Source: Promethearchaeota archaeon
GTDB taxonomy: Archaea > Asgardarchaeota > Lokiarchaeia > Sigyniarchaeales > SOKP01
Reading direction: 5' to 3'
Length of the DNA stretch: 64,000 nucleotides
Assembly: GCA_030599585.1 (NCBI GenBank)
Contig: JAUVNS010000001.1
Span: 64,001-128,000, forward strand
Every line of letters starts with the position of its first letter. Positions within the stretch are counted from its first letter, which is position 1. The notes below the pieces were generated by a model. It was given only the letters and a program-made list of their open reading frames with translations, was not told where the DNA came from and searched no databases. The position numbers and the translations under genes were made by a program. Shown here piece after piece: positions 1 to 64,000 of the stretch.

Positions 1-91
1 ACAAATGGAAGAGAAGGATGCTATGGAGGCGATAGAACAATGGAAAGAAATCGCTGAGGATCAGAATCTCGATTTATCCGATATGTTATGA
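1..91 (+). CDS. 3' end of a gene entering from the left edge (…QMEEKDAMEAIEQWKEIAEDQNLDLSDML*)
   Basis: Open frame from base 2 to TGA at 89-91 with protein-like composition; translated by hand. Confidence 0.55.
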   Translation, partial: QMEEKDAMEAIEQWKEIAEDQNLDLSDML

Positions 92-115
92 TTACGGATA
101 TCCAACTAAAAGAAA

Positions 116-301
116 CTACTTCTTCTTCTTATCTATGGTTGACATTACCAAATATTTTGCGTTTGAAAATATCGCAGCACCAATAAAAAGTAAACTTATC
201 ACATCAAGGATTATATTCGCATTACCAAACATCTCAAAGATAAACGCAGTTATCAAGCAAAACATTCCTAATACTAGTAGATTCTCTTTTTTCTTAACCA
301 T
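116..301 (-). CDS. small two-TM membrane protein
   Basis: 61 aa, two hydrophobic segments flanked by Lys clusters; purine-rich GGAGG/GGATGAG upstream on the minus strand. Confidence 0.6.
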   Translation of the reverse strand: MVKKKENLLVLGMFCLITAFIFEMFGNANIILDVISLLFIGAAIFSNAKYLVMSTIDKKKK

Positions 302-449
302 CTATCTCATCCCTCCTTTTATTAATTTTAATAATTTTTGGATTGCTCCAATCACGAAAGTTAAATTTGCTTATTTATTGATTCCATATATAGACTATAT
401 ATTTTAAATAATTGGGAGAAACAAGGGATGTAGAGAAACTTTACTCCGA

Positions 450-1253
450 TTACAAATCAAATAGCTCTAATTTTAGTTTCTTTAATTTATCGTAAAGTCT
501 TTTAATAGATTGGATCGCTTCTGATTGATCATTATGATCTAAAGGGGAGGTACCTTCTAAATCGGCTTTTCCAATTTCAAGATCAAAAGGGATGGAATGA
601 TAGAGCGGGATTTCCCAGGTTTTAATTCTCTCGTTAATTGCAGATAATTGAGTATCGTCAAAAATTTTATTGGCAATAAGAAAAATGTTAACAACTCCTA
701 ACTTTTTTGAGAGATCGATTATTTTATTACATAAGTCCAATGATTTTTGAGAGGGTTCAGTAACTACGAGCATCACATCGATTCCTTTAGCAGTTCCGCG
801 ACCTAAATGCTCCAGTCCCGCTTCAAAATCTACAATTATTACTTCATTTCTTTTTACAAGTAAATTAAATAGCAAGGTTCTAATGAGCGCGTTTTCGGGG
901 CATAAACATCCAGATGCGGGTTCTTCTATACCCCCTAAAACTAGAAGCTGTAAGTTATCTGGACCAGTAACTTTGAATCTATCTGGAATATCCGAGACTT
1001 TGGGATTAATGTTATAAACGCCGGCACCAGCTCCCTTTACAGATGTCCGCTCTTCAATCATAGCTGTCATCTCAGAAATCGGGACAATTTTTGATTTCAC
1101 ATCGTCTTCAATCCCCAGAGTATAACTTAGATTCATTGCCGAGTCGTTGTCAATCGCTAAAACATTAAATCCGTCTTTAGCAAATAGTCGAGCAATTGTT
1201 CCAGCTACAAGCGTTTTACCTACGCCTCCTTTTCCCGAAATCGCAATTTTCAT
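450..1253 (-). CDS. cooC: CooC/AcsF-type nickel-insertion ATPase (CODH/ACS maturation, MinD/ParA family)
   Basis: Deviant Walker A GKGGVGKT, GCLCPEN (CxC Ni motif), DFEAGLEHLGRG. Confidence 0.9.
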   Translation of the reverse strand: MKIAISGKGGVGKTLVAGTIARLFAKDGFNVLAIDNDSAMNLSYTLGIEDDVKSKIVPISEMTAMIEERTSVKGAGAGVYNINPKVSDIPDRFKVTGPDNLQLLVLGGIEEPASGCLCPENALIRTLLFNLLVKRNEVIIVDFEAGLEHLGRGTAKGIDVMLVVTEPSQKSLDLCNKIIDLSKKLGVVNIFLIANKIFDDTQLSAINERIKTWEIPLYHSIPFDLEIGKADLEGTSPLDHNDQSEAIQSIKRLYDKLKKLKLELFDL

Positions 1254-1423
1254 AAGAGATCCCTATTGAATTATAATATAAACTATATTTATTATGTTGT
1301 ATTAGATTTAAAAGCTTGAGATTTGATTCTGTAAATGACTCATAAGAATAGTTTAACATTAATAAGAAATTTTACAAATAATTAATATATTATTAGCACG
1401 GAATGTCAAAGGCGTTATTGAAG

Positions 1424-1684
1424 CTAACAGCTCTTACCCATCGATTGCATTCTTTTTGAGACTTTCATCATCTCATTAAAAATATCTGAGTTCTTTTTCG
1501 GATCTTTACACATAATTAACTTATCGTTCAGAATTTTAATTTTCATGGTTAACTCTGTGAATTCTTTAGGAGGATTTATTTGATAATGGTAAAGTAATGT
1601 TCCATTATCATCGCACTCAATAAATACCCATTGTTGATCTTTTTGAGACCAGTTCCATCTATTCTGAGTTAATTTTCGTATCAT
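1424..1684 (-). CDS. hypothetical protein
   Basis: 86-aa ORF with ATG start in the same orientation as its neighbours; no motif recognised. Confidence 0.6.
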   Translation of the reverse strand: MIRKLTQNRWNWSQKDQQWVFIECDDNGTLLYHYQINPPKEFTELTMKIKILNDKLIMCKDPKKNSDIFNEMMKVSKRMQSMGKSC

Positions 1685-1826
1685 ATTGAATAAACTTTCA
1701 GGAATTGATTAATAAATGCAGAGAAATGAAGATTCAAATGCTTAAACCTGTTTATTATTTAATGTTTTATGCGAACTGCTATTTATTTTTTTTAGAAAAA
1801 ACATATTAACGAGAAAATATAATATT

Positions 1827-3290
1827 TTAGGATTGCTTTAAATCTGAAAGCATGCTTAGTGCAGCTTCGCGAACATCAGTATCTTTATCTTCTAGCATTT
1901 TTTTTAATAACGGAGTTATATCATCTTTTTTAAAGTATCGAAATGCCTTAATAAGATAGAGTTTAACTATCCAATCATCGTCATTAACAATATCTTTTAA
2001 CACTTCAAATATGCGATCTCCTTTAATAACACTTAATATTTTTATAGCGTATGTCCTTACATCTCTGATATGGCTATTTAGGTCGTCGATCAATTGATTT
2101 ACGATGGTTAATTTATCACCTTCGCTTAAAAATCGATACATTCTAAAGAAAAGATTGGGAGGTAAGTATTCGTACACAACACTTTTAGGAGTACTTTCGA
2201 CCTCTATGGTTTTACCGTTATCATCTTTTTGTACTTTTAAGTCGACAATAATATCACTGAGTTGTTTGTTAGCATTCTCAAACTTCTGCGATTTAAGAAT
2301 TAGTTTATTTAACATTTCTTCTTTTTCTATAACTTTTTCCCGTAAATCATCGATTTTTTGAGTTCTAAAATTTATTTCTTCTCCTAATTTCTTTTCCATA
2401 TCGCTGTTTCTTTGTTTTAAATTTTCTATTATGGAAATATTAGTGTTAACGAGGTTATTCAAATCGTTATTCTCAATCTCTAAGTCAAATAGGATTTTAT
2501 TTAATTCTTCGAGCTCATTGTTATCTCCTTCAGCTTTAGGTAATTCAACTTGAAGTTTTACTGTTTCTTCTAATTTTTGTTGTATATAATTTACCTTTGC
2601 ATGATACTGATCGTTATCGTAAGTTAATTGGTCTAATATTTTATTTGTTTCACCTAACTCGCGTGAGAATTGATTTTTTAATGTTTCGTTCTCTTGATTT
2701 TGTTGTTTAAGATTTTCTAGCTCTTGTTGGAAATTTGCAATTTGCACGCGACTAATCCCGTTCTCTTCAGTTAATTGGATAATCAATTTTTTAGCATCTA
2801 GTAAATCAGAGCCCTCTTCGTCTGGATCTTCTTTAAGATTGACTGACTCTTTCTGGAGATTTGCCAAGCTGATATTAAGCTCTTCAACTTTTAATCGAAA
2901 ATTTTCGTTTTCTTCTGTTAATTGAACAATTTCTTTATTCGCATAGATTAGTTCTTCGTTTTCTCCTTCATATTTTTGAACATTTTCTAATTCCACAGTA
3001 ATTTCTGAAATCGTTTGTTGGAGAATTTCAACATCTTTATCCTTTTTTATAATATCTTGCCGTTGTTGCGTTACCAATTCTTTTAGCACAGAAATGTCTT
3101 CAGGAATATTACCGTTTGGAAAATTGGAAAGCTTTGACTCTTGGTTTTGAATTATTCTTATCTGTTCATCGATAGTAAAGTTTAAACGTTGGACCTCTTC
3201 TTTAAGCTCTCTATTCATTGTTTCTAAGTCAGCTTGAGCTTGATTAGCCGAATCAACCGAATCTATTAAATCTTTTAGTTCTTTACTCAT
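1827..3290 (-). CDS. long coiled-coil protein with C-terminal HEAT/PBS-lyase repeats
   Basis: ~350 aa E/K/N/Q/L-rich heptad region; C-terminal VRTYAIKIL, DDDWIVKLYLIKA, DKDTDVREAALSML. Confidence 0.8.
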   Translation of the reverse strand: MSKELKDLIDSVDSANQAQADLETMNRELKEEVQRLNFTIDEQIRIIQNQESKLSNFPNGNIPEDISVLKELVTQQRQDIIKKDKDVEILQQTISEITVELENVQKYEGENEELIYANKEIVQLTEENENFRLKVEELNISLANLQKESVNLKEDPDEEGSDLLDAKKLIIQLTEENGISRVQIANFQQELENLKQQNQENETLKNQFSRELGETNKILDQLTYDNDQYHAKVNYIQQKLEETVKLQVELPKAEGDNNELEELNKILFDLEIENNDLNNLVNTNISIIENLKQRNSDMEKKLGEEINFRTQKIDDLREKVIEKEEMLNKLILKSQKFENANKQLSDIIVDLKVQKDDNGKTIEVESTPKSVVYEYLPPNLFFRMYRFLSEGDKLTIVNQLIDDLNSHIRDVRTYAIKILSVIKGDRIFEVLKDIVNDDDWIVKLYLIKAFRYFKKDDITPLLKKMLEDKDTDVREAALSMLSDLKQS

Positions 3291-3400
3291 TTTAAACGCA
3301 AATTAATGTTCTAATTTGAATTATTAATAAAGGCATAGGCTAATAAATCTTTCTGATCGTAAATTTTAAAAAACATTTTTTCATAAAGGAAGTTTGCTAA

Positions 3401-3544
3401 ATGGGTGAAGGAAAATTAGGTAATGTATATAAAGATAAAAAAGAAGAAGAGAATTATGATTACGAAGATAACGAAGAAGACGATGACGATGACGAAGATG
3501 ATGATGACTACAATGATGGGGGATGGGATGAAGAAGATGAGTAA
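3401..3544 (+). CDS. 47-aa highly acidic microprotein (not in the ORF track)
   Basis: ATG 3401 to TAA 3542-3544: MGEGKLGNVYKDKKEEENYDYEDNEEDDDDDEDDDDYNDGGWDEEDE; AAGGA about 10 nt upstream. Confidence 0.65.
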   Translation: MGEGKLGNVYKDKKEEENYDYEDNEEDDDDDEDDDDYNDGGWDEEDE

Positions 3545-3619
3545 AATGTGTGTTAGTGAAAAAATCGAAAAAGAAGTAAGAAAAAAAAAAGTTTGTCCGT
3601 TGAATTTTACTTCTTAAAA

Positions 3620-4096
3620 TTATACAATCTCAATTGCCGTTATTTTATCTCCTTGTGCAATCTTGTCAACTACACTTTGATCCGCAGAACTTACTACTTC
3701 TCCAAAAATCGTGTGCTTGTTGTTTAAGTGAGGAGTAGGGACGTGCGTTATGAAAAATTGCGAACCATTCGTGCCAGGTCCAGCATTTGCCATGGCCAAT
3801 ATACCTGCTTTAATAAAGACTTTTCCTGATTTAAATTCGTCTGCGTAAGGATATGATACGTCTTTTCCTTGAAAGGGGAAAGATTTTACTCCAACTGCGC
3901 CCGGACCACCCGTACCATTTCCAAGAGGATCGCCCCCTTGAATCATAAAGTTAGGAATTACTCGATGAAATTTTATTCCGTTATAGAACCCTTTATTTAC
4001 TAAAAACAAGAAACTTGAAACAGTGAGTGGAGCTTCCTCGTCGAATAAGGTAATATTAATATCTCCTTTAGTTGTAATCATTTTTACTATTGTCAT
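3620..4096 (-). CDS. ppiA: cyclophilin-type peptidyl-prolyl cis-trans isomerase
   Basis: [45 protein letters not shown]. Confidence 0.95.
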
Positions 4097-4261
4097 AATA
4101 CCTATAAAAAAGCATTTTTAAAAAATTGTTATAAAAAATTTCTTGGTAATAAACCCTAAAATAGAATTAATTTTTTTATGAAAAAAATATAAAAATTTTT
4201 AACTTACTAGAGATAAAACAGTTTTAGAATACAGTAAAAGTTCCAAATCACCCCAATTACT

Positions 4262-6430
4262 ATGGTAGAAAATAACGATATTTCTTATTTCTTTGATCCT
4301 AAAAGCATTGCAATCATAGGAGCAAGCTCAAAACCAGGAAAAGTAGGATATAATGTATTGAAAAATATCGTTGAATCAAAGTATAAGGGTAAACTATTTC
4401 CTATCAACCCTAAAGCAGAAGAGATACTTGGATTCACATCATACAAAAGCGTCTTAGATGTTCCAGAAGAAATCGACATAGCCATAATCGTTATTCCCGG
4501 TAAGCTTGTTAATCCTATAGCAGAAGAGTGCGGAAAGAAAAATATAAAGGGGTTGGTTATCATTACTGCAGGCTTCAAAGAAATTGGAGGAGCCGGAATT
4601 ATTCTAGAACAAGAATTAGTCAAAATTGCTAAGAAATATGATATGAGAGTTATTGGGCCTAATTGTTTAGGTCTAATTGGCGTAAACTATAATGGTTCCT
4701 TCGCTGCCAATACTCCTAAAAAGGGGGAAATAGCTATGATTTCTCAATCAGGAGCCATGCTAACGGGAATGATGGATTATTCCATGGACCAAGCATTCGG
4801 ATTCTCTTGTAATATAAGCTTGGGAAATAAAGCCGACATGGACGAGGTTGATTTTATTGAATACTTGGCTAACGACCCAAACACTAAAGTAATCTTGTGC
4901 TATTTAGAAAGCATTGAAGATGGAAAAAAATTCCTTCGAGTTGTTTCGAAAGTTGCTCGCAAAAAACCTATTATTATTTTAAAATCTGGAGTTAGTCCTG
5001 CAGGTGCTCGAGCGGCTTCAAGCCATACTGGAGCTTTGGCAGGATCCGATATAGCTTACGATTTAGCTTTCGAAAAATGTGGAGTTTTAAGGGCAAATTC
5101 AATTGCGGAGCTTTTTGATTACGGTGAACTCTTTTTATATCAACCTATACCAAAAAAGAACTCTTTTGCTATTGTCACTAACGCAGGCGGACCCGGAATT
5201 GTAGCAACAGATGCATTTGAAAGAGAAGGTCTAAAATTTGCTCAATTTTCTGAACCAGTTTTGCACTTGTTAAGAGAAAATTTACCAGCTGAGGCGGCAA
5301 TATTTAATCCTATAGATATAATCGGAGATGCAACTCCTAAACGTTATGAATTTACGATTAAAACGATTTTTGGATTAAATCACGAAACAGTCCAAGGTTC
5401 TATCGAAGAAGAAGATATTACAACCTATGGCGCTCTAATTATAATGAGCCCCCAAGCTCAAACGAAACCAGCTGATGTTGCTAAATTAATTTATGATATA
5501 GCATCAAAACATCTATCTGATAAACCGATTGTATGTGCACTCATAGGTGGAGTCTCTATGGCAGAAGCTACAAAATATTTAAAACAGCACCGAATTCCCT
5601 GTTATCGATTTCCTGGAAGAGCTGCTCAATCTCTTAAAGGTATGGTAGAATATAGTGGCTTTATAAATAGAAAAAAGATAGAAGATTTAGAAGTAACAAA
5701 ATTTAAGGTAGAGCAAGAGAAAGTAGCAGAAATATTCAAGGAAGTCAGAGCCGATGGAAGAACAGTTCTCTTAAGCCACGAAACGAGTGAAATTTTCGAT
5801 AAATACGGAATTGTTTCACCAAAATCAAGATTAGCAAAAACACCAGCACAAGCGAGAAAATTACAGCGTGAAATAGGAAAATCAGTTTTAAAAATTGTCA
5901 GTCCCAATATTATCCATAAAACCGATGTAGGGGGAATATTCTTAAATATTGAAACCGAACAAGAAGCTTTTGAAGCTTATGTGCAAATCATTGAAAATGC
6001 TAAAAAATTTGGACCCCAAAACGCCCGCATTTATGGTGTCGAGGTCCAAGAAATGATCGATATTAAAAAAGAACTCAAAGTGAATGAAATTATTATCGGA
6101 ATGTCTGAAGATCCACAATTTGGACCTCTACTGATGTTTGGAACAGGTGGAATTTATGCTAATTTCATGAAAGACGTAAATTTTGCGTTGGCATGCAAGT
6201 TTACTAAGGAAGGAGCTAAAAAGTTAATCGAAAATACCAGAATCTATAGTTTACTTCAAGGAGTTAGAGGTGAACCCTCTTCTGATATTAATGCTATTAT
6301 AGAAGTTTTGTTAAGACTATCCCAACTTGTAAACGAATTCCCGGAGATTGTGGAATTAGATATCAATCCTCTACTTTCATTTGTTAAAGGGTATAGTGCG
6401 GTTGACATTAAAATTACGATATCGCGTTAA
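4262..6430 (+). CDS. acdAB: ADP-forming acetate/acyl-CoA ligase, fused alpha+beta subunits
   Basis: PKSIAIIGAS CoA-binding fold, GPNCLG, SQSGA, SHTG phospho-His, NPIDIIGDA, ATP-grasp HKTDVGG…ELDINPL. Confidence 0.9.
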   Translation: MVENNDISYFFDPKSIAIIGASSKPGKVGYNVLKNIVESKYKGKLFPINPKAEEILGFTSYKSVLDVPEEIDIAIIVIPGKLVNPIAEECGKKNIKGLVIITAGFKEIGGAGIILEQELVKIAKKYDMRVIGPNCLGLIGVNYNGSFAANTPKKGEIAMISQSGAMLTGMMDYSMDQAFGFSCNISLGNKADMDEVDFIEYLANDPNTKVILCYLESIEDGKKFLRVVSKVARKKPIIILKSGVSPAGARAASSHTGALAGSDIAYDLAFEKCGVLRANSIAELFDYGELFLYQPIPKKNSFAIVTNAGGPGIVATDAFEREGLKFAQFSEPVLHLLRENLPAEAAIFNPIDIIGDATPKRYEFTIKTIFGLNHETVQGSIEEEDITTYGALIIMSPQAQTKPADVAKLIYDIASKHLSDKPIVCALIGGVSMAEATKYLKQHRIPCYRFPGRAAQSLKGMVEYSGFINRKKIEDLEVTKFKVEQEKVAEIFKEVRADGRTVLLSHETSEIFDKYGIVSPKSRLAKTPAQARKLQREIGKSVLKIVSPNIIHKTDVGGIFLNIETEQEAFEAYVQIIENAKKFGPQNARIYGVEVQEMIDIKKELKVNEIIIGMSEDPQFGPLLMFGTGGIYANFMKDVNFALACKFTKEGAKKLIENTRIYSLLQGVRGEPSSDINAIIEVLLRLSQLVNEFPEIVELDINPLLSFVKGYSAVDIKITISR

Positions 6431-6473
6431 ATTAATTATAAAATAATAATAATAATAAAAAAATTAAAAAGAA

Positions 6474-7547
6474 GTGAGTAAAGTGGTAAAAGCATTCTAT
6501 TTGTGTAGTTTAGCACAAAGAGCTGGAAAGAGTTTTCTTTCCATTGGTTTTATTCAAAAATTACAAAAAGAAGGGAAACGTTTTGCGTACTTTAAACCGA
6601 TCGGGTGCCCACATGGAGCGTATAGTTCTAAGGCAGACAAAGATATTGAGTTCATTTTACAAAATGTCTATAAGGATCGAAGCCCTTATGATTTAGTTTG
6701 TCCAGTTTCTATTCCCGATTCATATTATATCGATTTAATTGATTCTAGTAAAAAATCAGAGTATATCCAAAAGATCAAGACGGCATACGACAAAATCGTT
6801 AAGGATGTTGATTACGTAATTATAGAAGGAGCACCTTCAATTCGGAAATTTGTGAGAGTGGGAATCGATGATGTTAGTATCGCAAAAGCTTTAGGCATCA
6901 ATGACTTAATCTATGTCTCTCCCGAATCTTCAGATGATTGCATTGATAATATATTTTTTACGAAAAATTACTTTGAATTCAGGAACGTTAGGATATCTGG
7001 GGTTATTTTTAATAAAATAGACCTAGAATACATAGCAAGAATCAAAGAGCTTCAAAAAGACCATATTGTTAAGTATAATTTACCAGTATTAGGTATAATA
7101 GAAAGGAGCATTGCATTATTTTCTCCCCGTGTGAACGAAGTGATGGAGGCAATAGGTGGAGAATTTATTAACGAAATGGCGTCAGCAGGCTTGAATAATA
7201 CTGTTGAAACTTTTATCATCGGAGCTATGAATGCTCAAGCTGCTCTTAAATATTTAAGACAAGTTAAAAAAGCGGCTGTAATTACAGGTGGAGATCGCGC
7301 AGATCTTGCGTTAGCAGCGCTATATGAAGATGTATCCGTGCTTATTTTAACTGGTTTTATACAACCCGATGCGAAAGTGATTACAGTAGCCAATGAGAAA
7401 AATATTCCGATAATTCTTAGCCCTTCTGATACGTATACGACAATGAGAAATCTCGAGAGAATAAAACCGGGAATTCAAGAGGATGAAATTCAAACAGTTT
7501 TAGATTTAATGGAAAACGAAATCGACTGGGATTTTTTGTTACAATAA
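6474..7547 (+). CDS. BioD-like/DRTGG domain protein (phosphotransacetylase N-terminal-like, lacking the catalytic PTA domain)
   Basis: AGKS P-loop, YFKPIG, IIEG, ITGGDRADL (DRTGG); GTG start. Confidence 0.85.
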   Translation: MSKVVKAFYLCSLAQRAGKSFLSIGFIQKLQKEGKRFAYFKPIGCPHGAYSSKADKDIEFILQNVYKDRSPYDLVCPVSIPDSYYIDLIDSSKKSEYIQKIKTAYDKIVKDVDYVIIEGAPSIRKFVRVGIDDVSIAKALGINDLIYVSPESSDDCIDNIFFTKNYFEFRNVRISGVIFNKIDLEYIARIKELQKDHIVKYNLPVLGIIERSIALFSPRVNEVMEAIGGEFINEMASAGLNNTVETFIIGAMNAQAALKYLRQVKKAAVITGGDRADLALAALYEDVSVLILTGFIQPDAKVITVANEKNIPIILSPSDTYTTMRNLERIKPGIQEDEIQTVLDLMENEIDWDFLLQ

Positions 7548-7614
7548 AAAACATAACTTTTTTGAAGCTCTTTGAAGCGTGCTCAAAATCAATAAAAATA
7601 AAAAAAAGGAAATC

Positions 7615-9729
7615 TCAAATGTACTTCTCTTTAAACTCTTTTAACTTTGCCAATACCTCGTCTCGTAAAGGACCAACGATTAATTTATCTGGCCATTTTG
7701 TTTTGAGATCTTTGGCAAACTGCATAAATTGATGCAATACCGGTCCAGGGGGAAATCGATCTTTCATATTTTCAATGAAATCTCCAAAGGTTCCTCCAGT
7801 TATGGTTTGATCTATTTTTTTAGATATACTTAAAAAAAGATCGTTAATAATTGCACTTTTTTCAGGACGCATAACCGAAACTGAACCACCAACACTTTTT
7901 TCTGTCTTATCTGATTGTATATTAGAAGAAGGAGCCAATTCTGAGCCTTTACGACCTTGAACAAGGATTTCTGGTTCATATCTTGGATATTCACCTTGTC
8001 CAGTACAACTATAATTAAGATTTAATGATTCATTTCCTTTTAACTCTGCAATCTTGACATGTAACTCAGATTCTTCCCCAATTTTAACAATTTCGTAATC
8101 TTTGATGTTGATATCAGTTAAATCGAAACCCTTAGGAATTTTATCTTTTACAATTATATTTTCTAGTTCTACATTTCCTTTATTCTGGAGCCTGACGCTG
8201 ATAGAAAACTCTCCATCAGAGATACCAGGTTTTATACTTTTAAGTGTTTTCAATTTTCGCTTTACATATCTTACTTTAATTTCTGGTTCAATATCTGGAG
8301 TTTTAATATACAGATTTCCTTCTAATGGGCTATTCATTTCTATTGTTACAGGAGTTTTGTAAAGCATTTCGGTAGGTGGGCGAGGATTTCTTGCTTTAAG
8401 AGGGTACGAAACGATTAATTTAGCATCTGCTTTAAACTCGCTAGATAAATTGAAAAGTTCGATAATGATTTGGTGTTTTTCATCTGGATTTTGATTATTT
8501 GGTTCAATTTGAAGCTTTTTTGTGAAATCTGTCCGAGAACTAATGTCAATCGCCCCCAATGTAAATCTTATCTGGTTTAACATAGGAGGAATAAAATCTT
8601 GGGGAATTTCATCTATTATATTAATTGTCCCTATATCTGAGGTGCCATTATTTACAATAATAATTTCTGATACCATATCAGTATTTGCGTACGCGTCAAC
8701 TTCTGCGGGATTAAGAGATTTATTTACAGTGGCGCTTAGAACGGGATAAACAGTAGATTCTTTATTAATTTCACCACACACTCTGGTGATAACAACGAAT
8801 AAAGGCGTGAATTCAATAACAGAACTTAATTCTGGAACATTCTTAGACTCAATTGGAAAATCAAAACTCCAAGATTGGTTTGGATTAAGCAAATGGTTAG
8901 GTGCTTGAGATACTACAGGTTCGATTCCTGTAGTGATTTTCTGTGAAACTTTAGCGCTCTCCAATTTTACTTGAAATTCCGACTCGTTAATAAACTCAAC
9001 ACTACAATCCCACATTCCTGGTTGAGTTCCTTCATCTCTGTCAATCCCGGACATTGAATCCGTAAGTCCTCGGACTTCTGGATTAACCAATGTTAATTTA
9101 TAATTATTAATTAAATAAGTTACATTTAAAGCGCCTAATGCTTTTACATCTGTATCCTTTAAATTTACAGTACATTTTAACACCAATTCAGCTCTTTGTT
9201 GTCCATCTAATGATATAATATCCCAATTCAAAGCCTTCTCCTCTCCATCCTCAGCAATACCTGCAATCCCAATGTTCGGATTAGCTAATTCAATTTCTTG
9301 GAAAAATGAGGGGATTTTTCTGTTCACTTTGATGTTTGATATAGGTATATCTAAAGGATTTGTTAGTATTAAACTCAGTTTACACTTATTCTCTGTTTCA
9401 AATAGAAATGTGTTATTTAATTTATCTGGCATAGAAATAGCAGTATCAAATATTTCAACGACTTTAAGAGAAGGTTCCTTTAAATTATGAATCTCGTATT
9501 CTTTTGAGTATTCTTGGTTTGGATTTAAAATTCCCACACTTAATTCTCTTGAATTAAATGTTGTATTAACAATCTCCTTTAAGTTGCATTCCAAATTCCA
9601 TAGTCGACTTTTCTGAGAAGGATTCTTTATTAGAATTTTTCCATTTCCTTTAATTTCTTTTTGATTTAGTTGACCATCTAAAAGAATTTTTTCATTTTCA
9701 GTAATATCTACAATTATTAAATCAGACAT
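7615..9729 (-). CDS. multi-beta-sandwich cytoplasmic protein (mu-homology-like N-terminal half, DUF11-like Ig repeats)
   Basis: 704 aa, no signal peptide or TM; repeated 'N.G….I.+.D.IP..F' Ig motifs; N-terminus resembles the adaptin mu C-terminal domain. Confidence 0.6.
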   Translation of the reverse strand: MSDLIIVDITENEKILLDGQLNQKEIKGNGKILIKNPSQKSRLWNLECNLKEIVNTTFNSRELSVGILNPNQEYSKEYEIHNLKEPSLKVVEIFDTAISMPDKLNNTFLFETENKCKLSLILTNPLDIPISNIKVNRKIPSFFQEIELANPNIGIAGIAEDGEEKALNWDIISLDGQQRAELVLKCTVNLKDTDVKALGALNVTYLINNYKLTLVNPEVRGLTDSMSGIDRDEGTQPGMWDCSVEFINESEFQVKLESAKVSQKITTGIEPVVSQAPNHLLNPNQSWSFDFPIESKNVPELSSVIEFTPLFVVITRVCGEINKESTVYPVLSATVNKSLNPAEVDAYANTDMVSEIIIVNNGTSDIGTINIIDEIPQDFIPPMLNQIRFTLGAIDISSRTDFTKKLQIEPNNQNPDEKHQIIIELFNLSSEFKADAKLIVSYPLKARNPRPPTEMLYKTPVTIEMNSPLEGNLYIKTPDIEPEIKVRYVKRKLKTLKSIKPGISDGEFSISVRLQNKGNVELENIIVKDKIPKGFDLTDINIKDYEIVKIGEESELHVKIAELKGNESLNLNYSCTGQGEYPRYEPEILVQGRKGSELAPSSNIQSDKTEKSVGGSVSVMRPEKSAIINDLFLSISKKIDQTITGGTFGDFIENMKDRFPPGPVLHQFMQFAKDLKTKWPDKLIVGPLRDEVLAKLKEFKEKYI

Positions 9730-9877
9730 TTTCTCTATAACCTTAATATGTTTTAAAAGTATTATTAAACAATTTTTTTTATATAAAAAAAATAAAGTTC
9801 AAAAATATAAGTTTTCGGAAATCAAAAATTTTTAAAAAATAAAAAAAAATAGAGATTAATTAAAAGTAAAAATACAT

Positions 9878-10153
9878 TTAGAGAGTTGGTAATATGGCTC
9901 CAAGTCCCATCAGGATTAAGAAAACTAGTAACATTGGTAAGATGAATAGAATAAATACTATATCGAAAATACCAAATATTAATCCTGCTATTGCCATCCC
10001 TTTAGATTCGTCCGCAATCAGGCCTACAATGCCAAGAACGATAGCCGCTCCTGGTAAATAGTAAAAACCAAAAGGAAGAGAACCTAACAAAAGCCATGCA
10101 AATAACCCTAATATCCCACAAAGTAAAGCGAGAATCCCAAAAAGTTTACCCAT
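9878..10153 (-). CDS. small three-TM membrane protein (DUF4190-like), paralogue of 27084-27347
   Basis: FGILALLCGILG…YYLPGAAIVLGIVG…AIAGLIFG. Confidence 0.7.
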   Translation of the reverse strand: MGKLFGILALLCGILGLFAWLLLGSLPFGFYYLPGAAIVLGIVGLIADESKGMAIAGLIFGIFDIVFILFILPMLLVFLILMGLGAILPTL

Positions 10154-10290
10154 TTTTATCACTAAATTTAGTTTTTATTAGTTTTAATTTCTATGTAGAG
10201 TTTATTAATCTTTAATGAGTGCAAGATCTATAAAAATCTTAGTATAAATAAAAGGGTAAAAGAGTTAAAATATAGCCTAATTCTGTAAAT

Positions 10291-10986
10291 TTACTGTTCT
10301 GATCCACAATTTGGGCAAAATTTTGCTTCAAACGATATTTTTGTACCACAATGTGCGCAGAATTCCGGTCTTGGACTATATGAACTCTCTTGTTTTTTGA
10401 CACTTGTGGGTTCCTTCGTTATTTCTGAAGATTTGATCGATGGTTTGACCGATCCAGAAAAATTTGCTTTAATCTTAGAAACATCTTCAATAAGTTGTAC
10501 ATCATTTTTTCTTTTTTTCGAAAAGCTATTAGTTAGTACCCAAAAGATTATCATAGCCGGAACGAGTGCAATGATAAGAACCATGAAAATAATTATCGAG
10601 TATAGCGATCCAAAAATGCCCCACATCGACCCAAAAGATATCGGGATGATACCTACTACTACTAATACTCCTATGACTAAACCAATTGTAACTAAAATAG
10701 CAGAAGTTAGCGACATATAATACATCCAATCACTTGATCCTTCTAACATGTTTTCTTCAATGTTTCTCGATTGGTTAATGATGTAATTGATCCTTACTTT
10801 ATTCCCCGAGGTTGTGGTTCCAATTACGATAATATTATCTGATGGACTCAGAGTTGGTCTTTTTTTCGTTGAAAAACAATAATGTAAGTTATTTTGCGAG
10901 TCTTCTAACATAAAAGACAAATTTCCCGAATAGGATTTTGTGAAACTTTTAACCATTCCTTCCAAAACAATTGTGTGTTCAGACAT
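10291..10986 (-). CDS. membrane protein with two TM helices and a C-terminal zinc ribbon
   Basis: FCAHCG…FCPNCG at the C-terminus; two hydrophobic helices; beta-rich N-terminus. Confidence 0.8.
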   Translation of the reverse strand: MSEHTIVLEGMVKSFTKSYSGNLSFMLEDSQNNLHYCFSTKKRPTLSPSDNIIVIGTTTSGNKVRINYIINQSRNIEENMLEGSSDWMYYMSLTSAILVTIGLVIGVLVVVGIIPISFGSMWGIFGSLYSIIIFMVLIIALVPAMIIFWVLTNSFSKKRKNDVQLIEDVSKIKANFSGSVKPSIKSSEITKEPTSVKKQESSYSPRPEFCAHCGTKISFEAKFCPNCGSEQ

Positions 10987-11122
10987 TTTGTTAAATCAAC
11001 TCGAAATTAATATTGAATAATGTTAAATTAATATCGTATGGTCTTAATTTATAAGAAATTTAAACTAATATTTAATTTTTTCAGCATAAAGTAGGTTGTG
11101 TTGGAATTATCATTTAGGATTC

Positions 11123-11695
11123 TTAACTTTTTCTCTCACGAAAACCATGTTCGTATAATTTATCTCGAATCTTTTTCATTCCGGGACAATCATCCCAATT
11201 TCCTTGGTAGTCACATTTAATACAATCCTTTTTAAGACGGTTTGCTCGAATGTAGGCTATTGCTCCAATTAGGAAATTAATTTCTAACAATGTAAGTATT
11301 TTTACGAATAATGGGAAAGGTAATAGAAATACGGAAACGAGATGTAATCCTACTCCTATTCCGTTAGAGGCTTTTGAGAATATCTTTAGGAATCGGTACT
11401 TGGTTAAACCTATAACGCTGAGGATTATAGGTATAAAAAAGATAGGTGAAATGAGATACATAATGATCAAATTGTATATGTTTAGGTCTATAAACAATAA
11501 AGTAAGAATGATAGTGATTATTATTACGGGATAGAAAGTAAAGCAACCAATACAGAGCCGCCGTTTTCCTAAGTGATATACATGGGCTGAGAACTCATCG
11601 CAATTTGGATGGTGCGATAACATGATTGGTTTAAAATCCGATAAAAGCAAGCGGAAACGAGAAAATTTATGTCTTATCTTTTTAAAAAACTTCAC
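11123..11695 (-). CDS. Cys/His-rich membrane protein (DUF2085-like)
   Basis: HHPNC…H…LCIGC, four TM segments, CIKC…C. Confidence 0.65.
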   Translation of the reverse strand: MKFFKKIRHKFSRFRLLLSDFKPIMLSHHPNCDEFSAHVYHLGKRRLCIGCFTFYPVIIITIILTLLFIDLNIYNLIIMYLISPIFFIPIILSVIGLTKYRFLKIFSKASNGIGVGLHLVSVFLLPFPLFVKILTLLEINFLIGAIAYIRANRLKKDCIKCDYQGNWDDCPGMKKIRDKLYEHGFRERKS

Positions 11696-11800
11696 CTTGG
11701 TTTGTAAAGTATCCTCAAATATTTTTTCTGAAAATAAAATTACTTGAATCCAATCAAAATTAAAAAAAAAAGAATAGATTGTTATAAATAATATTCTAAT

Positions 11801-12019
11801 TTAATCTCTAACTACTAAATAGATGATGCAGCCTATACATCCTGTAACTAAAACTATTAATAACCAGACTGCTGCATTCATGTCTCTTTTCTTAGCGTCC
11901 TTATATACCCATATAGCGACTATTATTGCGATAATAAACCAGACTCCAGCCAAGATTAAGGGTAGTATCAATAAGAATCCTAACGCTCCAAAAGGATCAA
12001 ATGGGAAAGTAAATAACAT
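11801..12019 (-). CDS. small two-TM protein (PLDc N-terminal-like)
   Basis: IWVYKDAKKRDMNAAVWLLIVL…GCIIYLVVR. Confidence 0.75.
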   Translation of the reverse strand: MLFTFPFDPFGALGFLLILPLILAGVWFIIAIIVAIWVYKDAKKRDMNAAVWLLIVLVTGCIGCIIYLVVRD

Positions 12020-12225
12020 TTTTTTTTGCCTCAGTTTTGTTTTTATACTACAAATTTTTTAAATTTGTTGTAATTAACATAGTCATCGTGTTATTTAAAG
12101 ATGCTTATTTCCCAGCACTAACCCACTATTAAACTTATTACAATTCTTGAATTAAATGCAATAATTGCATGTAATTTCTCTTTGATAATAATATAAAATA
12201 ATAATAAAAACATCTGACTATTGAG

Positions 12226-13503
12226 ATGCCTCGGCAAATTTTAAATAAGAACCGTATTACATTTCTCTCTTTTGTAGTGTTGTTTTTAGTTTCAAATATA
12301 ACAATGTTTTCTATTTTTGTCGACAATAACATGATGCCTACTTATTTAGATGTAGATCGAAAAGCCAATGGAAACACCATGATTTCTACATTCAGTTTTT
12401 TAGAAGTATTGAATTATCCAAATAGAATGCTAAATCAGATTCCAGTAGAACCAAATAGTTCAGATCATAAAATCTTTGAAGTAGATCGATCAGGAAATAA
12501 AGTATGGGAGCTAATTGGCTTAGCGCAACCTCATGAGATTGAGGAATTACCGAATGGACATTTATTAATAGCCGATACTGGCTTTGATAGGGTAATAGAA
12601 ATCGATTATCCAAATAAAAATATAGTATGGGAATGGAAACCAGAGCACATTAATTGGACCAAGGTAAACCCACTCTGGGATTCTAGCCATTATTACAATG
12701 GGCCTCCAGCTTTTGATTGGACTCATCTAAACGATGTGGATTTTAAGCAGTACTCTACTTGGAACGCGTGTTTAATTTCAATTCGGAATTTTGATATGAT
12801 TGTAGAAGTTAACTATACTGCAGAAAAATTAGGTCCCAGTAATAATCCCGATAATATTGTGTGGTATTATGGGGATTATAAAAACCATTCAGTTCTACAA
12901 CGACAGCATAATCCGGATTATTTAAGTAATGGAAACATTATCATTGCTGATTCTGAAAATAATCGAATCATAGAGGTCAATTACACCACTAAAAAGGTAG
13001 AATGGGTATATCAAAGCGGATTAGATTGGCCAAGAGACGCAGATGAAATACTCAACGGAAATATTTTGATCACAGATTCGTTAAATAGTAGGGTCTTTAT
13101 AATTAATAAAGAGTCTAAAGCAATTTTATGGCAATTCAAAGGTGATTTAGTAAATCCATATGAAGCCGATATGCTCGACAATGGAAATATACTAATTGGT
13201 AATGGTATAGGAGGTGTTGTATATGAACTTAATAGAGATGGTGCCATAGTTTGGAAATATGGTTTGTCCTATTTAAAGAGTGTAGTGTACCTTAATTGTA
13301 TCATTACTGTGCTTATGTCGGGAGCGTTTTTATTTTTTCTATTTACCAAGAAAAACTGGAAAGCAGAGTTTACAAAAAGAAAATTAAGTTTTTCGATCAA
13401 ATCAGGGGTTTTAATAAGCCTCATTATAATTTCTATTACAGTATTACTCACTTATACTTCAATTACAATGTTGGTGTTCCGAATCTTGTTTAGTAGTAGA
13501 TGA
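12226..13503 (+). CDS. arylsulfotransferase (ASST)-like beta-propeller, membrane anchored
   Basis: WTHLNDVD, ISIRNFD, QHNPD, WPRDAD, repeated NGNILI; N-terminal and C-terminal TM helices. Confidence 0.75.
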   Translation: MPRQILNKNRITFLSFVVLFLVSNITMFSIFVDNNMMPTYLDVDRKANGNTMISTFSFLEVLNYPNRMLNQIPVEPNSSDHKIFEVDRSGNKVWELIGLAQPHEIEELPNGHLLIADTGFDRVIEIDYPNKNIVWEWKPEHINWTKVNPLWDSSHYYNGPPAFDWTHLNDVDFKQYSTWNACLISIRNFDMIVEVNYTAEKLGPSNNPDNIVWYYGDYKNHSVLQRQHNPDYLSNGNIIIADSENNRIIEVNYTTKKVEWVYQSGLDWPRDADEILNGNILITDSLNSRVFIINKESKAILWQFKGDLVNPYEADMLDNGNILIGNGIGGVVYELNRDGAIVWKYGLSYLKSVVYLNCIITVLMSGAFLFFLFTKKNWKAEFTKRKLSFSIKSGVLISLIIISITVLLTYTSITMLVFRILFSSR

Positions 13504-13577
13504 TGACTCAAATAATTATTAAATTTTGACTTACCTAAAAAAACTTAAGTATAGAGATGTAATTAAAGAACAATAAT

Positions 13578-15128
13578 ATGAGAATTAGAAACCCTTTTTC
13601 CATTCGAATCGCACTACATCTAATTCTATTATTATTACAATTACTATTTTGGAATTTCACCATAGACGATGCGTTTATCTCGTTTAGATACGCTAAAAAT
13701 CTTTTTTTCAATCAAGAAATGGTATTTAATGTAGGTGAGGCTCCCGTTGAAGGTTATTCGAATTTCTTATGGGTAATGTGGATGACGTTAAGTTTCGCTT
13801 TTAACATAGAAATTGTCTTTTTTTCCAAAGTTTCTGGATTGATTTTTTGTCATTTTAGCGTTGTAATCCTTTACAAATTAGCTTTTCGAATAAGTAAATC
13901 AAAAGATTCAAGCTGTCTGATAATTCTTTTTTATGTTTTAACTCCAAACATAGCTCTATGGTCAGTGGGTGGTTTAGAGACTTCCCTATTCTCCTGTCTT
14001 TTACTTGTATCCGTTTACTTTTTTATTCAAGATGTATCTGTTAGGAAAAATCGAATTGTTAAGCTATCACCTTTTTCTTTCCTGTTGTTAAGTTTAACGC
14101 GTCACGAAGGAGCAGTCTTATATACCCTAACATTGATTTTCTTTATTTATTTACTCATCAAGAGCAAAGAAATTGAAGTCAATAGACGAATCATTCTTCT
14201 TTTTTGTTATGGAGGAACATTTTTGCTTACATACGCACCATATTTTCTATGGAGAATCGCTTATTATAACAACATCCTCCCCCATACATTCGTAGCAAAG
14301 CAAACGGGTTTTGATTTATTGTTGTTTATGGGGCGATTGGTTTTTTATTTACCGTTAATAATCTTTCTATTACCTACTTTTCTCCTAATTATGCTATATT
14401 ATATTAAACGCTCCAATTACCGAATAAAGGATGTAATTCAACAGTATATTATTCTAATTATACTTTCATTATCAATTATAATCCTATTCTTAACAGCTTG
14501 GATGCCCGGATTTAGATTTACCGTGCCGATAATTCCATTAGTCTATTTACTACTACTGAAACCGCTTAATTTCATATTTACTACTTATAGAAACAAATTT
14601 AAACTCAGCATTTTGTCTAAGAACTTCAAATATATAACTGTAACAATAATTTGCGTATTAAGTTTCTCACAGATTTTTACATTCTATCCTTTCGTTGATT
14701 TTTATGGAACTGGAATCAACGATTGTAATATAGTTTTAGGAAAGTGGATTGACGAGAATTCATCAGAAAATGCATCTCTTGCCGTTTGGGATGCTGGAGC
14801 TATTCCATTTTATTCTAATATCCGCACAATAGATATATACCCCGATAGTTTACAAGATCTACATTTATATAATAATCCGGAGGATACAGATTATATTTTA
14901 GACCAAAATATAACTTTTCTTATATTGAATGACGAGTATTTTAGTTACATTAAAGCAGATGTTCGCTTTCTCAATAATTATCACTTAATATTTTTCGCCC
15001 AGTTCTATTATGCTGACAATTTCTACGGAAGAGATTATGTCTACCAAATGTATTTATTCAATGAATTTAATATCTCTGAATCAGCGATCAGCGCCTTGAT
15101 TAACTCTTCTAATAGATTTTACATTTAA
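13578..15128 (+). CDS. GT-C fold polytopic glycosyltransferase (ArnT/AftB-like)
   Basis: DDAFISFRYAKNL…VEGYSNFLW, GLET, TRHEG, DAGAIPFYS. Confidence 0.8.
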   Translation: MRIRNPFSIRIALHLILLLLQLLFWNFTIDDAFISFRYAKNLFFNQEMVFNVGEAPVEGYSNFLWVMWMTLSFAFNIEIVFFSKVSGLIFCHFSVVILYKLAFRISKSKDSSCLIILFYVLTPNIALWSVGGLETSLFSCLLLVSVYFFIQDVSVRKNRIVKLSPFSFLLLSLTRHEGAVLYTLTLIFFIYLLIKSKEIEVNRRIILLFCYGGTFLLTYAPYFLWRIAYYNNILPHTFVAKQTGFDLLLFMGRLVFYLPLIIFLLPTFLLIMLYYIKRSNYRIKDVIQQYIILIILSLSIIILFLTAWMPGFRFTVPIIPLVYLLLLKPLNFIFTTYRNKFKLSILSKNFKYITVTIICVLSFSQIFTFYPFVDFYGTGINDCNIVLGKWIDENSSENASLAVWDAGAIPFYSNIRTIDIYPDSLQDLHLYNNPEDTDYILDQNITFLILNDEYFSYIKADVRFLNNYHLIFFAQFYYADNFYGRDYVYQMYLFNEFNISESAISALINSSNRFYI

Positions 15129-15134
15129 AACAAT

Positions 15135-15947
15135 TTAATCTAATTTTAACCCTTTAACCGGCTTGCGTGATCGTGGAGGAGCTCGTTTGAAGGTTATGTT
15201 AGGATATCCAATCATAAAAGCTCCAATACGTTTCCCTCTCACACCAGCTAATTTCATAATTTTCTTATTGTGCTGAGATGCAATATTAATAAAACCATTC
15301 CAACACGTACCTAAACCTAAAGATTGTGCTGCGAGTCTACCATACGTAATTATGATACCAATATTATGATCAGCAAGTTGCATATCAAACATGGATGATA
15401 CAAATATCACATGAGGAGCATCATGGAATAAGGGATTAGCATAATTTTTTTTCCGAGCTTCAAAAGATTCTCCATATTGTGCTCTCATGCCAAGTTTATT
15501 AAATAACGTGTCAATTACCTCATCTGATAAACTCTTTAATATCTCTTGATCAGATACAATCGCATACTTTTCATACCTGAGATTACTGGCTGTTGGAGCA
15601 TGTTGCATAAGATCCAGGACTTTTTTTAAGATATTCTTAGGCACTTCTTTCTTTTTGTACTGCCTTATAGAACGGTGACCTCTTAGAAATTTATACAGAT
15701 TATCGTAGGGTACGATTGAATCGAGTTTTTCAATCCCTTCAAAAGCGAAAGCCTCATCTCCAAAATCTTCGTAAATTATTGCATCTTGTGGACAAACTGC
15801 AATACAGTGCCCACAAAGCATACACATATTGTCTAAATCTTCAAAAAGGACATTATTTTTGGCTTCATCTAACGAATAAAATCGACACTCTTGAATACAC
15901 AAACGGCAACCATTACATCTTTCATAATCTATTCCCACGATCGGCAT
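15135..15947 (-). CDS. nitroreductase with an N-terminal 2x[4Fe-4S] ferredoxin domain
   Basis: CNGCRLCIQEC, CMLCGHCIAVCP, HRSIRQY, APTASN, LGTCW. Confidence 0.9.
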   Translation of the reverse strand: MPIVGIDYERCNGCRLCIQECRFYSLDEAKNNVLFEDLDNMCMLCGHCIAVCPQDAIIYEDFGDEAFAFEGIEKLDSIVPYDNLYKFLRGHRSIRQYKKKEVPKNILKKVLDLMQHAPTASNLRYEKYAIVSDQEILKSLSDEVIDTLFNKLGMRAQYGESFEARKKNYANPLFHDAPHVIFVSSMFDMQLADHNIGIIITYGRLAAQSLGLGTCWNGFINIASQHNKKIMKLAGVRGKRIGAFMIGYPNITFKRAPPRSRKPVKGLKLD

Positions 15948-16112
15948 AATTTTCCACGATTTGTATTTTTATAGAATATATTAAAGAATAGAATTTCTTT
16001 AAATTTTCGGGTTAATAATATTAGTATTTTGAAATTATATCAATGAAAAAGAATTGGCGTAATTTGAATCAACTGAGAATGATTTTTAAAGTGTCAAGAA
16101 TTTTAGAAAATT

Positions 16113-17222
16113 ATGATAAGTGATTTTTACGAAAAATTAGCTAAATTAGCAGTAAATTATGCCGTGGACGTAAAAAAGGGCCAACGAGTGGCTGTAGTAG
16201 GACCAACATTGGCTAAAGAACTCTTTCAAGCAATTTATGTAGAGGTTATAAAAGTGGGTGCTCATCCAACTTTGGTTCCTGATATCGAAGGAACTCAAGA
16301 ATTACTTTATAAATATGGTTCTGAAGAACAATTGGAATATGTTGATACCATCCAAAAAATGGTGATTAACGAATTTGACTGCCTTATTAGTATTTTTGCG
16401 GATTATAACCAGAAAAAACTGTCGTTAGTCGATCCAAAAAAGGTTGCTAAATCTCGAGGATCACCAGGACGTCGAGAAATGATGGGAATTTATATGGAAA
16501 GATACGCTAAAGGTGAATTGAATTGGGTTATAGTTCCTTTTCCGTGTAATGCATTTGCACAAGAAGCAAATATGGATCTTTTCTCGTACTTTGACTTTGT
16601 AAAAACCGCATTACTCTTAGATAAGGATGATCCCGTAAAAGAGTGGAAGGAAATTGAGAAGAAACAAGATAAACTCGTCGAAATTTTAGACAAAGTGGAA
16701 AAAATACAAGTTTTAGGGCAAGATACGGACTTAACTGTTTCAGTGAAGGGTAGAAAATGGATTAATTGCTGCGGACATAATAATTTACCTGATGGTGAGG
16801 TATATACAAGTCCTTTAGAAGATTCTGTTAATGGACACATAAGATTTACATATCCCGGAATTTATAGCGGTAGAGAAGTAGAAAATATATACTTAGAATT
16901 CAAAGATGGAATAGTTACCAAAGCTACTGCAGATAAGGCTGAGGACTTGCTTCATGAGTTAATTGCTATCGAAGGTGCTAAAATCCTTGGTGAATTCGCT
17001 TTCGGAACTAACTATGGTGTCACCGATTTTACAAAAAATATGTTGTTTGACGAAAAAATGGGAGGGACTATGCATTGTGCGTTAGGTGCAGGACCACCCG
17101 ATACAGGATCAACCAACAAAAGTGCGATTCACTGGGATATCCTTAAAGATATGAGCTTACCAGGTTCTAAGGTTATTGCTGACGGAAAAATTATTTACGA
17201 AGAGGGTAAGTGGAAGATTTAA
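16113..17222 (+). CDS. M29 family aminopeptidase (AmpS/AmpT/PepS)
   Basis: NLPDGEVYTSP, LGEFAFG, LFDEK…HCALG, SAIHWD. Confidence 0.92.
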   Translation: MISDFYEKLAKLAVNYAVDVKKGQRVAVVGPTLAKELFQAIYVEVIKVGAHPTLVPDIEGTQELLYKYGSEEQLEYVDTIQKMVINEFDCLISIFADYNQKKLSLVDPKKVAKSRGSPGRREMMGIYMERYAKGELNWVIVPFPCNAFAQEANMDLFSYFDFVKTALLLDKDDPVKEWKEIEKKQDKLVEILDKVEKIQVLGQDTDLTVSVKGRKWINCCGHNNLPDGEVYTSPLEDSVNGHIRFTYPGIYSGREVENIYLEFKDGIVTKATADKAEDLLHELIAIEGAKILGEFAFGTNYGVTDFTKNMLFDEKMGGTMHCALGAGPPDTGSTNKSAIHWDILKDMSLPGSKVIADGKIIYEEGKWKI

Positions 17223-17300
17223 ACAAATTCTATTTACTAATAAAACTTTTAACTAAATTTTCTCTTTTAATTTTAAATTGATTGATAAATTCGTAAAAAT

Positions 17301-18296
17301 ATGATTAAAGAGGAAGAGAAAGATACTTCTACTGACCAAAATAGAAGGATTTTAAGCATAGATGTATTTAAAGGGTTAACTATCCTTTTAATGGTTTTTC
17401 TTAACACTTTTCATCCCTACGACGACGTTCCAGCTTGGTCTAAACACGCTGGGGAATACGGACTAACATATGTTGATTTAGTAGCACCTTTTTTTGTATT
17501 TATGCTGGCGCTTAATATGAAAATCTCATATAGACGCCGTGCTGAAAAATTTGGAAAGAAAAGAGTGGTATTAAGATTTGTACGCAGATTTTTAATTTTC
17601 ATTGCCATAGGTTTGTTATTAACTATATATATCGATTACGACGGTTTTTACTTTCGATGGGGTACTCTTCAAGTGTTAGGGTTTTCAGGATTAATGGTAT
17701 TACCTCTACTCGAATTAAAACCATTTGTGAAGCTAACCTTTGCCATCGTTTTTATGGTTTTACATCAATTAATTCTTCTTACACCTGCAAGCGTAATAAT
17801 TTACGATTCGGTAGAAGGAGGTCTTTTAGCAGTACTTTCGTGGGGTTCTATGATGATTTTATCCTCGTTTTTATCCGAGGGATTAGAGAAGGGTAAAGAA
17901 CATGTAAAGCACTATTTCTTGTATGGGGGGTTGATTTGCTTACTAATTGGGATTGGAACTGGATTCTTTTTGGGTGTAAGTAGATCTTATATTTCGCTTC
18001 CTTATATTTTAATTAGCGTAGGAATAGCATCGATGCTATATTATCTTTTATCCTTTATATTTGAAGAATGGAAAACTAATTATAATTTCGTTAAAAATGA
18101 GAAGATATTCAGCGTTGTAGGGAAGAACGCGTTTATTTTTTATCTAATTCATATGTTGATTGCTTTCACGATTTATTCGATATTTCCTTTCGATACTCCT
18201 AGCATAATTCTTTTCCCATTAGCTATCGTTCATACTGCTTTCATCTGGCTCCTAGCGTATTTTATGAACAAACTGGAAATTTATATCGTAATATGA
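17301..18296 (+). CDS. HGSNAT-like / DUF1624 membrane acyltransferase
   Basis: RILSIDVFKGLTILLMVFLN…H…TYVDLVAPFFVF, GTLQ; polytopic. Confidence 0.8.
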   Translation: MIKEEEKDTSTDQNRRILSIDVFKGLTILLMVFLNTFHPYDDVPAWSKHAGEYGLTYVDLVAPFFVFMLALNMKISYRRRAEKFGKKRVVLRFVRRFLIFIAIGLLLTIYIDYDGFYFRWGTLQVLGFSGLMVLPLLELKPFVKLTFAIVFMVLHQLILLTPASVIIYDSVEGGLLAVLSWGSMMILSSFLSEGLEKGKEHVKHYFLYGGLICLLIGIGTGFFLGVSRSYISLPYILISVGIASMLYYLLSFIFEEWKTNYNFVKNEKIFSVVGKNAFIFYLIHMLIAFTIYSIFPFDTPSIILFPLAIVHTAFIWLLAYFMNKLEIYIVI

Positions 18297-18349
18297 GATT
18301 GAATATCTTAAAAGAACAGTTTCTATAACTAATTGTAGAAATATCTAAG

Positions 18350-19537
18350 TTAAAAATAATCTCTTACTCGAAACCATCTATACGACCTGATCCCTTGTGT
18401 TACTTCTAGTAATTTTTCTCTCATCATTTTTAGTAATAAATGCGTAGGATAATACTTTAATAGCGTATTAACTCGATTAAAAATAAGCCATCTTAGCTTC
18501 ATTGTGTATTGAAACTCAGAGTAAAGATATTTAGTTAATAAGTGTAAATAGAAGCTGGTAGATTTCTTTACGTTTTGTAAATTTTTTAAAATTGCGTAAG
18601 AGGCGAATTCAGCGGTTTTTTGTGCGTAATAAATTCCCTCACCCCAATATGGATCAGCAATACCCGCCGCATCACCTATTAACATTACTTTGTTTTTATA
18701 AATAGGAGTGACTTTGAAATTTCCATAGGGGATAGGATGCCCATGGATTTCGGAAATATCTTCTGGATTTATACCCAACGCAGATATAAAATTATGCAAC
18801 GCTTTTTTAAAAAAGCCTTTATTTTTTCTAATGAGACCTCCAACTCCAAGAATTACTTTATCTTTATTTGGAAACAACCAATTATATCCATATTTTAAAA
18901 ACCCTAATGAAATCATAGGATATTTGAAAAGCTCTTTATCTAAATCCTTTCTATCAATAAAACACTCCAGTCCTGTAGCTAAATTATAATTCCATTGCTC
19001 TTTTTTAATTATTCGATTACGGATAAATTCTTGCTTCACTATACTATTAACTCCATCAGCGCCTATGATAATATTTGCTTTAAATGTATCACCTTTCGAT
19101 AAACTTATTTCGCAAGATTGTAAATTTACCTTCTCAACTTTATCTCCTTCGATTACATCTACGCCAGCTTCCTTCGCCTTGTCCAAAAGGAAATTATCAT
19201 ATACTAATCTGTCCACGAAGTAAAAAGGAAACTGGGAAATATTGCTTGACATAATCCTTTTTACTTTATAATTAATTTCAAAACGATTTGTAAAATAATT
19301 TATAATATGCTTATCCAGAAGTGATTCCACCGTTTCGCCGAATATTCTCTTTAAAAGCTTAAAAGTTTTAAAAGTCAGGATACCACCACATAGCTTTTGT
19401 CGAGGAAATATATCTTTATCGATTATTTGTACATTGAGTCCGAGTCTCTTTAATAAATAACCCGCAGTAGATCCGCCTGGGCCTCCACCAACTATGATAA
19501 CATCGTAATCAACAGTTTGTTGAGAAATTTTGTCCAC
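18350..19537 (-). CDS. geranylgeranyl reductase family FAD oxidoreductase
   Basis: DVIIVGGGPGGS, FPRQKLCGG, GADGVNS, GYNWLFP, IGDAAG…GEGI. Confidence 0.88.
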   Translation of the reverse strand: MDKISQQTVDYDVIIVGGGPGGSTAGYLLKRLGLNVQIIDKDIFPRQKLCGGILTFKTFKLLKRIFGETVESLLDKHIINYFTNRFEINYKVKRIMSSNISQFPFYFVDRLVYDNFLLDKAKEAGVDVIEGDKVEKVNLQSCEISLSKGDTFKANIIIGADGVNSIVKQEFIRNRIIKKEQWNYNLATGLECFIDRKDLDKELFKYPMISLGFLKYGYNWLFPNKDKVILGVGGLIRKNKGFFKKALHNFISALGINPEDISEIHGHPIPYGNFKVTPIYKNKVMLIGDAAGIADPYWGEGIYYAQKTAEFASYAILKNLQNVKKSTSFYLHLLTKYLYSEFQYTMKLRWLIFNRVNTLLKYYPTHLLLKMMREKLLEVTQGIRSYRWFRVRDYF

Positions 19538-19739
19538 CTATAAAAATAATGATATGATCAAATAGTTAACCCGTTTTTCTATTTATATTTTTAAGTTTAA
19601 AATCTTTTTCTTAAAAAAAAAAAATTTTAAATTTAAAGGTAAATCTAAGCATAGTAAATTTTCATAGATAAAGCTTATAAAAAAGAATTGCATAATTGTT
19701 ATTTGCACTTTTTTGTATATTATATTCACAGGAATTAAT

Positions 19740-20045
19740 ATGAATATCTTAGAAGAACAATTTCATTTGTTTGAAATAGATGAGGAAAACGAAGATTTTA
19801 TGAAAATTGAAGTTGAAAACGGTCCAATTCAAACTCCTTTAGATACATCATCAATTTTTATAATTGTGGACCCTGTAAATAAAATAGTTTGGATATATCA
19901 CGGAAAGAATGTTAATGTTAGAAAGAAATTTATTGCGGCTCAAAAAGTACCAAATATACGAGACAATTATGGAATAGATTTTAAAATTGTAGCCGTTGAC
20001 GAGGGAAGTGAACCGTCTAAATTTAAGGAAATCGTAGGTCTATAA
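19740..20045 (+). CDS. single-domain gelsolin-like protein (Asgard actin regulator)
   Basis: IFIIVD…VWIYHGKNVNVRKKFIAA…VDEGSEPSKF matches the gelsolin domain pattern; ATG at 19740. Confidence 0.8.
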   Translation: MNILEEQFHLFEIDEENEDFMKIEVENGPIQTPLDTSSIFIIVDPVNKIVWIYHGKNVNVRKKFIAAQKVPNIRDNYGIDFKIVAVDEGSEPSKFKEIVGL

Positions 20046-20143
20046 CAATTTCTCTACTCTAAAATGTTCGAAAAAATTACATTAGGGCAAAGATCATAAT
20101 ATGTAGATGTCGTTCTACGAATACGGGTGTATACACAATTTAG

Positions 20144-20163
20144 CGTGAAATGAATCTTTCACG
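20144..20163. terminator. hairpin between convergent gelsolin and GTPase genes
   Basis: CGTGAAA-TGAATC-TTTCACG perfect 7-bp stem. Confidence 0.3.
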
Positions 20164-20182
20164 ATCTTTATGTTAATTGTAT

Positions 20183-21220
20183 TTATTGCAACAAGTTATA
20201 AAGCGATTTCGCTATAGTATAAAAGGCATATTCAACATTTTCACCAGTTAAAGCGCTGGTTTCAATGTATCCTAAATTAAGGTAACTCGCGAGATCAGAC
20301 CCTTTTTCAGAAGTGCTCTCTGAAGATTGGCCAATATCTTTTTTATTTCCAATAATATAACCTGTTAAAGCCGGTCTATCTGTTAGCTGGTTCTGAATGT
20401 CATAATACCAATTTGAAACGCTTTCTAGCGAGTTTGGCTTTGATAAGTCGAAGATGAGGAATATGCCATCAGATCCTAAATAGAATTGTTGTCTCATAGT
20501 TTCGAATTTTGCTTGTCCTGCTATGTCCCATAGAACCAATTGTATGTAAGACTCTTCTATTTGAAATATCTTATCCGAGACGTGCACCCCAAGTGTTGGA
20601 ATATAATGCCTTCGAAACGCGTTGTTAGTGAATCTTAATATTAACGAGGATTTACCAACAGAGGGATCGCCACAGATAATTATTTTAAATTTATAATTAA
20701 TTAACTTAGCTTCTTTTATTTTCTGATCAGGAAAAGCTTTTGCGTTTTCCTCAGCGATCTCGTTATTTTTAAACTCGGTTAAAAATTGGTCAATAGTGAG
20801 GAAAATTTCATTTAAAATATCTATATAATTCTCTCTTGGAGCTTTTGATTTTTGCAAGTGTGCAACTTTTTCAGCCACTTCTTCAAATGGAGCCTGAAAA
20901 TAATTCAAATATTTATAAAAGATAACATCGTCAGATTCCTTAAACAATAAGGTAATTGCTCCTTGCCCAATTCCGCCTCGTCTGGACTCATCGTTCCATT
21001 TTATATATTTTATTAATCCTTTTAAATTTAAGGAAGGAAATGGAAGAATTACTAACGATTCAGGAATAAGACCATCTTCTCCTGATAGAACTGTAATTGT
21101 CTTAACACTAATATGAATTCTACTCGATTGAGGAACATCTCCTAACCATACAAATGGATTTGGCCCAAGTTCGTCGTCCAATTCTGTGTACAATATTCCC
21201 TTTATTAGTTTAGCTTCCAT
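20183..21220 (-). CDS. uDENN/longin-domain Rab-like small GTPase
   Basis: G1 GDPSVGKS, G2 YIPTLG, G3 WDIAGQ, G4 NKKD, G5 ETSAL; N-terminal LDDELGPNP…PFP…DESRRG domain. Confidence 0.88.
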   Translation of the reverse strand: MEAKLIKGILYTELDDELGPNPFVWLGDVPQSSRIHISVKTITVLSGEDGLIPESLVILPFPSLNLKGLIKYIKWNDESRRGGIGQGAITLLFKESDDVIFYKYLNYFQAPFEEVAEKVAHLQKSKAPRENYIDILNEIFLTIDQFLTEFKNNEIAEENAKAFPDQKIKEAKLINYKFKIIICGDPSVGKSSLILRFTNNAFRRHYIPTLGVHVSDKIFQIEESYIQLVLWDIAGQAKFETMRQQFYLGSDGIFLIFDLSKPNSLESVSNWYYDIQNQLTDRPALTGYIIGNKKDIGQSSESTSEKGSDLASYLNLGYIETSALTGENVEYAFYTIAKSLYNLLQ

Positions 21221-21364
21221 CGTAAGGCGATCGTAATAAAAACAAAAAATTGAAAATTTCTTAATATTATTATCGTGTAGAAATATAAATATTAACGCTT
21301 TTTAGAGTGAAAAAGTTTTAATTATGTTTGAAATACAAATAAGAAGAGATTAAAATGGTAAAAA

Positions 21365-21652
21365 TTAATCTTTTATATTTTCTAAGAGTGAGATTATCCG
21401 ATAAATAGTAGTTCGCGAATGAAATGGAATATTTGCATCTTGAGATAAGTCTGTAATCATATACATTACACTACTGGCAAGAACTGCGGGAGAATCATCT
21501 TCACGCTTTAATTCCTCGATTCCTTTGCTCGCAACTCGTTTTATATTTCTTGGAACGCCTCGGTCGTTAATCATTCCATTAAGTAGGTAATCCACTTTTG
21601 AAAATGCATCCAAGATATCTTCAGTAAATTCTGGTCCCCTTGGCATAATCAT
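21365..21652 (-). CDS. UPF0147 family protein
   Basis: INDRGVPRNIKR…DLSQDANIPFHSRTTIYRIISLLE. Confidence 0.88.
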   Translation of the reverse strand: MIMPRGPEFTEDILDAFSKVDYLLNGMINDRGVPRNIKRVASKGIEELKREDDSPAVLASSVMYMITDLSQDANIPFHSRTTIYRIISLLENIKD

Positions 21653-21791
21653 CTCACTTTTTAATTTAGTCTAAAAAAAATAATAATAAAATACTCTATT
21701 ACTTGACTTTTTAAATATTGATTAAAATTTAATTTTTTTGATTTTCTAATATAAATAAATAGAGAAGTAGGGAAAGAATAATGATAGAAGA

Positions 21792-24707
21792 CTAGAAAAT
21801 TCCAAATTCACGTATTTTTTTCGTTAATTTTGGAATTTCTTCTTCGAACGTTTTTAATTGATTTTGATATCTATCATAAATTTCACTAAACGCTGAGCTT
21901 CCAGCTTGATTCAAATCTTTAACGAAATCATAAGATATTTCAGATATCTCTGTAAAAACATTATTAAATTTCTCAGTAATTTCTACTAACTTCGGTTCGA
22001 CCTTTTTTCTTTGTTTCCTTTTCATGTTCCTCAATTTTCCTCGAGGGATTCTTATATTATCTATTAGCTTATCACATTTATCCAAAAATAAATATGTGTC
22101 CACTCGATTCTCTTCCGGTAAATTAGTTTCAATGATCTCGGTACGCCAAGTATTTATTCGTCCTCGCGCAAATGTGTCAAAATTAAGGGAAATAGAATCG
22201 ATACCTTCCCTGACTAAAAACCGTAGAAATTCGGGATCGTCACTAGGAGCTTGACCACAAATACCGACTTTTCTATTTCGTTCATGGGCAGTTTTTATCA
22301 AGTGACTTACCGATCTCCGAATTGATTCGCTGTTTGTGTTATAATCGTAATCATTCATGAGGGGAATCATTTTTTCGTTGTCTCTACCTACACCATATGT
22401 TAATTGGGTAAGATCATTGCTTCCGATGCTGAAGCCGTCGAAATATTCGCAGAATATGTCGGCACATATGATATTCGATGGAATCTCGGCCATAACATAG
22501 ACCTTAAGACCGTCCTGACCTCTAATTAATCCTTCGTTTTCCATAATCTCTATGATTTTCTTGGCTTCCTCGGGACTTCGACAGAATGGAAGCATTGGAA
22601 TTATGTTGATCAGCCCCCATGCTCTCGCTTTTTTAATTGCTTTCAGTTCTAAAATGAAGGCCTCTTGGAATTCTTCGTGAACGTAGCGTGAACAGCCCCT
22701 AAAACCAAGCATAGGATTATTTTCATCTCCTTCGTATATCCATCCTCCGATTAGATTTGCGTATTCATTAGTCTTGAAATCTGAAAGACGTACTACGCAT
22801 TCAGCTAACTCCCCATTTGGTAATATTTTCCAGACTCCGGCTGCGATAGTGGCAATTCCTTCTGCTAGTTTTTCAATATAAAATTCTTCCTTGTCGTCGT
22901 AACCCGCTGTAAGTTCCCTAATCATGTCAAGAGTTTCCTTCAATTTCAAAATTTCTCTATTAAATGGATCTTTGTGGTATAGATCGCTTTTCTTGATGTT
23001 TTCAATTTTTTTCCTATGATCTAGCAAAACTCCATACCTCATAACTAGGGAATCAAACGCGATCAAAGCGTTAGGGTGTATCCGAATCTCGTCGTTTATA
23101 ATAAATTCTAACCGGGCTAAACCAGTACCATCAGGATATTTGCCTGAAGATAAAGCCCCCTTAGGGATTCCTAAATTAACTAAAACTTGAGTTTTGGTCG
23201 AGGGAAGTTGTGCAAATTCGATAGAATCGAAATCATACTCTACATCTTTAAGCCAGAGCCGGGGTTCTCCTTCGCTACAATCAATCGTAACGCTTTCAAG
23301 ACCGTCTCTTTGCTTTTCCTTAATTTTTTGTATTATATTATCTGCTCCTACTACTGATGCGATATTTAATTCTCGGGATACTATAGCTGCGTGACAAGTT
23401 GGGCCCCCTTTTTCAGTAATAACGCCACCTAAATTCTGCATATAAGAGGTCCAATCGGGGTTTGTTTCTTCCGTAACTAATATATCTCCTTCCTCTAATA
23501 AGTGTGCATCGTTAATAGATTCAATTACTTTGATTTTACCATATCCAATTCTACGACCTATAGCAGTTCCATTATTATCAACTAAAAAGCCATCGTTAAT
23601 GAGTTTTACAGGATCTTCTAATAAATAAAAAATTTCCTCGGTATCTCCTTTCTGTGAATGAACTGTTTCAGGTCGAGCTTGAACAATATAAATTTTACCG
23701 TCGTTGCCTAAAGCCCATTCGATGTCCATAGGTCGACCATAATGCTCCCGAATTTTGATAGCGTATTCTGTTAAAATCTTAACTTCATCCTTACTCAAAC
23801 AAAATTGTTTTTGTCTTTCTAATTCCACTGGTAAAGTTATCGTTCCACCTTTTTCGGTGTCAAAAATCATCATTTGTTCTTTTTTTACCAACTCGCGACT
23901 TATTATTTGTAAATTAGGTCCGTGCTTGAAGACAATAAACTCGTCCCCTTTCTCAACTCCTTGAACAATAAGTTCTCCTAAACCCCATGTTCCTCTAATC
24001 ACAACTACATTTGGATTTCCAGAATCGGGATCTTCAGTAAACATAACACCTGAGGATTTTACACCTTTTAACCCTCCGGCTATTTCTTGTACACCTACGC
24101 TTAATTTAACGGTAAAGTGATCGAAACCAGCTCTTTCTCTGTACATCGTAGCTCTTGTTGTGAAAATCGAGGCCATATCTTTAAGGATATATTCTAAAAT
24201 TTGATTTTCTCCAGAAATATTTAAGTGTGTATCTTGTTGACCGGCAAAAGAGGCATCAGGTAGATCTTCTGCCGTAGCAGAGCTTCTAATTGCAAAAGTG
24301 GTTTCACTTCCGATTCGACCCACCAAAATGTGGTATGCTTCGATTATCTCGTCAGCCAAACTATCAGGTATTTTGGCTTGTTCGATGACGTAACGGATAT
24401 CAGCACAAAATTTATCTACCTTTTGAATTGATTTTATATCCTCTTTTTTAAGCTCCTTTTCGATCTTGTTTATGTCTCGTTTAATGTAATTTTTTAAGGT
24501 TATCTCTTCATTTTTAATCCTAAAATAATTAGTCTCTAAAATATAATCATAAGCATCAGCTGTAACAGCAAATCCTAACGGTACTGGGATTCCAAAAGAA
24601 AGAAGTTCTCCCAAAGAAGCGTTTTTTCCTCCAACAATACCCACATCATTAGCTCGAACGTCGTCGAAAAATTTGATGTAGTGAAAGCTTGGTTTTTCTT
24701 CATTCAT
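21792..24707 (-). CDS. ppsA: phosphoenolpyruvate synthase (pyruvate, water dikinase)
   Basis: VGGKNASLGE, RSSATAEDLPDASFAGQQDT, DIEWA, QARPET, TCHAAIVSRE, NPMLGFRG, FSIGSNDLTQ, GICGQAPS. Confidence 0.96.
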   Translation of the reverse strand: MNEEKPSFHYIKFFDDVRANDVGIVGGKNASLGELLSFGIPVPLGFAVTADAYDYILETNYFRIKNEEITLKNYIKRDINKIEKELKKEDIKSIQKVDKFCADIRYVIEQAKIPDSLADEIIEAYHILVGRIGSETTFAIRSSATAEDLPDASFAGQQDTHLNISGENQILEYILKDMASIFTTRATMYRERAGFDHFTVKLSVGVQEIAGGLKGVKSSGVMFTEDPDSGNPNVVVIRGTWGLGELIVQGVEKGDEFIVFKHGPNLQIISRELVKKEQMMIFDTEKGGTITLPVELERQKQFCLSKDEVKILTEYAIKIREHYGRPMDIEWALGNDGKIYIVQARPETVHSQKGDTEEIFYLLEDPVKLINDGFLVDNNGTAIGRRIGYGKIKVIESINDAHLLEEGDILVTEETNPDWTSYMQNLGGVITEKGGPTCHAAIVSRELNIASVVGADNIIQKIKEKQRDGLESVTIDCSEGEPRLWLKDVEYDFDSIEFAQLPSTKTQVLVNLGIPKGALSSGKYPDGTGLARLEFIINDEIRIHPNALIAFDSLVMRYGVLLDHRKKIENIKKSDLYHKDPFNREILKLKETLDMIRELTAGYDDKEEFYIEKLAEGIATIAAGVWKILPNGELAECVVRLSDFKTNEYANLIGGWIYEGDENNPMLGFRGCSRYVHEEFQEAFILELKAIKKARAWGLINIIPMLPFCRSPEEAKKIIEIMENEGLIRGQDGLKVYVMAEIPSNIICADIFCEYFDGFSIGSNDLTQLTYGVGRDNEKMIPLMNDYDYNTNSESIRRSVSHLIKTAHERNRKVGICGQAPSDDPEFLRFLVREGIDSISLNFDTFARGRINTWRTEIIETNLPEENRVDTYLFLDKCDKLIDNIRIPRGKLRNMKRKQRKKVEPKLVEITEKFNNVFTEISEISYDFVKDLNQAGSSAFSEIYDRYQNQLKTFEEEIPKLTKKIREFGIF

Positions 24708-25025
24708 GACAAAATCACTAAAATTTTATTTTTCTATTACTTTTTTTTTAAGTTTTTTATGCTTAAAAAAATTGTTAATTTTATTAGATGCATATAATCC
24801 TCTTTTCCCATTAAGTACTAATTTTAAAATTAAACATTTAAAAGAAAATCTGTATTCCATGGACTCCTCATGCATTAACAAATGCTTAAAGGTCATTTTT
24901 AGTAACCCGTTATTTTATTACACAAATGTAAAATTTATATTACACTGTTTCTAATTATTAATTACTTCGGAATTTTTAGTAGAAGTAAATTTCTAAAGGA
25001 ATTAATAACGAGATGAATGTGAAAA

Positions 25026-25352
25026 ATGCCATATATGTTTACAACGTCTTCTTACCCGACCGATTTAAGAGAAGAAGCAGTCGAAGCTTATTTTAAAATG
25101 TTAAAAGAAATGCCTTTTGATAAATCTCTCGGAAAAGAAACGATAAAGGTAGCAGTCACAACCACTCCAAAGGGAGTGAAGACGTTAAGTATTATGAGCG
25201 TAAAAGAAGGTAAACTTACGGAAGCTCTTTTATGGGATTATAGAAGGATGTCTTATTTTCAGCTTATCAAGGGATTTGAGTTCAAAATTCGAGTGTGGAC
25301 AAATATAGTGGAAGCCCTAGATAGTATCAATCGAAGTTTACCAAGTCAATAA
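25026..25352 (+). CDS. hypothetical protein
   Basis: 108-aa ORF, ATG start, followed by a T-rich tract. Confidence 0.7.
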   Translation: MPYMFTTSSYPTDLREEAVEAYFKMLKEMPFDKSLGKETIKVAVTTTPKGVKTLSIMSVKEGKLTEALLWDYRRMSYFQLIKGFEFKIRVWTNIVEALDSINRSLPSQ

Positions 25353-25631
25353 AATAACTATTTTTTTTATTTTTATTCTAATATTAAATAAAATAAATTT
25401 GTTAATTTCTAGTTATAGATTAACGGTGTTAGTCATTATCCAATAATTATGGATGACTTCTACATACACAACTTAATTTATTAATACAACTTTTCTAAAA
25501 AAAAAGAAAAAATGAAAATTAAGTGAGTAAAAATGGAGTACAAAAATAATATTTTACACCTACTTAAATCTTAATCTTTACTAATATATTCAAAAAAAGT
25601 GTAAATAATTTTCTATTGACAGAATTGTGAT

Positions 25632-26165
25632 TTAATTCAAATTTAACTCCCTATTGAAAACTTCGTAATCAGAAGTGCTATATAGGCAAAAAACAACTTC
25701 CCTTATTTGAGTTTCTCCAGCAAGGTATTTTTTTACGCTAAAGATCATTATCTTTGCACATCTATCGATGGGATATCCAAAAATTCCCGTTGATATAGCT
25801 GGAAACGCAACAGTCTTCAGTTCGTGCTCGTCCATGAGTTTAAGGCTATTTAAAACGGCGTTGGTTAATTTAGAATCCTCATCGCCCTCACCCATACGAG
25901 GTCCAACAGCGTGAATAACAAATTTAGCTTTTAAATTCCCTCCTGTTGTAATAACAGCACCACCTACGAATGTCCCTCCAATTTTATTACATTCTTCTTG
26001 AATTGTTGAACCTCCTGTCCGTCTAATCGCACCCGCTACTCCTCCACCAAGGATTAATTGGGCATTCGCGGCGTTGACTATAACATCAGTGTCTAAATCT
26101 GTTATATCTGCTTGCACAATTTTGATCAAAGAGTTTTTAACAACTATAGAATACATTTTGTCCAA
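25632..26165 (-). CDS. macro domain protein (O-acetyl-ADP-ribose deacetylase / ADP-ribose glycohydrolase)
   Basis: DIT…IVNAAN…GGGVAGAI, VIHAVGP, AFPAISTGIFGYP. Confidence 0.93.
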   Translation of the reverse strand: MDKMYSIVVKNSLIKIVQADITDLDTDVIVNAANAQLILGGGVAGAIRRTGGSTIQEECNKIGGTFVGGAVITTGGNLKAKFVIHAVGPRMGEGDEDSKLTNAVLNSLKLMDEHELKTVAFPAISTGIFGYPIDRCAKIMIFSVKKYLAGETQIREVVFCLYSTSDYEVFNRELNLN

Positions 26166-26209
26166 AGTTTATATGTGCAACTCCAAAAATAAATAATAAA
26201 AAAATAAAA

Positions 26210-26950
26210 TTATTCTGGTTGGGGTTCTTGGCCTTTCTTTAAAATCTCATCAAGTTGAGAACGATCTTCGTCACTCATTTTCGACATCGCGTCCATGTTT
26301 TGCTTCATTAAATCCATCATTACTTTCTGTGAAATTAACTGGCTTAATACTGGTAAAGCAATCCTCATTCGAGTGAGTTCATAGAACATTTGTTTCGCTG
26401 TGTCTCTCATATCCTTCAAGTTTTCTTTAGTCATTCCTTCCTCACCTATTCCAGGGCATTCTACATCGACAACAGTGAAATTTTTTCCATCAAATTCTAA
26501 CGGATAAGTTCTGCAACTCAGAGGGCGGTTATCATACACTAAACATTCTTTTTTCTCTTTGTTATAGAGAGCACACTTAATTTCTAGTAAATCTTCTATT
26601 GGAACTCCACCAAATGGATCCCGTGGTTTTTCTTCTTCACCTTCTTTTGGAGTAGGTGGTAAAGGTTTTAGGACCAAATCAATTCCTCCACTTGGTTTAT
26701 TATATATATCCAAATATGGTAAAAAGTTCGTAACAACGCCATTTCTTGCCCACAATTCAAGATCCCAAAAGGTAATCGGTATCGGTCCACGAGTTAAACA
26801 ACATTTATCGGATCGAGTACACTTAAATGTGAATTTTGCTTTTGGCTCTTCAATGTCGGTCTTGGTCTCAGATTCCTCTTTGATGTCCTCTATTTTCTTA
26901 TCTTCTTCTTTTACTTCCGGTTTTTCATCATTTTTATTATTTTCAACCAT
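26210..26950 (-). CDS. YkgJ family cysteine-cluster (Fe-S/Zn) protein
   Basis: FKCTRSDKCC…CALY…CLVYDNRPLSCRTYP…CPG. Confidence 0.85.
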   Translation of the reverse strand: MVENNKNDEKPEVKEEDKKIEDIKEESETKTDIEEPKAKFTFKCTRSDKCCLTRGPIPITFWDLELWARNGVVTNFLPYLDIYNKPSGGIDLVLKPLPPTPKEGEEEKPRDPFGGVPIEDLLEIKCALYNKEKKECLVYDNRPLSCRTYPLEFDGKNFTVVDVECPGIGEEGMTKENLKDMRDTAKQMFYELTRMRIALPVLSQLISQKVMMDLMKQNMDAMSKMSDEDRSQLDEILKKGQEPQPE

Positions 26951-27083
26951 AACAAACACTAATAAAAGTTTGATAAATTTTGATACTTTTCAATTTAAAG
27001 AATTAATCATTGAAAAAAAATTTTCTTTTTTTATATGATAAATTGGTATACTATTCTTTAAATTTTAGGTGCTATTGTTTTAT

Positions 27084-27347
27084 TTAATCGTAAAGTGCTA
27101 AGAGTACAAACTGAATTATCACTGGCAATGTAAATATACCTATAAAACCTAATATAATACCGATAATCGATAGAACTTCAGAATCGTCATATTTCGATCC
27201 AATAACTCCAAATATGATCGCCGCTCCCGGTAAATAGTAATAGGTAAAAAAATATAAGCATAATGGAAATACTAAGCAAATAAAATACCATGCAAAGAAG
27301 CCGAATATACCACAAAGTAATGAAATAATCCCAAAAATTTTTCTCAT
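27084..27347 (-). CDS. small three-TM membrane protein, paralogue of 9878-10153
   Basis: MRKIFGIISLLCGIFGFFAW…YYLPGAAIIFGVIG; start at the internal ATG. Confidence 0.7.
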   Translation of the reverse strand: MRKIFGIISLLCGIFGFFAWYFICLVFPLCLYFFTYYYLPGAAIIFGVIGSKYDDSEVLSIIGIILGFIGIFTLPVIIQFVLLALYD

Positions 27348-27528
27348 TTCATTCACTAAACTTAGTTTTATTAAGTTGATCCTTGAAAAATTCTTTTTTT
27401 TATTTATCTTTTGATTTGGAAATGCATTTAATTGTGAAAAATTCGATCTCCTTTTCACTTCATTCTAATTGCCTATTTAAAGGAAGACTAATATGTTTTA
27501 ACAAATAATCTTAAAAATATTATTACAT

Positions 27529-27550
27529 TTCCTAGTAAGTCTACTAGGAA
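27529..27550. promoter_or_regulatory. perfect inverted repeat, candidate operator between divergent genes
   Basis: TTCCTAGTA-AGTC-TACTAGGAA. Confidence 0.4.
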
Positions 27551-27589
27551 CTAAATCTAGAGTCAATTTATCAGTTTTAGGACAACATT

Positions 27590-28651
27590 ATGAAAACCTT
27601 GATCACTAATAAATATCTAATATGGCTTATTTTATCATTTTTACTTGTTGCTAGCTTTTTTCTTGGTATGTTTTTATTTGCTTCGTCTCTAGAAGTGACT
27701 ATCATTATCCTGGTAGTATTGATCATCTCTTTCTGTATCCAAATTCTTTTAATTTTAAATTTTGCGAGCAGTAGAATAAAAAATCGATTGAAGATTGGAA
27801 TGCTAACTACGCACTCGTTGAATTTGTTATTTGCTATCGTTATTGGATTTTCCATTTCGGTGATGGAATCTGATTTCAAATATAATTTTGGGATAGTAAT
27901 GATTCCTTTACTTCTAATATTGAGTCTCGTTATAACAGATAAATATGATAACGATATGAAGGGTTTTACCCTTGAGAAAGAGGAAAAGCCGAAAAAGAAA
28001 TCAACAAGACCCGTTATAGAATTCGAAAACAAAAAGTACGTTTTTTCGTTAAATTCTTTAATAATATTAGGAGTTGGCACACCTCTTCTAGCAATAGTCA
28101 TTTATTTCTTCTTCGATATTGAGGCTCAATTTTGGCTACACGAAATAGTTGTGAAACAGACTATCTATTTCCTTAATTTATTTTTTGACATGGATGTATC
28201 TACTAGCTATATTCCAAGTGGGAAATATCATTGGAGTTTTAATTTTGTAGGGAGTATTGATGGAGACCCGTTAAGTAGTATTTATTTTGAGACGTTCTGT
28301 ACGGGCATTCAAGCTATCTGCGTATTCGCAGGTATCATCATTTGCACTCCTCACTCCCAAGATAAACGCACTAACAAGGATATAATTTGGAGAAAAGCTA
28401 AAGCATTAATTGTATCTTCAATTATCTTCTACGTGGTAAATGTTATTCGAATGTTAATCCAGATTGAATTATATTACCTTGGATATCCCTGGGATAGCAT
28501 ACATGTTTCGATCAGCGCAGCAAGCTCTTTCATTGCAGCTATTATTATTCTCTTACTTCATAAATGGATCCCCGAATTCATCATTAGCATCATATATATT
28601 GGCACTTTAATTAGCAAAAGAGTTAAACGCGTGAGAAAGCCAAAAGAATAG
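27590..28651 (+). CDS. archaeosortase/exosortase family transpeptidase with an extra N-terminal TM domain
   Basis: Catalytic triad context FCTG…NVIR…H (WDSIH) in a polytopic membrane protein. Confidence 0.8.
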   Translation: MKTLITNKYLIWLILSFLLVASFFLGMFLFASSLEVTIIILVVLIISFCIQILLILNFASSRIKNRLKIGMLTTHSLNLLFAIVIGFSISVMESDFKYNFGIVMIPLLLILSLVITDKYDNDMKGFTLEKEEKPKKKSTRPVIEFENKKYVFSLNSLIILGVGTPLLAIVIYFFFDIEAQFWLHEIVVKQTIYFLNLFFDMDVSTSYIPSGKYHWSFNFVGSIDGDPLSSIYFETFCTGIQAICVFAGIIICTPHSQDKRTNKDIIWRKAKALIVSSIIFYVVNVIRMLIQIELYYLGYPWDSIHVSISAASSFIAAIIILLLHKWIPEFIISIIYIGTLISKRVKRVRKPKE

Positions 28652-28713
28652 TAATAAAATTTTAAACATACCAATTGTTCATTTGTTCAATAACTAAAAA
28701 GTTAGAGATAATC

Positions 28714-29616
28714 ATGTTAAATTTTGAGAAAGAGCAAATAGTTTCAAAAATCGGTAATGTATCCGTAGGAGGGCAACCGGGTGAGAATCCCGTAGTAATG
28801 GTTGCTACCGTTTTTTACACTAACCACGCTGCTTTACTAGACGAGAAAACTGGAAAAATTGATAAAAAACTCGTCGAACAAGAATTAAATGAATACTCAG
28901 AAATTATTGAAGAAACCGGAATGCAAGGAATAATAGACGTGGTAGGAGGATATCCCGAGGCATTACTAAAACAGTGTGAGTTTGTCGCTGACATTGTGGA
29001 TTATCCGTTTTTAGTTGATGGGTTAAACGATAGTTCCCGAATTCCAGCAATGGAGGGTTTAAAAGACATTGGATTGTTGGATAGAGCCATCCTAAACAGC
29101 ATTGATGAAGCAACCAGCGAGGAAAGTTTGCAAAAGCTGAAAGAAATTGGGGTGAAACATGCCGTGTTGTTAACTTTCGGAAACAGGTATATTTTTCCTC
29201 AAAAAAAAATCGATTTTTTAAAAAATACTTTGCTTAAAAAAGCTCAAAGCGCTAATATAGAAAATGTACTAGTCGATACTGCGGTTTTAGACCTACCTTC
29301 GATAGGAATTAATGCTGAGACAACCCGGTTAGTAAAATCAGAGTTAGGTTTGCCCACCGGATTTGCCCCCGCCAATGCAATTTATGGTTGGAATTTTGTT
29401 AAAAAATATGGTGACAAAGCGAGATGTGGTGGCATCGCTTCTTTGATGGCTTATTGTGTCAACGCTGGGAGTGATTTTGTGTTATTTGGGCCTGTTAAGT
29501 TCGCAAAGTGCATTATTCCCTCAATGTCCCTGATTTCTGCTATTAATTCTTATTATCGAAAAAGAGTTTTAAGAAAAGAAATATCTGACCGAACTCCGTT
29601 GAAACACATCTTCTAA
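28714..29616 (+). CDS. mtrH: MtrH-family methylcorrinoid:tetrahydropterin methyltransferase
   Basis: FEKEQ…IGNVSVGGQPGENP, ILNSI, VDTAV, GLPTG…N, DFVLFGP. Confidence 0.88.
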   Translation: MLNFEKEQIVSKIGNVSVGGQPGENPVVMVATVFYTNHAALLDEKTGKIDKKLVEQELNEYSEIIEETGMQGIIDVVGGYPEALLKQCEFVADIVDYPFLVDGLNDSSRIPAMEGLKDIGLLDRAILNSIDEATSEESLQKLKEIGVKHAVLLTFGNRYIFPQKKIDFLKNTLLKKAQSANIENVLVDTAVLDLPSIGINAETTRLVKSELGLPTGFAPANAIYGWNFVKKYGDKARCGGIASLMAYCVNAGSDFVLFGPVKFAKCIIPSMSLISAINSYYRKRVLRKEISDRTPLKHIF

Positions 29617-29624
29617 GATTTGTT

Positions 29625-31148
29625 TTAAGATATATACCTCAGTAGTAAATCTTGCGTGCGATTAAGAAAATCTTGAAGATGTTGGTTAATGATATCTTTT
29701 TTACTTTCTTCATCAATTAAAAAGAGGACATATAACTCGTAGTTTACGATTTCTACTCGCTTTAACAAGATTATTGAGTTTGAAACTCTAAAGATTGCTT
29801 CTTCTTTCTCAGACAATTTAAATTTGTAAAAAATCTTGAATAATGTAGTAAACTGAGGGGCAACGACTTCAAACACATTTATTAACTCTTCAGAATTTTG
29901 CATATTAGTAATTTTCATTGCTTCTGGGGTGAAGTGCTCTGCTAACACTAAACCATCGCTACTCAAAAGGAGCACTAACGATGAGCCTGTGAGCGAAGTA
30001 AATTCTCGAAGATTTTGTTCGATTAAATTCCTATTTGGGCTCAATTTTGCTATACCAGATGAAAAAGCTCTTAAAATTGAAAAGATTTTAAACATACTCG
30101 TCACATATATTTCAGGACTTCCGATAGAAGATAAATTTGTTAAGTTTTTTTTAAGGTCTTTTATGTTTGATTGCATTTCAATAGAATCGATAATGTCAGG
30201 ATCTCCTTTCGAAAAAATGTAAATTATTGGAGTATTCTGCTCCAAATTTTTCAAAGCAGTTCTAATTTTTTTGAGATATTCAATGCTTTCGCTGAACCTC
30301 TCTTCATCTCGAAGGTCGATAAAATAAAAGAGCAAATCAGCTTCAAATAAGTAAATTTGAGATTTATCGAGATATCCTTCTTGATAGCGTCGTTGTCCCC
30401 CTAAGTCCCACAAAAAGATATTTGTTCCTAAAGCTTCTATTGAGCTTACATCTGCTCCTCTTGTGGGTTTTAATCCAATCAGCTTTGAGAATTTTCTATC
30501 AACAGATAATATAAAGCTGGTTTTTCCGCTATTATCAAGACCAGAGAGAATAATTTTCATTTTTCTCTGTGTTGTTATTGGTGTTGATGGTGTTTGTTCA
30601 ATGTTAATTATTTTTTCTAAGAGCTTTTTAAAATCTCTTGCTACCTGTTCTTGAGGTAATAGTTCTTCAGTGATATGTTTATCAAATTCTGAAAAAAAAT
30701 CAGTAATTACATTTTTTAATCGTTTTATATTATCGTATAAGAAACTCCTTTTTTTTTCATCTATTAATATGCAAAAAGCACTTGCTAGTGGTATTTCTGA
30801 AAATTTAGCATCAATAAAATGAAAGTAACTAAGCGAAGTTAAATGAAAATCAGGAAATGGCATGATACCAAAATGGTGGTATTTCTTCAATGCGTTAAAA
30901 TCTTGTTTAAAAATATTTCCATCCCCAAGTAATAAGGAGATATTTTTAATCGCAATCTGCGTGTAATCTCTTAAGGAAATTCCAAGTTTATTCGCCTCTC
31001 CATTATCTGAATTGGCTTTTTCCCGCAGGTCCTCATCAATAGGCTCTGGAAACATATAAATTGGTTGAGGTCCGAGTTTATCGAATGCAGAGAATAATAT
31101 TCCTTTAATTATAGACGATTCAATTAATTTATCAATTAATTTATCCAT
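29625..31148 (-). CDS. uDENN/longin + Arf/Rag-like GTPase + roadblock fusion
   Basis: FSAFDKLGPQP N-terminal domain; GLDNSGKT, PTRG, WDLGGQ, SKGD, TSMF; C-terminal VLLLSSDGLVLAE roadblock. Confidence 0.85.
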   Translation of the reverse strand: MDKLIDKLIESSIIKGILFSAFDKLGPQPIYMFPEPIDEDLREKANSDNGEANKLGISLRDYTQIAIKNISLLLGDGNIFKQDFNALKKYHHFGIMPFPDFHLTSLSYFHFIDAKFSEIPLASAFCILIDEKKRSFLYDNIKRLKNVITDFFSEFDKHITEELLPQEQVARDFKKLLEKIINIEQTPSTPITTQRKMKIILSGLDNSGKTSFILSVDRKFSKLIGLKPTRGADVSSIEALGTNIFLWDLGGQRRYQEGYLDKSQIYLFEADLLFYFIDLRDEERFSESIEYLKKIRTALKNLEQNTPIIYIFSKGDPDIIDSIEMQSNIKDLKKNLTNLSSIGSPEIYVTSMFKIFSILRAFSSGIAKLSPNRNLIEQNLREFTSLTGSSLVLLLSSDGLVLAEHFTPEAMKITNMQNSEELINVFEVVAPQFTTLFKIFYKFKLSEKEEAIFRVSNSIILLKRVEIVNYELYVLFLIDEESKKDIINQHLQDFLNRTQDLLLRYIS

Positions 31149-31229
31149 AAGTTGGGGTTCTGGAATATAGTTTTTTAATATTAATTAATTATCAATCTAA
31201 TTATATTAAATTATATATAGATTAATTAT

Positions 31230-32186
31230 ATGCTAGATAAAATTGCTGAATATATTAGAACAAATCTAAACATCATAGAAAAGACTGAAATTAGCCCATT
31301 TGTTCAAAATATTAACGAGAATTCCTATAAAAGCCCTCGAATATTTTCAGATATTGGTCAAGACTCAGCAGCTGTTACAAATAATAACGATATGCTCACA
31401 TTAATCACTACTGATAGAATAAAGACTAGTTATATAGAAAATTTCCCATTGGGTGCGGGATTTAGCTCAATCTTGGTCGGTGTAGACGATATATATGCGT
31501 GTGGAGGAAAACCGATAGCAGCAAGCATAATTATATCATTCAAAGATCAAATCCTTGGTCAAAAAATGATCGATGGTATTTGTAAGGGTTCGAGATTATT
31601 TCAGGTTCCAATAGTTCGTGGTCACACGAATTTAAAAGAGTTTAACGAATTGAGTTCGACTGTGATAGGCGAAATTAAGAAAGACGAGTATATATCTGCG
31701 ACTAATGCGCAAGATAAAGACGAAATTATCCTAGCTGTAGATTTTAGTGGAAATGTTGGAAAAGCAAGTAAGCTCCATTGGGATACAGTTACTTTTAAAA
31801 GCTCTGAGGAAGTTTTGAATAAAAGGAAGTCGATGAATGAAATTGCTAAACTAAAAATCGTAAACTCCGCTAAGGATATATCAAACGGAGGTATTTTCGG
31901 CACGATTTTACAGTTAATTAATTATTCCAAAGTTGGAGCGGACATAAATATAGAAAAGATCGTAATGCCTCCCGTGTTAATAGAAAAAGCTTACAATTTA
32001 GAGACCTATATGCAAATGTATTTAACAACCTCATATGTTTTAACCGCCCCAGAAAAGACAAGTCAAGATGTAGTAAAGATTTTCAACGATCATGGAATGT
32101 TTGCTGCTGTAATTGGAAGGATAAGGAATGAACAAGAATTAAATATTACTGACGGTCAAGATACAATTAAAGTTATAGAATTTTAA
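31230..32186 (+). CDS. AIR synthase-related protein (PurM/ThiL/SelD superfamily)
   Basis: GQDSAA, VDDIYACGGKP, VRGHT, AKDISNGGIFGT. Confidence 0.85.
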   Translation: MLDKIAEYIRTNLNIIEKTEISPFVQNINENSYKSPRIFSDIGQDSAAVTNNNDMLTLITTDRIKTSYIENFPLGAGFSSILVGVDDIYACGGKPIAASIIISFKDQILGQKMIDGICKGSRLFQVPIVRGHTNLKEFNELSSTVIGEIKKDEYISATNAQDKDEIILAVDFSGNVGKASKLHWDTVTFKSSEEVLNKRKSMNEIAKLKIVNSAKDISNGGIFGTILQLINYSKVGADINIEKIVMPPVLIEKAYNLETYMQMYLTTSYVLTAPEKTSQDVVKIFNDHGMFAAVIGRIRNEQELNITDGQDTIKVIEF

Positions 32187-32274
32187 TCTTCTAAGGTTTA
32201 ATCTAATCGATAAGAAGTAAGCTATGAGAAACACCATTTATCCCACATCTAACGATAATTTTAGTTATTAGCCT

Positions 32275-32493
32275 TTACTTAAGATCTGACAATCTAAAAA
32301 TTTGTTTCGGAGTAATTGTATTACAAATAGGACACTGATAAACTAGTTTTTCATTTTTGGGCGTATGATGAATTAGTTCCATGATGTGTCCACAAGCTGG
32401 GCAATATGTTGGAAAATCTTTTCGATGGGGGGTTAAAAAAAAATTTGGTTTAAATCTGTGTTTTGTTTCCATATAATAATAGTATGATTTCAT
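32275..32493 (-). CDS. small zinc-ribbon protein
   Basis: CPACG…YQCPIC. Confidence 0.65.
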   Translation of the reverse strand: MKSYYYYMETKHRFKPNFFLTPHRKDFPTYCPACGHIMELIHHTPKNEKLVYQCPICNTITPKQIFRLSDLK

Positions 32494-32658
32494 GCATTTA
32501 ACTTTTTGCTTTCGGTCATATGATGATCATTTTAGAACATTTGAAGATCAATAAATTCATTTTGAAAAATAATAATTTATTGGATACTTATCTTTCTAAT
32601 AAAATAATAATATTCGAGCAATATTAGGAATTATAAAAAAACAAGATATTGAAATAAA

Positions 32659-33219
32659 ATGAGTTTTAATTTCAAAAATAAATTTAAGGGAACAATCTCT
32701 ATTATTGGCACGAGTGACATCGAACCAAGAACAGAAGAGATAGCTATAGAATTAGGACGGTTATTAGCTATTAATAATTATGCCGTGGCGTGCGGGGGGT
32801 TGTATGGTGTTATGGAAGCCGTTTGTAAGGGCGCTAAAAAAGAAGGTGGTTTTACTATAGGTATTATTCCTTACGAAGATAAGAGTCGAGCAAATGAGTT
32901 TATAGATGTTGTAATACCAGTCCCTTTTTCTCAGGCTCGAAATATTGTTGTAGTATTGAGTGGTGATGCTTGTGTCGCTGTAGAAGGAAAGGCTGGGACT
33001 CTTTCTGAAATCTGTTTTGCTTGGATATATGGGAAACCTATTATTGCACTAACTGGTGAAATTCATGGGTGGTCTTCCAAAATGGCGGGAAAAAAAATCG
33101 ATGACAGGAGGAGTGATTCGATCTATGGAGCTACATCAGCTCAAGAAGTCGTTGACCGATTGAACGACATTTTTAAAACTAAACCCAATATCAAGTATAA
33201 GATGCCTACTGAATTTTAA
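32659..33219 (+). CDS. TIGR00725-type SLOG/LOG family protein
   Basis: CGGLYGVMEAVCKGA…GIIP…ARN…GTLSEI. Confidence 0.88.
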   Translation: MSFNFKNKFKGTISIIGTSDIEPRTEEIAIELGRLLAINNYAVACGGLYGVMEAVCKGAKKEGGFTIGIIPYEDKSRANEFIDVVIPVPFSQARNIVVVLSGDACVAVEGKAGTLSEICFAWIYGKPIIALTGEIHGWSSKMAGKKIDDRRSDSIYGATSAQEVVDRLNDIFKTKPNIKYKMPTEF

Positions 33220-33390
33220 ATAGGAATTTTTTTTCGATATTTTATCCAAAAATCATCCTTGAAAATAATATTAAACCATCAATATGCTATAGAGTATATA
33301 TAAGGTTAGGTTAATTTTATAAGAACGGGCTACATAAGAAACATAAGAATATATACTTGAAATTTTTTATCTAATACCGGTGAGATTATT

Positions 33391-34356
33391 TTGACAATTC
33401 AATTTTTAGATGAGAAAAAGAAAACAAAAGAATCCGTTAGCCCAAGTAAACTCCTTTTCACAGGATTGGACAATGCTGGAAAAACGACTATAATCCAAGG
33501 AATTCAGCGTGAGTTTTCGAAAATCGCGTTTCTCAAACCTACACGAGGTGCTCAGAGAAGAATTTTTGAATTTATGGGACGGGAAATTGCAGAATGGGAC
33601 CTCGGGGGACAGATAAGTTATCGAATCTCTTATTTGAAAAACCCTGGAAAGTATTTTGACGACACTGAGATCACTATTTATGTTATAGATGTTCAAAATC
33701 GTGTCAGGATTCCCGAAGCCCTTAGTTATCTAAAAGACGTAGTTGACCGGTTTAAAAAACTTGAAATAGCTCCACCAATATATGTGTTCCTCCATAAATA
33801 CGATCCCGCGCTAAGAAGAAATGCCCTAAACGAAATGAAGAATCTCGAAGTAGAAATTAAGGATAAAATAAAAAGAACCGTAGATTATAAGGAAATCTTT
33901 TATTACACGACATCTATTTATGATTTGCCGAGTATAATTAAAGCCATGTCCGAAATCCTGCTCAGTTTGTATCCGAAATCAGAATTAATTGAAAAAACTA
34001 TAATAGAATTTGGCAAAAAAACCTCTTCTGACGGAGTTGTACTTTTGGATGATAATTCTCTTATCGTTGGAAGCTATTATAAAGACGAGGAAATAAAGAA
34101 TCTCCTCACGGCGAGTACCCCTTATTTTTTGACTTTAAACGATTCATTTATCTTTACCGAAGTACAACCAGGACGCCAACATGAAGAAAATCACATGATT
34201 GTACAAAGATATGGAAGGAATTTTATCTTCAAACAACTTACATTTAAAGAGGGATCGAGTCCTTATTACATCCTTATGCTTAAGCAAGATACGAATATAA
34301 ATAAAGACGAAATTGAAACCTTTGCTAATCTCTTAAAACAAATTTTATATAGTTAA
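33391..34356 (+). CDS. Rag-like small GTPase (Arf-like G1/G3) with a C-terminal roadblock domain
   Basis: GLDNAGKT, PTRG, WDLGGQ, HKYD, TSIY; C-terminal GVVLLDDNSLIVGS; TTG start. Confidence 0.88.
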   Translation: MTIQFLDEKKKTKESVSPSKLLFTGLDNAGKTTIIQGIQREFSKIAFLKPTRGAQRRIFEFMGREIAEWDLGGQISYRISYLKNPGKYFDDTEITIYVIDVQNRVRIPEALSYLKDVVDRFKKLEIAPPIYVFLHKYDPALRRNALNEMKNLEVEIKDKIKRTVDYKEIFYYTTSIYDLPSIIKAMSEILLSLYPKSELIEKTIIEFGKKTSSDGVVLLDDNSLIVGSYYKDEEIKNLLTASTPYFLTLNDSFIFTEVQPGRQHEENHMIVQRYGRNFIFKQLTFKEGSSPYYILMLKQDTNINKDEIETFANLLKQILYS

Positions 34357-34485
34357 CTTCTACTCTTTTTAAAACCTTTTTGTCAACATTAATAAAATCG
34401 AATTTATTTATTAGTACTATATATTGTCAAATCTTTCTAAGAGAAAATTTTCCTAATTTGATAATTGGTCGAGGAGGTAAACACT

Positions 34486-35550
34486 GTGATAATCTGTTCT
34501 AATTGTGGGACTACTAACAATGAATCAGCAGGTAATATTTGTAGAAAGTGTGGAGCATTACTTCCGAGGTCACGTAGACCACCAAGAATGAGAATTGCTC
34601 CAAAGAAAAAAGAAATCTTAGAACCTCAGGGAGAAAAGACAAAGGTAAAAACAAAAACAAAAACAAAAAAAACTCCACAACCAGCTAAATCCCAGAAAAA
34701 ACCACCAGTTAAGAAGGAACAAACAAAACCTACAAGTTTGGATCTTCATGAAATCCCGAAAGTTAAAGCATTGAATAACGACCAAGTCGAAATTTCGGAA
34801 GATGATATAGATGAAGAGGAAATAATTGAAGATGATTTCGATGATGATTTAGACGATCTGGAAGAAGATACAGATTTTCTACAGGAAATTGCTCCACAAC
34901 CATTCAGAGGCTCGATAATTGCTGATAAAGGCGTTTATGGACAACCTAAACCAAAAAGAAAGGTTTCACGTTCTAAGTCCAAAAAAGGCATTCAAGACGG
35001 AGTTGGTTCCGAAAGCACTGAATCCAACCTTCTAAAGCAGAAACAATTGGAAGAAGATATGACTAAAGTGCTTTCATTCTTGTCAAAGAAAATTACTGTA
35101 AAACCCTTAAAACCAGTTAAAAAAGGGGTAAAAGCTTCATCAAAACCTAAAGATTCCATACCTCCCTCGAGTATGAACGAAATCTTGAAAGATTTGTTAA
35201 AATTAGACTTACACATTGAAGCGTCTGCGATTATTAAAAAAGATGGGACAATATTAGCCTCAGCTCTTAGTTCAAGGATTTCAGATTCCCTTTTTGCGAC
35301 AATTGCAGCCAACCTGTCAATGATGGGAGTGGATATAATTGAAGGGTTAAGTGCTGGAACCTTATTAAATATGTCTATAAGGGGCACTGATGGAGTACTA
35401 GACTTAGCGCCTATCAGCTTTAAAAACCTTCCTGGAGACGAGATGATCTTAATTATTTTTTCGCATCCCAAAATCAAGAGTGGAATAATACACTTCGCAG
35501 TCAGTATTGTAAAGAAACGAGTAAAGCAATATCTAGGTTTATCAAAATAA
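34486..35550 (+). CDS. zinc ribbon + low-complexity linker + roadblock/LC7 (MglB/LAMTOR-like) protein
   Basis: GGAGG then GTG at 34486; CSNC…CRKC; Lys-rich then Asp/Glu-rich tracts; IEASAIIKKDGTILAS…GTLLNMSIRGTDG roadblock. Confidence 0.82.
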   Translation: MIICSNCGTTNNESAGNICRKCGALLPRSRRPPRMRIAPKKKEILEPQGEKTKVKTKTKTKKTPQPAKSQKKPPVKKEQTKPTSLDLHEIPKVKALNNDQVEISEDDIDEEEIIEDDFDDDLDDLEEDTDFLQEIAPQPFRGSIIADKGVYGQPKPKRKVSRSKSKKGIQDGVGSESTESNLLKQKQLEEDMTKVLSFLSKKITVKPLKPVKKGVKASSKPKDSIPPSSMNEILKDLLKLDLHIEASAIIKKDGTILASALSSRISDSLFATIAANLSMMGVDIIEGLSAGTLLNMSIRGTDGVLDLAPISFKNLPGDEMILIIFSHPKIKSGIIHFAVSIVKKRVKQYLGLSK

Positions 35551-35567
35551 AAATCGTGTTCTTAACA

Positions 35568-36365
35568 TCAATGTAACTGCTTTTGCACACTAATTTTTTC
35601 AACCGTGACTGTTTTAAAATATGGCAAATTTACTGATAGTTCTTGCAAAAACGAGTTCAAATTTACAATTGCCACAAGTGGGACTGAATTATCGTTAATT
35701 TTTATCCAATTTGATTCTACTGTAACCATAAGCGGAATTAGAGTAAATGGTAACCGTTTTTTATAGTTATAGCTTAATCCTAATATCTCTTGAATCATAT
35801 TCGACAGGATTTCTGGATTCTTTTTAAGGGCTTTTACTCGCTGATATTGTAAATTCGCAGCCTTGTTCATGGCGGAATAAGAATCTTTGCGCTTCCATTG
35901 TTTAGCGTCTATAACAAGTATATAGTTTTGATAAATCCCTATTACATCAATTTCGTATCGTTTTTGAGAAGTTTCATATTTTAACTCAGACTTATCTGAA
36001 AACCTATAATTTTTTATCACCTTATAATGATTTTGAGATAAAATTTCTTGAATTAGCGCTTCGAATCCGTCGTAGTTTAATAAATATGATAATTGGTTTA
36101 TATCTAAATCCAAGTAGTTGAAGCATCTCGTAATAAACGCAATTTTGTCAATTACAAGGTAAGGTATGTAATTCCCTTTTTGAATCGTGATAAATTCAAA
36201 TCCTTTTATAAAATCCAGGACTTCACATTTATCAAAAGTCTTAAAAAGATCAATATCAGAAAACTCAAACCACAATTCGGTGACTTCCGAATTCGATTCT
36301 TTAAGTAAGTCGTAAATATCTGAAAAGAAATGTTTAACTGATGAATAAGAAAAAGGATCGATCAT
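35568..36365 (-). CDS. PD-(D/E)xK nuclease (Mrr/NERD-like)
   Basis: FEALIQEIL…YEIDVIG…VIDAKQW. Confidence 0.75.
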   Translation of the reverse strand: MIDPFSYSSVKHFFSDIYDLLKESNSEVTELWFEFSDIDLFKTFDKCEVLDFIKGFEFITIQKGNYIPYLVIDKIAFITRCFNYLDLDINQLSYLLNYDGFEALIQEILSQNHYKVIKNYRFSDKSELKYETSQKRYEIDVIGIYQNYILVIDAKQWKRKDSYSAMNKAANLQYQRVKALKKNPEILSNMIQEILGLSYNYKKRLPFTLIPLMVTVESNWIKINDNSVPLVAIVNLNSFLQELSVNLPYFKTVTVEKISVQKQLH

Positions 36366-36463
36366 ATTCTAACTGAAGATGATGGTATAAAATAATATAA
36401 GGAGAGTATCGATATATTGATTAAATGAAGTATTTTGAGTTTATACTTTCTTTTATTAGAAAG

Positions 36464-36889
36464 CTAACTGGGCTCGTCAGGATTCTCAATAAGTTTTTTT
36501 ACTTCATTAAATTCGGTTAGAACTCCCTGATAAATAAATTCTTTTAGCTCGTTAATGTCTTGACACTCATCAATCTTCTCTTCTAAATCGTGATAAGGAA
36601 ACCCTATTCTTGTATTTTGTAGCCGAGCTATTTCAAAACCAAATTTTGAAAGAGTATAACTAACTAACTCTCTTATAAGAGGCGCTGTTAAAATTTTAAG
36701 GTTAGACGACGCTATAAAACGGAATACGTCAAGCGTCACCTTTTCAGCGTCCTTTTCAGAAAGACTCGTTTCTTTAACAAGCCTATCATAGATGCGATTG
36801 GGATCGAATTTGTTCTTCTTTACAATACCCTCCTTTTTATCTTTATAAAGGACTTCTGGAAACGATTGAATTATTTTTTCGTCAAACAT
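36464..36889 (-). CDS. stand-alone ATP-cone domain protein
   Basis: FDPNRIYDRLVKET…LTAPLIRELV…TRIGFP resembles the N-terminus of anaerobic ribonucleotide reductase. Confidence 0.75.
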   Translation of the reverse strand: MFDEKIIQSFPEVLYKDKKEGIVKKNKFDPNRIYDRLVKETSLSEKDAEKVTLDVFRFIASSNLKILTAPLIRELVSYTLSKFGFEIARLQNTRIGFPYHDLEEKIDECQDINELKEFIYQGVLTEFNEVKKLIENPDEPS

Positions 36890-37237
36890 TTTAGGAGTTT
36901 TAACTTTGATTTTAATGATTAAATTATAAAAAGAAATACTTTTCATTAAAGCCTATTATTAAATTTTTATTAATTCCCTTAAATGATACTGAAAAGATTT
37001 ACAGATAGCGATTTTGTACTTCATTTTATAATCGTTTTTGAGTAAAATTGAATAATAAAACTTGAATAAATTTATAAAAGGATTTCCTTTTGATATTAGT
37101 ATATTTATATAATATATTATTTTAAATGGTTTTATAAGAAATTAGGATAAAATAGGTTTATGATTATACTTAGAAGCAGTGTCTTTTTAGCTAACTTCTT
37201 TTAAATCTTAGATAGTAGCCAAGATTGTCGTAGGATT

Positions 37238-38650
37238 ATGTCAGAACAGAAAAATAGTATTATTAAATCAATAGTTTTAAGTTTATTTGACGACGATGGA
37301 CCCACCCCTAAGATTTACTGGCCTACAGCAATGGACGAATCGTCACGCTTGCTAATAGCGATGAAAACGATTTCGCTATTAATGGGGGATTCTGTGTATC
37401 AAAATGGAACTTCGTCAGATAGTGTTAATTATTTCGGCATATTACCTTTTCCAGATTTAAAATTGAACGGGTTGACATATTTCTTCTTAATTCTTGATCC
37501 GACGGCCAGAGGCAACGCTAAGGCAGCTACTATTACCGTTCTAATAAATGAAGACGATAGGGTTTTTTTCTACGAAAATATGAAGTATTTAAGAGTCATA
37601 ATAGATAAATCTGCGTCAAGAGTTCAATTAGCTAAAACGATGGAAGAAAACCAAACAATTATGGATGATTTAAAAGAAGAATTATTCAATTTTACTAGCG
37701 AGATAAAGGATCCCTTCCTAAATTTGAGACAAATCAAAATTCTTATGACAGGATTGGATCGAGCGGGAAAAACAAGTTTCTTGCATGCCGTTAAGCAAAG
37801 ATATAGTGAAATTATCAAAACTTTACCAACTAAGGGAGTCGCACGAAGCGAAGAAAAGATATTCGAAGAACAAAATTCTAAGATATCGCTTTGGGATTTA
37901 GGGGGGCAAAAGAAGTACAGAGATAAATTTATTGAACAAAGAAAAGTTTACCTCTACAACGTTGATCTACTTTATTATTTTATAGATATTCAAGATTCAG
38001 AAAGGATTTCGGAAGCAATTGAATTGTTTGAAACCGTCATCAATTCTCTTATCGAATTGGAAGAATTTCCCCCAATTGTTGTATGCCTCAATAAATTTGA
38101 TCCCGATATTAAAAATGCGAAGGAAATTAAAAAAAATATTAAAACTGTAAATGAAAACATTCATTTAATCTCTGAAAGGTTTTTTGTGAAGATTTTCCAG
38201 ACTTCTATCTTTGATCATTGGTCGTTAGTCTCAGCTTATTCCTACGGTTTATCGCAATTAAGCCCTAATAGGGAACTGTTTCAAAATCAATTAAAGCATT
38301 TTGCGAAGAAAATAAATTCCGATGCAATACTATTGCTCAACGAAAATGGAATTATCCTTTCAAATTTCTCTAAGCCTGGCATTTCTGAAAGGGTTTTTGA
38401 AATTTCTGCCCCTCACTTCCAAACATTGTATAAAACATTTAAGGAATTTAAAATACTTAAACAAGATTTTTTAATTTCATCTGGAATAACTTCTGAATCA
38501 AAGAAAATAATATTTAAAAGGATTCCTGTTGAGAAATATAACCTTTACCTACTTTTGTTCTTGGAAAAAGAGCTAAATATTGATAAAATAGATAAAAATT
38601 TACCTAAATTATCTAAAAACTTGAATGATTTAATCCAGACTTACATATAA
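37238..38650 (+). CDS. uDENN/longin + Arf/Rag-like GTPase + roadblock fusion
   Basis: LSLFDDDGPTP…FGILPFPD…LDPTARG; GLDRAGKT, PTKG, WDLGGQ, NKFD, TSIF; AILLLNENGIILS roadblock. Confidence 0.88.
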   Translation: MSEQKNSIIKSIVLSLFDDDGPTPKIYWPTAMDESSRLLIAMKTISLLMGDSVYQNGTSSDSVNYFGILPFPDLKLNGLTYFFLILDPTARGNAKAATITVLINEDDRVFFYENMKYLRVIIDKSASRVQLAKTMEENQTIMDDLKEELFNFTSEIKDPFLNLRQIKILMTGLDRAGKTSFLHAVKQRYSEIIKTLPTKGVARSEEKIFEEQNSKISLWDLGGQKKYRDKFIEQRKVYLYNVDLLYYFIDIQDSERISEAIELFETVINSLIELEEFPPIVVCLNKFDPDIKNAKEIKKNIKTVNENIHLISERFFVKIFQTSIFDHWSLVSAYSYGLSQLSPNRELFQNQLKHFAKKINSDAILLLNENGIILSNFSKPGISERVFEISAPHFQTLYKTFKEFKILKQDFLISSGITSESKKIIFKRIPVEKYNLYLLLFLEKELNIDKIDKNLPKLSKNLNDLIQTYI

Positions 38651-39038
38651 CTTTCCGCTAATTTGTATCACTCTTAATCCTGAATTCTTTTGACTTTACT
38701 TGATAGATTTTCTATGATGCTTTGGGTTGTGTCCCTTAGCATCTTTAAAATTATCTAATTCAATGTATATACTCCATAACATTAAGAAATTCATATAAAA
38801 CTATGAAGAATTATGATTAAAATCAAAAGAAAATAGCATCATAAATGAATAGTATAAAACATGGAGGTATCAAAAAAAGTGGAAAACCTGATTAAATACA
38901 TTTTCTATTTTTTCCTTTCGGCCTTGTTCTTCTCGTAATTGATTTTAAATTCACTTTTAATACTATATTAAAAAAAAATCCGGCGATTCTGGAGTAGTCC
39001 CTTTTGATGGGCAACAAGAATCGACTTTTTGATATCTT

Positions 39039-39491
39039 TTATTTTTCTGGTTCAGCTCTAAACCTGTATTCTGCAACCCAAGATGTGTGAGCCTGAGAGA
39101 TAAGATTTTCAATTCGCTCTACAAACAATTTTTGCTTATCTTGAGCTTTACCATATTCATTTATGTTTGCTTTGAAGTAGTACTGCTCTTTTTTCAATAA
39201 TTCAGCAACCGATCTATAATTTACCCATTTTTCTTGAAATTTCAGAAATCTTATGGTTGGTGCTATAAAGGCTATAAGTATGGATGTAATCACGGAAAGA
39301 ACTCGCAAAATAGGGAATTCTTGGAAGATAATATCTATGATGATTAAAAGTGGAGTCATTGATGTTAAAGCAATTAAAGTTAATTGTAGAGTTGTATTCC
39401 AGTTTTTATTAAATCTAGCCTTGTTTTCATACCATTGTCTTTGATTTTCATATCTATCCTTTAAATATGTTTCAAATTCGTTATCGTTCAT
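39039..39491 (-). CDS. DUF4231 / SLATT two-TM domain protein
   Basis: YLKDRYENQRQWYENKA…2TM…FQEKWVNYRSVAELLKKE…FVERIE. Confidence 0.85.
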   Translation of the reverse strand: MNDNEFETYLKDRYENQRQWYENKARFNKNWNTTLQLTLIALTSMTPLLIIIDIIFQEFPILRVLSVITSILIAFIAPTIRFLKFQEKWVNYRSVAELLKKEQYYFKANINEYGKAQDKQKLFVERIENLISQAHTSWVAEYRFRAEPEK

Positions 39492-39804
39492 TTTCGCTCA
39501 ATATATTATTATTTTTAAAAACAATTTGGAAATACTTTGATTAATTTAATTACTACATTTCATGATTTTTAACTTTTTATTAACTTGAACGATAGTAATT
39601 ATCACAAGCTAAGAAACATCCCGTTTCTATTTCATTAATAGATTAATTTTTTTTCTTAAACATTCAATATGGATATTAAGCAAAGCGTTTACTAAGAGAT
39701 TATAAATAGATTGAGATTTTGGGAGTGTAAATTTCTCATAGAGAGGCTTAATAAGGCGTGATTAAAACACACAAAATATCACAAACAAAATAAAAAGAAA
39801 AATT

Positions 39805-41034
39805 TTAATAGCCTGAAGCTTGTTCGTATAACCTTCTTTTTTTCCTACTCGATCTAATCAATAGAGTAACACCGATTATTACTACCCCAACAATAGATAC
39901 TATAACAATAATAATAATTAGGTCAGTGAAAAGCAAGTCTGTTTCTAATACTGTTATTTTAACTTCGTAGTTAAAAGAGTAAGCGTCGTGATCTGATGCA
40001 ACTGGAGATGGGATAAAGGGGAATTCTGAGGCATAATCGTATCCAGAGGAGGCACCGGGTATAAAAAACCACGCGCCAATGTTTAAGTTAAATCTTCTGT
40101 AATCAATTTTTTTATAGGAACTTCCTATTTGAGGTTCACACGCAATCCATCCTATTTCAGGGATATAGTATTCGACCCAAGCATGTCCTAAAAAGTTTGA
40201 GCTCCCACTGGAGGCCGCGGTGAATGTGAAAACCTCTCCTACTGCAGGATTGAATTCATCTTCAGAGACAATGAAAAAACCGGCTACTTTTCTTGCTGGA
40301 ATCCCTTGAATTCGCAATAGTGTAACCATTAAAGTAGAATATTCACTACAATCTCCTTTTTTGTTGTCAAAGGCCCAAGAGGCTCCTTTTTCTTCAGCAG
40401 GAAGAGTTCCATCGTATACTAAGTAATTGGATACATTTTCACAAATTTTCCTAGCTTTTTCTAACGGGTTATCAGAAGGAAGTACGATGCGATTTGAGGC
40501 GGTGATTAAATCAGGATCGTTTATATCGTAATAAGTTTCTGTATTATTACAATATAAATTAAACATTTCATCAGATGTGTCATAGCTTCCTATATCAGTA
40601 TCTCCTATGTTGCCAAAAGCGATTTCGTTCAGCTTTATAAGATATTTTTGACTAAGTGTAATTGTTTCAGAAGTACTCATAGCAGTAACATTAAATAGAT
40701 CATAGGTATTGTTGAATTTATCATGTGACCCCATTATAAGCGTATCGTATCCAGTTATAGAATTGTACAAGAGTTGAGCTTCTTGATATGGTGGAGTATA
40801 TTGGGTTATTGACGAATTAGGTTGTCTATTATTCAAACGTACAACTTTAAAATAATAATTTTGCGGAGTTATTCTCGTATGAGTGAAAGTATAGTTTATG
40901 TCTACTTGATATGTAATTCCTTGGTTGATTGAATAATTAGATACACCGTCAGTAGAGCTAACTGCGAGCTCATTGGTGATATTTAACGGGAATAGAACAA
41001 TTAATACTATTAATACTAGTTTGAATGCTTTCAT
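39805..41034 (-). CDS. secreted transglutaminase-like protein with a C-terminal membrane anchor
   Basis: Signal peptide MKAFKLVLIV; GDCSEYS…GIPAR…HAWVE…GWIACEP; C-terminal TM plus RSSRKKRR. Confidence 0.85.
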   Translation of the reverse strand: MKAFKLVLIVLIVLFPLNITNELAVSSTDGVSNYSINQGITYQVDINYTFTHTRITPQNYYFKVVRLNNRQPNSSITQYTPPYQEAQLLYNSITGYDTLIMGSHDKFNNTYDLFNVTAMSTSETITLSQKYLIKLNEIAFGNIGDTDIGSYDTSDEMFNLYCNNTETYYDINDPDLITASNRIVLPSDNPLEKARKICENVSNYLVYDGTLPAEEKGASWAFDNKKGDCSEYSTLMVTLLRIQGIPARKVAGFFIVSEDEFNPAVGEVFTFTAASSGSSNFLGHAWVEYYIPEIGWIACEPQIGSSYKKIDYRRFNLNIGAWFFIPGASSGYDYASEFPFIPSPVASDHDAYSFNYEVKITVLETDLLFTDLIIIIVIVSIVGVVIIGVTLLIRSSRKKRRLYEQASGY

Positions 41035-41189
41035 GGTTGTGAGATCAATTAAATTATGTTTTGTATAGATATTATGAAAATCTCTATTTTTATTTGTTCT
41101 GGTATTTTTACTAAAGAAGAACATTATTAAGACAGAAATTTTATTATGTTAATAATTAAATTTTGAGCTACTACTAAGGGTAAGATACT

Positions 41190-41831
41190 ATTATCTACAA
41201 AATATTTCTAATTGATAGCGACAGTGGGATTTCACTTCTAGAAACTACTTTTAAGGAATTAAAATATAAAAACAATGGTAATAATGTTATACCCGGTTTT
41301 TTTAATGAAATAAATGAGATAATCGATAAAATTCAAGCTGCTATGGTTAAGGGTAAAAATAAAGATGATATGACTAGAATTGTCGAATCGGAAAATTCTA
41401 CAATTATTATTGTTTACCATCCTCCCTCAAGGATTTTATATTGCTCTATTTCTGATGCTGATGATGATATAGATAAATTAATTAATGTAATTCATAAAAT
41501 ATCTAGTAGGTTCTTTAAAAAACATCAATCGGACCTAGCATTATTTAGAACTACTTCAGAGAAATCGAGATTTCAGACGATTAAAACGGATATAGAAAAT
41601 ATATGTCAAGGGGGGCGTATAGCTGAAGTCTTTCCAAGATTACTCGTGGGCGAGAAAGTCTTGCCCAAAATCGTTTCAATGGGGATGATTGACGACGAGG
41701 ACCTTCAAGTTGCCTTGAAATGCACTGGAAAAACCTCACCCTTAAGAATAGCAAGGGAGTTAGCTAAATCTCGGAACGACGTAAATAGCATCTTAAAAAA
41801 ATTAGAACAGTTAGATATCGTTAATTTCTAA
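41190..41831 (+). CDS. longin-domain + winged-helix protein (probable non-canonical ATT/ATC start)
   Basis: Frame is open from 41184 (IIYKIFLIDSDSGISLLE…PGFFNEI), completing a longin fold; C-terminal PLRIARELAKSRNDVNSILKKLEQLDIV is HTH-like. Confidence 0.7.
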   Translation: MIYKIFLIDSDSGISLLETTFKELKYKNNGNNVIPGFFNEINEIIDKIQAAMVKGKNKDDMTRIVESENSTIIIVYHPPSRILYCSISDADDDIDKLINVIHKISSRFFKKHQSDLALFRTTSEKSRFQTIKTDIENICQGGRIAEVFPRLLVGEKVLPKIVSMGMIDDEDLQVALKCTGKTSPLRIARELAKSRNDVNSILKKLEQLDIVNF

Positions 41832-41992
41832 GGTCATTATCATTCTAATCCTTACCTTGAGGTATAAAGGTATTACTAATTAATTTATTTTGTAAGTTAA
41901 ACAATCTATAAATTCGATAGTAAATAGAAAAAAATAAAAGGTTGTTATATTTATCTAAATTACCTTAGAATCAATTATGTGATGTTTAGATT

Positions 41993-42607
41993 ATGGAGAG
42001 TAATAAAAAAATTGTAGCAATGGTAACTTCACCCGCGAAAGACGCTCATAAGCGAAAAGCGAAAGGATTTTCTTTAGGAGAAATACAAGAAGCGGGAAAA
42101 ACTGTTGAATTACTAAGAAAATTGAATGTTGATGTTGATTTTTTCAGAAAATCTAAACATGAAAACAATATTGAAAAACTTAGAACACTAAAAGATACAG
42201 GCAAAAAAGCGAAAAAGAAGAAGCCATACGAGGCTAAAGAGAAGAAAAGGACGCCTTTTAAACCAAGAGTTTCAAAACCAGAAAAGAAACCAGCTAAAAA
42301 AGTTGTAGCCGAGAAACCAGCTAAACCAACTAAAGCCGCTAAAAAGGCACCTGCTCCCAAAAAAGAGAAAGTTAAAAAAGAAGCAAAAGCTATAAAGAAA
42401 GAGCTTCCAAAAGCTGAAACAACAGCGTTAACTTCCCTTTCGGGCTTGGGTCCTGCCACTGCCAAAAAATTTGAAGAACTTGGAGTAAATTGTGCTGAAG
42501 AGCTTGTGAAAGAAGATCCTGCTGAGCTGGCTAAACTGATTAAAGGGGTTTCGGAAGAAAGAATTAAAAATTGGATTAAAGAATGTAAAGAATTACAACA
42601 AGAATAA
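41993..42607 (+). CDS. rpl13e: 50S ribosomal protein L13e-like domain fused to a Lys/Ala/Pro linker and a helix-hairpin-helix domain
   Basis: RKAKGFSLGEIQEAG…VD…RKSKHENNIEKL (L13e); LSGLGPATAKKFEELGV…IKGVSEERIKNW (HhH). Confidence 0.75.
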   Translation: MESNKKIVAMVTSPAKDAHKRKAKGFSLGEIQEAGKTVELLRKLNVDVDFFRKSKHENNIEKLRTLKDTGKKAKKKKPYEAKEKKRTPFKPRVSKPEKKPAKKVVAEKPAKPTKAAKKAPAPKKEKVKKEAKAIKKELPKAETTALTSLSGLGPATAKKFEELGVNCAEELVKEDPAELAKLIKGVSEERIKNWIKECKELQQE

Positions 42608-42741
42608 TCCTATTTGTATATTATAATCAAGTTCTCCTTTTTTGCATATTTTTATGGAAAATAAAGGTTTTTATTATTGTAAACTATTTTTTTGATATAT
42701 TAATATCATTTTTTAAATTTCCTAAGGAAATCAGTCTAATA

Positions 42742-43236
42742 ATGGAGTATAATTACTATACCTACGAAAAAAAGGAAGCTAACATAACAGTTCATAAATT
42801 AGCTAAATGGTTTATAGAAGAGAAGTTTGAAGGAGACATAAATGAAGGATATATCTCATTCCACTCTCAAAACGATTACGATGAGTTTTACGGTGCTAAT
42901 GCAAAAATGGAGATTCACTGGGAGAAAAAAGAGAGGGCCGGTTTTTTTCATGGAAAAGAAGTTCAAAATTCTATCGAGCTTTATAGTTCAATTGGATTTG
43001 TAATTATAAAGAAGGAGAGCGATTGGCTCCTTAGTCACGAATTTGTTACATGGTTCGGACAAAGAACTAAAATGATGAGGAAAAGATATTATCGAGAAAA
43101 ATGTATCCATGGTATATTCTATTGTGATGTTACTGAGCGTCTAATTAATATTCATGTTAATGTTATTGATAAGCATTTTGATAATTTTAAACCATTCGTC
43201 ATTAAATCTCTCAGCACCATTATATGTCACGAATGA
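42742..43236 (+). CDS. hypothetical protein (possible PsbP/Mog1/DcrB-like fold)
   Basis: 164-aa ORF; pattern ending GIFYC…RLINIHV…FKPFVIKSLSTIICHE. Confidence 0.6.
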   Translation: MEYNYYTYEKKEANITVHKLAKWFIEEKFEGDINEGYISFHSQNDYDEFYGANAKMEIHWEKKERAGFFHGKEVQNSIELYSSIGFVIIKKESDWLLSHEFVTWFGQRTKMMRKRYYREKCIHGIFYCDVTERLINIHVNVIDKHFDNFKPFVIKSLSTIICHE

Positions 43237-43262
43237 AGTAAATTATTATTGTTATAGCTTTT

Positions 43263-44012
43263 TTACCTTCTCGCTCTTTTTTTGGCCAAAATAAAAAAAT
43301 TGTCTTTTTTATTAGGACCTCCTCTCTTCTTCATTTCCATAATTATATACATTTGTAACAATTTTTTCAATTCTTTACGCGAAAAGAAGTGATAAAATCG
43401 ATTGTAAGTCAAATTCTCTTTTGAAATTGTCCAAGGGACAAATTTGTCTCCAAAATCCTCTAACCCAAGCTTGTTTTGAGTCATCCTATAGTGAGAACTA
43501 TACAATCTTTTGAACCAATCGCGAACGAAATAATAACGATATTTTTTTTGATATTTTCTCCAAAGGGTTAAAAAAAATAATCCATTATCTTTTAAAATTG
43601 CGTATATTTGCTTTACAACGTGATTACGACTCTGGATGTTTTTAATATGGTGGATAGCTGCGATAGAAAAGATATTATCTATTGCTTCTGGTCGGATTGG
43701 TATAGCGTTGATATCGCTTTGGATTAGTTCTATTGATCTCCGTTCTTTCATTGTATAATTATGTCCCGTTTTTAATCTATTGCGAGTTATTTTCAGAAAT
43801 TCTATGGAATTATCAATACCGATAAGTTTAATGTCAGACTGTAAGAAAATTTTAAAATTTCGCCCATTAGCACATCCTAAATCAATATTGTATCCATTAA
43901 AGGATACATCTTTTTGAATGAGCTCATCAAAAAACAATTTAAAATCCTTCCATGGATAAAATCGTTTTTTATGATAATCGAGTGCCAAAATATCGTAAAT
44001 TTTCTTACTCAT
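43263..44012 (-). CDS. class I SAM-dependent methyltransferase, Trm9/ALKBH8-like
   Basis: IDLGCANGRN, GIDNS, SIAAIHHI, DKFVPW…RFYHFFSRKEL. Confidence 0.8.
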   Translation of the reverse strand: MSKKIYDILALDYHKKRFYPWKDFKLFFDELIQKDVSFNGYNIDLGCANGRNFKIFLQSDIKLIGIDNSIEFLKITRNRLKTGHNYTMKERRSIELIQSDINAIPIRPEAIDNIFSIAAIHHIKNIQSRNHVVKQIYAILKDNGLFFLTLWRKYQKKYRYYFVRDWFKRLYSSHYRMTQNKLGLEDFGDKFVPWTISKENLTYNRFYHFFSRKELKKLLQMYIIMEMKKRGGPNKKDNFFILAKKRARR

Positions 44013-44112
44013 TGTTCGAAGTAATTTAATTTAATGTAAATTTATTTGTAATTAGTACTTTTAATTCAGATATTATTAAATATTTATAAGCACCGTAGAT
44101 TGGGGGATAATA

Positions 44113-45693
44113 ATGAATGAAATAGTGAACACTGTAAACAATATAGTAGATTTCTTGAACGATGATGTCTATAATTTATATAGGATTTATGAGTCTTATG
44201 TACGAGATCTCATTATTTCTAAAAACGTAAATATTTCAGCGATCATCGATAACGAAACGGAAGAAGAGATAAATGATACGATATTTCAAATTATATCTGC
44301 TACAAATTCTGCGTTCGTGACGATTGGAGTATCTAAAAATAAAATTATGTCTAATCAAGACCTATTCCAAAATGACTTTTTAAGTAAGAGAGATATTTTT
44401 ACAAATTATCTTTCATTTTTACAAGTTGGATTAAAAGAATACATCAATAAACATCTATTCGTAATAATTATAGAGTATATAATCGATGCTGAGGATAAAA
44501 TCCTTGAAAATTTGGATTTATTTGATTTATTACCTAGAAATTTCCTTAGCAACTTAAGAATCCTCAGAAAGAAATATGCGATATCTGAAGAGAGTAAGAA
44601 AAGATTTAACATTTTTTATAATGAAATTGATACTTATTTCAATCCGTCAAATTTAACATTTAAGAAATTTGATTTTGAAATTCAAGAACTTAAAGAAGAT
44701 TTATCTGAAGACGCTATCTTAAAACGCTTACAAGAAGCTCGCGTGGATAATATAGAGGCTCTCCAGCAACCCACACATCGAGAGCGGGGAGAAGGTAGTG
44801 CGTCTCAAATCGAATCCCAATCGCTTTTATCTAATTTTTTAGATTTTCCCGCTGTAAGCCACTCAATATTAGAAAAGATTAAAGTTGACGTAAAGCAGTT
44901 AATAAATTTTGTTAATTCCTCACCAGAATTTTTAGATTTAGAGAATCTCTTTTATAGCATTAATATTATTAAAATGTTAGGACTAAGAAATCAGCTCGAA
45001 CCGGGATACATTAAAAAAATCATGAGTAATTACATAAATGGAGGAGTCTTCAGCACAGGAAGGTATCACATTCCGAATCCGATGAGTGTTTTTTATGGAT
45101 TGTCAATTCTTCACGAATTAGATATGTTAAATGGTGAAATTATTGATCTATTAAATATAGAAATGTTCCTTGAAAATGAATTAAATAATTTTGTTCCTGA
45201 GAATATAATTCTACACTTTTTTACAATCCTATGCTTTAAGATGCTAGAAAAAACGGGAGGAATTATAACGGACAAGAAATATTTAATGGCACCGCTTGCA
45301 AAAGTAGATGTATTTAATTTGGAAGGATTTAAACCAGCTTCAGAAATTTTCTATTTTCTAGGACTTCTAAGTTTATTAGATAAGAATGTTAGTTTCAGCA
45401 ATTTTAGAGAACCTTATTTGAGTACGCTTAAAAATAAAATATCGTCTGACGGTTCTCTTAATGAAAACATTACAGAAACTGCTAGAGCGTTGTTGAGTTT
45501 ACAATTATTAGGTTTACAGGATAAAGAATTGAATATCATTTCGGGATTTTTAAATTTCTTGAATCAAAATGTAAATATGTTTAAAGATGAAAGTAATTTT
45601 ACTGAATTCGATTGGAAAAATAATAAGATTGCTTTTAAAATAGAACTACGGATGCTTTTTTGGGTATTACTTGCATTTTCTCAGTATTTCTAG
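44113..45693 (+). CDS. hypothetical all-alpha protein (C-terminal half prenyltransferase/alpha-alpha-toroid-like)
   Basis: 526 aa; GGVFS…SVFYGLSILHEL, SDGSL…TARALLSLQLLG. Confidence 0.6.
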   Translation: MNEIVNTVNNIVDFLNDDVYNLYRIYESYVRDLIISKNVNISAIIDNETEEEINDTIFQIISATNSAFVTIGVSKNKIMSNQDLFQNDFLSKRDIFTNYLSFLQVGLKEYINKHLFVIIIEYIIDAEDKILENLDLFDLLPRNFLSNLRILRKKYAISEESKKRFNIFYNEIDTYFNPSNLTFKKFDFEIQELKEDLSEDAILKRLQEARVDNIEALQQPTHRERGEGSASQIESQSLLSNFLDFPAVSHSILEKIKVDVKQLINFVNSSPEFLDLENLFYSINIIKMLGLRNQLEPGYIKKIMSNYINGGVFSTGRYHIPNPMSVFYGLSILHELDMLNGEIIDLLNIEMFLENELNNFVPENIILHFFTILCFKMLEKTGGIITDKKYLMAPLAKVDVFNLEGFKPASEIFYFLGLLSLLDKNVSFSNFREPYLSTLKNKISSDGSLNENITETARALLSLQLLGLQDKELNIISGFLNFLNQNVNMFKDESNFTEFDWKNNKIAFKIELRMLFWVLLAFSQYF

Positions 45694-45708
45694 TGTAGTT
45701 TAAAAAAT

Positions 45709-46320
45709 TTATTCTAAATTAAAAATAGTCATGATAAAATTCCTCGCTGAGGGTATAATCTGTTTATTTTTAACGCTATTATTCCATTTTTTAATTAATT
45801 GATTATTTTTCGATAAATCTTGTATGACTTTACGACCTAATTTAATCCATTGTTCTAAATTAATAGTTGGATATTCTTCACTTATACCTCTGCAATATTG
45901 AATCCCCTTATCAGTGTAAAATATGTTGATCTCGCTTGTTTTCTTATCTTTGCCTTTTTGAATTGTAAATGTAAAAGGAAAAGTCCTACAAAATCCGGGT
46001 CTAAAAGAATAAATAGAACATCTCTCTTTAGCTTCATCGTAAAAAAAACATTTCCCATTTAATCTCTTTTTCAAACCAGTAAATGCCATTCCTCTTTCAG
46101 TTTGTATAGGTGGAACCACCATTCGATCTATTTCTTTTTCAGAGGGCGCCTGATCAAATACATAAAAGCCTAGAATTTCAAGTACTTCATCGATAGTTAG
46201 ATTTAATCCATTCTTTATTCGAAGAACATCTATGTATGTCGTATTTACAAGCGTATTTAAATCGGTACAACAGTGACCACAGTGTACACATTCAAACTTA
46301 AAGTTATTATTAATACCCAT
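45709..46320 (-). CDS. YkgJ family cysteine-cluster protein
   Basis: FECVHCGHCC…CFFY…CSIYSFRPGFCRTFPF. Confidence 0.88.
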   Translation of the reverse strand: MGINNNFKFECVHCGHCCTDLNTLVNTTYIDVLRIKNGLNLTIDEVLEILGFYVFDQAPSEKEIDRMVVPPIQTERGMAFTGLKKRLNGKCFFYDEAKERCSIYSFRPGFCRTFPFTFTIQKGKDKKTSEINIFYTDKGIQYCRGISEEYPTINLEQWIKLGRKVIQDLSKNNQLIKKWNNSVKNKQIIPSARNFIMTIFNLE

Positions 46321-46356
46321 AAGTAGCTAATAGAATGCGAAAAAAGTAATAAATAT

Positions 46357-49300
46357 TTATTTATTTGATGGTATAATAATTTGCTTGTTTATGAGAGTTT
46401 CTATTGCATCTATTATGAGATCTTGATTTTTTTCGTGTACCACTTCAAATATAGTCTCCAGATGAAATTCCTGCTTATTCTTAGCGATCGAGTATATTAC
46501 ATTTAAGATTCGTGTTTCCATCGAATTTAACTCGCTTTCTTTTCTTAATCTTGCAATAAACTTAGCATCGTTGATTTTAAAAGCGTCTTTATAATATAAC
46601 TCTACATATTTTGTTATGATAGGAGGTAATTGTGCTTCAAACTCATGAATTGCTCCGTCCCAGCTTTCTATTAGCTGTGAAAGATCGAACATGATTCCAA
46701 GAGACAAATCTGATATCAATTTCTTCAATCGGTCTGAAGCTTTTTCATTGAGTAAAAAAATCATTCGTAAATCTTGTCGGTCACAGATTAGGCAATAAAA
46801 ATATTTAAAATCTAATTCTAAAATCGTCCTACTACCATCCGAGTCATCAAGATTGGTTGAATCACCATCGACTTCCCTTTTACCTACCATTTCTTCTCCA
46901 ACTGTAATAATAGCTTGGATGAAGCCTGAAAAAAGTTCTTTTTTGTGCTTCTCTAAAATAGAATAACTTTTTGAATAGAGTGGAATGCCGCTATACCTGT
47001 GTATGGCCACAATAGCTTGAATGTTCTGGATATCTTTGAATCTTTGGGTTTTTGACAGTAAATCTGCTTCTTTTCTCCTTCTTCGTGGTAAAATCACGTA
47101 AGATCTCAAGCTTAATATTCCTAAAACACTTATAATCGCCACTGCAATAAAGAATATAATAAACATTAATAACACAGGAAATTCTGGTTCGCCAATTACC
47201 AAGAGAAATGAAGATTGCATCGATTTATAAAGAACATTTTCTGTTGAAATAATTAAAGACACCTTAAAACTTCCATGGATATTTTCTGGGATCTCAAGTT
47301 CAATTTCATAAATTCCATTTCCTACTTCTTCAAAATTACCTAATCCAAAGTCCCACGAATACGAGATTGTAGTATTCTCAATAGAAATGGCTGAAATAAG
47401 TTCAGTTAAATTAATTCTAATGACTAAAGAATTTCCAGCAAGACTTTCAATTGAATCTTGAAAATCAATAGTATCAACTTTCATTTCTATTTGATTAACT
47501 AAAATCTGAAAGTAAAAGGTTGAGGATGTGTAATTCGGATGTAGAAACCTAACATAAACAGAATTAATCCCCAAATCGAAATTAGCAAGATCACATACAA
47601 CAGATGTGTTATACCAATAGTTAGCAGTTTGAGTAAAATCTTGATTATAACTACCAATAGCAATAATGGCACTACCACCATCAAGAAAAACTTTTTCTAC
47701 ATTTGCGAGAGCTCTTATTGATAGAGAGAATACGTCATAATATGTGATTTGAATTAAACTATTCGCATCAATTTCTTGTGAATCTATATATAACGACAAA
47801 TTAACTGTTTCAGCGGTTATAAAAAATTGGAATGAAAAATAAGCTTCAGAATAATTAGCTTGCTCAAATTTAACAGATACAGTATTGATTCCTAATTCAA
47901 AGTTAGCTCCATCTATTACAATATCTGTAGAAAACCACGTGAGATAAGTTACATTTTCATTAATGTTAAAAGAAAACATTTCACCTATTATGGTTATATT
48001 TCCTCCGGAAAGAAAAATACCCTCTCCCATAGCATATGCTTGTGCAGCAATTGTTATATTCTCCTTAAGCATTACTTCAATTAGAGCGTTTTCGAGGATA
48101 GATTGACTATTGATTGATACGTTAAGTTGGACTGATTGTTCTCTAACTAATAATTGAAATGAAAAGTATGTTGTTGTATAATTTTGCTTTTCGAATTTAA
48201 TTGAAACGGTATTAATCCCTGAACTGAAATTTATCGCTGAAAAAGTTAAGGATAAATTATACCAATTGGCTCCATATTCAATGAAATTTGTAATATAAAA
48301 TTCGCTATTCCAAGAAATGTAAGCCTCATCAATGTAATTCGAATCAATCTCACCATAGACTCTCGCAGAGATTGTTATATTTTGTTTAAACATTACTTCA
48401 ACTAACTGATCTTCTGCAATTTGTTGAGAATTCAAGTATAATGAAAAATCGACCGATTGTTCTTCTACAAGTAGTTGAAAATAAAAGATTTCGTGTTGGA
48501 AATTATCTTTTATGAATTCTATTGCTATACTGTTTAATCCTGGAGTATAATTTGATGGCACTATTTGAATTGATGTATTATACCAATCTGCTCCTACCTC
48601 AATTAGAGTTCTATCTTGATCTCCACCTTGCCAAGTTATTAACGCTCCATTTACATAATCTGCTTCAATTGTTGCGAATGCTTTTGCTGAAATAGTAATG
48701 CTTTCCATATACATTATTTCAACTATCTCATTCTCCAAAATTGGTTGAGAATTGATAAATACAGACAGATCGACTGGTTGCTCATATACTAACAATTGGA
48801 AATAGAATATATCGGTTTGATATTTATCCATTTCAAACTGTATCCCAATTAAATTTAATCCAGGTGAGTAAATTGATGGATTAAATTGAATGGAAGTATT
48901 ATACCAAAAATTAGAATATTCGTTTAATGTCTGTTCATAACTATTGATTTTCCACGAGAAATTTCCTCCCGTTAAAAGATTGTCATCAATCAAGGCTCTA
49001 GCTTGAGTAGAGATGTTTATCTCTTCCATAAATATAACTTCAATTATTGAATTTCGATAAATTTCTACATTATCAATATAAGCAGTGATATTGACACTCT
49101 GTTCTACAATCTCAAATTGATATATGTGCGTTTGAGGTTCAAAAGAAGGAGCAGAAAAATTGAAGTTAAGCTGTTTTATACCTAAGTTATTAGTAAATGA
49201 AGTATCAAATTCAATATTATAATAACCACCCGGTAAATTTTCAATGCTATATAGGTCAGGATTTGATATATTAACACCTACAGTCGCTCCATCAATTCCT

Positions 49301-51828
49301 TCGCTATCTAATAGTGAATAATATCTAAATTCTATTGTGCTATTTGCGTGCAACTCTATATTATAATCAGACTGAAGTCGTTGCACGTTAGTTTCCTCTC
49401 CAAGGTTAATTTTCAAAGTCAAATTATAATCTAAGAACCCTACTTTTGAAGATTCAATTAAAATCTCATAAAAACCATTTGATCCTAATAATGAAGTATC
49501 TAAAATGGTCTCATAAATTCCAAAACCGGCTTCTACAAAATCTACTGTTCCTGAGGTCCAATTATAGGAAATTAATGCATTTAAAATAAAATCATTGTTA
49601 TCAGAATCTGTTAAATTTACTTGTACGGGTATAATATCTCCAATAAATGCGTCTGTTATGGAATCAGAAATGGCATCATTAGGTTTAAGAAGTGAGAATG
49701 AACTCTGATGTATAACTAAAAAACTAGCGTTTAATCCCCCTATAGAAGTGCCATTAGACCAAAAGAGCGTGTAATCATATTGTCCTCCAGTTGTATTTAA
49801 TGCATCAAAAAATAACTCAGAAAAGAACACGCTTCCATTTGACAAGGGTGAATTTACTTCTGAATACCACTGATTTCCTTCGGGATCAAATATCGTTAAG
49901 TTTACTTCTGTTGAACCAAGATTATTAGGAATTTCACCGCTGTAATTTACTTGAGTTTTAATTCGTGTTGATTCGCCGGTATTAAAACTGGTGTGTGTCC
50001 ATTCACCTTGTTTCAACATTTTTGTATTTGTTATATCGAGATAATTTGGAGAGGTCGCTTTAAATGACCACCAACCAGGATAAAGCGCATTTGTTTTATT
50101 AATTTTTAATAATAAATCGCCAATATTTCCGTTTTCAAATGGTCGAGAAAGAAGAGTTGGGTCTAGAGCGTAGAGAAACTCCCAATTTACAGGTTTATCA
50201 ATTATAAATTCAAAATCCGAATACTGAGAAGGCATGTAGAAATTATGTGAAAAATACCAATATACTGAGCCATTTTCTAAGATTTCATAAGAGATTCCTT
50301 CAACTATAGTTTGCCCTACCCTTGAAGTAGTTTCGTGATATCCATACAAAAAAGTGTCCAATTCAAAAGTAAGCGAAGGTGAACTTGTATTTGCGGTAAG
50401 AACTACAGGATTTACACCCCAATTCCCCGTAATATTTAACTCTGATTCTCCCCATTGGTCTCCTTGAGTAAGAGAATACCCGTTTAACGTAAGATTTATA
50501 TCGCTTTGACTTGAATTTGCGAGCGTAATAAGTACTAAAGATAAATTATCAAACCAAAAGAGTTGTTGGAATCGTTCATCAAAACCGGAATATGTTATTG
50601 TACCACCACTCATAATACCAACTGAGATATTAAACTCTTGATTATTTTGAATTTCTTCAAATAAGCTCGAAGTATTCGACCATAAGTCTAGATGTATTTC
50701 TCCAGTACTTAACCAAGTTCGCCTACCACTTCCATCACCAACAATATCCCCTAAACCTTTAGAGTAAATTTTTTTATTATTTATCTCACAATACAAAAAA
50801 TTTTCGTTAGAATCCATTGCGTATTCAGCATAGTAATCGAAACTTATATAACCATCAATAATTTGGCCTCGAGGAATAGTTATGTTTTGATAGATTTCTG
50901 AAAAGTCGTTTTCGTAATAAGATACCTCTATCCTTCCGTCTCTGGCGGGATTTCCTACTAAGCTGACATACATCGCTGTTTCATTTTCCATGGTAGAAGA
51001 ACCAAAATTACCTCCTATTGTAGCATTATCATATCCCCAATGATCGAAGCTATCATAGTATTCTATACCGTCATAGATATATTCGTAATAGTCAATATCG
51101 TAACCCCACCATTGAACCGATCCATCGGAATCCATAGTAATTTTTATATTTGTTGTTTTAATCCAAGGGCTAAAAAATGATGCTTTATTTCCTGTGTCAA
51201 CATATTGTAGTATGTTATTCTCATCGTAAAAACAAACTATGTCCCAATCTTCTTCTATTTCAAATCTGTCAAAATGAACTCGTATTAATGACGCATTATT
51301 TTGAGTTATTTCACTATGGATGTTTGCAGGAGTAGCAGGATCTCGAGATAAATCCGCGGTGTAATTATGTCGAGGCGGAGATGTGTCTGGAATATTTGTT
51401 AACGATACATTTACTCTATAAGTAGAAACTTCTGAGTAGTCGTTGTTTTTAACCCATTCTCTTGTATCTTGAATGTTTCGGATGTTTGTTTCTATTTTTG
51501 ATATCTCCCAATCATGAACATCGTCGAGAGTGTAATTAATTTCGAGTTCTTCCTGACTCGTTAAAGAAATTAGTTGATTATTTTCATATAAGTTACCGTA
51601 ATCTGTTATATTTAAAGATATTTCATTTCCTTCAAATAAAATTGAATCAGAATCGGCAAGTAAGGGTGACTGGGAATAATAATTAAAGTCGCTGTCTATT
51701 TTTTTAATATTTTTGGAATTTGGAATGAGAAAACTACTTGAAAGAAATATACCTAATATAATAATAAGATAGGCTATTCTCAGAACTAATGATTTTTTTA
51801 AAAGTGAATTATTAGAAACCTTTTTCAT
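46357..51828 (-). CDS. large single-pass surface protein: CUB-like domain, Ig-like repeats, TM, cytoplasmic longin + wHTH
   Basis: N-terminal TM/signal; IRVHFDRFEIEEDWD…MDSDGSVQWWGY (CUB-like); five ~107-aa repeats; TM near 47183-47108; IVAIHRYSGIPLYS…LFSGFIQAI longin. Confidence 0.82.
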   Translation of the reverse strand: MKKVSNNSLLKKSLVLRIAYLIIILGIFLSSSFLIPNSKNIKKIDSDFNYYSQSPLLADSDSILFEGNEISLNITDYGNLYENNQLISLTSQEELEINYTLDDVHDWEISKIETNIRNIQDTREWVKNNDYSEVSTYRVNVSLTNIPDTSPPRHNYTADLSRDPATPANIHSEITQNNASLIRVHFDRFEIEEDWDIVCFYDENNILQYVDTGNKASFFSPWIKTTNIKITMDSDGSVQWWGYDIDYYEYIYDGIEYYDSFDHWGYDNATIGGNFGSSTMENETAMYVSLVGNPARDGRIEVSYYENDFSEIYQNITIPRGQIIDGYISFDYYAEYAMDSNENFLYCEINNKKIYSKGLGDIVGDGSGRRTWLSTGEIHLDLWSNTSSLFEEIQNNQEFNISVGIMSGGTITYSGFDERFQQLFWFDNLSLVLITLANSSQSDINLTLNGYSLTQGDQWGESELNITGNWGVNPVVLTANTSSPSLTFELDTFLYGYHETTSRVGQTIVEGISYEILENGSVYWYFSHNFYMPSQYSDFEFIIDKPVNWEFLYALDPTLLSRPFENGNIGDLLLKINKTNALYPGWWSFKATSPNYLDITNTKMLKQGEWTHTSFNTGESTRIKTQVNYSGEIPNNLGSTEVNLTIFDPEGNQWYSEVNSPLSNGSVFFSELFFDALNTTGGQYDYTLFWSNGTSIGGLNASFLVIHQSSFSLLKPNDAISDSITDAFIGDIIPVQVNLTDSDNNDFILNALISYNWTSGTVDFVEAGFGIYETILDTSLLGSNGFYEILIESSKVGFLDYNLTLKINLGEETNVQRLQSDYNIELHANSTIEFRYYSLLDSEGIDGATVGVNISNPDLYSIENLPGGYYNIEFDTSFTNNLGIKQLNFNFSAPSFEPQTHIYQFEIVEQSVNITAYIDNVEIYRNSIIEVIFMEEINISTQARALIDDNLLTGGNFSWKINSYEQTLNEYSNFWYNTSIQFNPSIYSPGLNLIGIQFEMDKYQTDIFYFQLLVYEQPVDLSVFINSQPILENEIVEIMYMESITISAKAFATIEADYVNGALITWQGGDQDRTLIEVGADWYNTSIQIVPSNYTPGLNSIAIEFIKDNFQHEIFYFQLLVEEQSVDFSLYLNSQQIAEDQLVEVMFKQNITISARVYGEIDSNYIDEAYISWNSEFYITNFIEYGANWYNLSLTFSAINFSSGINTVSIKFEKQNYTTTYFSFQLLVREQSVQLNVSINSQSILENALIEVMLKENITIAAQAYAMGEGIFLSGGNITIIGEMFSFNINENVTYLTWFSTDIVIDGANFELGINTVSVKFEQANYSEAYFSFQFFITAETVNLSLYIDSQEIDANSLIQITYYDVFSLSIRALANVEKVFLDGGSAIIAIGSYNQDFTQTANYWYNTSVVCDLANFDLGINSVYVRFLHPNYTSSTFYFQILVNQIEMKVDTIDFQDSIESLAGNSLVIRINLTELISAISIENTTISYSWDFGLGNFEEVGNGIYEIELEIPENIHGSFKVSLIISTENVLYKSMQSSFLLVIGEPEFPVLLMFIIFFIAVAIISVLGILSLRSYVILPRRRRKEADLLSKTQRFKDIQNIQAIVAIHRYSGIPLYSKSYSILEKHKKELFSGFIQAIITVGEEMVGKREVDGDSTNLDDSDGSRTILELDFKYFYCLICDRQDLRMIFLLNEKASDRLKKLISDLSLGIMFDLSQLIESWDGAIHEFEAQLPPIITKYVELYYKDAFKINDAKFIARLRKESELNSMETRILNVIYSIAKNKQEFHLETIFEVVHEKNQDLIIDAIETLINKQIIIPSNK
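47494..49104 (-). repeat. five tandem ~107-aa (~321-nt) Ig-like repeats inside the large surface protein
   Basis: Units begin EQSVNITA, EQPVDLSV, EQSVDFSL, EQSVQLNV, ETVNLSL and share WYNTSI…GLN/GIN…F…Y…FYFQLLV. Confidence 0.85.
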
Positions 51829-51989
51829 ACTATCCCCTGTTGTTAAATAAAAAATAATTATAAAACTCATAAAAAATAAAATTAATAAATTTAAGGGAAT
51901 ATAAAATGAATCTCTATTCGAAATTTACTTTTTAGGAGTTTTAAAGTTTAAATTTAAGGAGTTTATGAATAATTTGCCAATTCTATTAG

Positions 51990-52340
51990 CTAATTAGGTA
52001 TCTCATCGGCAAACTCCGTTTTGAGAAGTGAAATGTAAGACTTTTTTTCTATGTGGTCTAAGGAATTCACATTCGTCCCTCTGCTAGTATAAATATCTGG
52101 AGGATGTTCTTCAAATAATGAAAGAATGAGTAATATTGCATTTTTTACAAATTCTTTTCTACTCGTTTTTCTTTCTAAAACCTTCATTAATTCTATGAAT
52201 GATTTATTTTTCCATATTTCTATGGTTTCTTTATTTACGTTCGGATTCTGGAAGAATTCTATGATATTTGAGTAATATTCAAATTCAGAGGTATCGCAGT
52301 TGTTTGACTCATTCATAAGTTTTTGACCGTTGTTATACAT
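51990..52340 (-). CDS. hypothetical protein
   Basis: 116-aa ORF; no motif recognised. Confidence 0.6.
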   Translation of the reverse strand: MYNNGQKLMNESNNCDTSEFEYYSNIIEFFQNPNVNKETIEIWKNKSFIELMKVLERKTSRKEFVKNAILLILSLFEEHPPDIYTSRGTNVNSLDHIEKKSYISLLKTEFADEIPN

Positions 52341-52567
52341 ATATAACCAAATTATTTGTTTTTAAATTCCATGAGAATCATGGTTTTTTGTTGCGACAAT
52401 CCGCACGTTAATTTTCCAAAAATTTATGGTTCTTGATAAAAATAACATCCATTATCGACAAGTAAGAATTTCAAGAAGAGTGTTATTTTCTTATGTATTA
52501 CGCTGATAATATCTCCCCTAAATGAGAAAAGTGAGTAAAAAGAGTTTAACAAGGGACAAGAATAATC

Positions 52568-53566
52568 CTATAGATTTTCAATTTCTGAAGGAATAAAACC
52601 AAAAGTGTCTAAGAAACGCTTTCGCACGTCTGAAATGTCATAAATTTGTGTTTGAGCACCACTAGTTTCTACAACGAAAGAGCCTACAGTTGAACCTAAA
52701 CGACAAGAATCTTGCAAACTCATATTAAGAATCATTCCAGACAAAAAGCCTGCGCGGTATCCATCCCCGGCACCTGTAGTGTCAATTACTTTATTCGGAT
52801 TCGAAATCGGAATTTCTATGGACTCTACTTTTCCAGATGGAGTTTTTGTTACAATTTCTGAACCCTCCGACCCCTTAGTTTTTACTATAGTACTAATATA
52901 CTCGAGTAAATCTGTTTCGTTCATCTCTGTCTTGCTCATAACTTGATTTATTTCGTACGTATTTCCTATAAGAAATTCAGATTTGGCTAAAATGCTCATT
53001 AAATTGTCTTTGGAGAATAAGGGAGTAATTTGTCCAGGGTCAAATATCATAGGAATACCTAACTCGCTTAATTGATCAGCAAAATTCTTCATTGCATCAA
53101 TACCTTGGGTAGAATTTATAGCATAGGCATATTGTTCAGGATTTTTAATCTTTCTCCGTAAATCTATATTTTTACCATCATCTAAAGCGCCCCCATGAAA
53201 AATAATCATTTGATTCGATTTCTCATCGTTTACAATGTAGCATGCTGCAGTAAACAGATCAATTTGAATATCTACATTCAAATCGATGTTTTGGAATTTT
53301 GTTATGTGATCTTTATAACCTAAGCTTTCGAAATCTTTACCAACCGAACCTAAGAGTGAGACGGGGGATATATTTAGTAATCCAAGGTTATACGCGATGT
53401 TTCCCGCAGTTCCGCCGAAATGCTGGATTCGGCTATTGGCAGTTACTGTGCTTTGGTATACTTTTTTCTCGTAATCAATAGACACAGCATTTACAAAATT
53501 CTCGTCAAATCCCATGATGTAATCGAAAGCAAGGGAACCCAATACTATTACTTTATCTCGTTTCAT
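52568..53566 (-). CDS. PfkB family nucleoside/adenosine kinase
   Basis: GSLAFD, FGGTAGNIAY, FDPGQ, DTTGAGDGYRAG. Confidence 0.92.
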   Translation of the reverse strand: MKRDKVIVLGSLAFDYIMGFDENFVNAVSIDYEKKVYQSTVTANSRIQHFGGTAGNIAYNLGLLNISPVSLLGSVGKDFESLGYKDHITKFQNIDLNVDIQIDLFTAACYIVNDEKSNQMIIFHGGALDDGKNIDLRRKIKNPEQYAYAINSTQGIDAMKNFADQLSELGIPMIFDPGQITPLFSKDNLMSILAKSEFLIGNTYEINQVMSKTEMNETDLLEYISTIVKTKGSEGSEIVTKTPSGKVESIEIPISNPNKVIDTTGAGDGYRAGFLSGMILNMSLQDSCRLGSTVGSFVVETSGAQTQIYDISDVRKRFLDTFGFIPSEIENL

Positions 53567-53687
53567 TTCAGTCTTTACCTTATACAAATTGAAGTAAATC
53601 GATAATATATTATTTTTACGCATTAAATTTAGACTTTATGAAATAACAAACTACTAATAAAGAAATAAAATAAAAGAAAGGCTATTG

Positions 53688-53954
53688 TTACAAATTATCC
53701 AACGGTAAATCTAAATCTACTTCAGCAGATTTAAGCTTTTTCATGAATTCTACAGCCCCAACTTCATTTACCATTAATTCTAATAGATTTTCGTAGAGGT
53801 GCTCGATGTTATCCTGCCCGATTTGAAAGTATATATCTTCAGAGGGAAGAGTTATCTTAAAAATTTCATAAAGGCCTCGAATACAGTCTTTAATATTCTC
53901 AAAATTAATTAATGCCTTTTTCGTCGATTCGTAAACAATATCAGTTTTTTCCAT
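53688..53954 (-). CDS. hypothetical helical protein
   Basis: 88-aa ORF, ATG start. Confidence 0.65.
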   Translation of the reverse strand: MEKTDIVYESTKKALINFENIKDCIRGLYEIFKITLPSEDIYFQIGQDNIEHLYENLLELMVNEVGAVEFMKKLKSAEVDLDLPLDNL

Positions 53955-54343
53955 TTTTAATTATTACCGCTTAAACTTGTTTCCCGTTGTATTAAAAGAA
54001 GAAATGAAGGCTTAAAAAATAGTTGTTATTTTGACAATTGCGTGACTAAAGAACAAATAACAAAGAATACAATACATCTTATATTATGTTTCAAGGCGGG
54101 CTAGTTCTCGTTTAAGAATATTTGGTAAAACTTTAGACAATCAAGTAATTAGCTATCGAAAACTAGTTTCATTCATAGTTTACATTCCCAAATTGATAAT
54201 AAGATATTTTATTTTTGTCTGTGCAAAAACCTTGCTTTAATTCCTAATAACCTAGATATAAATATTTTTAATTATTTTTTTTTATTATTCCGTATGCAAA
54301 AGAAAATGTAATTTTTTTTAACAAATTATAATAATTTTTCACC

Positions 54344-55393
54344 ATGAAGAAGCTAATTGATGCTGTAATATATACAGATGTTCACGATGAACTCGGTCCG
54401 AATCCCATTCTTTGGCTACCGCCAAATTTACCTGAATCTGTCAGAATGTTAGTAGGAATTAAAACTGTAACATTACTTACAGGTGACCAAGGGTCTGTAC
54501 CAGATTCGCTATTAATAATCCCTTTTCCTTCACTTAAATTAAAAGGATTAATTAGATATATAGAAAGAGAAGATGAAAGTAAAAGAGGAGGATTCGCAAG
54601 AAGTGCAATAACATTCTTGTTTAAAGAAACAGATGATGTGATTTTCTATAAATATATGGGTTATCTTAAAGCTCCCTTCGATGAAACTTCGAGAAAAATA
54701 ATTGAATTAGAGAACAACCATGCAGAAAGTTCAAAAATCTTTGAAGAGATTAAAATTTTACGAGATAGCGTCAGTGAATTACTAGATGATTTTAGAACTA
54801 AAGAAATAACTTCACCAGCATCAAAAGAATTTCCAGAAAAACGAGTTAAAGATGATAAAGTAGTAGATTATAGACTTAAACTCGTAATAGTTGGAGATCC
54901 TGGAGTAGGTAAGACATCTACCATACTAAGATTTACTGATAACGCGTTCTTAAGAACATATGTTCCAACACTTGGGGTATCCATTACTGAAAAATTATTT
55001 GATACCAAAAGCGGAGTAATAGAAACGATCTTATGGGACATCGCAGGACAAGCAAAATTTGAGACGATGAGAAGACATTTCTACCAAGGCTCTGAGGCGA
55101 TATTACTTATTTTTGATCTAACTAATAGAAATTCCTTTACAAGTATAAAATCGTGGTATCATGACGTTATGAAAAACATGGAGAAACATCACCACAAAAT
55201 GTCGGGTTATATTTTTGGAAATAAAAGTGATTTAATCGAACTACGAAAAGTTAAATTAGTTGAAGCTTTAGCTTTAGCTAAGGAATTGAATTTAAAATAC
55301 ATAGAAATATCTGCCCTAACTGGTAAAAATGTCGAATACGCTTTTTATGATATTGCCAACACAGTCGTAAAAATGCGTTTGAACAAACCTTAA
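54344..55393 (+). CDS. uDENN/longin-domain Rab-like small GTPase (paralogue of 20183-21220)
   Basis: HDELGPNP…PFP…DESKRG; GDPGVGKT, YVPTLG, WDIAGQ, NKSD, EISAL. Confidence 0.88.
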   Translation: MKKLIDAVIYTDVHDELGPNPILWLPPNLPESVRMLVGIKTVTLLTGDQGSVPDSLLIIPFPSLKLKGLIRYIEREDESKRGGFARSAITFLFKETDDVIFYKYMGYLKAPFDETSRKIIELENNHAESSKIFEEIKILRDSVSELLDDFRTKEITSPASKEFPEKRVKDDKVVDYRLKLVIVGDPGVGKTSTILRFTDNAFLRTYVPTLGVSITEKLFDTKSGVIETILWDIAGQAKFETMRRHFYQGSEAILLIFDLTNRNSFTSIKSWYHDVMKNMEKHHHKMSGYIFGNKSDLIELRKVKLVEALALAKELNLKYIEISALTGKNVEYAFYDIANTVVKMRLNKP

Positions 55394-55404
55394 AGGTTAT
55401 AAAT

Positions 55405-55977
55405 ATGGATTTAGAAGAAGCAATAAATAAACGTAGAACAATTAGGAGATTTACTCAAGAAACTATTCCGAGCGAAATCTTAAAAAAATTAATCGATTAC
55501 GCTCGAATCGCTCCTGCTGGAAATAATATTCAATGCGTTGAATATGTAATCGTAGAATCTCCAGAAATGAGAGAAAAAATGTTTCCTTTAGTAAGATGGG
55601 CCGCATCGCTACCTAAAGAATTAAGAACTCCAGAAAGTGGTAGGGAACCAACAGCATATATAATCGTGCTAGTAAATACAAACATTAAAAAATCATATTA
55701 CGATTTTGACGTTGGAGCCGCAGTTGAGAACATATTACTCGGTGCTGTGACGTTTGGAATTGGAACGTGTTGGATGGGTTCAATAAAAGGAGATAAAATA
55801 AGAGTATTACTTGACATTCCTGATTTTTACGAAATTAAACATGTGATTAGTCTAGGGTACCCTGACGAGACATCTGTGATTGAACCGTATAAAGAGTCTT
55901 TTAAATATTGGAAAGAAGGAAACGAAATGCACATCCCAAAACGAAAGTTGGAAAGCCTTATTTTAAAGGTGGTATAA
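55405..55977 (+). CDS. nitroreductase family protein
   Basis: RRTIRRF, APAGNNIQ, DVGAAVENILL…GIGTCW…LGYP. Confidence 0.92.
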   Translation: MDLEEAINKRRTIRRFTQETIPSEILKKLIDYARIAPAGNNIQCVEYVIVESPEMREKMFPLVRWAASLPKELRTPESGREPTAYIIVLVNTNIKKSYYDFDVGAAVENILLGAVTFGIGTCWMGSIKGDKIRVLLDIPDFYEIKHVISLGYPDETSVIEPYKESFKYWKEGNEMHIPKRKLESLILKVV

Positions 55978-56365
55978 AAGAGAGTAATAGTAATGAATTT
56001 TGCCCTCCTCCTACTCTCTCTTAATTAAATTACTTAAATAACAACTGTTTAGAGCGTTAAATACCCCACCCATAGATTTTTGTCATAAAATCTATAAAAT
56101 AGATATTGATTATGAAAATATAAGTGTTATTCCCCAGAATTGAGGAAAATTTTCCTGCGTCACTTAGATTGTCCTCAATCATGGAGAAAAATTTAGTTAT
56201 TCTCTAAATTTACGCCTTGGTTCTCATTTTTTATCAAAAAGTCTGCTAAATGAGTCGGATTTGTTAATCATCTTAACATTAAATTTATATTCAATTAAGG
56301 TCATTTAATATTTACGCTAAATAATTTTATATGAATAAATATTTACAATTTGTTGCAAGATAAAT

Positions 56366-56917
56366 ATGTCAAATCAAAAAAATGAAAAAAAAATGGTAAC
56401 CTTGGTTAGTCCACTGTCAATGAGAGAGTTTGAGGCTTTATTGATAATTTTAAAAAACGATGGGGAGGAATTAGCAGTTTTAAAAGCTGCAATCGATGCG
56501 AGATTTAAACTTGGGAGTAGAACTAAAGGGTACGATTATATAAGAAATCTGTGCACTAAGAATTTCACCGTTAAAAAAATTTCTGATCCAGTTGCTGGCA
56601 GGAAGAGAATCGTGAGAATTTTTGTAGAAAAAAAAGTAAGGAGTGAATACGAGAGATTAATCTTGCCCACAGTGAAAAATTTAAATGAATCGATAAAAAA
56701 ACTTTCCAAGGATTACATGGAAGAGATTAAAGAAGAAGAAAAACTAATGGAGAAATTTAGAACCTATACAGAAACTATTCTTAAGGGTATCAATCATGTA
56801 TTGGAGGATACACCGACAAGAAATTATACTCAAAAGAAACTTGAAAGAAAAATAGAGGATACGATCTGGCGTTATTTTCGCGCGGAAATGTTAAAAATTG
56901 AAATGTTTTCAAAATAA
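56366..56917 (+). CDS. putative winged-helix DNA-binding protein
   Basis: LSMREFEALLII…KGYDYIRNLCTKNF…GRKRIVRI resembles a MarR/PadR wHTH, followed by a coiled coil. Confidence 0.5.
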   Translation: MSNQKNEKKMVTLVSPLSMREFEALLIILKNDGEELAVLKAAIDARFKLGSRTKGYDYIRNLCTKNFTVKKISDPVAGRKRIVRIFVEKKVRSEYERLILPTVKNLNESIKKLSKDYMEEIKEEEKLMEKFRTYTETILKGINHVLEDTPTRNYTQKKLERKIEDTIWRYFRAEMLKIEMFSK

Positions 56918-56962
56918 AAACGCTGTAGGGTCGATAGAAAATATATAGGGAATATATTGGAT

Positions 56963-56988
56963 AAAGTCATAACATTTAAAAATTCATA
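56963..56988 (+). promoter_or_regulatory. BRE/TATA-like promoter element duplicated upstream of each 7TM gene
   Basis: AAAGTCATAACATTTAAAAA; near copies with TTTAAAAA at 57838, 58758 and 59625, each 30-35 nt before a TTG start. Confidence 0.6.
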
Positions 56989-57004
56989 AATTCATGTATA
57001 TGCA

Positions 57005-57727
57005 TTGCTATTTCAAAATGAAATTATTGTAAGATTAATTGCTGCATCAGTGCTTCAAGTATGGCCGATTTTTTACTTATCTTATTTCACATATAGATTA
57101 CTAAGGCGAGCTAAAAATCGTTCAACTTATATTTTGAGTGCTTATTTCGTAACAACAGCACTTGCTTATTTTCTTGCCACTCTTTCAATTTTTTTAACAA
57201 ATACGCCCTTTGCTTACATCATTTATGTGCTTTCAATTTATGTTTTTGTTTTTAGTTATAGTTTTTTAATAAATTTTAGCTGGTTACTTACTCGACTAGA
57301 TGAAAAACCACACTATACAAAGCTTTATTTAAGAATAATTTTCTACGCGATCTTATCACTCTATGTTATTGTAATTAGTATTCCATTTAATGGTATAGCC
57401 TTAGATGCAAGTACTGGATGGACACCTAATTACAGTTGGCTCTTTCTTGTTTTTAGTTGGATTTATTTCTTGATTTTATTAATTATTCCACAAATATATT
57501 TCTCGTTTAAAATTTTAAAAGTATATGAGGGAGTTGTCCTCAAGAAGAGATTAAATTCATTTATATTTAGTGTCTTTCTATCTTTGTCATTGGCTATTTC
57601 GCTATTCTTGTATCACACATGGATTGAAAATCTAATTTTCAGGACATTTCATATTTTTCTGGGGCTAGTATTTGGGATATCAGCTGCATATTTAATATAC
57701 AAGGGATTCGGGAAGCAACTGGAATAA
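57005..57727 (+). CDS. stand-alone 7TM receptor-like protein, copy 1
   Basis: Seven hydrophobic helices, LLRRAKNRS loop, STGWTP hairpin, YKGFGK end; TTG start. Confidence 0.8.
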   Translation: MLFQNEIIVRLIAASVLQVWPIFYLSYFTYRLLRRAKNRSTYILSAYFVTTALAYFLATLSIFLTNTPFAYIIYVLSIYVFVFSYSFLINFSWLLTRLDEKPHYTKLYLRIIFYAILSLYVIVISIPFNGIALDASTGWTPNYSWLFLVFSWIYFLILLIIPQIYFSFKILKVYEGVVLKKRLNSFIFSVFLSLSLAISLFLYHTWIENLIFRTFHIFLGLVFGISAAYLIYKGFGKQLE

Positions 57728-57872
57728 AAAATAATGAACATTTCCTGACCTTTAATTTATTATATTTATCTCCCAAATAACTTAGAAACCATTATAATAG
57801 AAAAGATATAAGACCTCTATGGAATAAAGTCAAAACATTTAAAAAATCATGCACTTTTTTGTATACAATGCG

Positions 57873-58595
57873 TTGCTGTTTCAAAATGAATTTTTTGTCA
57901 GATTAATTGTTGTTTCAGTTTTTCAAATATGGCCTGTTGTTTACGGGTCATATTTCGCCTATAAGTTATTAAAGCGGGCTAAAAATCGCTCTACTTATAC
58001 AATGAGTGGCTATTTTATAACCACTGCTCTTACTTATTTTCTTGCAACGATTTCAACATTTTTGGTAAATACACCCTTTTCTTACATTCTTTACGTGATT
58101 TCAATTTATGTGTTTGTTTTTAGCTATAGTTTTGCAATAAATTTTAGCTGGCTTCTTACTAGACTTGATGAAAAATCGTGTAATACTAAATTTTACTTAA
58201 GAACAACTCTTTACGCAATCTTATCACTATATGTTCTATTGGTTGCCATTCCTTTTAACGGCATAACCTTAAATGCGAGTACTGGTTGGATTCCTACTTA
58301 TAGTTGGTTCTTTCTTGGCATTAGTTGGACTTACTTCTTGATTTTTTTAATTATTCCACAAATATATCTCTCGTTTAAAATTTTGAAAGTATACGAGGGT
58401 GTTGCTCTTAAACATAGATTAAATATGTTTCTAATTAGCGTATTGTTAGTGATGGTGTTGGCAGTTTTTATGTTATTATATAACACATGGACTGAAAATG
58501 TAATTTTCCGGACATTTTACGTTTTTATAATGCCGGAATTAGGTGTATTTGCCGCTTATTTCGTCTACAAAGGATTCGGAAAGATGCTAGATTAA
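57873..58595 (+). CDS. stand-alone 7TM receptor-like protein, copy 2
   Basis: Paralogue; TTG at 57873 aligns with the MLFQNE start of the other copies. Confidence 0.8.
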   Translation: MLFQNEFFVRLIVVSVFQIWPVVYGSYFAYKLLKRAKNRSTYTMSGYFITTALTYFLATISTFLVNTPFSYILYVISIYVFVFSYSFAINFSWLLTRLDEKSCNTKFYLRTTLYAILSLYVLLVAIPFNGITLNASTGWIPTYSWFFLGISWTYFLIFLIIPQIYLSFKILKVYEGVALKHRLNMFLISVLLVMVLAVFMLLYNTWTENVIFRTFYVFIMPELGVFAAYFVYKGFGKMLD

Positions 58596-58787
58596 TGAAT
58601 AATGTTAATTTCTTCGATATTATATTGTAATTTCTGTGAAAACCTTTGCCTCTTCAACGGTAACCATCCTAATCTATACACAGAAAATAATGAGATGGAA
58701 AAAATGCTGGAGTTTTGATAGAATATATATTCAGAATTATATAAAAAAGTCATAACCTTTAAAAAAACAAAAAGTCATGTATATTTA

Positions 58788-59519
58788 TTGTTATTTCAAA
58801 ACGAATTTATTGTCAGATTAATTGTTGTTTCAGTTTTTCAAATATGGCCAATTTTCTACGCGTCGTATTTCGCCTTTAAATTACTAAAGCGCGCTAAAAA
58901 TCGTTCGACTTATACGTTAAGTAGTTTTTTCATTTTAACAGCTCTTACTTATTTTCTTGCTTCACTTTCAACTTTTTTAGTCGCTACGCCTTTGTTTACC
59001 TTTACTCACATTATTTATGTGCTTTCAATTTACACGCTTATCTTTAGCTATAGTTTTTTAATAAATTTTAGCTGGTTACTTACTAAACTTGATGAAAAAA
59101 CATGCCCTACTAAATTTTACTTAAGAGCAATTCTTTATGCGATTTTATCTCTATATGTTTTAGTGATTGCGATTCCGTTTCACGGTATAACCTTAAGTGC
59201 AAGCACTGGGTGGATACCTGTTTACAGCTGGTTCTTTCTTGGTTTTAGTTGGACTTTTATCTTGATTTTTTTTATTATTCCACAAGTATTTTTATCTTTA
59301 AAAATTGTGAAAATATATGAAGGCATTGTCCTCAGGAGAAGATTAAATCTTTTTCTAATAAGTGTGTTTTTGGGATTGTTAATACCCATTTTTGTATTCT
59401 TATATCACGCTATGCCTGAAAATATAGTTTTCAGGACATTTTATCTTTTAACAATGCCGGAAGTAGGAGTATATGCTGCTTATTTAATATATAAAGGATT
59501 CGGGAAGGAACTGGATTAA
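58788..59519 (+). CDS. stand-alone 7TM receptor-like protein, copy 3
   Basis: Paralogue with a 3-aa insertion after TM2. Confidence 0.8.
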   Translation: MLFQNEFIVRLIVVSVFQIWPIFYASYFAFKLLKRAKNRSTYTLSSFFILTALTYFLASLSTFLVATPLFTFTHIIYVLSIYTLIFSYSFLINFSWLLTKLDEKTCPTKFYLRAILYAILSLYVLVIAIPFHGITLSASTGWIPVYSWFFLGFSWTFILIFFIIPQVFLSLKIVKIYEGIVLRRRLNLFLISVFLGLLIPIFVFLYHAMPENIVFRTFYLLTMPEVGVYAAYLIYKGFGKELD

Positions 59520-59655
59520 AAAATAACGATTAATCAATCAATACACAAGAAATTTTGTATTATAAAAAAACGCTGGAGATTTAATAGAATAAAAATAAGG
59601 AACATATAGAAAAGAGTCATAACATTTAAAAATTCATACACTGAATTATGATACA

Positions 59656-60387
59656 TTGCTATTTCAAAACGAATTTATTGTCAGATTAATTGTTGTTTCA
59701 GTTTTTCAGATATGGCCAATTTTTTACTCGTCCTATTTCGCCTATAAATTACTCAAGCGAGCTAAAAATCGTTCTACTTATACTTTGAGTAGTTTTTTCA
59801 TACTTACCGCTCTTACTTATTTTCTTGCAACAGTTTCAACTTTTTTAGTAGCTACTCCTTTGTTTTCCTTTACTTACATCATTTATGTGCTTTCAATCTA
59901 CACGCTTATATTTAGTTATAGTATTCTAATAAATTTTAGTTGGTTACTTATTAATCTTGATAAAAAAGCATCTTCCACTAAATTTTACTTAAGAATTGCT
60001 TTTTATGCGATCTTATCACTCTATGTTCTTATAATTGCTATTCCATTTAATGGAGTGATCTTAAATGCGAGTATTGGTTGGATTCCTCAATACAGTTGGT
60101 TCATGCTTGGTTTTAGTTGGGTTTTTATCTTGATTTTTTTAATTATCCCTCAAATATATTTCTCGTTTAAAATTATGAAAGTATACGAGGGTGTTGTCCT
60201 CAAGAAAAGATTAAATTTATTTATTTTTAGCGTATTTTTGGGATTCCTAATCCCCATTTTTCTCTTCGTATATCACGCAATGCCTGAAAATGTAATTTTT
60301 AGGACGAGTTATTTTTTAACACTGCCAGGAGTAGGAGTAGTGGCTGCTTATTTAGTATACAAAGGATTCGGGAAGGAACTGGATTAA
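59656..60387 (+). CDS. stand-alone 7TM receptor-like protein, copy 4
   Basis: Paralogue most similar to copy 3. Confidence 0.8.
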   Translation: MLFQNEFIVRLIVVSVFQIWPIFYSSYFAYKLLKRAKNRSTYTLSSFFILTALTYFLATVSTFLVATPLFSFTYIIYVLSIYTLIFSYSILINFSWLLINLDKKASSTKFYLRIAFYAILSLYVLIIAIPFNGVILNASIGWIPQYSWFMLGFSWVFILIFLIIPQIYFSFKIMKVYEGVVLKKRLNLFIFSVFLGFLIPIFLFVYHAMPENVIFRTSYFLTLPGVGVVAAYLVYKGFGKELD

Positions 60388-60421
60388 TAAATCTGATGAT
60401 TTTCTAATTGTTATAAGAACT

Positions 60422-61135
60422 CTAAAGATATTTTAAAGCTAATTCGGTCGATTCTCGAGCTTCGTCCACGCTGACCATACCTATTGTAGTGCAGCAGATG
60501 TTATGCTTAGAAATGTACTCATAAGCTTTTTTAGGGTTCAATTTACCGGCTGCTAGCGTTTTCATTCCAATAAAGTGATGATCTTTATGGTTATTTACTT
60601 GATTTTCAAGCTCTTTTTGATTCCCCATTAAATACCCCCGAGCGTTAAATGGAATTAAAAACGCTTTTACATTAGGAAGGTTTTCGAAAGCGTATTCCAA
60701 GGTAGAAACGGGATTATGCGCAGCTATTCCGGGTATTATTCCCATTGACTCAATCTCAGCAATAAATTTCTCTAATTTCTCATCTTTTTTATCCGCGACC
60801 ATTCCGTGGGCAAAAACTATTTTAGCTCCAAGTTCAGCTAATTCTTTAATGAGAGGATCAGGTCCCGGAAAAGTAGACCCCGTAATGACAAAGTCGCTAT
60901 GAGTTTCAACCATTATTTTAGCTGCATTGGTGATTTTTCCACCCGGGATTAATTGTATTCCGCGACCCCCTACTTCATAAGACGCTTCCAGTATCTCTAA
61001 CACAGCTTCCGCGTTATTTAAGAATTTTCTTCGGTATACACGCGCATTCTTTCCGAATTGGGAAGCTCCAAAGAATGGTGAGGTCCCTACCGATACTATC
61101 GGTATTTCCTGGCCTTCGATTTTACAAAATATGAT
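60422..61135 (-). CDS. aldo/keto-reductase-like TIM-barrel protein (probable non-canonical ATC/ATA start)
   Basis: GIAAHNP, PFNARGY, GMKTLAAGKL, IGMVS; the frame extends 44 codons upstream of the track GTG to include VGTSPFFGASQFG. Confidence 0.7.
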   Translation of the reverse strand: MIFCKIEGQEIPIVSVGTSPFFGASQFGKNARVYRRKFLNNAEAVLEILEASYEVGGRGIQLIPGGKITNAAKIMVETHSDFVITGSTFPGPDPLIKELAELGAKIVFAHGMVADKKDEKLEKFIAEIESMGIIPGIAAHNPVSTLEYAFENLPNVKAFLIPFNARGYLMGNQKELENQVNNHKDHHFIGMKTLAAGKLNPKKAYEYISKHNICCTTIGMVSVDEARESTELALKYL

Positions 61136-61268
61136 CTCTACACCTTTTTATTTAGGCTTTTAAACCAAAATTCTTCAAATAATAAAACTTTTATGAGATT
61201 TAATTAATAACTTCAGATAAATACTAACTATAAAATAAAATTATAAAAATGATTCAATTTGATGAGAA

Positions 61269-63092
61269 ATGACAGACCCTAAAGCTATAGAAAACAATCC
61301 TTTTAAAGAGTTAGGTGAAATTCCAGAAAAAAAATACGCCGATGGATATATAGTTGATTCGACATATATAACCGTAAGAGAGGGCGTTAAAATTGCTGCT
61401 ACTATCTGTCTCCCGAAGGGACTTTCCATAGATACTAAAATTCCTACAGTGTTAACGCAAACGAGGTATTGGAGAGCAATGGAATTACGAATTCCTTTTA
61501 GGTGGGTTCTTGATAGTATGGTGCCTAATACTCCAAACCCGGAGGTTATTACTAGTCGAGGTTACGCACTTATTTATACTGATGTCAGAGGAACTGGGGC
61601 ATCAGATGGTACTCGGGTAGTTCCGTTTTCTGAAGAAGAGATCATGGACGGTTCTGATGTAATTGATTGGATAATATCTCAGCCTTGGTCAGATGGAAAC
61701 GTCGTATCTAAAGGTATTTCGTATACTGGAACTACAGCGGAGTTATTTGCTAAGAATAATCACAGCGCAATAAAAGCGGTTGTACCGGGACATGGTTTCT
61801 GGGATCCTTACACAGATGTCGCATTTCCAGGTGGATGTTTCGACCATGCCTTTATGCAATTATGGTCATTTTTAGGGAAGAATTTAGATTTAAATAGTCC
61901 TAAAGTCTTCAGACAATTAATGCCCGGAGTTTGGTTACTTGCAAAAGGTGTAAAACCTGTAAAAAGCGACAACGACCTAAAATTATTACAAGATGCTATA
62001 AAACAACATAAATCAAATAAATATGTTTACGAGCATACGCTAACTAGGGATTTTCGCGACGACAAGCTTCCTGATGGCACCGTTTTTGACGATCTTAGTA
62101 TATTTGCTCGAAAAGAAAAGATTGAAAGTTCAAACATTCCAATGTTGGCTTGGTGTTCGTGGTTAGATTCTGGTTATGGAGACGCAATTGTTAATCGATT
62201 TATGAATACATCTACTTCTCAAATTGCTATTTTGGGCGATTGGAGCCACGGAGCTGGCTACCCTGCAAACCAGTTTTTTCCTAATCGGACTTTCGTAACT
62301 CCGACTCCTGAAGATAAGGTTCACGCATGGATTAATTTCTTCGATAAATGCGTATATGGCGATGGAATACAAGGAAAAACTATATATTATTATACTCTAG
62401 CGGAAGAAAAATGGAAGAAGTCGAATGTTTGGCCCCCTAAAGGGCACTTTTATCAAAAATGGTATTTTTCAGAAAACAATTCGCTAATAAGAGAAGAACC
62501 TAAGGAAAATACTGGATCCGACGATTACAAAGTAAATTACCGGGCTACAACCGGACGGAATAATAGATGGTGGGCGCTTTTAGGTTTGCCTATAACATAT
62601 TATAACAGAAACAAAATCGATGAGAAGTTGTTATGTTATACAAGCAAACCTTTCGAATCTGATACAGTAATCACCGGTCAAATAATTGCATGTCTTTATT
62701 TATCCTCCACCCACAAAGATGGTGCTATTTTCGCTTATTTTGAGGATGTTGATGAGAGTGGTAATGTTACATATATTACCGATGGAGAGTTCCGACCACT
62801 CCACAGAAAAATTCTAACAGATGAGCCACCGTATAAAATGTTAATTCCTTACCATAGTTATAAAAAAGAAGATTCTGCGCCTTTAATTCCAGGAGAGATA
62901 ACTGAGGTTAAGTTTGGGTTCCATGTAACTTCAGTTCTTATTAAAAAAGGACATAAAATTAAAATTGCCATTGCTGGAGCCGATAAAGATACATTTATAC
63001 GTTATCCTGCAGAGGGAAGGCCTACGATTACTATTTCTCGAAATAAAGACTTTCCGTCTTATATTGAACTTCCAATTATAAAGAAGGAGTAA
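61269..63092 (+). CDS. CocE/NonD family serine hydrolase
   Basis: TRY, DVRGTGASDG, WIISQPWSDG, GISY nucleophile elbow, WSHG, C-terminal PepX-like domain. Confidence 0.9.
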   Translation: MTDPKAIENNPFKELGEIPEKKYADGYIVDSTYITVREGVKIAATICLPKGLSIDTKIPTVLTQTRYWRAMELRIPFRWVLDSMVPNTPNPEVITSRGYALIYTDVRGTGASDGTRVVPFSEEEIMDGSDVIDWIISQPWSDGNVVSKGISYTGTTAELFAKNNHSAIKAVVPGHGFWDPYTDVAFPGGCFDHAFMQLWSFLGKNLDLNSPKVFRQLMPGVWLLAKGVKPVKSDNDLKLLQDAIKQHKSNKYVYEHTLTRDFRDDKLPDGTVFDDLSIFARKEKIESSNIPMLAWCSWLDSGYGDAIVNRFMNTSTSQIAILGDWSHGAGYPANQFFPNRTFVTPTPEDKVHAWINFFDKCVYGDGIQGKTIYYYTLAEEKWKKSNVWPPKGHFYQKWYFSENNSLIREEPKENTGSDDYKVNYRATTGRNNRWWALLGLPITYYNRNKIDEKLLCYTSKPFESDTVITGQIIACLYLSSTHKDGAIFAYFEDVDESGNVTYITDGEFRPLHRKILTDEPPYKMLIPYHSYKKEDSAPLIPGEITEVKFGFHVTSVLIKKGHKIKIAIAGADKDTFIRYPAEGRPTITISRNKDFPSYIELPIIKKE

Positions 63093-63109
63093 ATTAACTC
63101 GTTAAATAG

Positions 63110-63478
63110 GTGATAAAAAAAATGGAAGAAATTTTACAACGGTTAAAAGGTATGTTAAAAGAAGCGACGGTAATAAAATCTGATGCAACAAAATTTGAAA
63201 TAACTATTACTATAGTTAAAAAAATTCACGGTAATGTGGCAGAGCCTGATGAAATCATCGTAATGTTAAAAATGTACGGTGGATTGAGGGAAGATATCCC
63301 TATGGAAGTAGATATCGATAACGATGCTCAAAATATCACGCTAAAATTCCAGAGCGAAGAGGATTTCATAAAAGTCGCAAAAATAATGGAAACATTATGG
63401 GATAACGCTGTAGATATGCTTACTTCAGCCATGGAAGGCGATATAAGTCGTATTAAAGATATTCCGAAAATTGATTAG
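63110..63478 (+). CDS. hypothetical protein
   Basis: 122-aa ORF directly downstream of the hydrolase. Confidence 0.65.
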   Translation: MIKKMEEILQRLKGMLKEATVIKSDATKFEITITIVKKIHGNVAEPDEIIVMLKMYGGLREDIPMEVDIDNDAQNITLKFQSEEDFIKVAKIMETLWDNAVDMLTSAMEGDISRIKDIPKID

Positions 63479-63520
63479 ATAGTTAAAAAATAAATTATTT
63501 TTATTCTTTTTTTTCTTGTT

Positions 63521-64000
63521 TTAAATCGTGATATGATCTAAGTGGTCTTTTCTAAATTGAATGTTTTTTTTTAAAGTAGAAAAGAAATCTGATAGGTCGA
63601 TATTTCCGCCGCTTATTATAATTCCAATCCTTTTATTTTTAATTAAAGGTGACTCTATGTTACCGCTCAATATACCTGCCAAAGGCACTGCTCCTGAAGG
63701 TTCTACAACAAGTTTCATGCGTTCCCAATAGAATTTCATAGCGTCAATTATCTGTTCCTCTGTAACTGTAATTATATCATCTACAAATTCCTTAATTATA
63801 GGAAATGTTTTTTCTCCTACTGAAGTCCTTAAACCGTCCGCAATTGTGTTCGGATTTTCTACGGGAACCCTTTTCCCTAGTTGAAACGAGCGAAACGCAT
63901 CGTCAGCATTCTTAGGCTCCACGCCTATAACTTTAATTCGGGGATTTATTCCTTTTGCTGCAATTGAACATCCACTAATCAATCCACCACCACCTACGGG
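63521..64000 (-). CDS. PLP-dependent threonine/serine dehydratase or serine racemase (5' end outside the window)
   Basis: PVGGGGLISG, IGVEP, TIADGL, VVEPSGA, IISGGN. Confidence 0.9.
   Translation of the reverse strand, partial: PVGGGGLISGCSIAAKGINPRIKVIGVEPKNADDAFRSFQLGKRVPVENPNTIADGLRTSVGEKTFPIIKEFVDDIITVTEEQIIDAMKFYWERMKLVVEPSGAVPLAGILSGNIESPLIKNKRIGIIISGGNIDLSDFFSTLKKNIQFRKDHLDHITI

Follow-up and report, generated by a model that had tools for sequence, protein, structure and literature searches.

The DNA analyzed here is a 64,000-nucleotide stretch from a Promethearchaeota archaeon (GCA_030599585.1 JAUVNS010000001.1:64001-128000), referred to as the window. Within 35 kb of it (positions 20183-55393), Pfam recognizes five small GTPases, G1 through G5, all of which retain the P-loop, DxxGQ, and [NSH]KxD motifs (Table 1). 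The genes of the locus are distributed over both strands and interspersed with others, such as those for archaeosortase H, MtrH, a methyltransferase, and a PfkB kinase. An AIR-synthase-related (AIRS) gene and a SLOG gene lie upstream of G3 and run in the same direction, and their association with it is conserved throughout the order (synteny seen in L001, L002, L003, and L006). An earlier reading of this DNA from the sequence alone (hereafter the sequence-only reading) had described the five GTPases, a domain shared by the N-termini of four, roadblock domains at the C-termini of three, and a separate roadblock protein, and each of these elements is recovered by the profile and structure comparisons described below.

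Table 1. Genes of the GTPase locus, with positions counted from the first nucleotide of the window
Feature	Position	Strand	Supporting evidence
G1	20183-21220	-	Pfam Ras 148 bits
G2	29625-31148	-	Pfam Gtr1_RagA 71.6 bits; Robl_LC7 E=0.037
AIR-synthase-related gene	31230-32186	+	Pfam AIRS and AIRS_C
SLOG/TIGR00725 gene	32659-33219	+	LDcluster4 1e-40; TIGR00725 125.5 bits, above cut-off
G3	33391-34356	+	Pfam Gtr1_RagA 93.5 bits
Zn-ribbon/roadblock protein	34465-35550	+	Pfam Robl_LC7 sub-threshold; Zn_ribbon matches
G4	37238-38650	+	Pfam Gtr1_RagA 94.7 bits; Folliculin E=0.0046
Small roadblock/longin-like and wHTH-like protein	41190-41831	+	Orthologue alignment; weak HTH_24 and TrmB matches
1837-aa single-pass surface protein	46357-51870	-	TM scan; jackhmmer
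G5	54344-55393	+	Pfam Ras 152 bits

The five GTPases differ in the modules attached to the G domain. G1 joins a predicted FLCN-type longin (residues 1 to ~165, with a GP motif at 19-20) to a Ras/Rab-like GTPase domain (179-341) and lacks a C-terminal cysteine, and its paralogue G5 likewise joins a predicted FLCN-type longin, GP motif included, to a Ras/Rab-like GTPase. G4 consists of a longin of the same predicted type (1-156), a Rag-like GTPase domain (167 to ~340; NKFD), and a roadblock domain (~345-470). G2, which aligns to G4 over residues 7-470, likewise comprises a longin, a Rag-like GTPase (SKGD), and a roadblock tail, and its longin bears an insert of ~20 aa after β2. G3 is a Rag/Gtr-like GTPase (HKYD) with a roadblock tail and without a longin. 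Descent by duplication is reflected in a G-domain tree that unites G1, G5, and a paralogue on contig 34 (C34:149001-150053) in one clade and makes sisters of G2 and G4.

For G2, G3, and G4, Gtr1_RagA is the best-scoring Pfam family (cut-off 22 bits), and Arf also matches all three at 57-76 bits. The AlphaFold2 (AF2) model of the G4 tail (345-469) has the order α-β-β-α-β-β-β-α; the full-length model reaches a pTM of 0.55, which makes its domain arrangement unreliable. In Foldseek, the G domain and tail of G4 align to RagA/C, Gtr1/2, and LokiRagO over ~300-320 columns that include the CRD. The LokiRagO structure 8YL2 is matched by this part of G4 with E=1.2e-36 and, more closely, by G3 over its full length (residues 10-318) with E=1.6e-87. 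According to its PDB title, this close homologue of G3 is a homotetramer, which makes assemblies of a single kind of chain no less plausible than G2:G4 heterodimers. In contrast to G2 and G4, the solved Loki Rags, 8YL2 (LokiRagO) and 8ZLA/9M28 (LokiRagM), have no N-terminal longin. Directly downstream of G3 lies the separate roadblock candidate, in which a Zn-ribbon and a Lys/Glu-rich low-complexity stretch precede a C-terminal roadblock/LC7 domain recognized by weak but consistent matches (Pfam E=0.0017, below the curated cut-off; 7YH1 E=0.0085). L003 and L005 have this gene after G3, and the blocks of L001, L002, and L006 lack it.

The ~160-aa domain common to G1, G2, G4, and G5 (34-37% pairwise identity to G4) has invariant residues that include D18, G21, P22, P24, K43, and a PFP motif. 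Its AF2 model (pLDDT 90.6) adopts a β-β-α-β-β-β-α-α topology, with strands at 9-18, 21-28, 65-71, 76-86, and 94-104 and helices at 34-49 and 115-155, and both fold searches (Foldseek and VIA-align) return longins. The top VIA-align match is 8YQG (Z 18.6), the longin of a Lokiarchaeota Roadblock-Longin protein that, unlike the chains considered here, contains no GTPase. The best eukaryotic matches are chains of the C9orf72/SMCR8, Lst4, FLCN, NPRL2, and FNIP2 type at Z 10.2-12.6, their identities taken from entry titles and residue ranges: C9orf72-SMCR8 and Lst4 at 12.6, the FLCN complex chain 6nzd_H at 12.5, GATOR1 at 11.2, FNIP2 at 11.0, and SMCR8 at 10.7. Generic longins (TRAPP, VAMP7, Sec22, AP sigma) reach Z 9.8 at most, and Foldseek gives the same order; the GAP longins thus lead by a modest ~1-3 Z units, and DENND1A also scores 10.9. 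At the sequence level, HMMER profiles of the domain reach 8YQG alone in the PDB (E about 1e-4), with no match to FLCN, SMCR8, or NPRL2, and hence provide no link to eukaryotic sequences. Folliculin (PF11704) is the sole recurrent non-GTPase Pfam family, found in 18 of 99 members at E<=0.05 (best E=4.3e-6); G4 itself scores 17.2-18 bits against a gathering cut-off of 23.3, and at E<=0.1 the same model also matches three control bacterial or archaeal genomes. In eukaryotic GAP longins a DENN domain or an NPRL-specific domain follows the longin, whereas Pfam finds a GTPase domain at that place here, so that regulator and switch form one chain; neither DENN (E<=0.1) nor NPR2 is matched anywhere in the genome. 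A GTPase domain is present in most of the family's full-length members, and in all five of those in the studied genome. Fold and motif support the assignment of these predicted domains to the FLCN/SMCR8/NPRL2 (uDENN) class of longins, much as the sequence-only reading had suggested.

The motif evidence concerns two sites. In G4, the G21-P22 dipeptide (encoded at 37298-37303) sits at the β1-β2 turn, and this GP is invariant in the four paralogues and kept by 80% or more of the full-length family members. The second site is an arginine in the β4-β5 hairpin, within D-x-x-(A/R)-R-G: R81 in G1, R91 in G4 (37508-37510), and R81 in G5, in a motif that presumably resembles the corresponding one of FLCN and SMCR8. 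This arginine is lost in G2 and in the contig 34 paralogue, both of which keep GP. G2 orthologues across the order likewise lack the arginine and share a one-residue deletion. Both features occur together in 45 of 58 Rab-type representatives. Among the 24 Rag-type representatives taken together with G2 and G4, 26 sequences in all, 14 have both, 10 have GP without arginine (two of these with lysine there), one has arginine without GP, and one is gapped at both columns; the arginine is present in all 10 G4-like sequences, G4 included. A GP before β2 has been linked with the arginine finger in GAP longins, and its combination with the hairpin motif has been described as specific to that class, with no counterpart in the DENND, TRAPP, and adaptin longins (PMC12290439); the position of GP in our N-terminal domain agrees with that account. 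By loop position and motif, R91 may be equivalent to FLCN R164, SMCR8 R147, or NPRL2 R78.

We regard the locus, with a probability of roughly 0.55, as a conserved Lokiarchaeial neighborhood in which two small families of self-regulated GTPases are organized around one domain of the GAP-longin class. The Rag-like chains would pair through their roadblock tails, as Rag and Gtr chains do, and the N-terminal longins would sit over the G domains, where the hairpin arginine beside the GP motif could serve as a built-in arginine finger that speeds GTP hydrolysis by its own or a partner G domain. The paralogues that keep GP and lack the arginine, namely G2 and, for the Rab-like set, the contig 34 protein, would then act as non-catalytic partners in a role like that of C9orf72, FNIP2, or NPRL3, and the resulting dimer would be asymmetric. 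Eukaryotic FLCN-FNIP2, SMCR8-C9orf72, and NPRL2-NPRL3 (GATOR1) share with the cluster the longin fold, the GP motif before β2, and presumably a D-x-x-A-R-G-like arginine present in one paralogue and missing in the other, and their clients, Rag-family and Arf/Rab-type GTPases, are of the same classes as those fused here; in contrast, the Folliculin scores of the archaeal domains remain below the cut-off. An arginine supplied by the same chain or by a dimer partner is known from the Gα helical domain, MglA, and GAD-class GTPases, in which the supplying domains are unrelated and the likeness is an analogy of mechanism only.

The longin-GTPase(-roadblock) gene type is already published, and these proteins represent no new kind. 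In Lokiarchaeum, GTPases fused to a longin or to a roadblock domain were reported (Klinger et al., 2016, as cited in PMC4917890), and the longin-GTPase-roadblock architecture was catalogued in MK-D1 in 2024 (PMC10933270). In the available portions of these two sources, the fusions come from the same lineage, have the same L-G, G-R, and L-G-R architectures, and, as in the cluster, carry Rag/Arf-like and Rab-like G domains; those portions neither name the fused longin as FLCN/SMCR8-type with GP and hairpin arginine nor describe paralogue pairs with and without the arginine or the conserved neighborhood. Asgard Folliculin/SMCR8 longin proteins show the same motifs at the same structural places, and common ancestry with the eukaryotic GAP longins was proposed in 2025 (PMC12290439, section 2.6). 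That work highlights Heimdallarchaeial proteins and leaves the partner GTPases open, whereas the longins here are Lokiarchaeial and covalently joined to GTPases. The fusion thus makes Rag-like and Ras/Rab-like GTPases the likely clients of GP-motif Asgard longins, and suggests an answer to which GTPases the GP/arginine-finger longins of Asgard archaea act on.

It is a serious possibility, if not the one we favor, that the locus is no system at all, being the outcome of local duplications, one domain swap, and slow rearrangement, with the GTPases, roadblock protein, wHTH protein, and receptor functioning independently. The nearest paralogues in the tree are indeed G1/G5 and G2/G4, and in more distantly related species of the genus the G1 and G5 orthologues stand in tandem. 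Nor is the GTPase density itself significant: the genome encodes 87 small GTPases, 0.63 are expected per 35 kb, and an interval with at least five arises in 17.6% of random placements. That part of the claim that the cluster exceeds the genomic background falls away, yet another part holds, since four of the five members of the longin family in 4.85 Mb fall inside the 35-kb cluster, and the clustering of this family, unlike raw GTPase density, is significant. The cluster also persists: the order G1-G2-G3-G4-G5 is retained within the genus, three or more longin-family members occur within 35 kb in at least 16 further genomes, spread over five genera, and the block G2-AIRS-SLOG-G3-NERD-G4-TGase is conserved at about 44% identity. 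In another family (L001), this order continues into the wHTH gene at 32-47% protein identity, which is unusual for archaea without selection, and in G026 the divergent G2/G3 pair survives although G4 has moved 80 kb away. G4 orthologues, 67-94% identical in the genus and 40-45% in other families of the order, are found in nearly every genome of the order searched. On the other side, unrelated genes of the block (archaeosortase H, MtrH, PEP synthase, a macro domain, an eL13-like protein, and a methyltransferase) are equally conserved. With such unrelated genes intervening on both strands, the conserved synteny may be inherited order and not function. The survey of MK-D1 likewise finds GTPase genes generally outside operons with their regulators, and GTPase partners hard to predict from genome layout (PMC10933270).

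The arginine might instead be structural or involved in binding, with the longin serving not as a GAP but as a platform for dimerization, localization, or GEF action and nucleotide-state sensing (cf. MglB, Mon1-Ccz1, TRAPP, DENN). Most longin/roadblock platforms are GEFs or scaffolds rather than GAPs. Generic longin/roadblock folds (MglB, Mon1-Ccz1, TRAPP) match at Z 7-10, and the DENND1A that scores among the GAP longins is a Rab GEF; 8YQG, the nearest relative with a solved structure, forms a longin dimer and has GP but no arginine in the aligned hairpin. G2 and the contig 34 paralogue are conserved despite their loss of the arginine, and the catalytic glutamine of DxxGQ is kept in all five G domains, so a finger is perhaps unneeded. 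Against this, the FLCN, SMCR8, C9orf72, Lst4, and NPRL2 chains outrank the GEF longins in both fold searches, and the hairpin arginine is retained as widely as described above in combination with GP, a pairing reported as specific to GAP longins (PMC12290439). We consider the platform role rather unlikely, and built-in GAP longins the better reading.

More ambitious versions of that reading fare worse. It is improbable, and we mention it as speculation, that a heterodimer of G4 (arginine present) and G2 (arginine absent, GP kept) merges the Rag heterodimer held by its roadblocks, the GAP-longin heterodimer of a catalytic and a non-catalytic longin, and the enzyme-substrate contact in one pair of chains, that FLCN-FNIP, SMCR8-C9orf72, and NPRL2-NPRL3 descended from such fusions by gene fission, and that AIRS and SLOG feed a nucleotide-derived signal to the G3 branch. 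An integrated proto-Rag/Ragulator/folliculin nutrient circuit ancestral to the eukaryotic pathway, running from receptor to longin-wHTH protein, fused GAP-GTPases, and roadblock scaffold, has in its favor that every domain class of the eukaryotic circuit lies inside 35 kb and that the conserved AIRS-SLOG-G3 arrangement could give a small-molecule input, but it is very unlikely given that the receptor and G5 lie outside the order-level block, that the roadblock protein is inconstant in the block, and that Asgard archaea, in which FLCN-like, NPRL2-like, and Rag components occur, have no TOR kinase (10.1101/2020.10.19.343400). Distribution also speaks against the compact ancestral version advanced by the sequence-only reading: a profile search recovers the longin family from 62 of the 201 genomes sampled in the phylum, and those 62 all fall into 6 of 27 families. 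Nearly all of its records bear the label Promethearchaeota or Promethearchaeia. For the fused longins, an innovation within the Lokiarchaeial lineage is no less likely than an ancestral state.

The same reading had posited two longin-wHTH proteins, one of them a surface receptor. The surface architecture stands: a TM scan of the 1837-aa protein gives a signal/TM segment, a large ectodomain, a TM segment at ~1562-1590, and a 240-aa cytoplasmic tail, which is weakly related to the small wHTH-like protein (hhalign E=1e-4). The wHTH assignments are less secure, as they rest on sub-threshold Pfam matches (HTH_24, TrmB). With the receptor tail as query, jackhmmer draws in many proteins of ~130 aa from the genome, some of which are fused to GTPases. 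The receptor-tail family in the genome numbers eight proteins, seven with a predicted TM segment, and four of the eight are encoded no more than 3.5 kb from a GTPase gene, which exceeds chance expectation (permutation P=0.03, at a distance threshold chosen after the data had been seen), an association that would suit the integrated circuit. The small protein combines a roadblock/longin-like N-terminal half with a weakly matched wHTH-like C-terminal end. Its orthologues measure 212-217 aa, and alignment with them, together with in-frame translation of the upstream DNA, puts its true start at an ATT or ATC codon ~51 codons before the ATG listed for it (41343).

Four of the small GTPases of this locus are fusions in which a switch and its candidate regulator share one polypeptide. 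Pfam bears out the sequence-only reading of five small GTPases between positions 20183 and 55393, designated G1 to G5 in the table, all five with an intact P-loop, DxxGQ, and [N/S/H]KxD box. The N-terminal domain that the same reading ascribed to four of them is equally real: this N-domain spans ~160 residues in G1, G2, G4, and G5, shows 34-37% identity to G4, and has D-x-x-G-P-x-P, K(T/N)I, and PFP as invariants.

Features of the locus and related sites in the same genome (window coordinates unless a contig, C, is named)
Feature	Position	Strand	Length (aa)	Assignment
Gelsolin/villin-like ORF	19713-20045	+	110	single-domain, adjoins G1
G1	20183-21220	-	345	Ras/Rab-like (Pfam)
Archaeosortase H gene	27590-28651	+		NCBIfam 315 bits, above its cut-off
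G2	29625-31148	-	507	best match Gtr1_RagA (Pfam)
AIR-synthase-related and SLOG genes	31230-33219	+		SLOG as TIGR00725/LDcluster4; upstream of G3, same strand
G3	33391-34356	+	321	best match Gtr1_RagA (Pfam)
Roadblock protein	34465-35550	+		Zn-ribbon, low-complexity stretch, weakly detected roadblock domain
G4	37238-38650	+	470	best match Gtr1_RagA (Pfam)
SLATT gene	39039-39491	-		2TM effector
wHTH protein (as listed)	41343-41831	+	162	actual length ~213 aa
Surface protein	46357-51870	-	1837	single-pass
G5	54344-55393	+	349	Ras/Rab-like (Pfam)
Two adjacent membrane proteins	57005-58595	+	240 + 248	multi-pass paralogues
Fifth N-domain family member	C34:149001-150053
Second five-GTPase window	C32:9426-45037
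Closest G3 paralogue	C32:9426-10391
Receptor-tail family protein	C32:16981-18357			directly before small Rab-like gene

Modelled alone from a 99-sequence alignment, the N-domain adopts longin topology (pLDDT 90.6), as had been anticipated. VIA-align of this model against 48,161 PDB representatives gives Z = 18.6 for the longin of a Lokiarchaeota Roadblock-Longin protein (8YQG), 12.6 for both C9orf72-SMCR8 and Lst4, 12.5 for the FLCN-complex chain 6nzd_H, 11.2 for GATOR1, 11.0 for FNIP2, 10.9 for DENND1A, 10.7 for SMCR8, and 10.2 for the SEA complex, with generic longins at 9.8 or below; Foldseek agrees with this ranking. Pfam Folliculin is the sole recurrent non-GTPase family, matching 18 of the 99 N-domain members (best E = 4.3e-6), and G4's own match to it lies below the Pfam cut-off. 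Searched against PDB sequences, HMMER profiles of the N-domain reached 8YQG and none of FLCN, SMCR8, NPRL2, or C9orf72, the remaining matches being coiled-coil noise caused by the linker helices. Pfam DENN, with the query used, found no match in the genome; nor did Pfam NPR2, a blank of little weight since its control was negative everywhere too. We hold the longin identity with high confidence.

In G4, G21-P22 occupies the β1-β2 turn, where a recent study places the "GP motif" of FLCN, NPRL2, SMCR8, and C9orf72 (PMC12290439). The same 2025 study describes Asgard FLCN/SMCR8-type longins in which the GP motif occurs together with an arginine finger. An arginine is present in the D-x-x-(A/R)-R-G β4-β5 hairpin of G4 (R91) and of G1 and G5 (R81 in each), and GP and Arg coincide in 45 of 58 Rab-type representatives. 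Rag-type chains are of two sorts: G4-like ones bear the Arg and measure 435-486 aa (462-486 aa with a single exception), and G2-like ones, of 479-579 aa, have no ARG motif. Across the order, G2 and its orthologues lack the hairpin Arg, with a one-residue deletion in its place and a ~20-aa insert after β2; the fifth family member, on contig 34, lacks both GP and Arg. These conserved Arg-less sisters are reminiscent of FNIP, C9orf72, and NPRL3, and C9orf72 keeps its GP as well. The notion that G2 is a pseudo-GTPase was rejected, as the P-loop, DxxGQ, and SKxD survive in most G2-like representatives.

The full-length G4 model (pLDDT 73.6, pTM 0.55) comprises a longin, a G domain, and an α-β-β-α-β-β-β-α roadblock, and its G-roadblock part aligns over ~300-320 columns to LokiRagO (8YL2), RagA/C, and Gtr1/2, which substantiates for G4 the roadblock tails proposed earlier for these GTPases. 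LokiRagO, a homotetramer by its PDB title, is also closely homologous to G3 (E = 1.6e-87). On this architecture, roadblock tails would dimerise the Rag-like chains, N-terminal longins would cap the G domains, and the hairpin Arg beside the GP motif would serve as an internal arginine finger, acting either in cis or on the other chain of the dimer, with the Arg-less paralogues as putative non-catalytic partners in the manner of C9orf72, FNIP2, and NPRL3. We judge this whole package slightly better than an even bet (roughly 0.55); the GAP mechanism of the fused longin is itself a tentative proposal, to which we give somewhat under even odds. In the main rival, the longin would be a scaffold, GEF, or localisation module.

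A G-domain tree that took in all GTPases of the genome places G1, G5, and the contig 34 paralogue as nearest neighbours, pairs G2 with G4, and finds the nearest G3 paralogue on contig 32. It follows that a single longin came to sit on two GTPase classes. Duplication ensued, with loss of the Arg in one copy per class.

The raw density of GTPases was rejected as a sign of a system. The source genome (4.85 Mb in 52 contigs) encodes 87-89 small GTPases, or 0.63 expected per 35 kb, and a window of at least five arises in 17.6% of random placements. A second such window lies on contig 32; it holds the closest G3 paralogue as well as 587-aa and 338-aa fused Ras-like GTPases. An iterated HMM recovers five members of the N-domain family genome-wide, four of them here. 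Thus, the concern that the cluster simply matches genomic background is justified for GTPases as a whole, which are within chance, but not for the N-domain family.

Species of the genus carry the same five genes in unchanged order, and no fewer than 16 further genomes of this archaeal family, spanning five genera, pack three or four of the N-domain proteins into at most 35 kb. Outside that family, one genome whose G4 orthologue is 44% identical retains the block in the order orf164, eL13-like, wHTH protein, transglutaminase-like, G4, NERD, G3, SLOG, AIR-synthase-like, G2, and archaeosortase H. In a further genome (G026), G2 and the AIRS-SLOG-G3 unit are still divergently paired though G4 lies 80 kb off. 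The block also conserves unrelated genes and uses both strands, so this synteny is suggestive of linkage among its genes rather than proof. Across 201 sampled genomes of the phylum, the N-domain profile detects the family in 62, including all 40 of its own family and five other families, and not in 21 families; it appears concentrated in Lokiarchaeia, and the earlier description of the circuit as ancestral is left unsupported.

Longin-Arf-like and roadblock-Ras/Rag fusions were described for Lokiarchaeum in a 2016 paper (PMC4917890, with reference to Klinger et al.), and L-G, G-R, and L-G-R architectures among the 74 GTPases of MK-D1 in a 2024 paper that also remarks that genome layout does not reveal partners (PMC10933270). 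Asgard FLCN-like, NPRL2-like, DENN, and Rag components have been reported (10.1101/2020.10.19.343400), and the PDB contains crystal structures of Loki Rag and longin proteins; a literature search on "LokiRag" turned up no publication for 8YL2, 8ZLA, or 8YQG. The gene class is therefore already known. In the texts searched, we found no statement that an FLCN-type, Arg-bearing longin is fused to Rag-like and Rab-like GTPases, nor the Arg+/Arg- paralogue pattern, nor this conserved neighbourhood. The GTPase targets of Asgard GP-motif, arginine-finger longins are posed as a question in PMC12290439; here the partner sits on the same polypeptide, Rag-like with a roadblock in one family and Ras/Rab-like in the other, a "Rosetta-stone" implication. 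These small, soluble, highly conserved prokaryotic proteins lend themselves to direct tests of longin-GAP mechanism, and lead to a specific hypothesis of how the FLCN, GATOR1, and C9orf72 complexes arose, by fusion or by fission.

Among the neighbours, the separate roadblock protein noted earlier has a roadblock domain that is weakly detected; its gene comes after G3 within the genus and also in a related genome (G024), and is absent there in three other syntenic loci. The listed wHTH ORF misses its first ~51 residues: the upstream frame is open, homologous, and includes an N-terminal β-hairpin region, orthologues measure 212-217 aa, and the frame has no ATG, GTG, or TTG, so translation probably starts at an ATT or ATC at ~41190-41193. 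By hhalign, the wHTH protein has a weak relationship (E = 1e-4) to the surface protein's cytoplasmic tail. Neither it nor the receptor tails match the N-domain family or roadblock tails significantly by hhalign; single-sequence PDB searches with both returned nothing, and protein-cluster searches only unnamed Asgard clusters. The receptor tail defines a family of eight in the genome, namely the surface protein and members on contigs 21, 24 (three copies), 27, 32, and 50. Seven of the eight have a predicted TM, and four have a small-GTPase gene within 3.5 kb (P = 0.03 by permutation, threshold picked post hoc).

Four loci, drawn from three families of the order, have the AIRS and SLOG genes ahead of G3 on the same strand. 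The SLATT gene, between G4 and the transglutaminase-like gene and 6 kb from AIRS/SLOG, is missing from relatives' syntenic blocks; SLOG and SLATT are named partner domains in Pfam. An archaeosortase H relative adjoins G2 in four of five G2-holding loci, with MtrH between them in this genome and L003 and a distance of ~2 kb in L002; the match is restricted to the C-terminal ~210 residues in L001, L002, and L006. The ORF adjoining G1 matches villin (9JUS, E = 5e-7) and an Asgard gelsolin-like domain (7C2F, E = 7e-6), with no Pfam match at E ≤ 0.1. The paired membrane proteins beyond G5 are nearly identical in their N-terminal halves.

The window corresponds to bases 64001-128000 of contig 20, and its G+C content is ~32%. 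By label, the nearest relatives of its proteins come from Promethearchaeota or Lokiarchaeota MAGs of marine-sediment and cold-seep origin, and the sequencing-run search lists DNA runs from marine-sediment and cold-seep metagenomes and no RNA runs containing the stretch. A G4 orthologue 92-95% identical to the window protein (P0039, locus L008, DATKTW010000091.1) comes from a public MAG under the name "Candidatus Nanopelagicaceae bacterium", and further orthologues, 65-83% identical, carry the labels Hermod-, Hod-, Thor-, or Odinarchaeota; these labels probably reflect mis-binning or mis-assignment.

Follow-up and report, generated by a model that had tools for sequence, protein, structure and literature searches.

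Two paralogous longin-GTPase genes

The window, by which we mean the whole 64,000-nucleotide stretch of DNA that was analysed, is AT-rich (GC = 32%) and comes from a 4.85-Mb metagenome-assembled genome (MAG) of a Loki-type Asgard archaeon. Two of its genes, called W1 and W2 here, each encode a small GTPase with a further domain N-terminal to it in the same open reading frame (ORF). Their features are as follows.

20183..21220, minus strand: W1, longin-Rab-like GTPase gene (ORF, 345 aa plus stop; Pfam Ras, PF00071, at residues 179-341, E 2e-43)
20741..21220, minus strand: W1 longin domain, aa 1-160 (AF2 model of the isolated domain; fold searches)
21161..21166, minus strand: W1 GP motif, G19-P20, start of strand 2 (translation, model, alignment; motif per PMC12290439)
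20975..20992, minus strand: W1 D77-E-S-R-R81-G82 loop between strands 4 and 5, with the candidate arginine finger R81 (translation, model, alignment)
20699..20740, minus strand: W1 linker, aa 161-174, with F163-P164 ("AFP") (conservation in homologue alignments)
20186..20698, minus strand: W1 Rab-like G domain, aa 175-345, with G1-G5 and Q236 (Pfam, fold and sequence searches)
54344..55393, plus strand: W2, paralogous longin-Rab-like GTPase gene (ORF, 349 aa plus stop; Pfam Ras at residues 179-342, E 1e-44)
54344..54823, plus strand: W2 longin domain (alignment with W1, model, translation)
54395..54400, plus strand: W2 GP motif, residues 18-19 (translation)
54572..54589, plus strand: W2 D-E-S-K-R81-G loop (translation)
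54866..55390, plus strand: W2 Rab-like G domain (Pfam, translation)

W1 and W2 share 48% identity from end to end (E 2e-127). The ORFs are as described in an earlier note on this DNA, which had spoken of an N-terminal domain of ~165 aa where we delimit a longin domain of 160 aa; translation also located the two loops that the note had pointed out, DESRRG in W1 and DESKRG in W2, with R81 in both. Residues 1-170 of the two proteins gave zero Pfam or NCBIfam matches. In the W1 linker, F163, P164, and K169 are invariant in one homologue alignment (A1), and the "FP" motif is present in the Rab-type rows of another (A4). We found 278 homologues of W1 in Asgard MAGs, and every related locus belongs to a Promethearchaeota/Asgard MAG. 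W1 and W2 are Asgard (Loki-type) two-domain GTPases in which a longin of the GAP class lies N-terminal to a Rab-like G domain.

The N-terminal domain is modelled as a GAP-class longin

The N-domain of W1 was folded alone by AF2 on a 64-row alignment. The model (pLDDT 93.7, pTM 0.87) has the elements E6-15, E19-27, H31-46, E57-61, E66-76, E84-94, H95-124, and H129-161, and this β-β-α-β-β-β-α-α topology is that of a longin. A Foldseek search of the PDB with the model returned the Lokiarchaeal longin 8yqg first (E 3e-7), followed by GATOR1/SEA chains, SMCR8-C9orf72, DENND10, Lst4, and FLCN-FNIP2. A second search, independent of Foldseek and run over 48,161 representative chains, gave the following ranking.

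Rank 1: 8yqg, Z 19.1
Rank 2: Lst4, Z 13.3
Rank 3: FLCN-FNIP2 complex chain, Z 12.3
Rank 4: C9orf72-SMCR8, Z 12.3
Rank 5: GATOR1, Z 12.2
Rank 6: second FLCN-FNIP2 chain, Z 11.3
Rank 7: SEA complex, Z 11.0
Rank 8: CSW, Z 10.7
Rank 9 onward: TRAPP, SNARE, adaptor, and Mon1-Ccz1 longins, and roadblocks, Z 9.8 or less

Longins took the top places in all three fold searches, and ranks 1 to 8 among the 48,161 chains are all GAP-type longins. On the strength of the model, the N-domain of W1 and W2 is assigned to the longins of the folliculin/NPRL2/SMCR8 (GAP) class. One chain of GATOR1 is co-linear with the W1 longin model (model 4..148 to chain 5..144). As a lead, we take this chain to be NPRL2 from its length; in NPRL2 the GP presumably stands near residues 20-21 and the finger is R78, a second lead that would fit this alignment.

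The earlier note had called this domain a longin/uDENN domain. That name holds only in the sense of a longin fold, because what comes next is a G domain of the Ras family (residues 175-345) and not a DENN core, which is absent from the model. The full-length model of W1 reached a pTM of 0.58 and its linker has low pLDDT, so that docking of the two domains in cis is without a confident prediction.

The GP and arginine motifs are placed as in eukaryotic GAPs and are highly conserved

In the model, G19-P20 stands at the start of strand 2 (E19-27), while R81-G82 lies between E66-76 and E84-94, in the loop that links strand 4 to strand 5. According to PMC12290439, the GP motif of FLCN, NPRL2, SMCR8, and C9orf72 precedes or begins strand 2 and adjoins the finger. 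The bL4-bL5 loop is where SMCR8 has R147, the counterpart of R164 in FLCN (bioRxiv 10.1101/2020.04.16.045708). Both likenesses that the note had proposed from the letters of the sequence are thereby upheld: the GP hairpin of C9orf72 and SMCR8 has the same place before strand 2, and the D-x-x-x-R-G loop likened to SMCR8 and FLCN is real, conserved, and in the strand 4-5 loop of the eukaryotic GAP longins, R81 being matched to the eukaryotic fingers by topology and co-linear ranges and not by residue-level superposition.

An exhaustive profile search yielded 169 cluster representatives at 50% identity or less, and 113 N-domains from clusters at this level were aligned for counting. The positions of interest were kept as follows.

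G19: 99 of 113
P20: 98 of 113
D77: 82 of 113
R81: 95 of 113
G82: 92 of 113
Y102: 100 of 113

The note had named poor conservation of R81 in homologues as a ground for giving up its idea; with the arginine kept at this level, that refutation fails. Judged from the alignments, conservation of the GP and arginine positions is far beyond chance: in the 64-row alignment, the only columns conserved to at least 90% are M1, G19, P20, one more proline, R81, G82, and Y102. The two motifs also tend to be present or absent together, with both in 90 of the 113 N-domains, neither in 15, and 8 discordant. On the tree, GP and arginine were lost together in the same direction in every informative independent pair, but there are only about three such pairs (3 to 0, p ~0.25), so the coupling is suggestive only and not significant once relatedness is allowed for.

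These counts bear on whether the domain is catalytic at all. On the model of TRAPP, Mon1-Ccz1, and Ragulator, the longin could instead be a non-catalytic platform for dimerisation, localisation, or effector docking, or a GEF-like domain or nucleotide-state sensor, with R81-G82 a structural turn inherited from an ancestor that it shares with the GAP longins. We regard this as possible, though on the unlikely side. Longin and roadblock platforms are mostly GEFs or scaffolds (PMC10933270); 8yqg, the nearest relative of solved structure, is a dimeric longin without the arginine; and the invariance of G82 fits a tight turn. Paralogues with neither GP nor arginine are also retained across the genus, so the longin domain has some function that does not need the arginine. 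What speaks for more than a platform is that R81 is one of six residues, beside the start methionine, kept to at least 90% in a set that takes in very diverged and unfused members, and an arginine in a surface loop is seldom so well kept for structure alone. The fold scores point the same way, with GEF-type longins at Z 9.8 or less against 10.7-19.1 for the GAP type, as does the GP motif, which is reported to be specific to GAP longins (PMC12290439).

The sequence link to folliculin runs through other family members

With E values up to 1 admitted, neither W1 nor W2 matched Pfam Folliculin (PF11704) or NPR2. Matches to Folliculin were found in 13 of the 64 aligned family members, and two members exceeded the curated cut-off of 23.3 bits, namely P0230 (24.5 bits) and L027 (25.2 bits); in both, the match begins 12 residues ahead of the arginine and spans the arginine loop. 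A third protein, W3, which lies in the window and is described below, matched Folliculin below the cut-off (E 0.0046, residues 79-144). The link of W1 and W2 to folliculin is therefore transitive.

Searches of the PDB by sequence gave a similar picture. A 23-row profile reached 8yqg (E 4.6e-5), which the other query forms did not, and a two-sequence profile or L027 alone found no relevant match; FLCN, NPRL2, and SMCR8 were not reached by any PDB sequence search. A protein atlas gave top scores of 0.89 and 0.85, with Pfam NPR2 in 19% of the second cluster, which is a lead only; the names of the clusters told nothing further.

The G domain is Rab-like

The G motifs are GDPSVGKS in W1 and GDPGVGKT in W2, PTLG, WDIAGQ, GNKKD and GNKSD, respectively, and (T/I)SAL. 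The C-termini read ...LYNLLQ in W1 and ...MRLNKP in W2. The translations thus bear out both the intact G1-G5 and the missing C-terminal cysteine on which the earlier note had remarked. Such a cysteine is also absent from 27 of 27 aligned homologues and, among those listed, from the other Rab-likes of this genome, in agreement with Tran et al. (PMC10933270).

When the PDB was searched by sequence with the W1 G domain, all 60 listed matches were Rabs (Rab8A, Rab1, Sec4, Rab14, Rab11, others, and one Thorarchaeal Rab), with Rab8A the best (E 1.4e-31). The fold search placed Rab3C and Sec4 at the top (Z 22.7-22.9). The Rab consensus for RabF1-F5 is IGVDF, KLQIW, RFRSIT, YYRGA, and LVYDIT; the equivalent W1 segments are LGVHV, QLVLW, KFETMR, FYLGS, and LIFDLS, so that by eye about one third of the positions are identical. 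The Gtr1/RagA family (PF04670) matched W1 below the cut-off and over 76 residues only (E 0.023), and W1 ends with its G domain, which is not the Rag/Gtr layout of a G domain followed by a C-terminal roadblock. From these sequence comparisons the G domain of W1 and W2 is best called Rab-like and not a bona fide Rab.

The catalytic glutamine of switch II is present in DIAGQ (Q236 in W1). The residue before the switch I threonine is a proline (P208-T209) and not an arginine, so W1 is without an intrinsic finger of the MglA type, which is ruled out for W2 as well. The P-loop has a proline at the position of Ras Gly12. This proline is not unique to the fused proteins, as GDP.VGK also occurs in two single-domain Rab-likes of the genome. 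In Ras, a proline at Gly12 is said to block stimulation by RasGAP, a finding ascribed to Franken and colleagues in 1993; glycine is likewise missing at this position from the Rab, Arf, and Rag proteins on which arginine-finger GAPs act.

The same longin is fused to Rag-like G domains

Of the 69 small-GTPase-like ORFs in the genome, most have a single domain, and its Rab-likes are for the most part unfused or joined to roadblock-like N-domains. The longin subfamily has five detectable members in the genome (a count that does not cover more distant longin families), and 5/5 are fused to a G domain. Three of these G domains are Rab-like (W1, W2, and a copy on contig C34) and two are Rag-like (W3 and W4). 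Four of the five members lie inside the 64-kb window, the Rag-like fusions being 9 to 17 kb away.

37238..38650, plus strand: W3, longin, Gtr1/RagA-type G domain, and C-terminal domain (Pfam PF04670, translation)
37298..37303, plus strand: W3 GP motif (translation)
37496..37513, plus strand: W3 D-P-T-A-R91-G loop (translation)
29625..31148, minus strand: W4, longin (GP, no Arg), Gtr1/RagA-type G domain, and weak roadblock match (Pfam PF04670)

W3 and W4 are 33% identical, and their C-terminal parts align with each other. The C34 Rab-like copy has lost both the GP and the arginine. The earlier note had remarked neither on the Rag-like fusions nor on such losses. Elsewhere the same longin is joined to winged-helix domains (L025, P0247), to coiled coils (P0193, P0230), to a C-terminal stretch similar by eye to a DENN core (L027, P0139), and to a Rab-like domain plus TIR (P0140).

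This pattern bears on the identity of a substrate. If the longin is a GAP, it might act on some other GTPase, a free Rab-, Arf-, or Rag-like protein, with the fused domain controlling or localising the GAP so that the two would form a cascade. The number of small-GTPase-like ORFs in the genome offers candidates for such a substrate, and eukaryotic GAPs are often effectors of another GTPase. We nonetheless consider this rather improbable, since in this genome the longin was found only in fusions, and with two unrelated classes of G domain, for which the simplest reading is that longin and G domain act on each other. In addition, the GDP.VGK P-loop of the fused Rab-like trio recurs in only two free Rab-like copies, and its switch I motif F-x-R204-x-Y in none of the free Rab-likes listed. 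That these features are shared by the trio and absent from most free Rab-likes suggests, at the level of sequence, co-adaptation of the fused domains.

Distribution and neighbourhood point to a lineage-specific fusion

Every one of the 51 genomes sampled from the window's family has the Rab-type fusion, which was also found in a single genome from a second family in that class (L041, 355 aa). In another class, L042 gave a single truncated Rab-type match whose neighbour is a PEP synthase gene, just as for W1; with a MAG contamination of 7%, it looks like a mis-binned contig. The Rag-type fusion is present in the sister family too, unfused longin forms occur in several other Asgard families, and family f7 gave no match (0 of 55 genomes). 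On the tree, the Rab-type longins all fall on one side of a branch with an SH-aLRT of 95, which is compatible with a single late fusion and points to a lineage-specific event more than to an ancestral Rab.

The earlier note had inferred a "Rab ancestor", and this part of it is unsupported because Rab-type fusions are confirmed only in the window's own class. The idea of an ancestral Rab that carried a regulator of its own, and gave rise both to the Rabs of eukaryotes and to the DENN/longin regulators that act in trans, draws on the closeness of the G domain to Rab8, Rab1, and Sec4 and on the FLCN/SMCR8 class of the longin. We judge it very improbable: beyond the narrow distribution and the branch just described, other families have only unfused forms or other fusions of the longin, and even in this genome most Rab-likes lack it.

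W1 orthologues always follow the PEP synthase and UPF0147 genes, and W2 orthologues lie upstream of a nitroreductase gene. In relatives, W1-like and W2-like genes stand in tandem and co-directional between these PEP synthase/UPF0147 and nitroreductase flanks, with three copies in L008 and two each in L009 and L013; in several sampled genomes the copies are 1-4 kb apart. In this genome the pair is 33 kb apart and inverted. We infer that the tandem, co-directional arrangement would allow co-expression and heterodimers.

Discussion

We think it somewhat probable, by analogy with the eukaryotic longin GAPs, that W1 and W2 contain a built-in arginine-finger GAP that acts in cis or across a longin dimer and makes the protein a self-limiting switch. 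Such a switch probably carries its own off-regulator, since its longin has the fold, the GP motif, and the arginine of the folliculin, NPRL2, and SMCR8 proteins. In the mechanism that we propose, the longin domains would pair, as they do in FLCN-FNIP, NPRL2-NPRL3, SMCR8-C9orf72, and the dimeric Lokiarchaeal longin, and R81 would enter the GTP site of a G domain of the fused type, its own or its partner's, as an arginine finger. GTP hydrolysis would then depend on dimerisation or conformation, and the paralogues without the arginine (the C34 copy, and W4 among the Rag-type proteins) may serve as non-catalytic partners, like FNIP or NPRL3. There is a precedent in C9orf72-SMCR8, which stimulates Rab8a and Rab11a in vitro via R147 and needs both longins (bioRxiv 10.1101/2020.04.16.045708).

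Several points weigh against a built-in GAP. D77...R81-G82 could be a purely structural hairpin, held by an aspartate-arginine salt bridge and a glycine turn, and a permanent fusion would require extra control, as the switch otherwise stays off. The nearest solved structure, 8yqg, has the GP without the arginine, and the P-loop has a proline at the Ras Gly12 position. The sequence tie to folliculin runs through other family members, and at a pTM of 0.58 the arrangement of the two domains in the full-length model is uncertain.

A more specific form of the built-in GAP, which we put forward tentatively and as one of the less likely outcomes, is a self-contained GTPase timer in which the finger-bearing longin is fused to its own substrate and fires only across a longin homo- or heterodimer. 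Dimers conceivable on this reading are W1-W2, or an arginine-bearing copy with an arginine-less one.

W1 and W2 resemble FLCN-FNIP (Lst7-Lst4), GATOR1 NPRL2-NPRL3, and C9orf72-SMCR8 in having the longin fold, and these are their best eukaryotic structural neighbours. They share with them the GP before strand 2, the conserved arginine in the strand 4-5 loop, and the coexistence of arginine-bearing and arginine-less paralogues in one family, members of which reach the Pfam Folliculin threshold. Unlike the eukaryotic GAPs, W1 and W2 have no DENN or other C-terminal module after the longin, their longin is covalently joined to the G domain and not supplied in trans, and both of the tandem paralogues carry the arginine.

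MglA-MglB is a further prokaryotic pairing, from bacteria, of a small, Ras-like GTPase with a domain of the roadblock/longin superfamily, MglB being a dimeric roadblock GAP. MglB, however, supplies no arginine, and MglA uses an intrinsic switch I arginine where W1 and W2 have P208-T209; the fold score of MglB against the W1 longin is only Z ~8.

Among solved folds, the Lokiarchaeota Roadblock-Longin 8yqg is nearest to W1 (rmsd 2.1 Å over 144 residues). It was deposited as a dimer and has the GP motif; unlike W1, it has a strand 4-5 loop without Arg-Gly, and its fusion partner is a roadblock and not a G domain. We found no paper on PDB 8yqg or the LokiRag entries.

Asgard fusions of longins or roadblocks with GTPases have been published (Klinger 2016, via PMC4917890; Liu et al., bioRxiv 10.1101/2020.10.19.343400; PMC10933270), and like W1 and W2 the longin-GTPase fusions are single ORFs of Loki-type archaea that combine a longin at the N-terminus with a small GTPase. 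In the accessible parts of these sources, longins are described with Arf-like or Rag-like GTPases and roadblocks with Ras-like ones, whereas W1 and W2 are Rab-like; W3 and W4 match the published Asgard longin-Rag-roadblock design as it appears there. NPRL2-like and FLCN-like Asgard longins are likewise on record in Liu et al. (bioRxiv 10.1101/2020.10.19.343400), and the GP and arginine motifs of Asgard longins in PMC12290439 (Traffic 2025). The "FLCN/SMCR8-type" Asgard longins of the latter paper resemble W1 and W2 in having both motifs at equivalent points of the fold. Its text names no fusion and asks if ArfR or Rag/Gtr proteins are the longins' partners; here, unlike in the longins of that text, the partner is fused and is Rab-like (W1, W2) or Rag-like (W3).

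An arginine-bearing longin of the GAP type on a Rab-like G domain is not stated in the searchable text of these sources, and may be shown in a figure or supplement of Tran et al. The new point is therefore the joining of a GAP-type, arginine-bearing longin to a Rab-like G domain, the fusion type as such being already catalogued.

The W1, W2, and W3 fusions would answer the question of partners raised in PMC12290439, because a single genome joins one class of longin to Rab-like as well as to Rag-like G domains. Should the arginine prove only structural, W1 and W2 would be further members of the known Asgard longin-GTPase fusions. [quoted passage not shown] The natural pairs of arginine-bearing and arginine-less paralogues mirror FLCN/FNIP, NPRL2/NPRL3, and SMCR8/C9orf72. 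W1 itself is a one-polypeptide system, expressible in bacteria, for which R81A, GP mutants, Q236L, and a deletion of the N-domain form a mutant set, and it could be used to test whether GAP chemistry of the longin type predates eukaryotes.

Gene order and neighbors of the longin-Rab-like genes

Comparison with related genomes revealed that the W1-like and W2-like genes, which encode an N-terminal GAP-type longin domain followed by a Rab-like G domain, lie in tandem and co-directionally at three loci, flanked by genes for a UPF0147 protein and a nitroreductase.

L008:4001-7558, tandem W1-/W2-like array, three copies
L009:4001-7720, tandem W1-/W2-like array
L013:3976-6262, tandem W1-/W2-like array

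In the window, by contrast, W1 and W2 are 33 kb apart and inverted. Two small genes adjoin W1.

21365-21652, minus strand, UPF0147 protein of 95 aa (Pfam E 1.3e-23), co-directional with W1 and directly upstream of it
19713-20045, plus strand, single gelsolin-domain protein of 110 aa, convergent with W1

Eleven of the 15 related loci, comprising every W1-type one, carry the UPF0147 gene. The 110-aa ORF matched villin (E 5e-7), the Asgard "gelsolin-like domain" protein 7c2f (E 7e-6), and 2DGel3 in the PDB, while a Pfam search of this ORF did not detect a gelsolin domain; in close relatives, the ORF is retained beside the W1 orthologues.

The longin subfamily in other architectures and lineages

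W3 (37238-38650, plus strand) and W4 (29625-31148, minus strand), longin-Rag-type GTPase paralogues with 33% identity, both carry the Gly-Pro motif, while the putative D-x-x-A-R-G finger loop is present only in W3 (R91). This pattern is similar to that of SMCR8/C9orf72. One of the two Rag-type proteins also has a weak roadblock match at its C terminus.

In a metagenomic protein of 525 aa (P0140), a longin domain bearing both Gly-Pro and the candidate arginine finger is joined to a Rab-like G domain, and the C terminus carries a TIR domain (PF13676, E 7e-19). In other Asgard families, the W1-type longin subfamily is present without a fused GTPase, at two loci and in the protein P0247, where it is joined to a winged-helix (ArsR/TrmB) domain.

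L027:756-2009, minus strand, longin protein of 417 aa, above the Pfam Folliculin cut-off
L025:1477-2238, plus strand, longin plus winged-helix (ArsR/TrmB) protein

[quoted passage not shown] A W1-type gene adjoining PEP synthase (L042; G207:C61:1-2600) lies on a short contig. The MAG concerned belongs to another class and has 7% contamination; the contig is probably mis-binned and not a genuine W1-type occurrence outside the window's class.

Rab-like GTPases elsewhere in the genome

Further Rab-like GTPases with N-terminal domains are encoded on other contigs of the same genome.

C34:149001-150053 (L018:955-2007), minus strand, third longin-Rab-like paralogue, Gly-Pro and arginine lost, G domain intact
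C21:162801-166056, Rab-like GTPase(s) with ~160-aa N-domain
C41:35133-36119, Rab-like GTPase with ~160-aa N-domain
C32:44021-45037, the same
C8:130365-131327, the same
C35:4708-5799, the same

In the C34 paralogue, the arginine loop now reads D-S-T-T-E-E-G. Most genomes of the genus contain matches scoring much like it, and the two retrieved (L038 and L039) both lack Gly-Pro. At least six other Rab-likes bear N-terminal domains of ~160 aa, which on visual inspection look like the roadblock/MglB type, not the W1-type longin.

All three longin-fused Rab-likes of the genome share two features of one G-domain segment.

W1 aa 184-209 (window about 20594-20671, minus strand), GDP.VGK P-loop and switch I Arg204 segment

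Proline occupies the Ras Gly12 position (GDP.VGK) and Arg204 of switch I (F-x-R-x-Y-[IV]-P-T) is invariant in all three, whereas among the genome's single-domain Rab-likes just two have the P-loop proline and none of those whose sequences were compared has an Arg204 equivalent. These features may form a contact surface for the longin domain.

Follow-up and report, generated by a model that had tools for sequence, protein, structure and literature searches.

Tandem free-standing seven-helix receptor-like proteins linked to a winged-helix gene in a Lokiarchaeial genome

Four intact, co-oriented, stand-alone ORFs are found in tandem at positions 57005-60387 of the window, the 64,000-nucleotide stretch of a genome of Lokiarchaeia (Promethearchaeota) that was analysed, and encode the seven-transmembrane (7TM) proteins R1 to R4. 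Our preferred reading, held tentatively and at somewhat less than even confidence, is that these proteins are small-molecule sensors which hold or release a winged-helix (wHTH) transcription factor, the two forming a two-part membrane-to-DNA module of one Lokiarchaeial genus. The observations behind this reading are the fold of the proteins, their homology to sensor domains, their stand-alone state, their linkage to the wHTH gene, the duplication history of the array and a conserved DNA element. The receptor-like genes and their promoter-like elements are located as follows.

56963..56982, + strand: BRE/TATA-like element of R1, TTTAAAAA, 30 nt 5′ of the TTG
57005..57727, + strand: R1, 7TM receptor-like gene, 240 aa; the copy used in complex prediction
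57826..57845, + strand: BRE/TATA-like element of R2, an element common to all four genes
57873..58595, + strand: R2, 7TM receptor-like gene, 240 aa from TTG, with a mid-TM7 Glu
58746..58765, + strand: BRE/TATA-like element of R3, the common element
58788..59519, + strand: R3, 7TM receptor-like gene, 243 aa, with a mid-TM7 Glu
59613..59632, + strand: BRE/TATA-like element of R4, the common element
59656..60387, + strand: R4, 7TM receptor-like gene, 243 aa; the copy modelled with AlphaFold2

The ORFs and their translations confirmed the initial annotation, which had described four paralogues of about 240 aa with a spacing of 868, 915 and 868 nt from start to start. The proteins (240-243 aa) share 65-80% pairwise identity, and this divergence, together with dS values of 0.5-0.8, argues against an assembly duplication. 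Each of the four genes has a TTG start, 30-35 nt past the common TATA-like box; in R2, an in-frame ATG at 57849 is also present ahead of the TTG, immediately 3′ of the box. In the region 5′ of the four genes, 29 of 52 positions were invariant, versus 4 of 25 four-fold sites (p 0.001), so each duplication evidently took along its own promoter. A sigma-70 promoter scan stayed at chance level, this model being not applicable to archaea. The GC content of the array is ordinary.

Nine members of this 7TM family were found in the host genome. The family is present in 39 of 40 genomes of the host's own family and in 3 of 3 of the next family, while elsewhere in Asgard archaea matches were weak and confined to few families, and the homologues with a named source were from Promethearchaeota/Lokiarchaeota. 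Full-length relatives of R1-R4 have about 230-280 aa. The clades of a tree built with a quick method agree with gene context: clade A, comprising R1-R4 and their relatives, sits behind a wHTH gene; B-type members are located beside two GNAT proteins and a ThiF enzyme, often with a cytosolic multi-PAS kinase; and clade C is a tandem pair behind the gene for a 197-aa protein. The latter protein looked like a degenerate GTPase but was not confirmed as such in a profile test (1.6%). R1-R4 form one clade (support 93) next to a gene that the nearest genome has in one copy, which upholds the lineage-specific tandem expansion proposed earlier, and independent expansion to 2-3 copies occurred in other genomes.

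The AlphaFold2 model of R4, built from 138 sequences, reached a pLDDT of 91 and a pTM of 0.89, and bears out the seven TM helices and the hairpin between TM4 and TM5 that had been noted from the sequence; a tail domain is absent. The charge bias, with 16 K/R inside versus 2 outside, indicates an N-out/C-in topology. When the model was compared with 48,161 PDB representatives, the best 50 matches were all GPCRs or GPCR-fold proteins (Z 14.9-18.1, rmsd 3.4-4.9, 209-240 residues aligned), CD97 matching at Z 18.1 with an rmsd of 3.8 over 228 aligned residues. Foldseek gave TM scores of up to 0.64 to the GPCR fold, with no E value below 0.001. The receptor-type fold is upheld by both searches. Among the named clusters of the predicted-structure atlas, HisKA_7TM, GGDEF and kinase sensor domains came nearest (TM 0.66-0.72), and TAS2R was found at TM 0.70. 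The R4 model thus resembles the HisKA_7TM sensor domains (TM about 0.7) as closely as it does the GPCR fold.

Sequence searches of Pfam, NCBIfam and PDB found no family for R1-R4. In profile comparison, the array family aligned with 7TM-longin proteins of Lokiarchaeia, at their N-terminal domain (96.6%, E 5.5e-10, 217 columns); some of these proteins extend into HisKA and HATPase_c. The match was in register over all seven helices, and the reversed control gave 0.5%. Comparison with HisKA_7TM (PF16927), represented by 25 over-cut-off domains, gave 88.9% (E 2.4e-6, 162 columns; reversed 1.4%), and only 2.6% was obtained against the 15 strongest PF16927 domains alone, so this link is distant. 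None of 138 members scored above the Pfam cut-off for PF16927, the best value being 0.005, in one of the 138. HisKA_7TM had been regarded as a mere look-alike; the profile tests make it a distant homologue. All 147 representatives have at most 256 aa and no fused kinase, cyclase or phosphodiesterase output, in agreement with the lack of an attached kinase or cyclase recorded in the initial annotation; a search for longer fused forms was empty as well, which is weak evidence. Judged by profiles and model, the array family is best placed among the prokaryotic 7TM sensors, as a branch of that superfamily that is free-standing and has the GPCR fold.

The GPCR-like hallmarks claimed earlier were not found, and the fold is common to HisKA_7TM sensors. 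Pfam GPCR profiles matched none of the 138 members; a PDB profile search matched no GPCR and nothing better than E 0.09; and of the class A motifs, a DRY-like one was present in 2 of 138 members and NPxxY in 0 of 138, with no conserved Cys column. In the host genome, which is rated 100% complete, the best match to G-alpha (PF00503) had 25 bits against a cut-off of 48.8. Lacking a GPCR profile match, class A motifs and G-alpha, the R1-R4 family does not belong to the GPCR families. The absence of a mid-TM7 Lys was confirmed: no Lys was found in the TM7 core, the retinal-binding position, in any of the 138 members. Rhodopsins, microbial or animal, are excluded by this missing residue, and no microbial rhodopsin was among the structural matches listed. 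Solute_trans_a (TM184/OST-alpha), of which archaeal homologues have been reported (PMC13581589), was not among the Pfam matches of the 138 members.

All four copies are under purifying selection, with an overall dN/dS of 0.22-0.38. The outer TM6-loop-TM7 is relaxed (dN/dS 0.56-0.64), and cytoplasmic loop 2, with an identity of 0.65 and a dN/dS of 0.53-0.64, ranks with the most variable parts. The best-kept part is the outer TM1/TM2 (0.13-0.21); the TM4-TM5 hairpin is also conserved. By region, dN/dS was at most 0.64 and always below 1, and no positive selection was detected, although these are regional averages and single sites could differ. The diversifying selection suggested earlier was therefore not supported at this level. 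The near-invariance ascribed to the cytoplasmic loops holds for loops 1 and 3 and for the tail and fails for loop 2. R1 departs from two of the motifs quoted for these proteins, in that Arg replaces the first Lys in loop 1 and Leu replaces the Phe before IIP. A variable outside, as had been claimed, is seen in the outer TM6-loop-TM7 and among 69 close homologues (identity 0.74 inside v 0.64 outside, p 0.0004, a significance overstated by the kinship of the sequences), but not among the four copies (0.79 v 0.75, p 0.12), nor in the conserved outer TM1/TM2 and hairpin.

Clade A has invariant polar residues (Arg10, Gln18, Trp20, Ser61, Tyr74), which by helix position belong to the outer halves of TM1-TM3, and Arg10 is near-universal across the array's 7TM family. 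Together with the variable TM6/TM7, these residues would fit a putative pocket in which the ligand anchor is fixed and the wall can be tuned. Clade A also has a membrane Glu, located in TM6 in most members, in TM7 in R2 and R3, and rarely in both; R1 and R4 have it in neither. This shift of a membrane-embedded Glu between TM6 and TM7 would suit a different function, in which the 7TM proteins act as transporters, as scramblases or as intramembrane enzymes, their duplication serving dosage or substrate range under the control of wHTH. The fold itself says nothing on function, GPCR-fold proteins include non-sensors (PMC13581589), and clade B, lying inside an acyltransferase/ThiF cluster, could export the product of that cluster. 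We nevertheless consider such a function quite unlikely: the best structural matches listed are all receptors or receptor-like, the homologous domain is a histidine kinase input, and no His, Cys or acidic catalytic set is conserved family-wide.

The region upstream of R1 contains a wHTH gene preceded by two palindromes.

56131..56146, no strand assigned: palindrome 1, candidate operator, consensus TCCYCA-N4-TGRGGA
56172..56187, no strand assigned: palindrome 2, candidate operator, 41 bp past palindrome 1
56366..56917, + strand: wHTH gene, candidate transducer/regulator, 183 aa, with three long C-terminal helices

The wHTH gene was found directly 5′ of the receptors in each of the 17 syntenic genome loci, with a gap of less than 190 nt, while the genes beyond vary. 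Full-length wHTH was present in exactly those 17 of 151 genomes that carry clade A, in one copy each, so that one wHTH serves as neighbour to 1-4 receptors. As the 17 genomes belong to one genus, they do not represent 17 independent events, and a single gain followed by inheritance in all of them may account for the co-occurrence. In metagenomes, wHTH was adjacent in 47 of 48 informative loci and interrupted in one; 17 more loci were too short. Other clades of the family have different neighbours and no such wHTH, yet the same cytoplasmic motifs. Two clade A members (L037 and L044) are located away from any wHTH gene; the genes ahead of them have no detectable kinship to wHTH, nor has the 184-aa gene 5′ of the C24 paralogue.

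Further upstream, a second candidate partner is encoded.

54344..55393, + strand: Rab-like GTPase gene, 349 aa, Pfam Ras 1e-44; a usual neighbour, probably outside the module

The G motifs of this GTPase are intact; the ′uDENN′ label given to its N-terminus was dropped, since no Pfam match was found there. R1-R4 could represent a proto-GPCR system if they were exchange factors or scaffolds for this protein or for the small GTPase of about 190 aa that is a frequent neighbour. Of the 29 metagenome loci that are long enough, 25 indeed have a GTPase gene upstream, the 349-aa gene lies at most 7 kb away in 11 of 17 genome loci, and a related stand-alone 7TM family shares cassettes with small GTPases in the host genome. 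However, the GTPase is never adjacent and is about 11-12 kb off in two genomes, and at least seven genomes of the genus have its orthologue but no cassette. Those orthologues are 56-60% identical, like those of cassette-bearing genomes, and three to five GTPase paralogues per genome are found either way. The lack of adjacency and the orthologues without cassette point to position and not partnership; with G-alpha missing from the host genome as well, we regard a proto-GPCR system as highly improbable. Of the soluble partners proposed in the initial annotation, wHTH is retained as a candidate by linkage and the Rab-like GTPase is not; the tight neighbour of R1-R4 is the wHTH gene rather than that of the GTPase. 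A regulator adjoining the genes it controls would, on the other hand, give the same linkage without protein contact.

The wHTH model (pLDDT 77.5, pTM 0.48) matched SarX, MarR, RosR/PadR and MecI/BlaI at Z 8-10, and weak TrmB matches were obtained in 36 of 93 wHTH members. Conservation peaks at the recognition helix (0.86) and the last helix (0.78); the latter may have a role in dimerisation, like that of PadR. The predicted fold and the conserved recognition helix suggest that wHTH binds DNA. Its putative sites, the palindromes, were found by de novo EM with a log-likelihood of 182, versus 31-41 in shuffles. At least one site was present 5′ of wHTH in 17 of 17 genome loci, two of them scoring only 13-15, and in 49 of 50 metagenome loci versus 8 of 581 other genes, a comparison which is partly circular since the motif was trained on these loci. 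The sites are usually paired, and their spacing across loci is 30, 41-42 or 52 bp, that is, in steps of one helical turn. The inner arms of the two copies can pair as an RNA hairpin (z -2.4), and an Rfam search gave no match; the helical phasing and the freely varying half-sites favour protein-binding DNA sites. No conserved target gene with a palindrome was found outside the wHTH locus, and exact matches elsewhere in the genome were mostly intragenic. The strongest other genomic palindrome (C41) is located 114 nt 5′ of a gene whose product, a surface protein of 2401 aa, carries SBP_bac_5 and beta-helix domains. This palindrome is not conserved ahead of homologues in other genomes, and so no regulon is claimed.

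In complex prediction, R1 with wHTH passed weakly, scoring 0.49 versus 0.00 for the best of three controls; contacts agreed by at least 79% between runs, and partner pLDDT was at least 61. When 80 solved complexes and 110 mismatches were scored, 58 of the former and 2 of the latter passed. Passes at 0.60 or under comprised only 7 of the 80 solved complexes and both passing mismatches, and 0.49 lies in a range in which most passes are false. The prediction lends weak support to wHTH as a putative cytoplasmic partner.

It is possible, though doubtful, that the sensors are real and wHTH merely controls expression, the signal going to a partner elsewhere such as a soluble multi-PAS histidine kinase or a longin protein; the array proteins would then correspond to the 7TM part of the 7TM-longin-kinase fusions, split off from the rest. 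Sister clade B adjoins cytosolic multi-PAS kinases in many loci, homologous 7TM domains are fused to longin and kinase, and the motifs of loop 1, loop 3 and tail are common to clades without wHTH. In addition, wHTH resembles an autoregulator, with an intact DNA-reading helix and upstream palindromes. Against this stand the weak pass of the R1-wHTH complex, with controls at 0.00, and the absence of any conserved kinase or longin gene near clade A. Furthermore, no operator palindrome is present directly 5′ of R1-R4, whose own promoter-like elements lack it, so direct control of the receptors by wHTH is not evident either.

According to our preferred reading, in which receptor and wHTH interact, each of R1-R4 belongs, as a free-standing protein, to the HisKA_7TM/GPCR-fold superfamily of sensors, the step that model and profiles show. 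A small extracellular or membrane-borne ligand would enter an outward pocket anchored by the TM1-TM3 residues Arg10, Gln18, Trp20, Ser61 and Tyr74 and tuned by the outer TM6/TM7. The basic cytoplasmic face of the receptor may dock the one wHTH encoded just 5′ of the array, as weakly predicted for R1, and ligand binding would lead to wHTH being held or released. Freed wHTH would then bind palindromic operators, including the pair ahead of its own gene. The recent tandem duplications, each with its own promoter, would provide four inputs to one output if the copies have distinct ligands. Ligand, contact, direction of regulation and targets are the parts of the module that we infer.

The origin of GPCRs is open (PMC13466386). 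Structure surveys led from archaeal 7TM histidine-kinase sensors to GPCRs in few steps (PMC13581589), and Asgard-eukaryote structural clusters have been labelled GPCR or 7TM without partners or mechanisms (10.64898/2026.10.28.762692). The fold link between archaeal 7TM kinases and GPCRs is therefore already published; the receptor-wHTH-operator module appears undescribed, and a search of the accessible literature found no paper on the array's 7TM family or its wHTH pairing. What is missing on the way to GPCRs is a receptor of GPCR fold in a prokaryote that no longer has an attached output domain and signals via a separate protein. For this step the locus is a compact candidate, with a 240-aa receptor, a 183-aa partner, a 16-bp DNA site and four natural variants. 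A wider speculation, which we consider rather unlikely, is that Lokiarchaeia have free-standing GPCR-fold receptors with each clade coupled in trans to a different soluble output: wHTH in clade A, PAS kinases and signal-making enzymes in clade B, and small GTPases in the sister family. They would then illustrate, in extant organisms, how fused prokaryotic 7TM sensors gave way to receptors with separate transducers, possibly near the source of eukaryotic GPCRs. If the regulatory link alone holds, the array still represents an undescribed Lokiarchaeial sensor family.

Among known systems, HisKA_7TM (PF16927) and 7TMR-DISM_7TM (PF07695) share with the array proteins the seven helices, the N-out topology, the TM4-TM5 hairpin and basic loops 1 and 3. 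The array proteins differ in having no output domain, in scoring below the Pfam cut-off, in being mostly confined to Lokiarchaeia and in their association with a separate wHTH gene. Lokiarchaeial 7TM-longin and 7TM-longin-HisKA fusions are homologous to the array family over seven helices and occur in the same genomes, whereas the array proteins stop 5-7 residues past TM7, without longin; longin fusions to two-component domains have been described (10.1101/2020.10.19.343400). Eukaryotic GPCRs (adhesion CD97/ADGRL3, MAS1, GPR3, Frizzled and TAS2R) are alike in fold and topology (Z 15-18), in a better-kept inner face, in tandem expansion, and in a conserved mid-TM5 Pro and end-TM7 Tyr, the equivalence of which to 5.50 and 7.53 is putative. 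They are set apart by 5-13% identity with no sequence match, by class motifs and a disulfide that the array family lacks, by helix 8, which is absent from the R4 model, and by G-alpha, which is absent from the host genome.

On the side of the soluble partner, the PadR, MarR, BlaI and TrmB regulators also have a wHTH domain and palindromic sites 5′ of their own gene. The array wHTH has no family match above cut-off, its long C-terminus is helical and contains no known effector domain, and the BlaR-type protease partner of the BlaI system is absent here. For the pair as a whole, the working model is Anabaena sensory rhodopsin, whose co-encoded ASRT attaches to it at the membrane and afterwards to promoter DNA (PMC8660804). 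The array proteins lack the retinal Lys and belong to a different 7TM lineage, their partner is a winged-helix protein, and the coupling between the array proteins and wHTH is putative; in both cases, a stand-alone 7TM protein is encoded together with a small soluble protein.

Each receptor gene of the array (R1-R4) begins with TTG. Shortly before every one of these start codons lies an ATG in a different reading frame from the receptor (window 57000, 57868, 58777 and 59648, at -5, -5, -11 and -8, respectively); the four ATGs have one common frame, and each opens an ORF of 10-14 codons; this arrangement may merely reflect shared ancestry. The first 30 codons of R2-R4 (window 57873-57950, 58788-58865 and 59656-59733) share 88-93% identity, exceeding the gene average; gene conversion is possible. 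Comparison of loci found one with an insertion separating the upstream winged-helix (wHTH) gene from the receptor, and two with a broken first receptor copy (L153, L128, L169). This is consistent with birth-and-death turnover.

In most loci of this array type (clade A), the receptors are followed by a divergent barrel-protein gene and a CocE/NonD-type hydrolase gene (window 60422-63092), with a weak palindrome between the two in three genomes. The two genes are possible targets or a possible ligand source. The barrel-protein reading frame remains open upstream of its GTG start, to about 61141. The best-scoring copy of the candidate wHTH operator palindrome elsewhere in the genome (L274:3773-3788; contig C41:36772) lies 114 nt upstream of a gene for a 2401-aa surface protein with SBP_bac_5 and beta-helix repeats, and was not conserved at homologues of that gene.

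A divergent family member at the end of contig C24 (L053:7010-7708) is surrounded by numerous HTH genes together with one ParB-like gene, a setting that suggests a receptor-carrying mobile element. At L090:1461-7977, two receptor genes are interleaved with four paralogous genes whose 280-aa products have a zinc-ribbon-like motif at the N-terminus; a gene of a second stand-alone 7TM family comes next. The second family has six copies in the own genome, three of them adjoined by small-GTPase-like genes in cassettes, and is weakly related to the R1-R4 family (70%, E 4e-5). The 249-aa gene near loci of clade C, another receptor clade, also belongs to it.

Members of the second stand-alone 7TM family
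L112:3516-4280, with neighbours
L115
L116
L117
L118

Lokiarchaeial 7TM-longin fusion genes also occur in tandem (L110:3007-5300, L111, L119), and in one case the pair is convergent with a small GTPase gene; their relatives of 620-640 aa carry an additional histidine kinase.

The 7TM genes of B-type, a further receptor clade, belong to a conserved cluster found at 21 loci in several genera (L049-L083), comprising two GNAT-like proteins (one of about 415 aa, the other of about 345 aa), a ThiF enzyme whose best NCBIfam match is PRK08223, and the 7TM gene, often together with a cytosolic multi-PAS histidine kinase.

Examples of the B-type cluster
L060:1934-9000
L063
L051:4349-7500, own genome

Possibly, the B-type cluster is a system of signal synthase and receptor, resembling quorum sensing.
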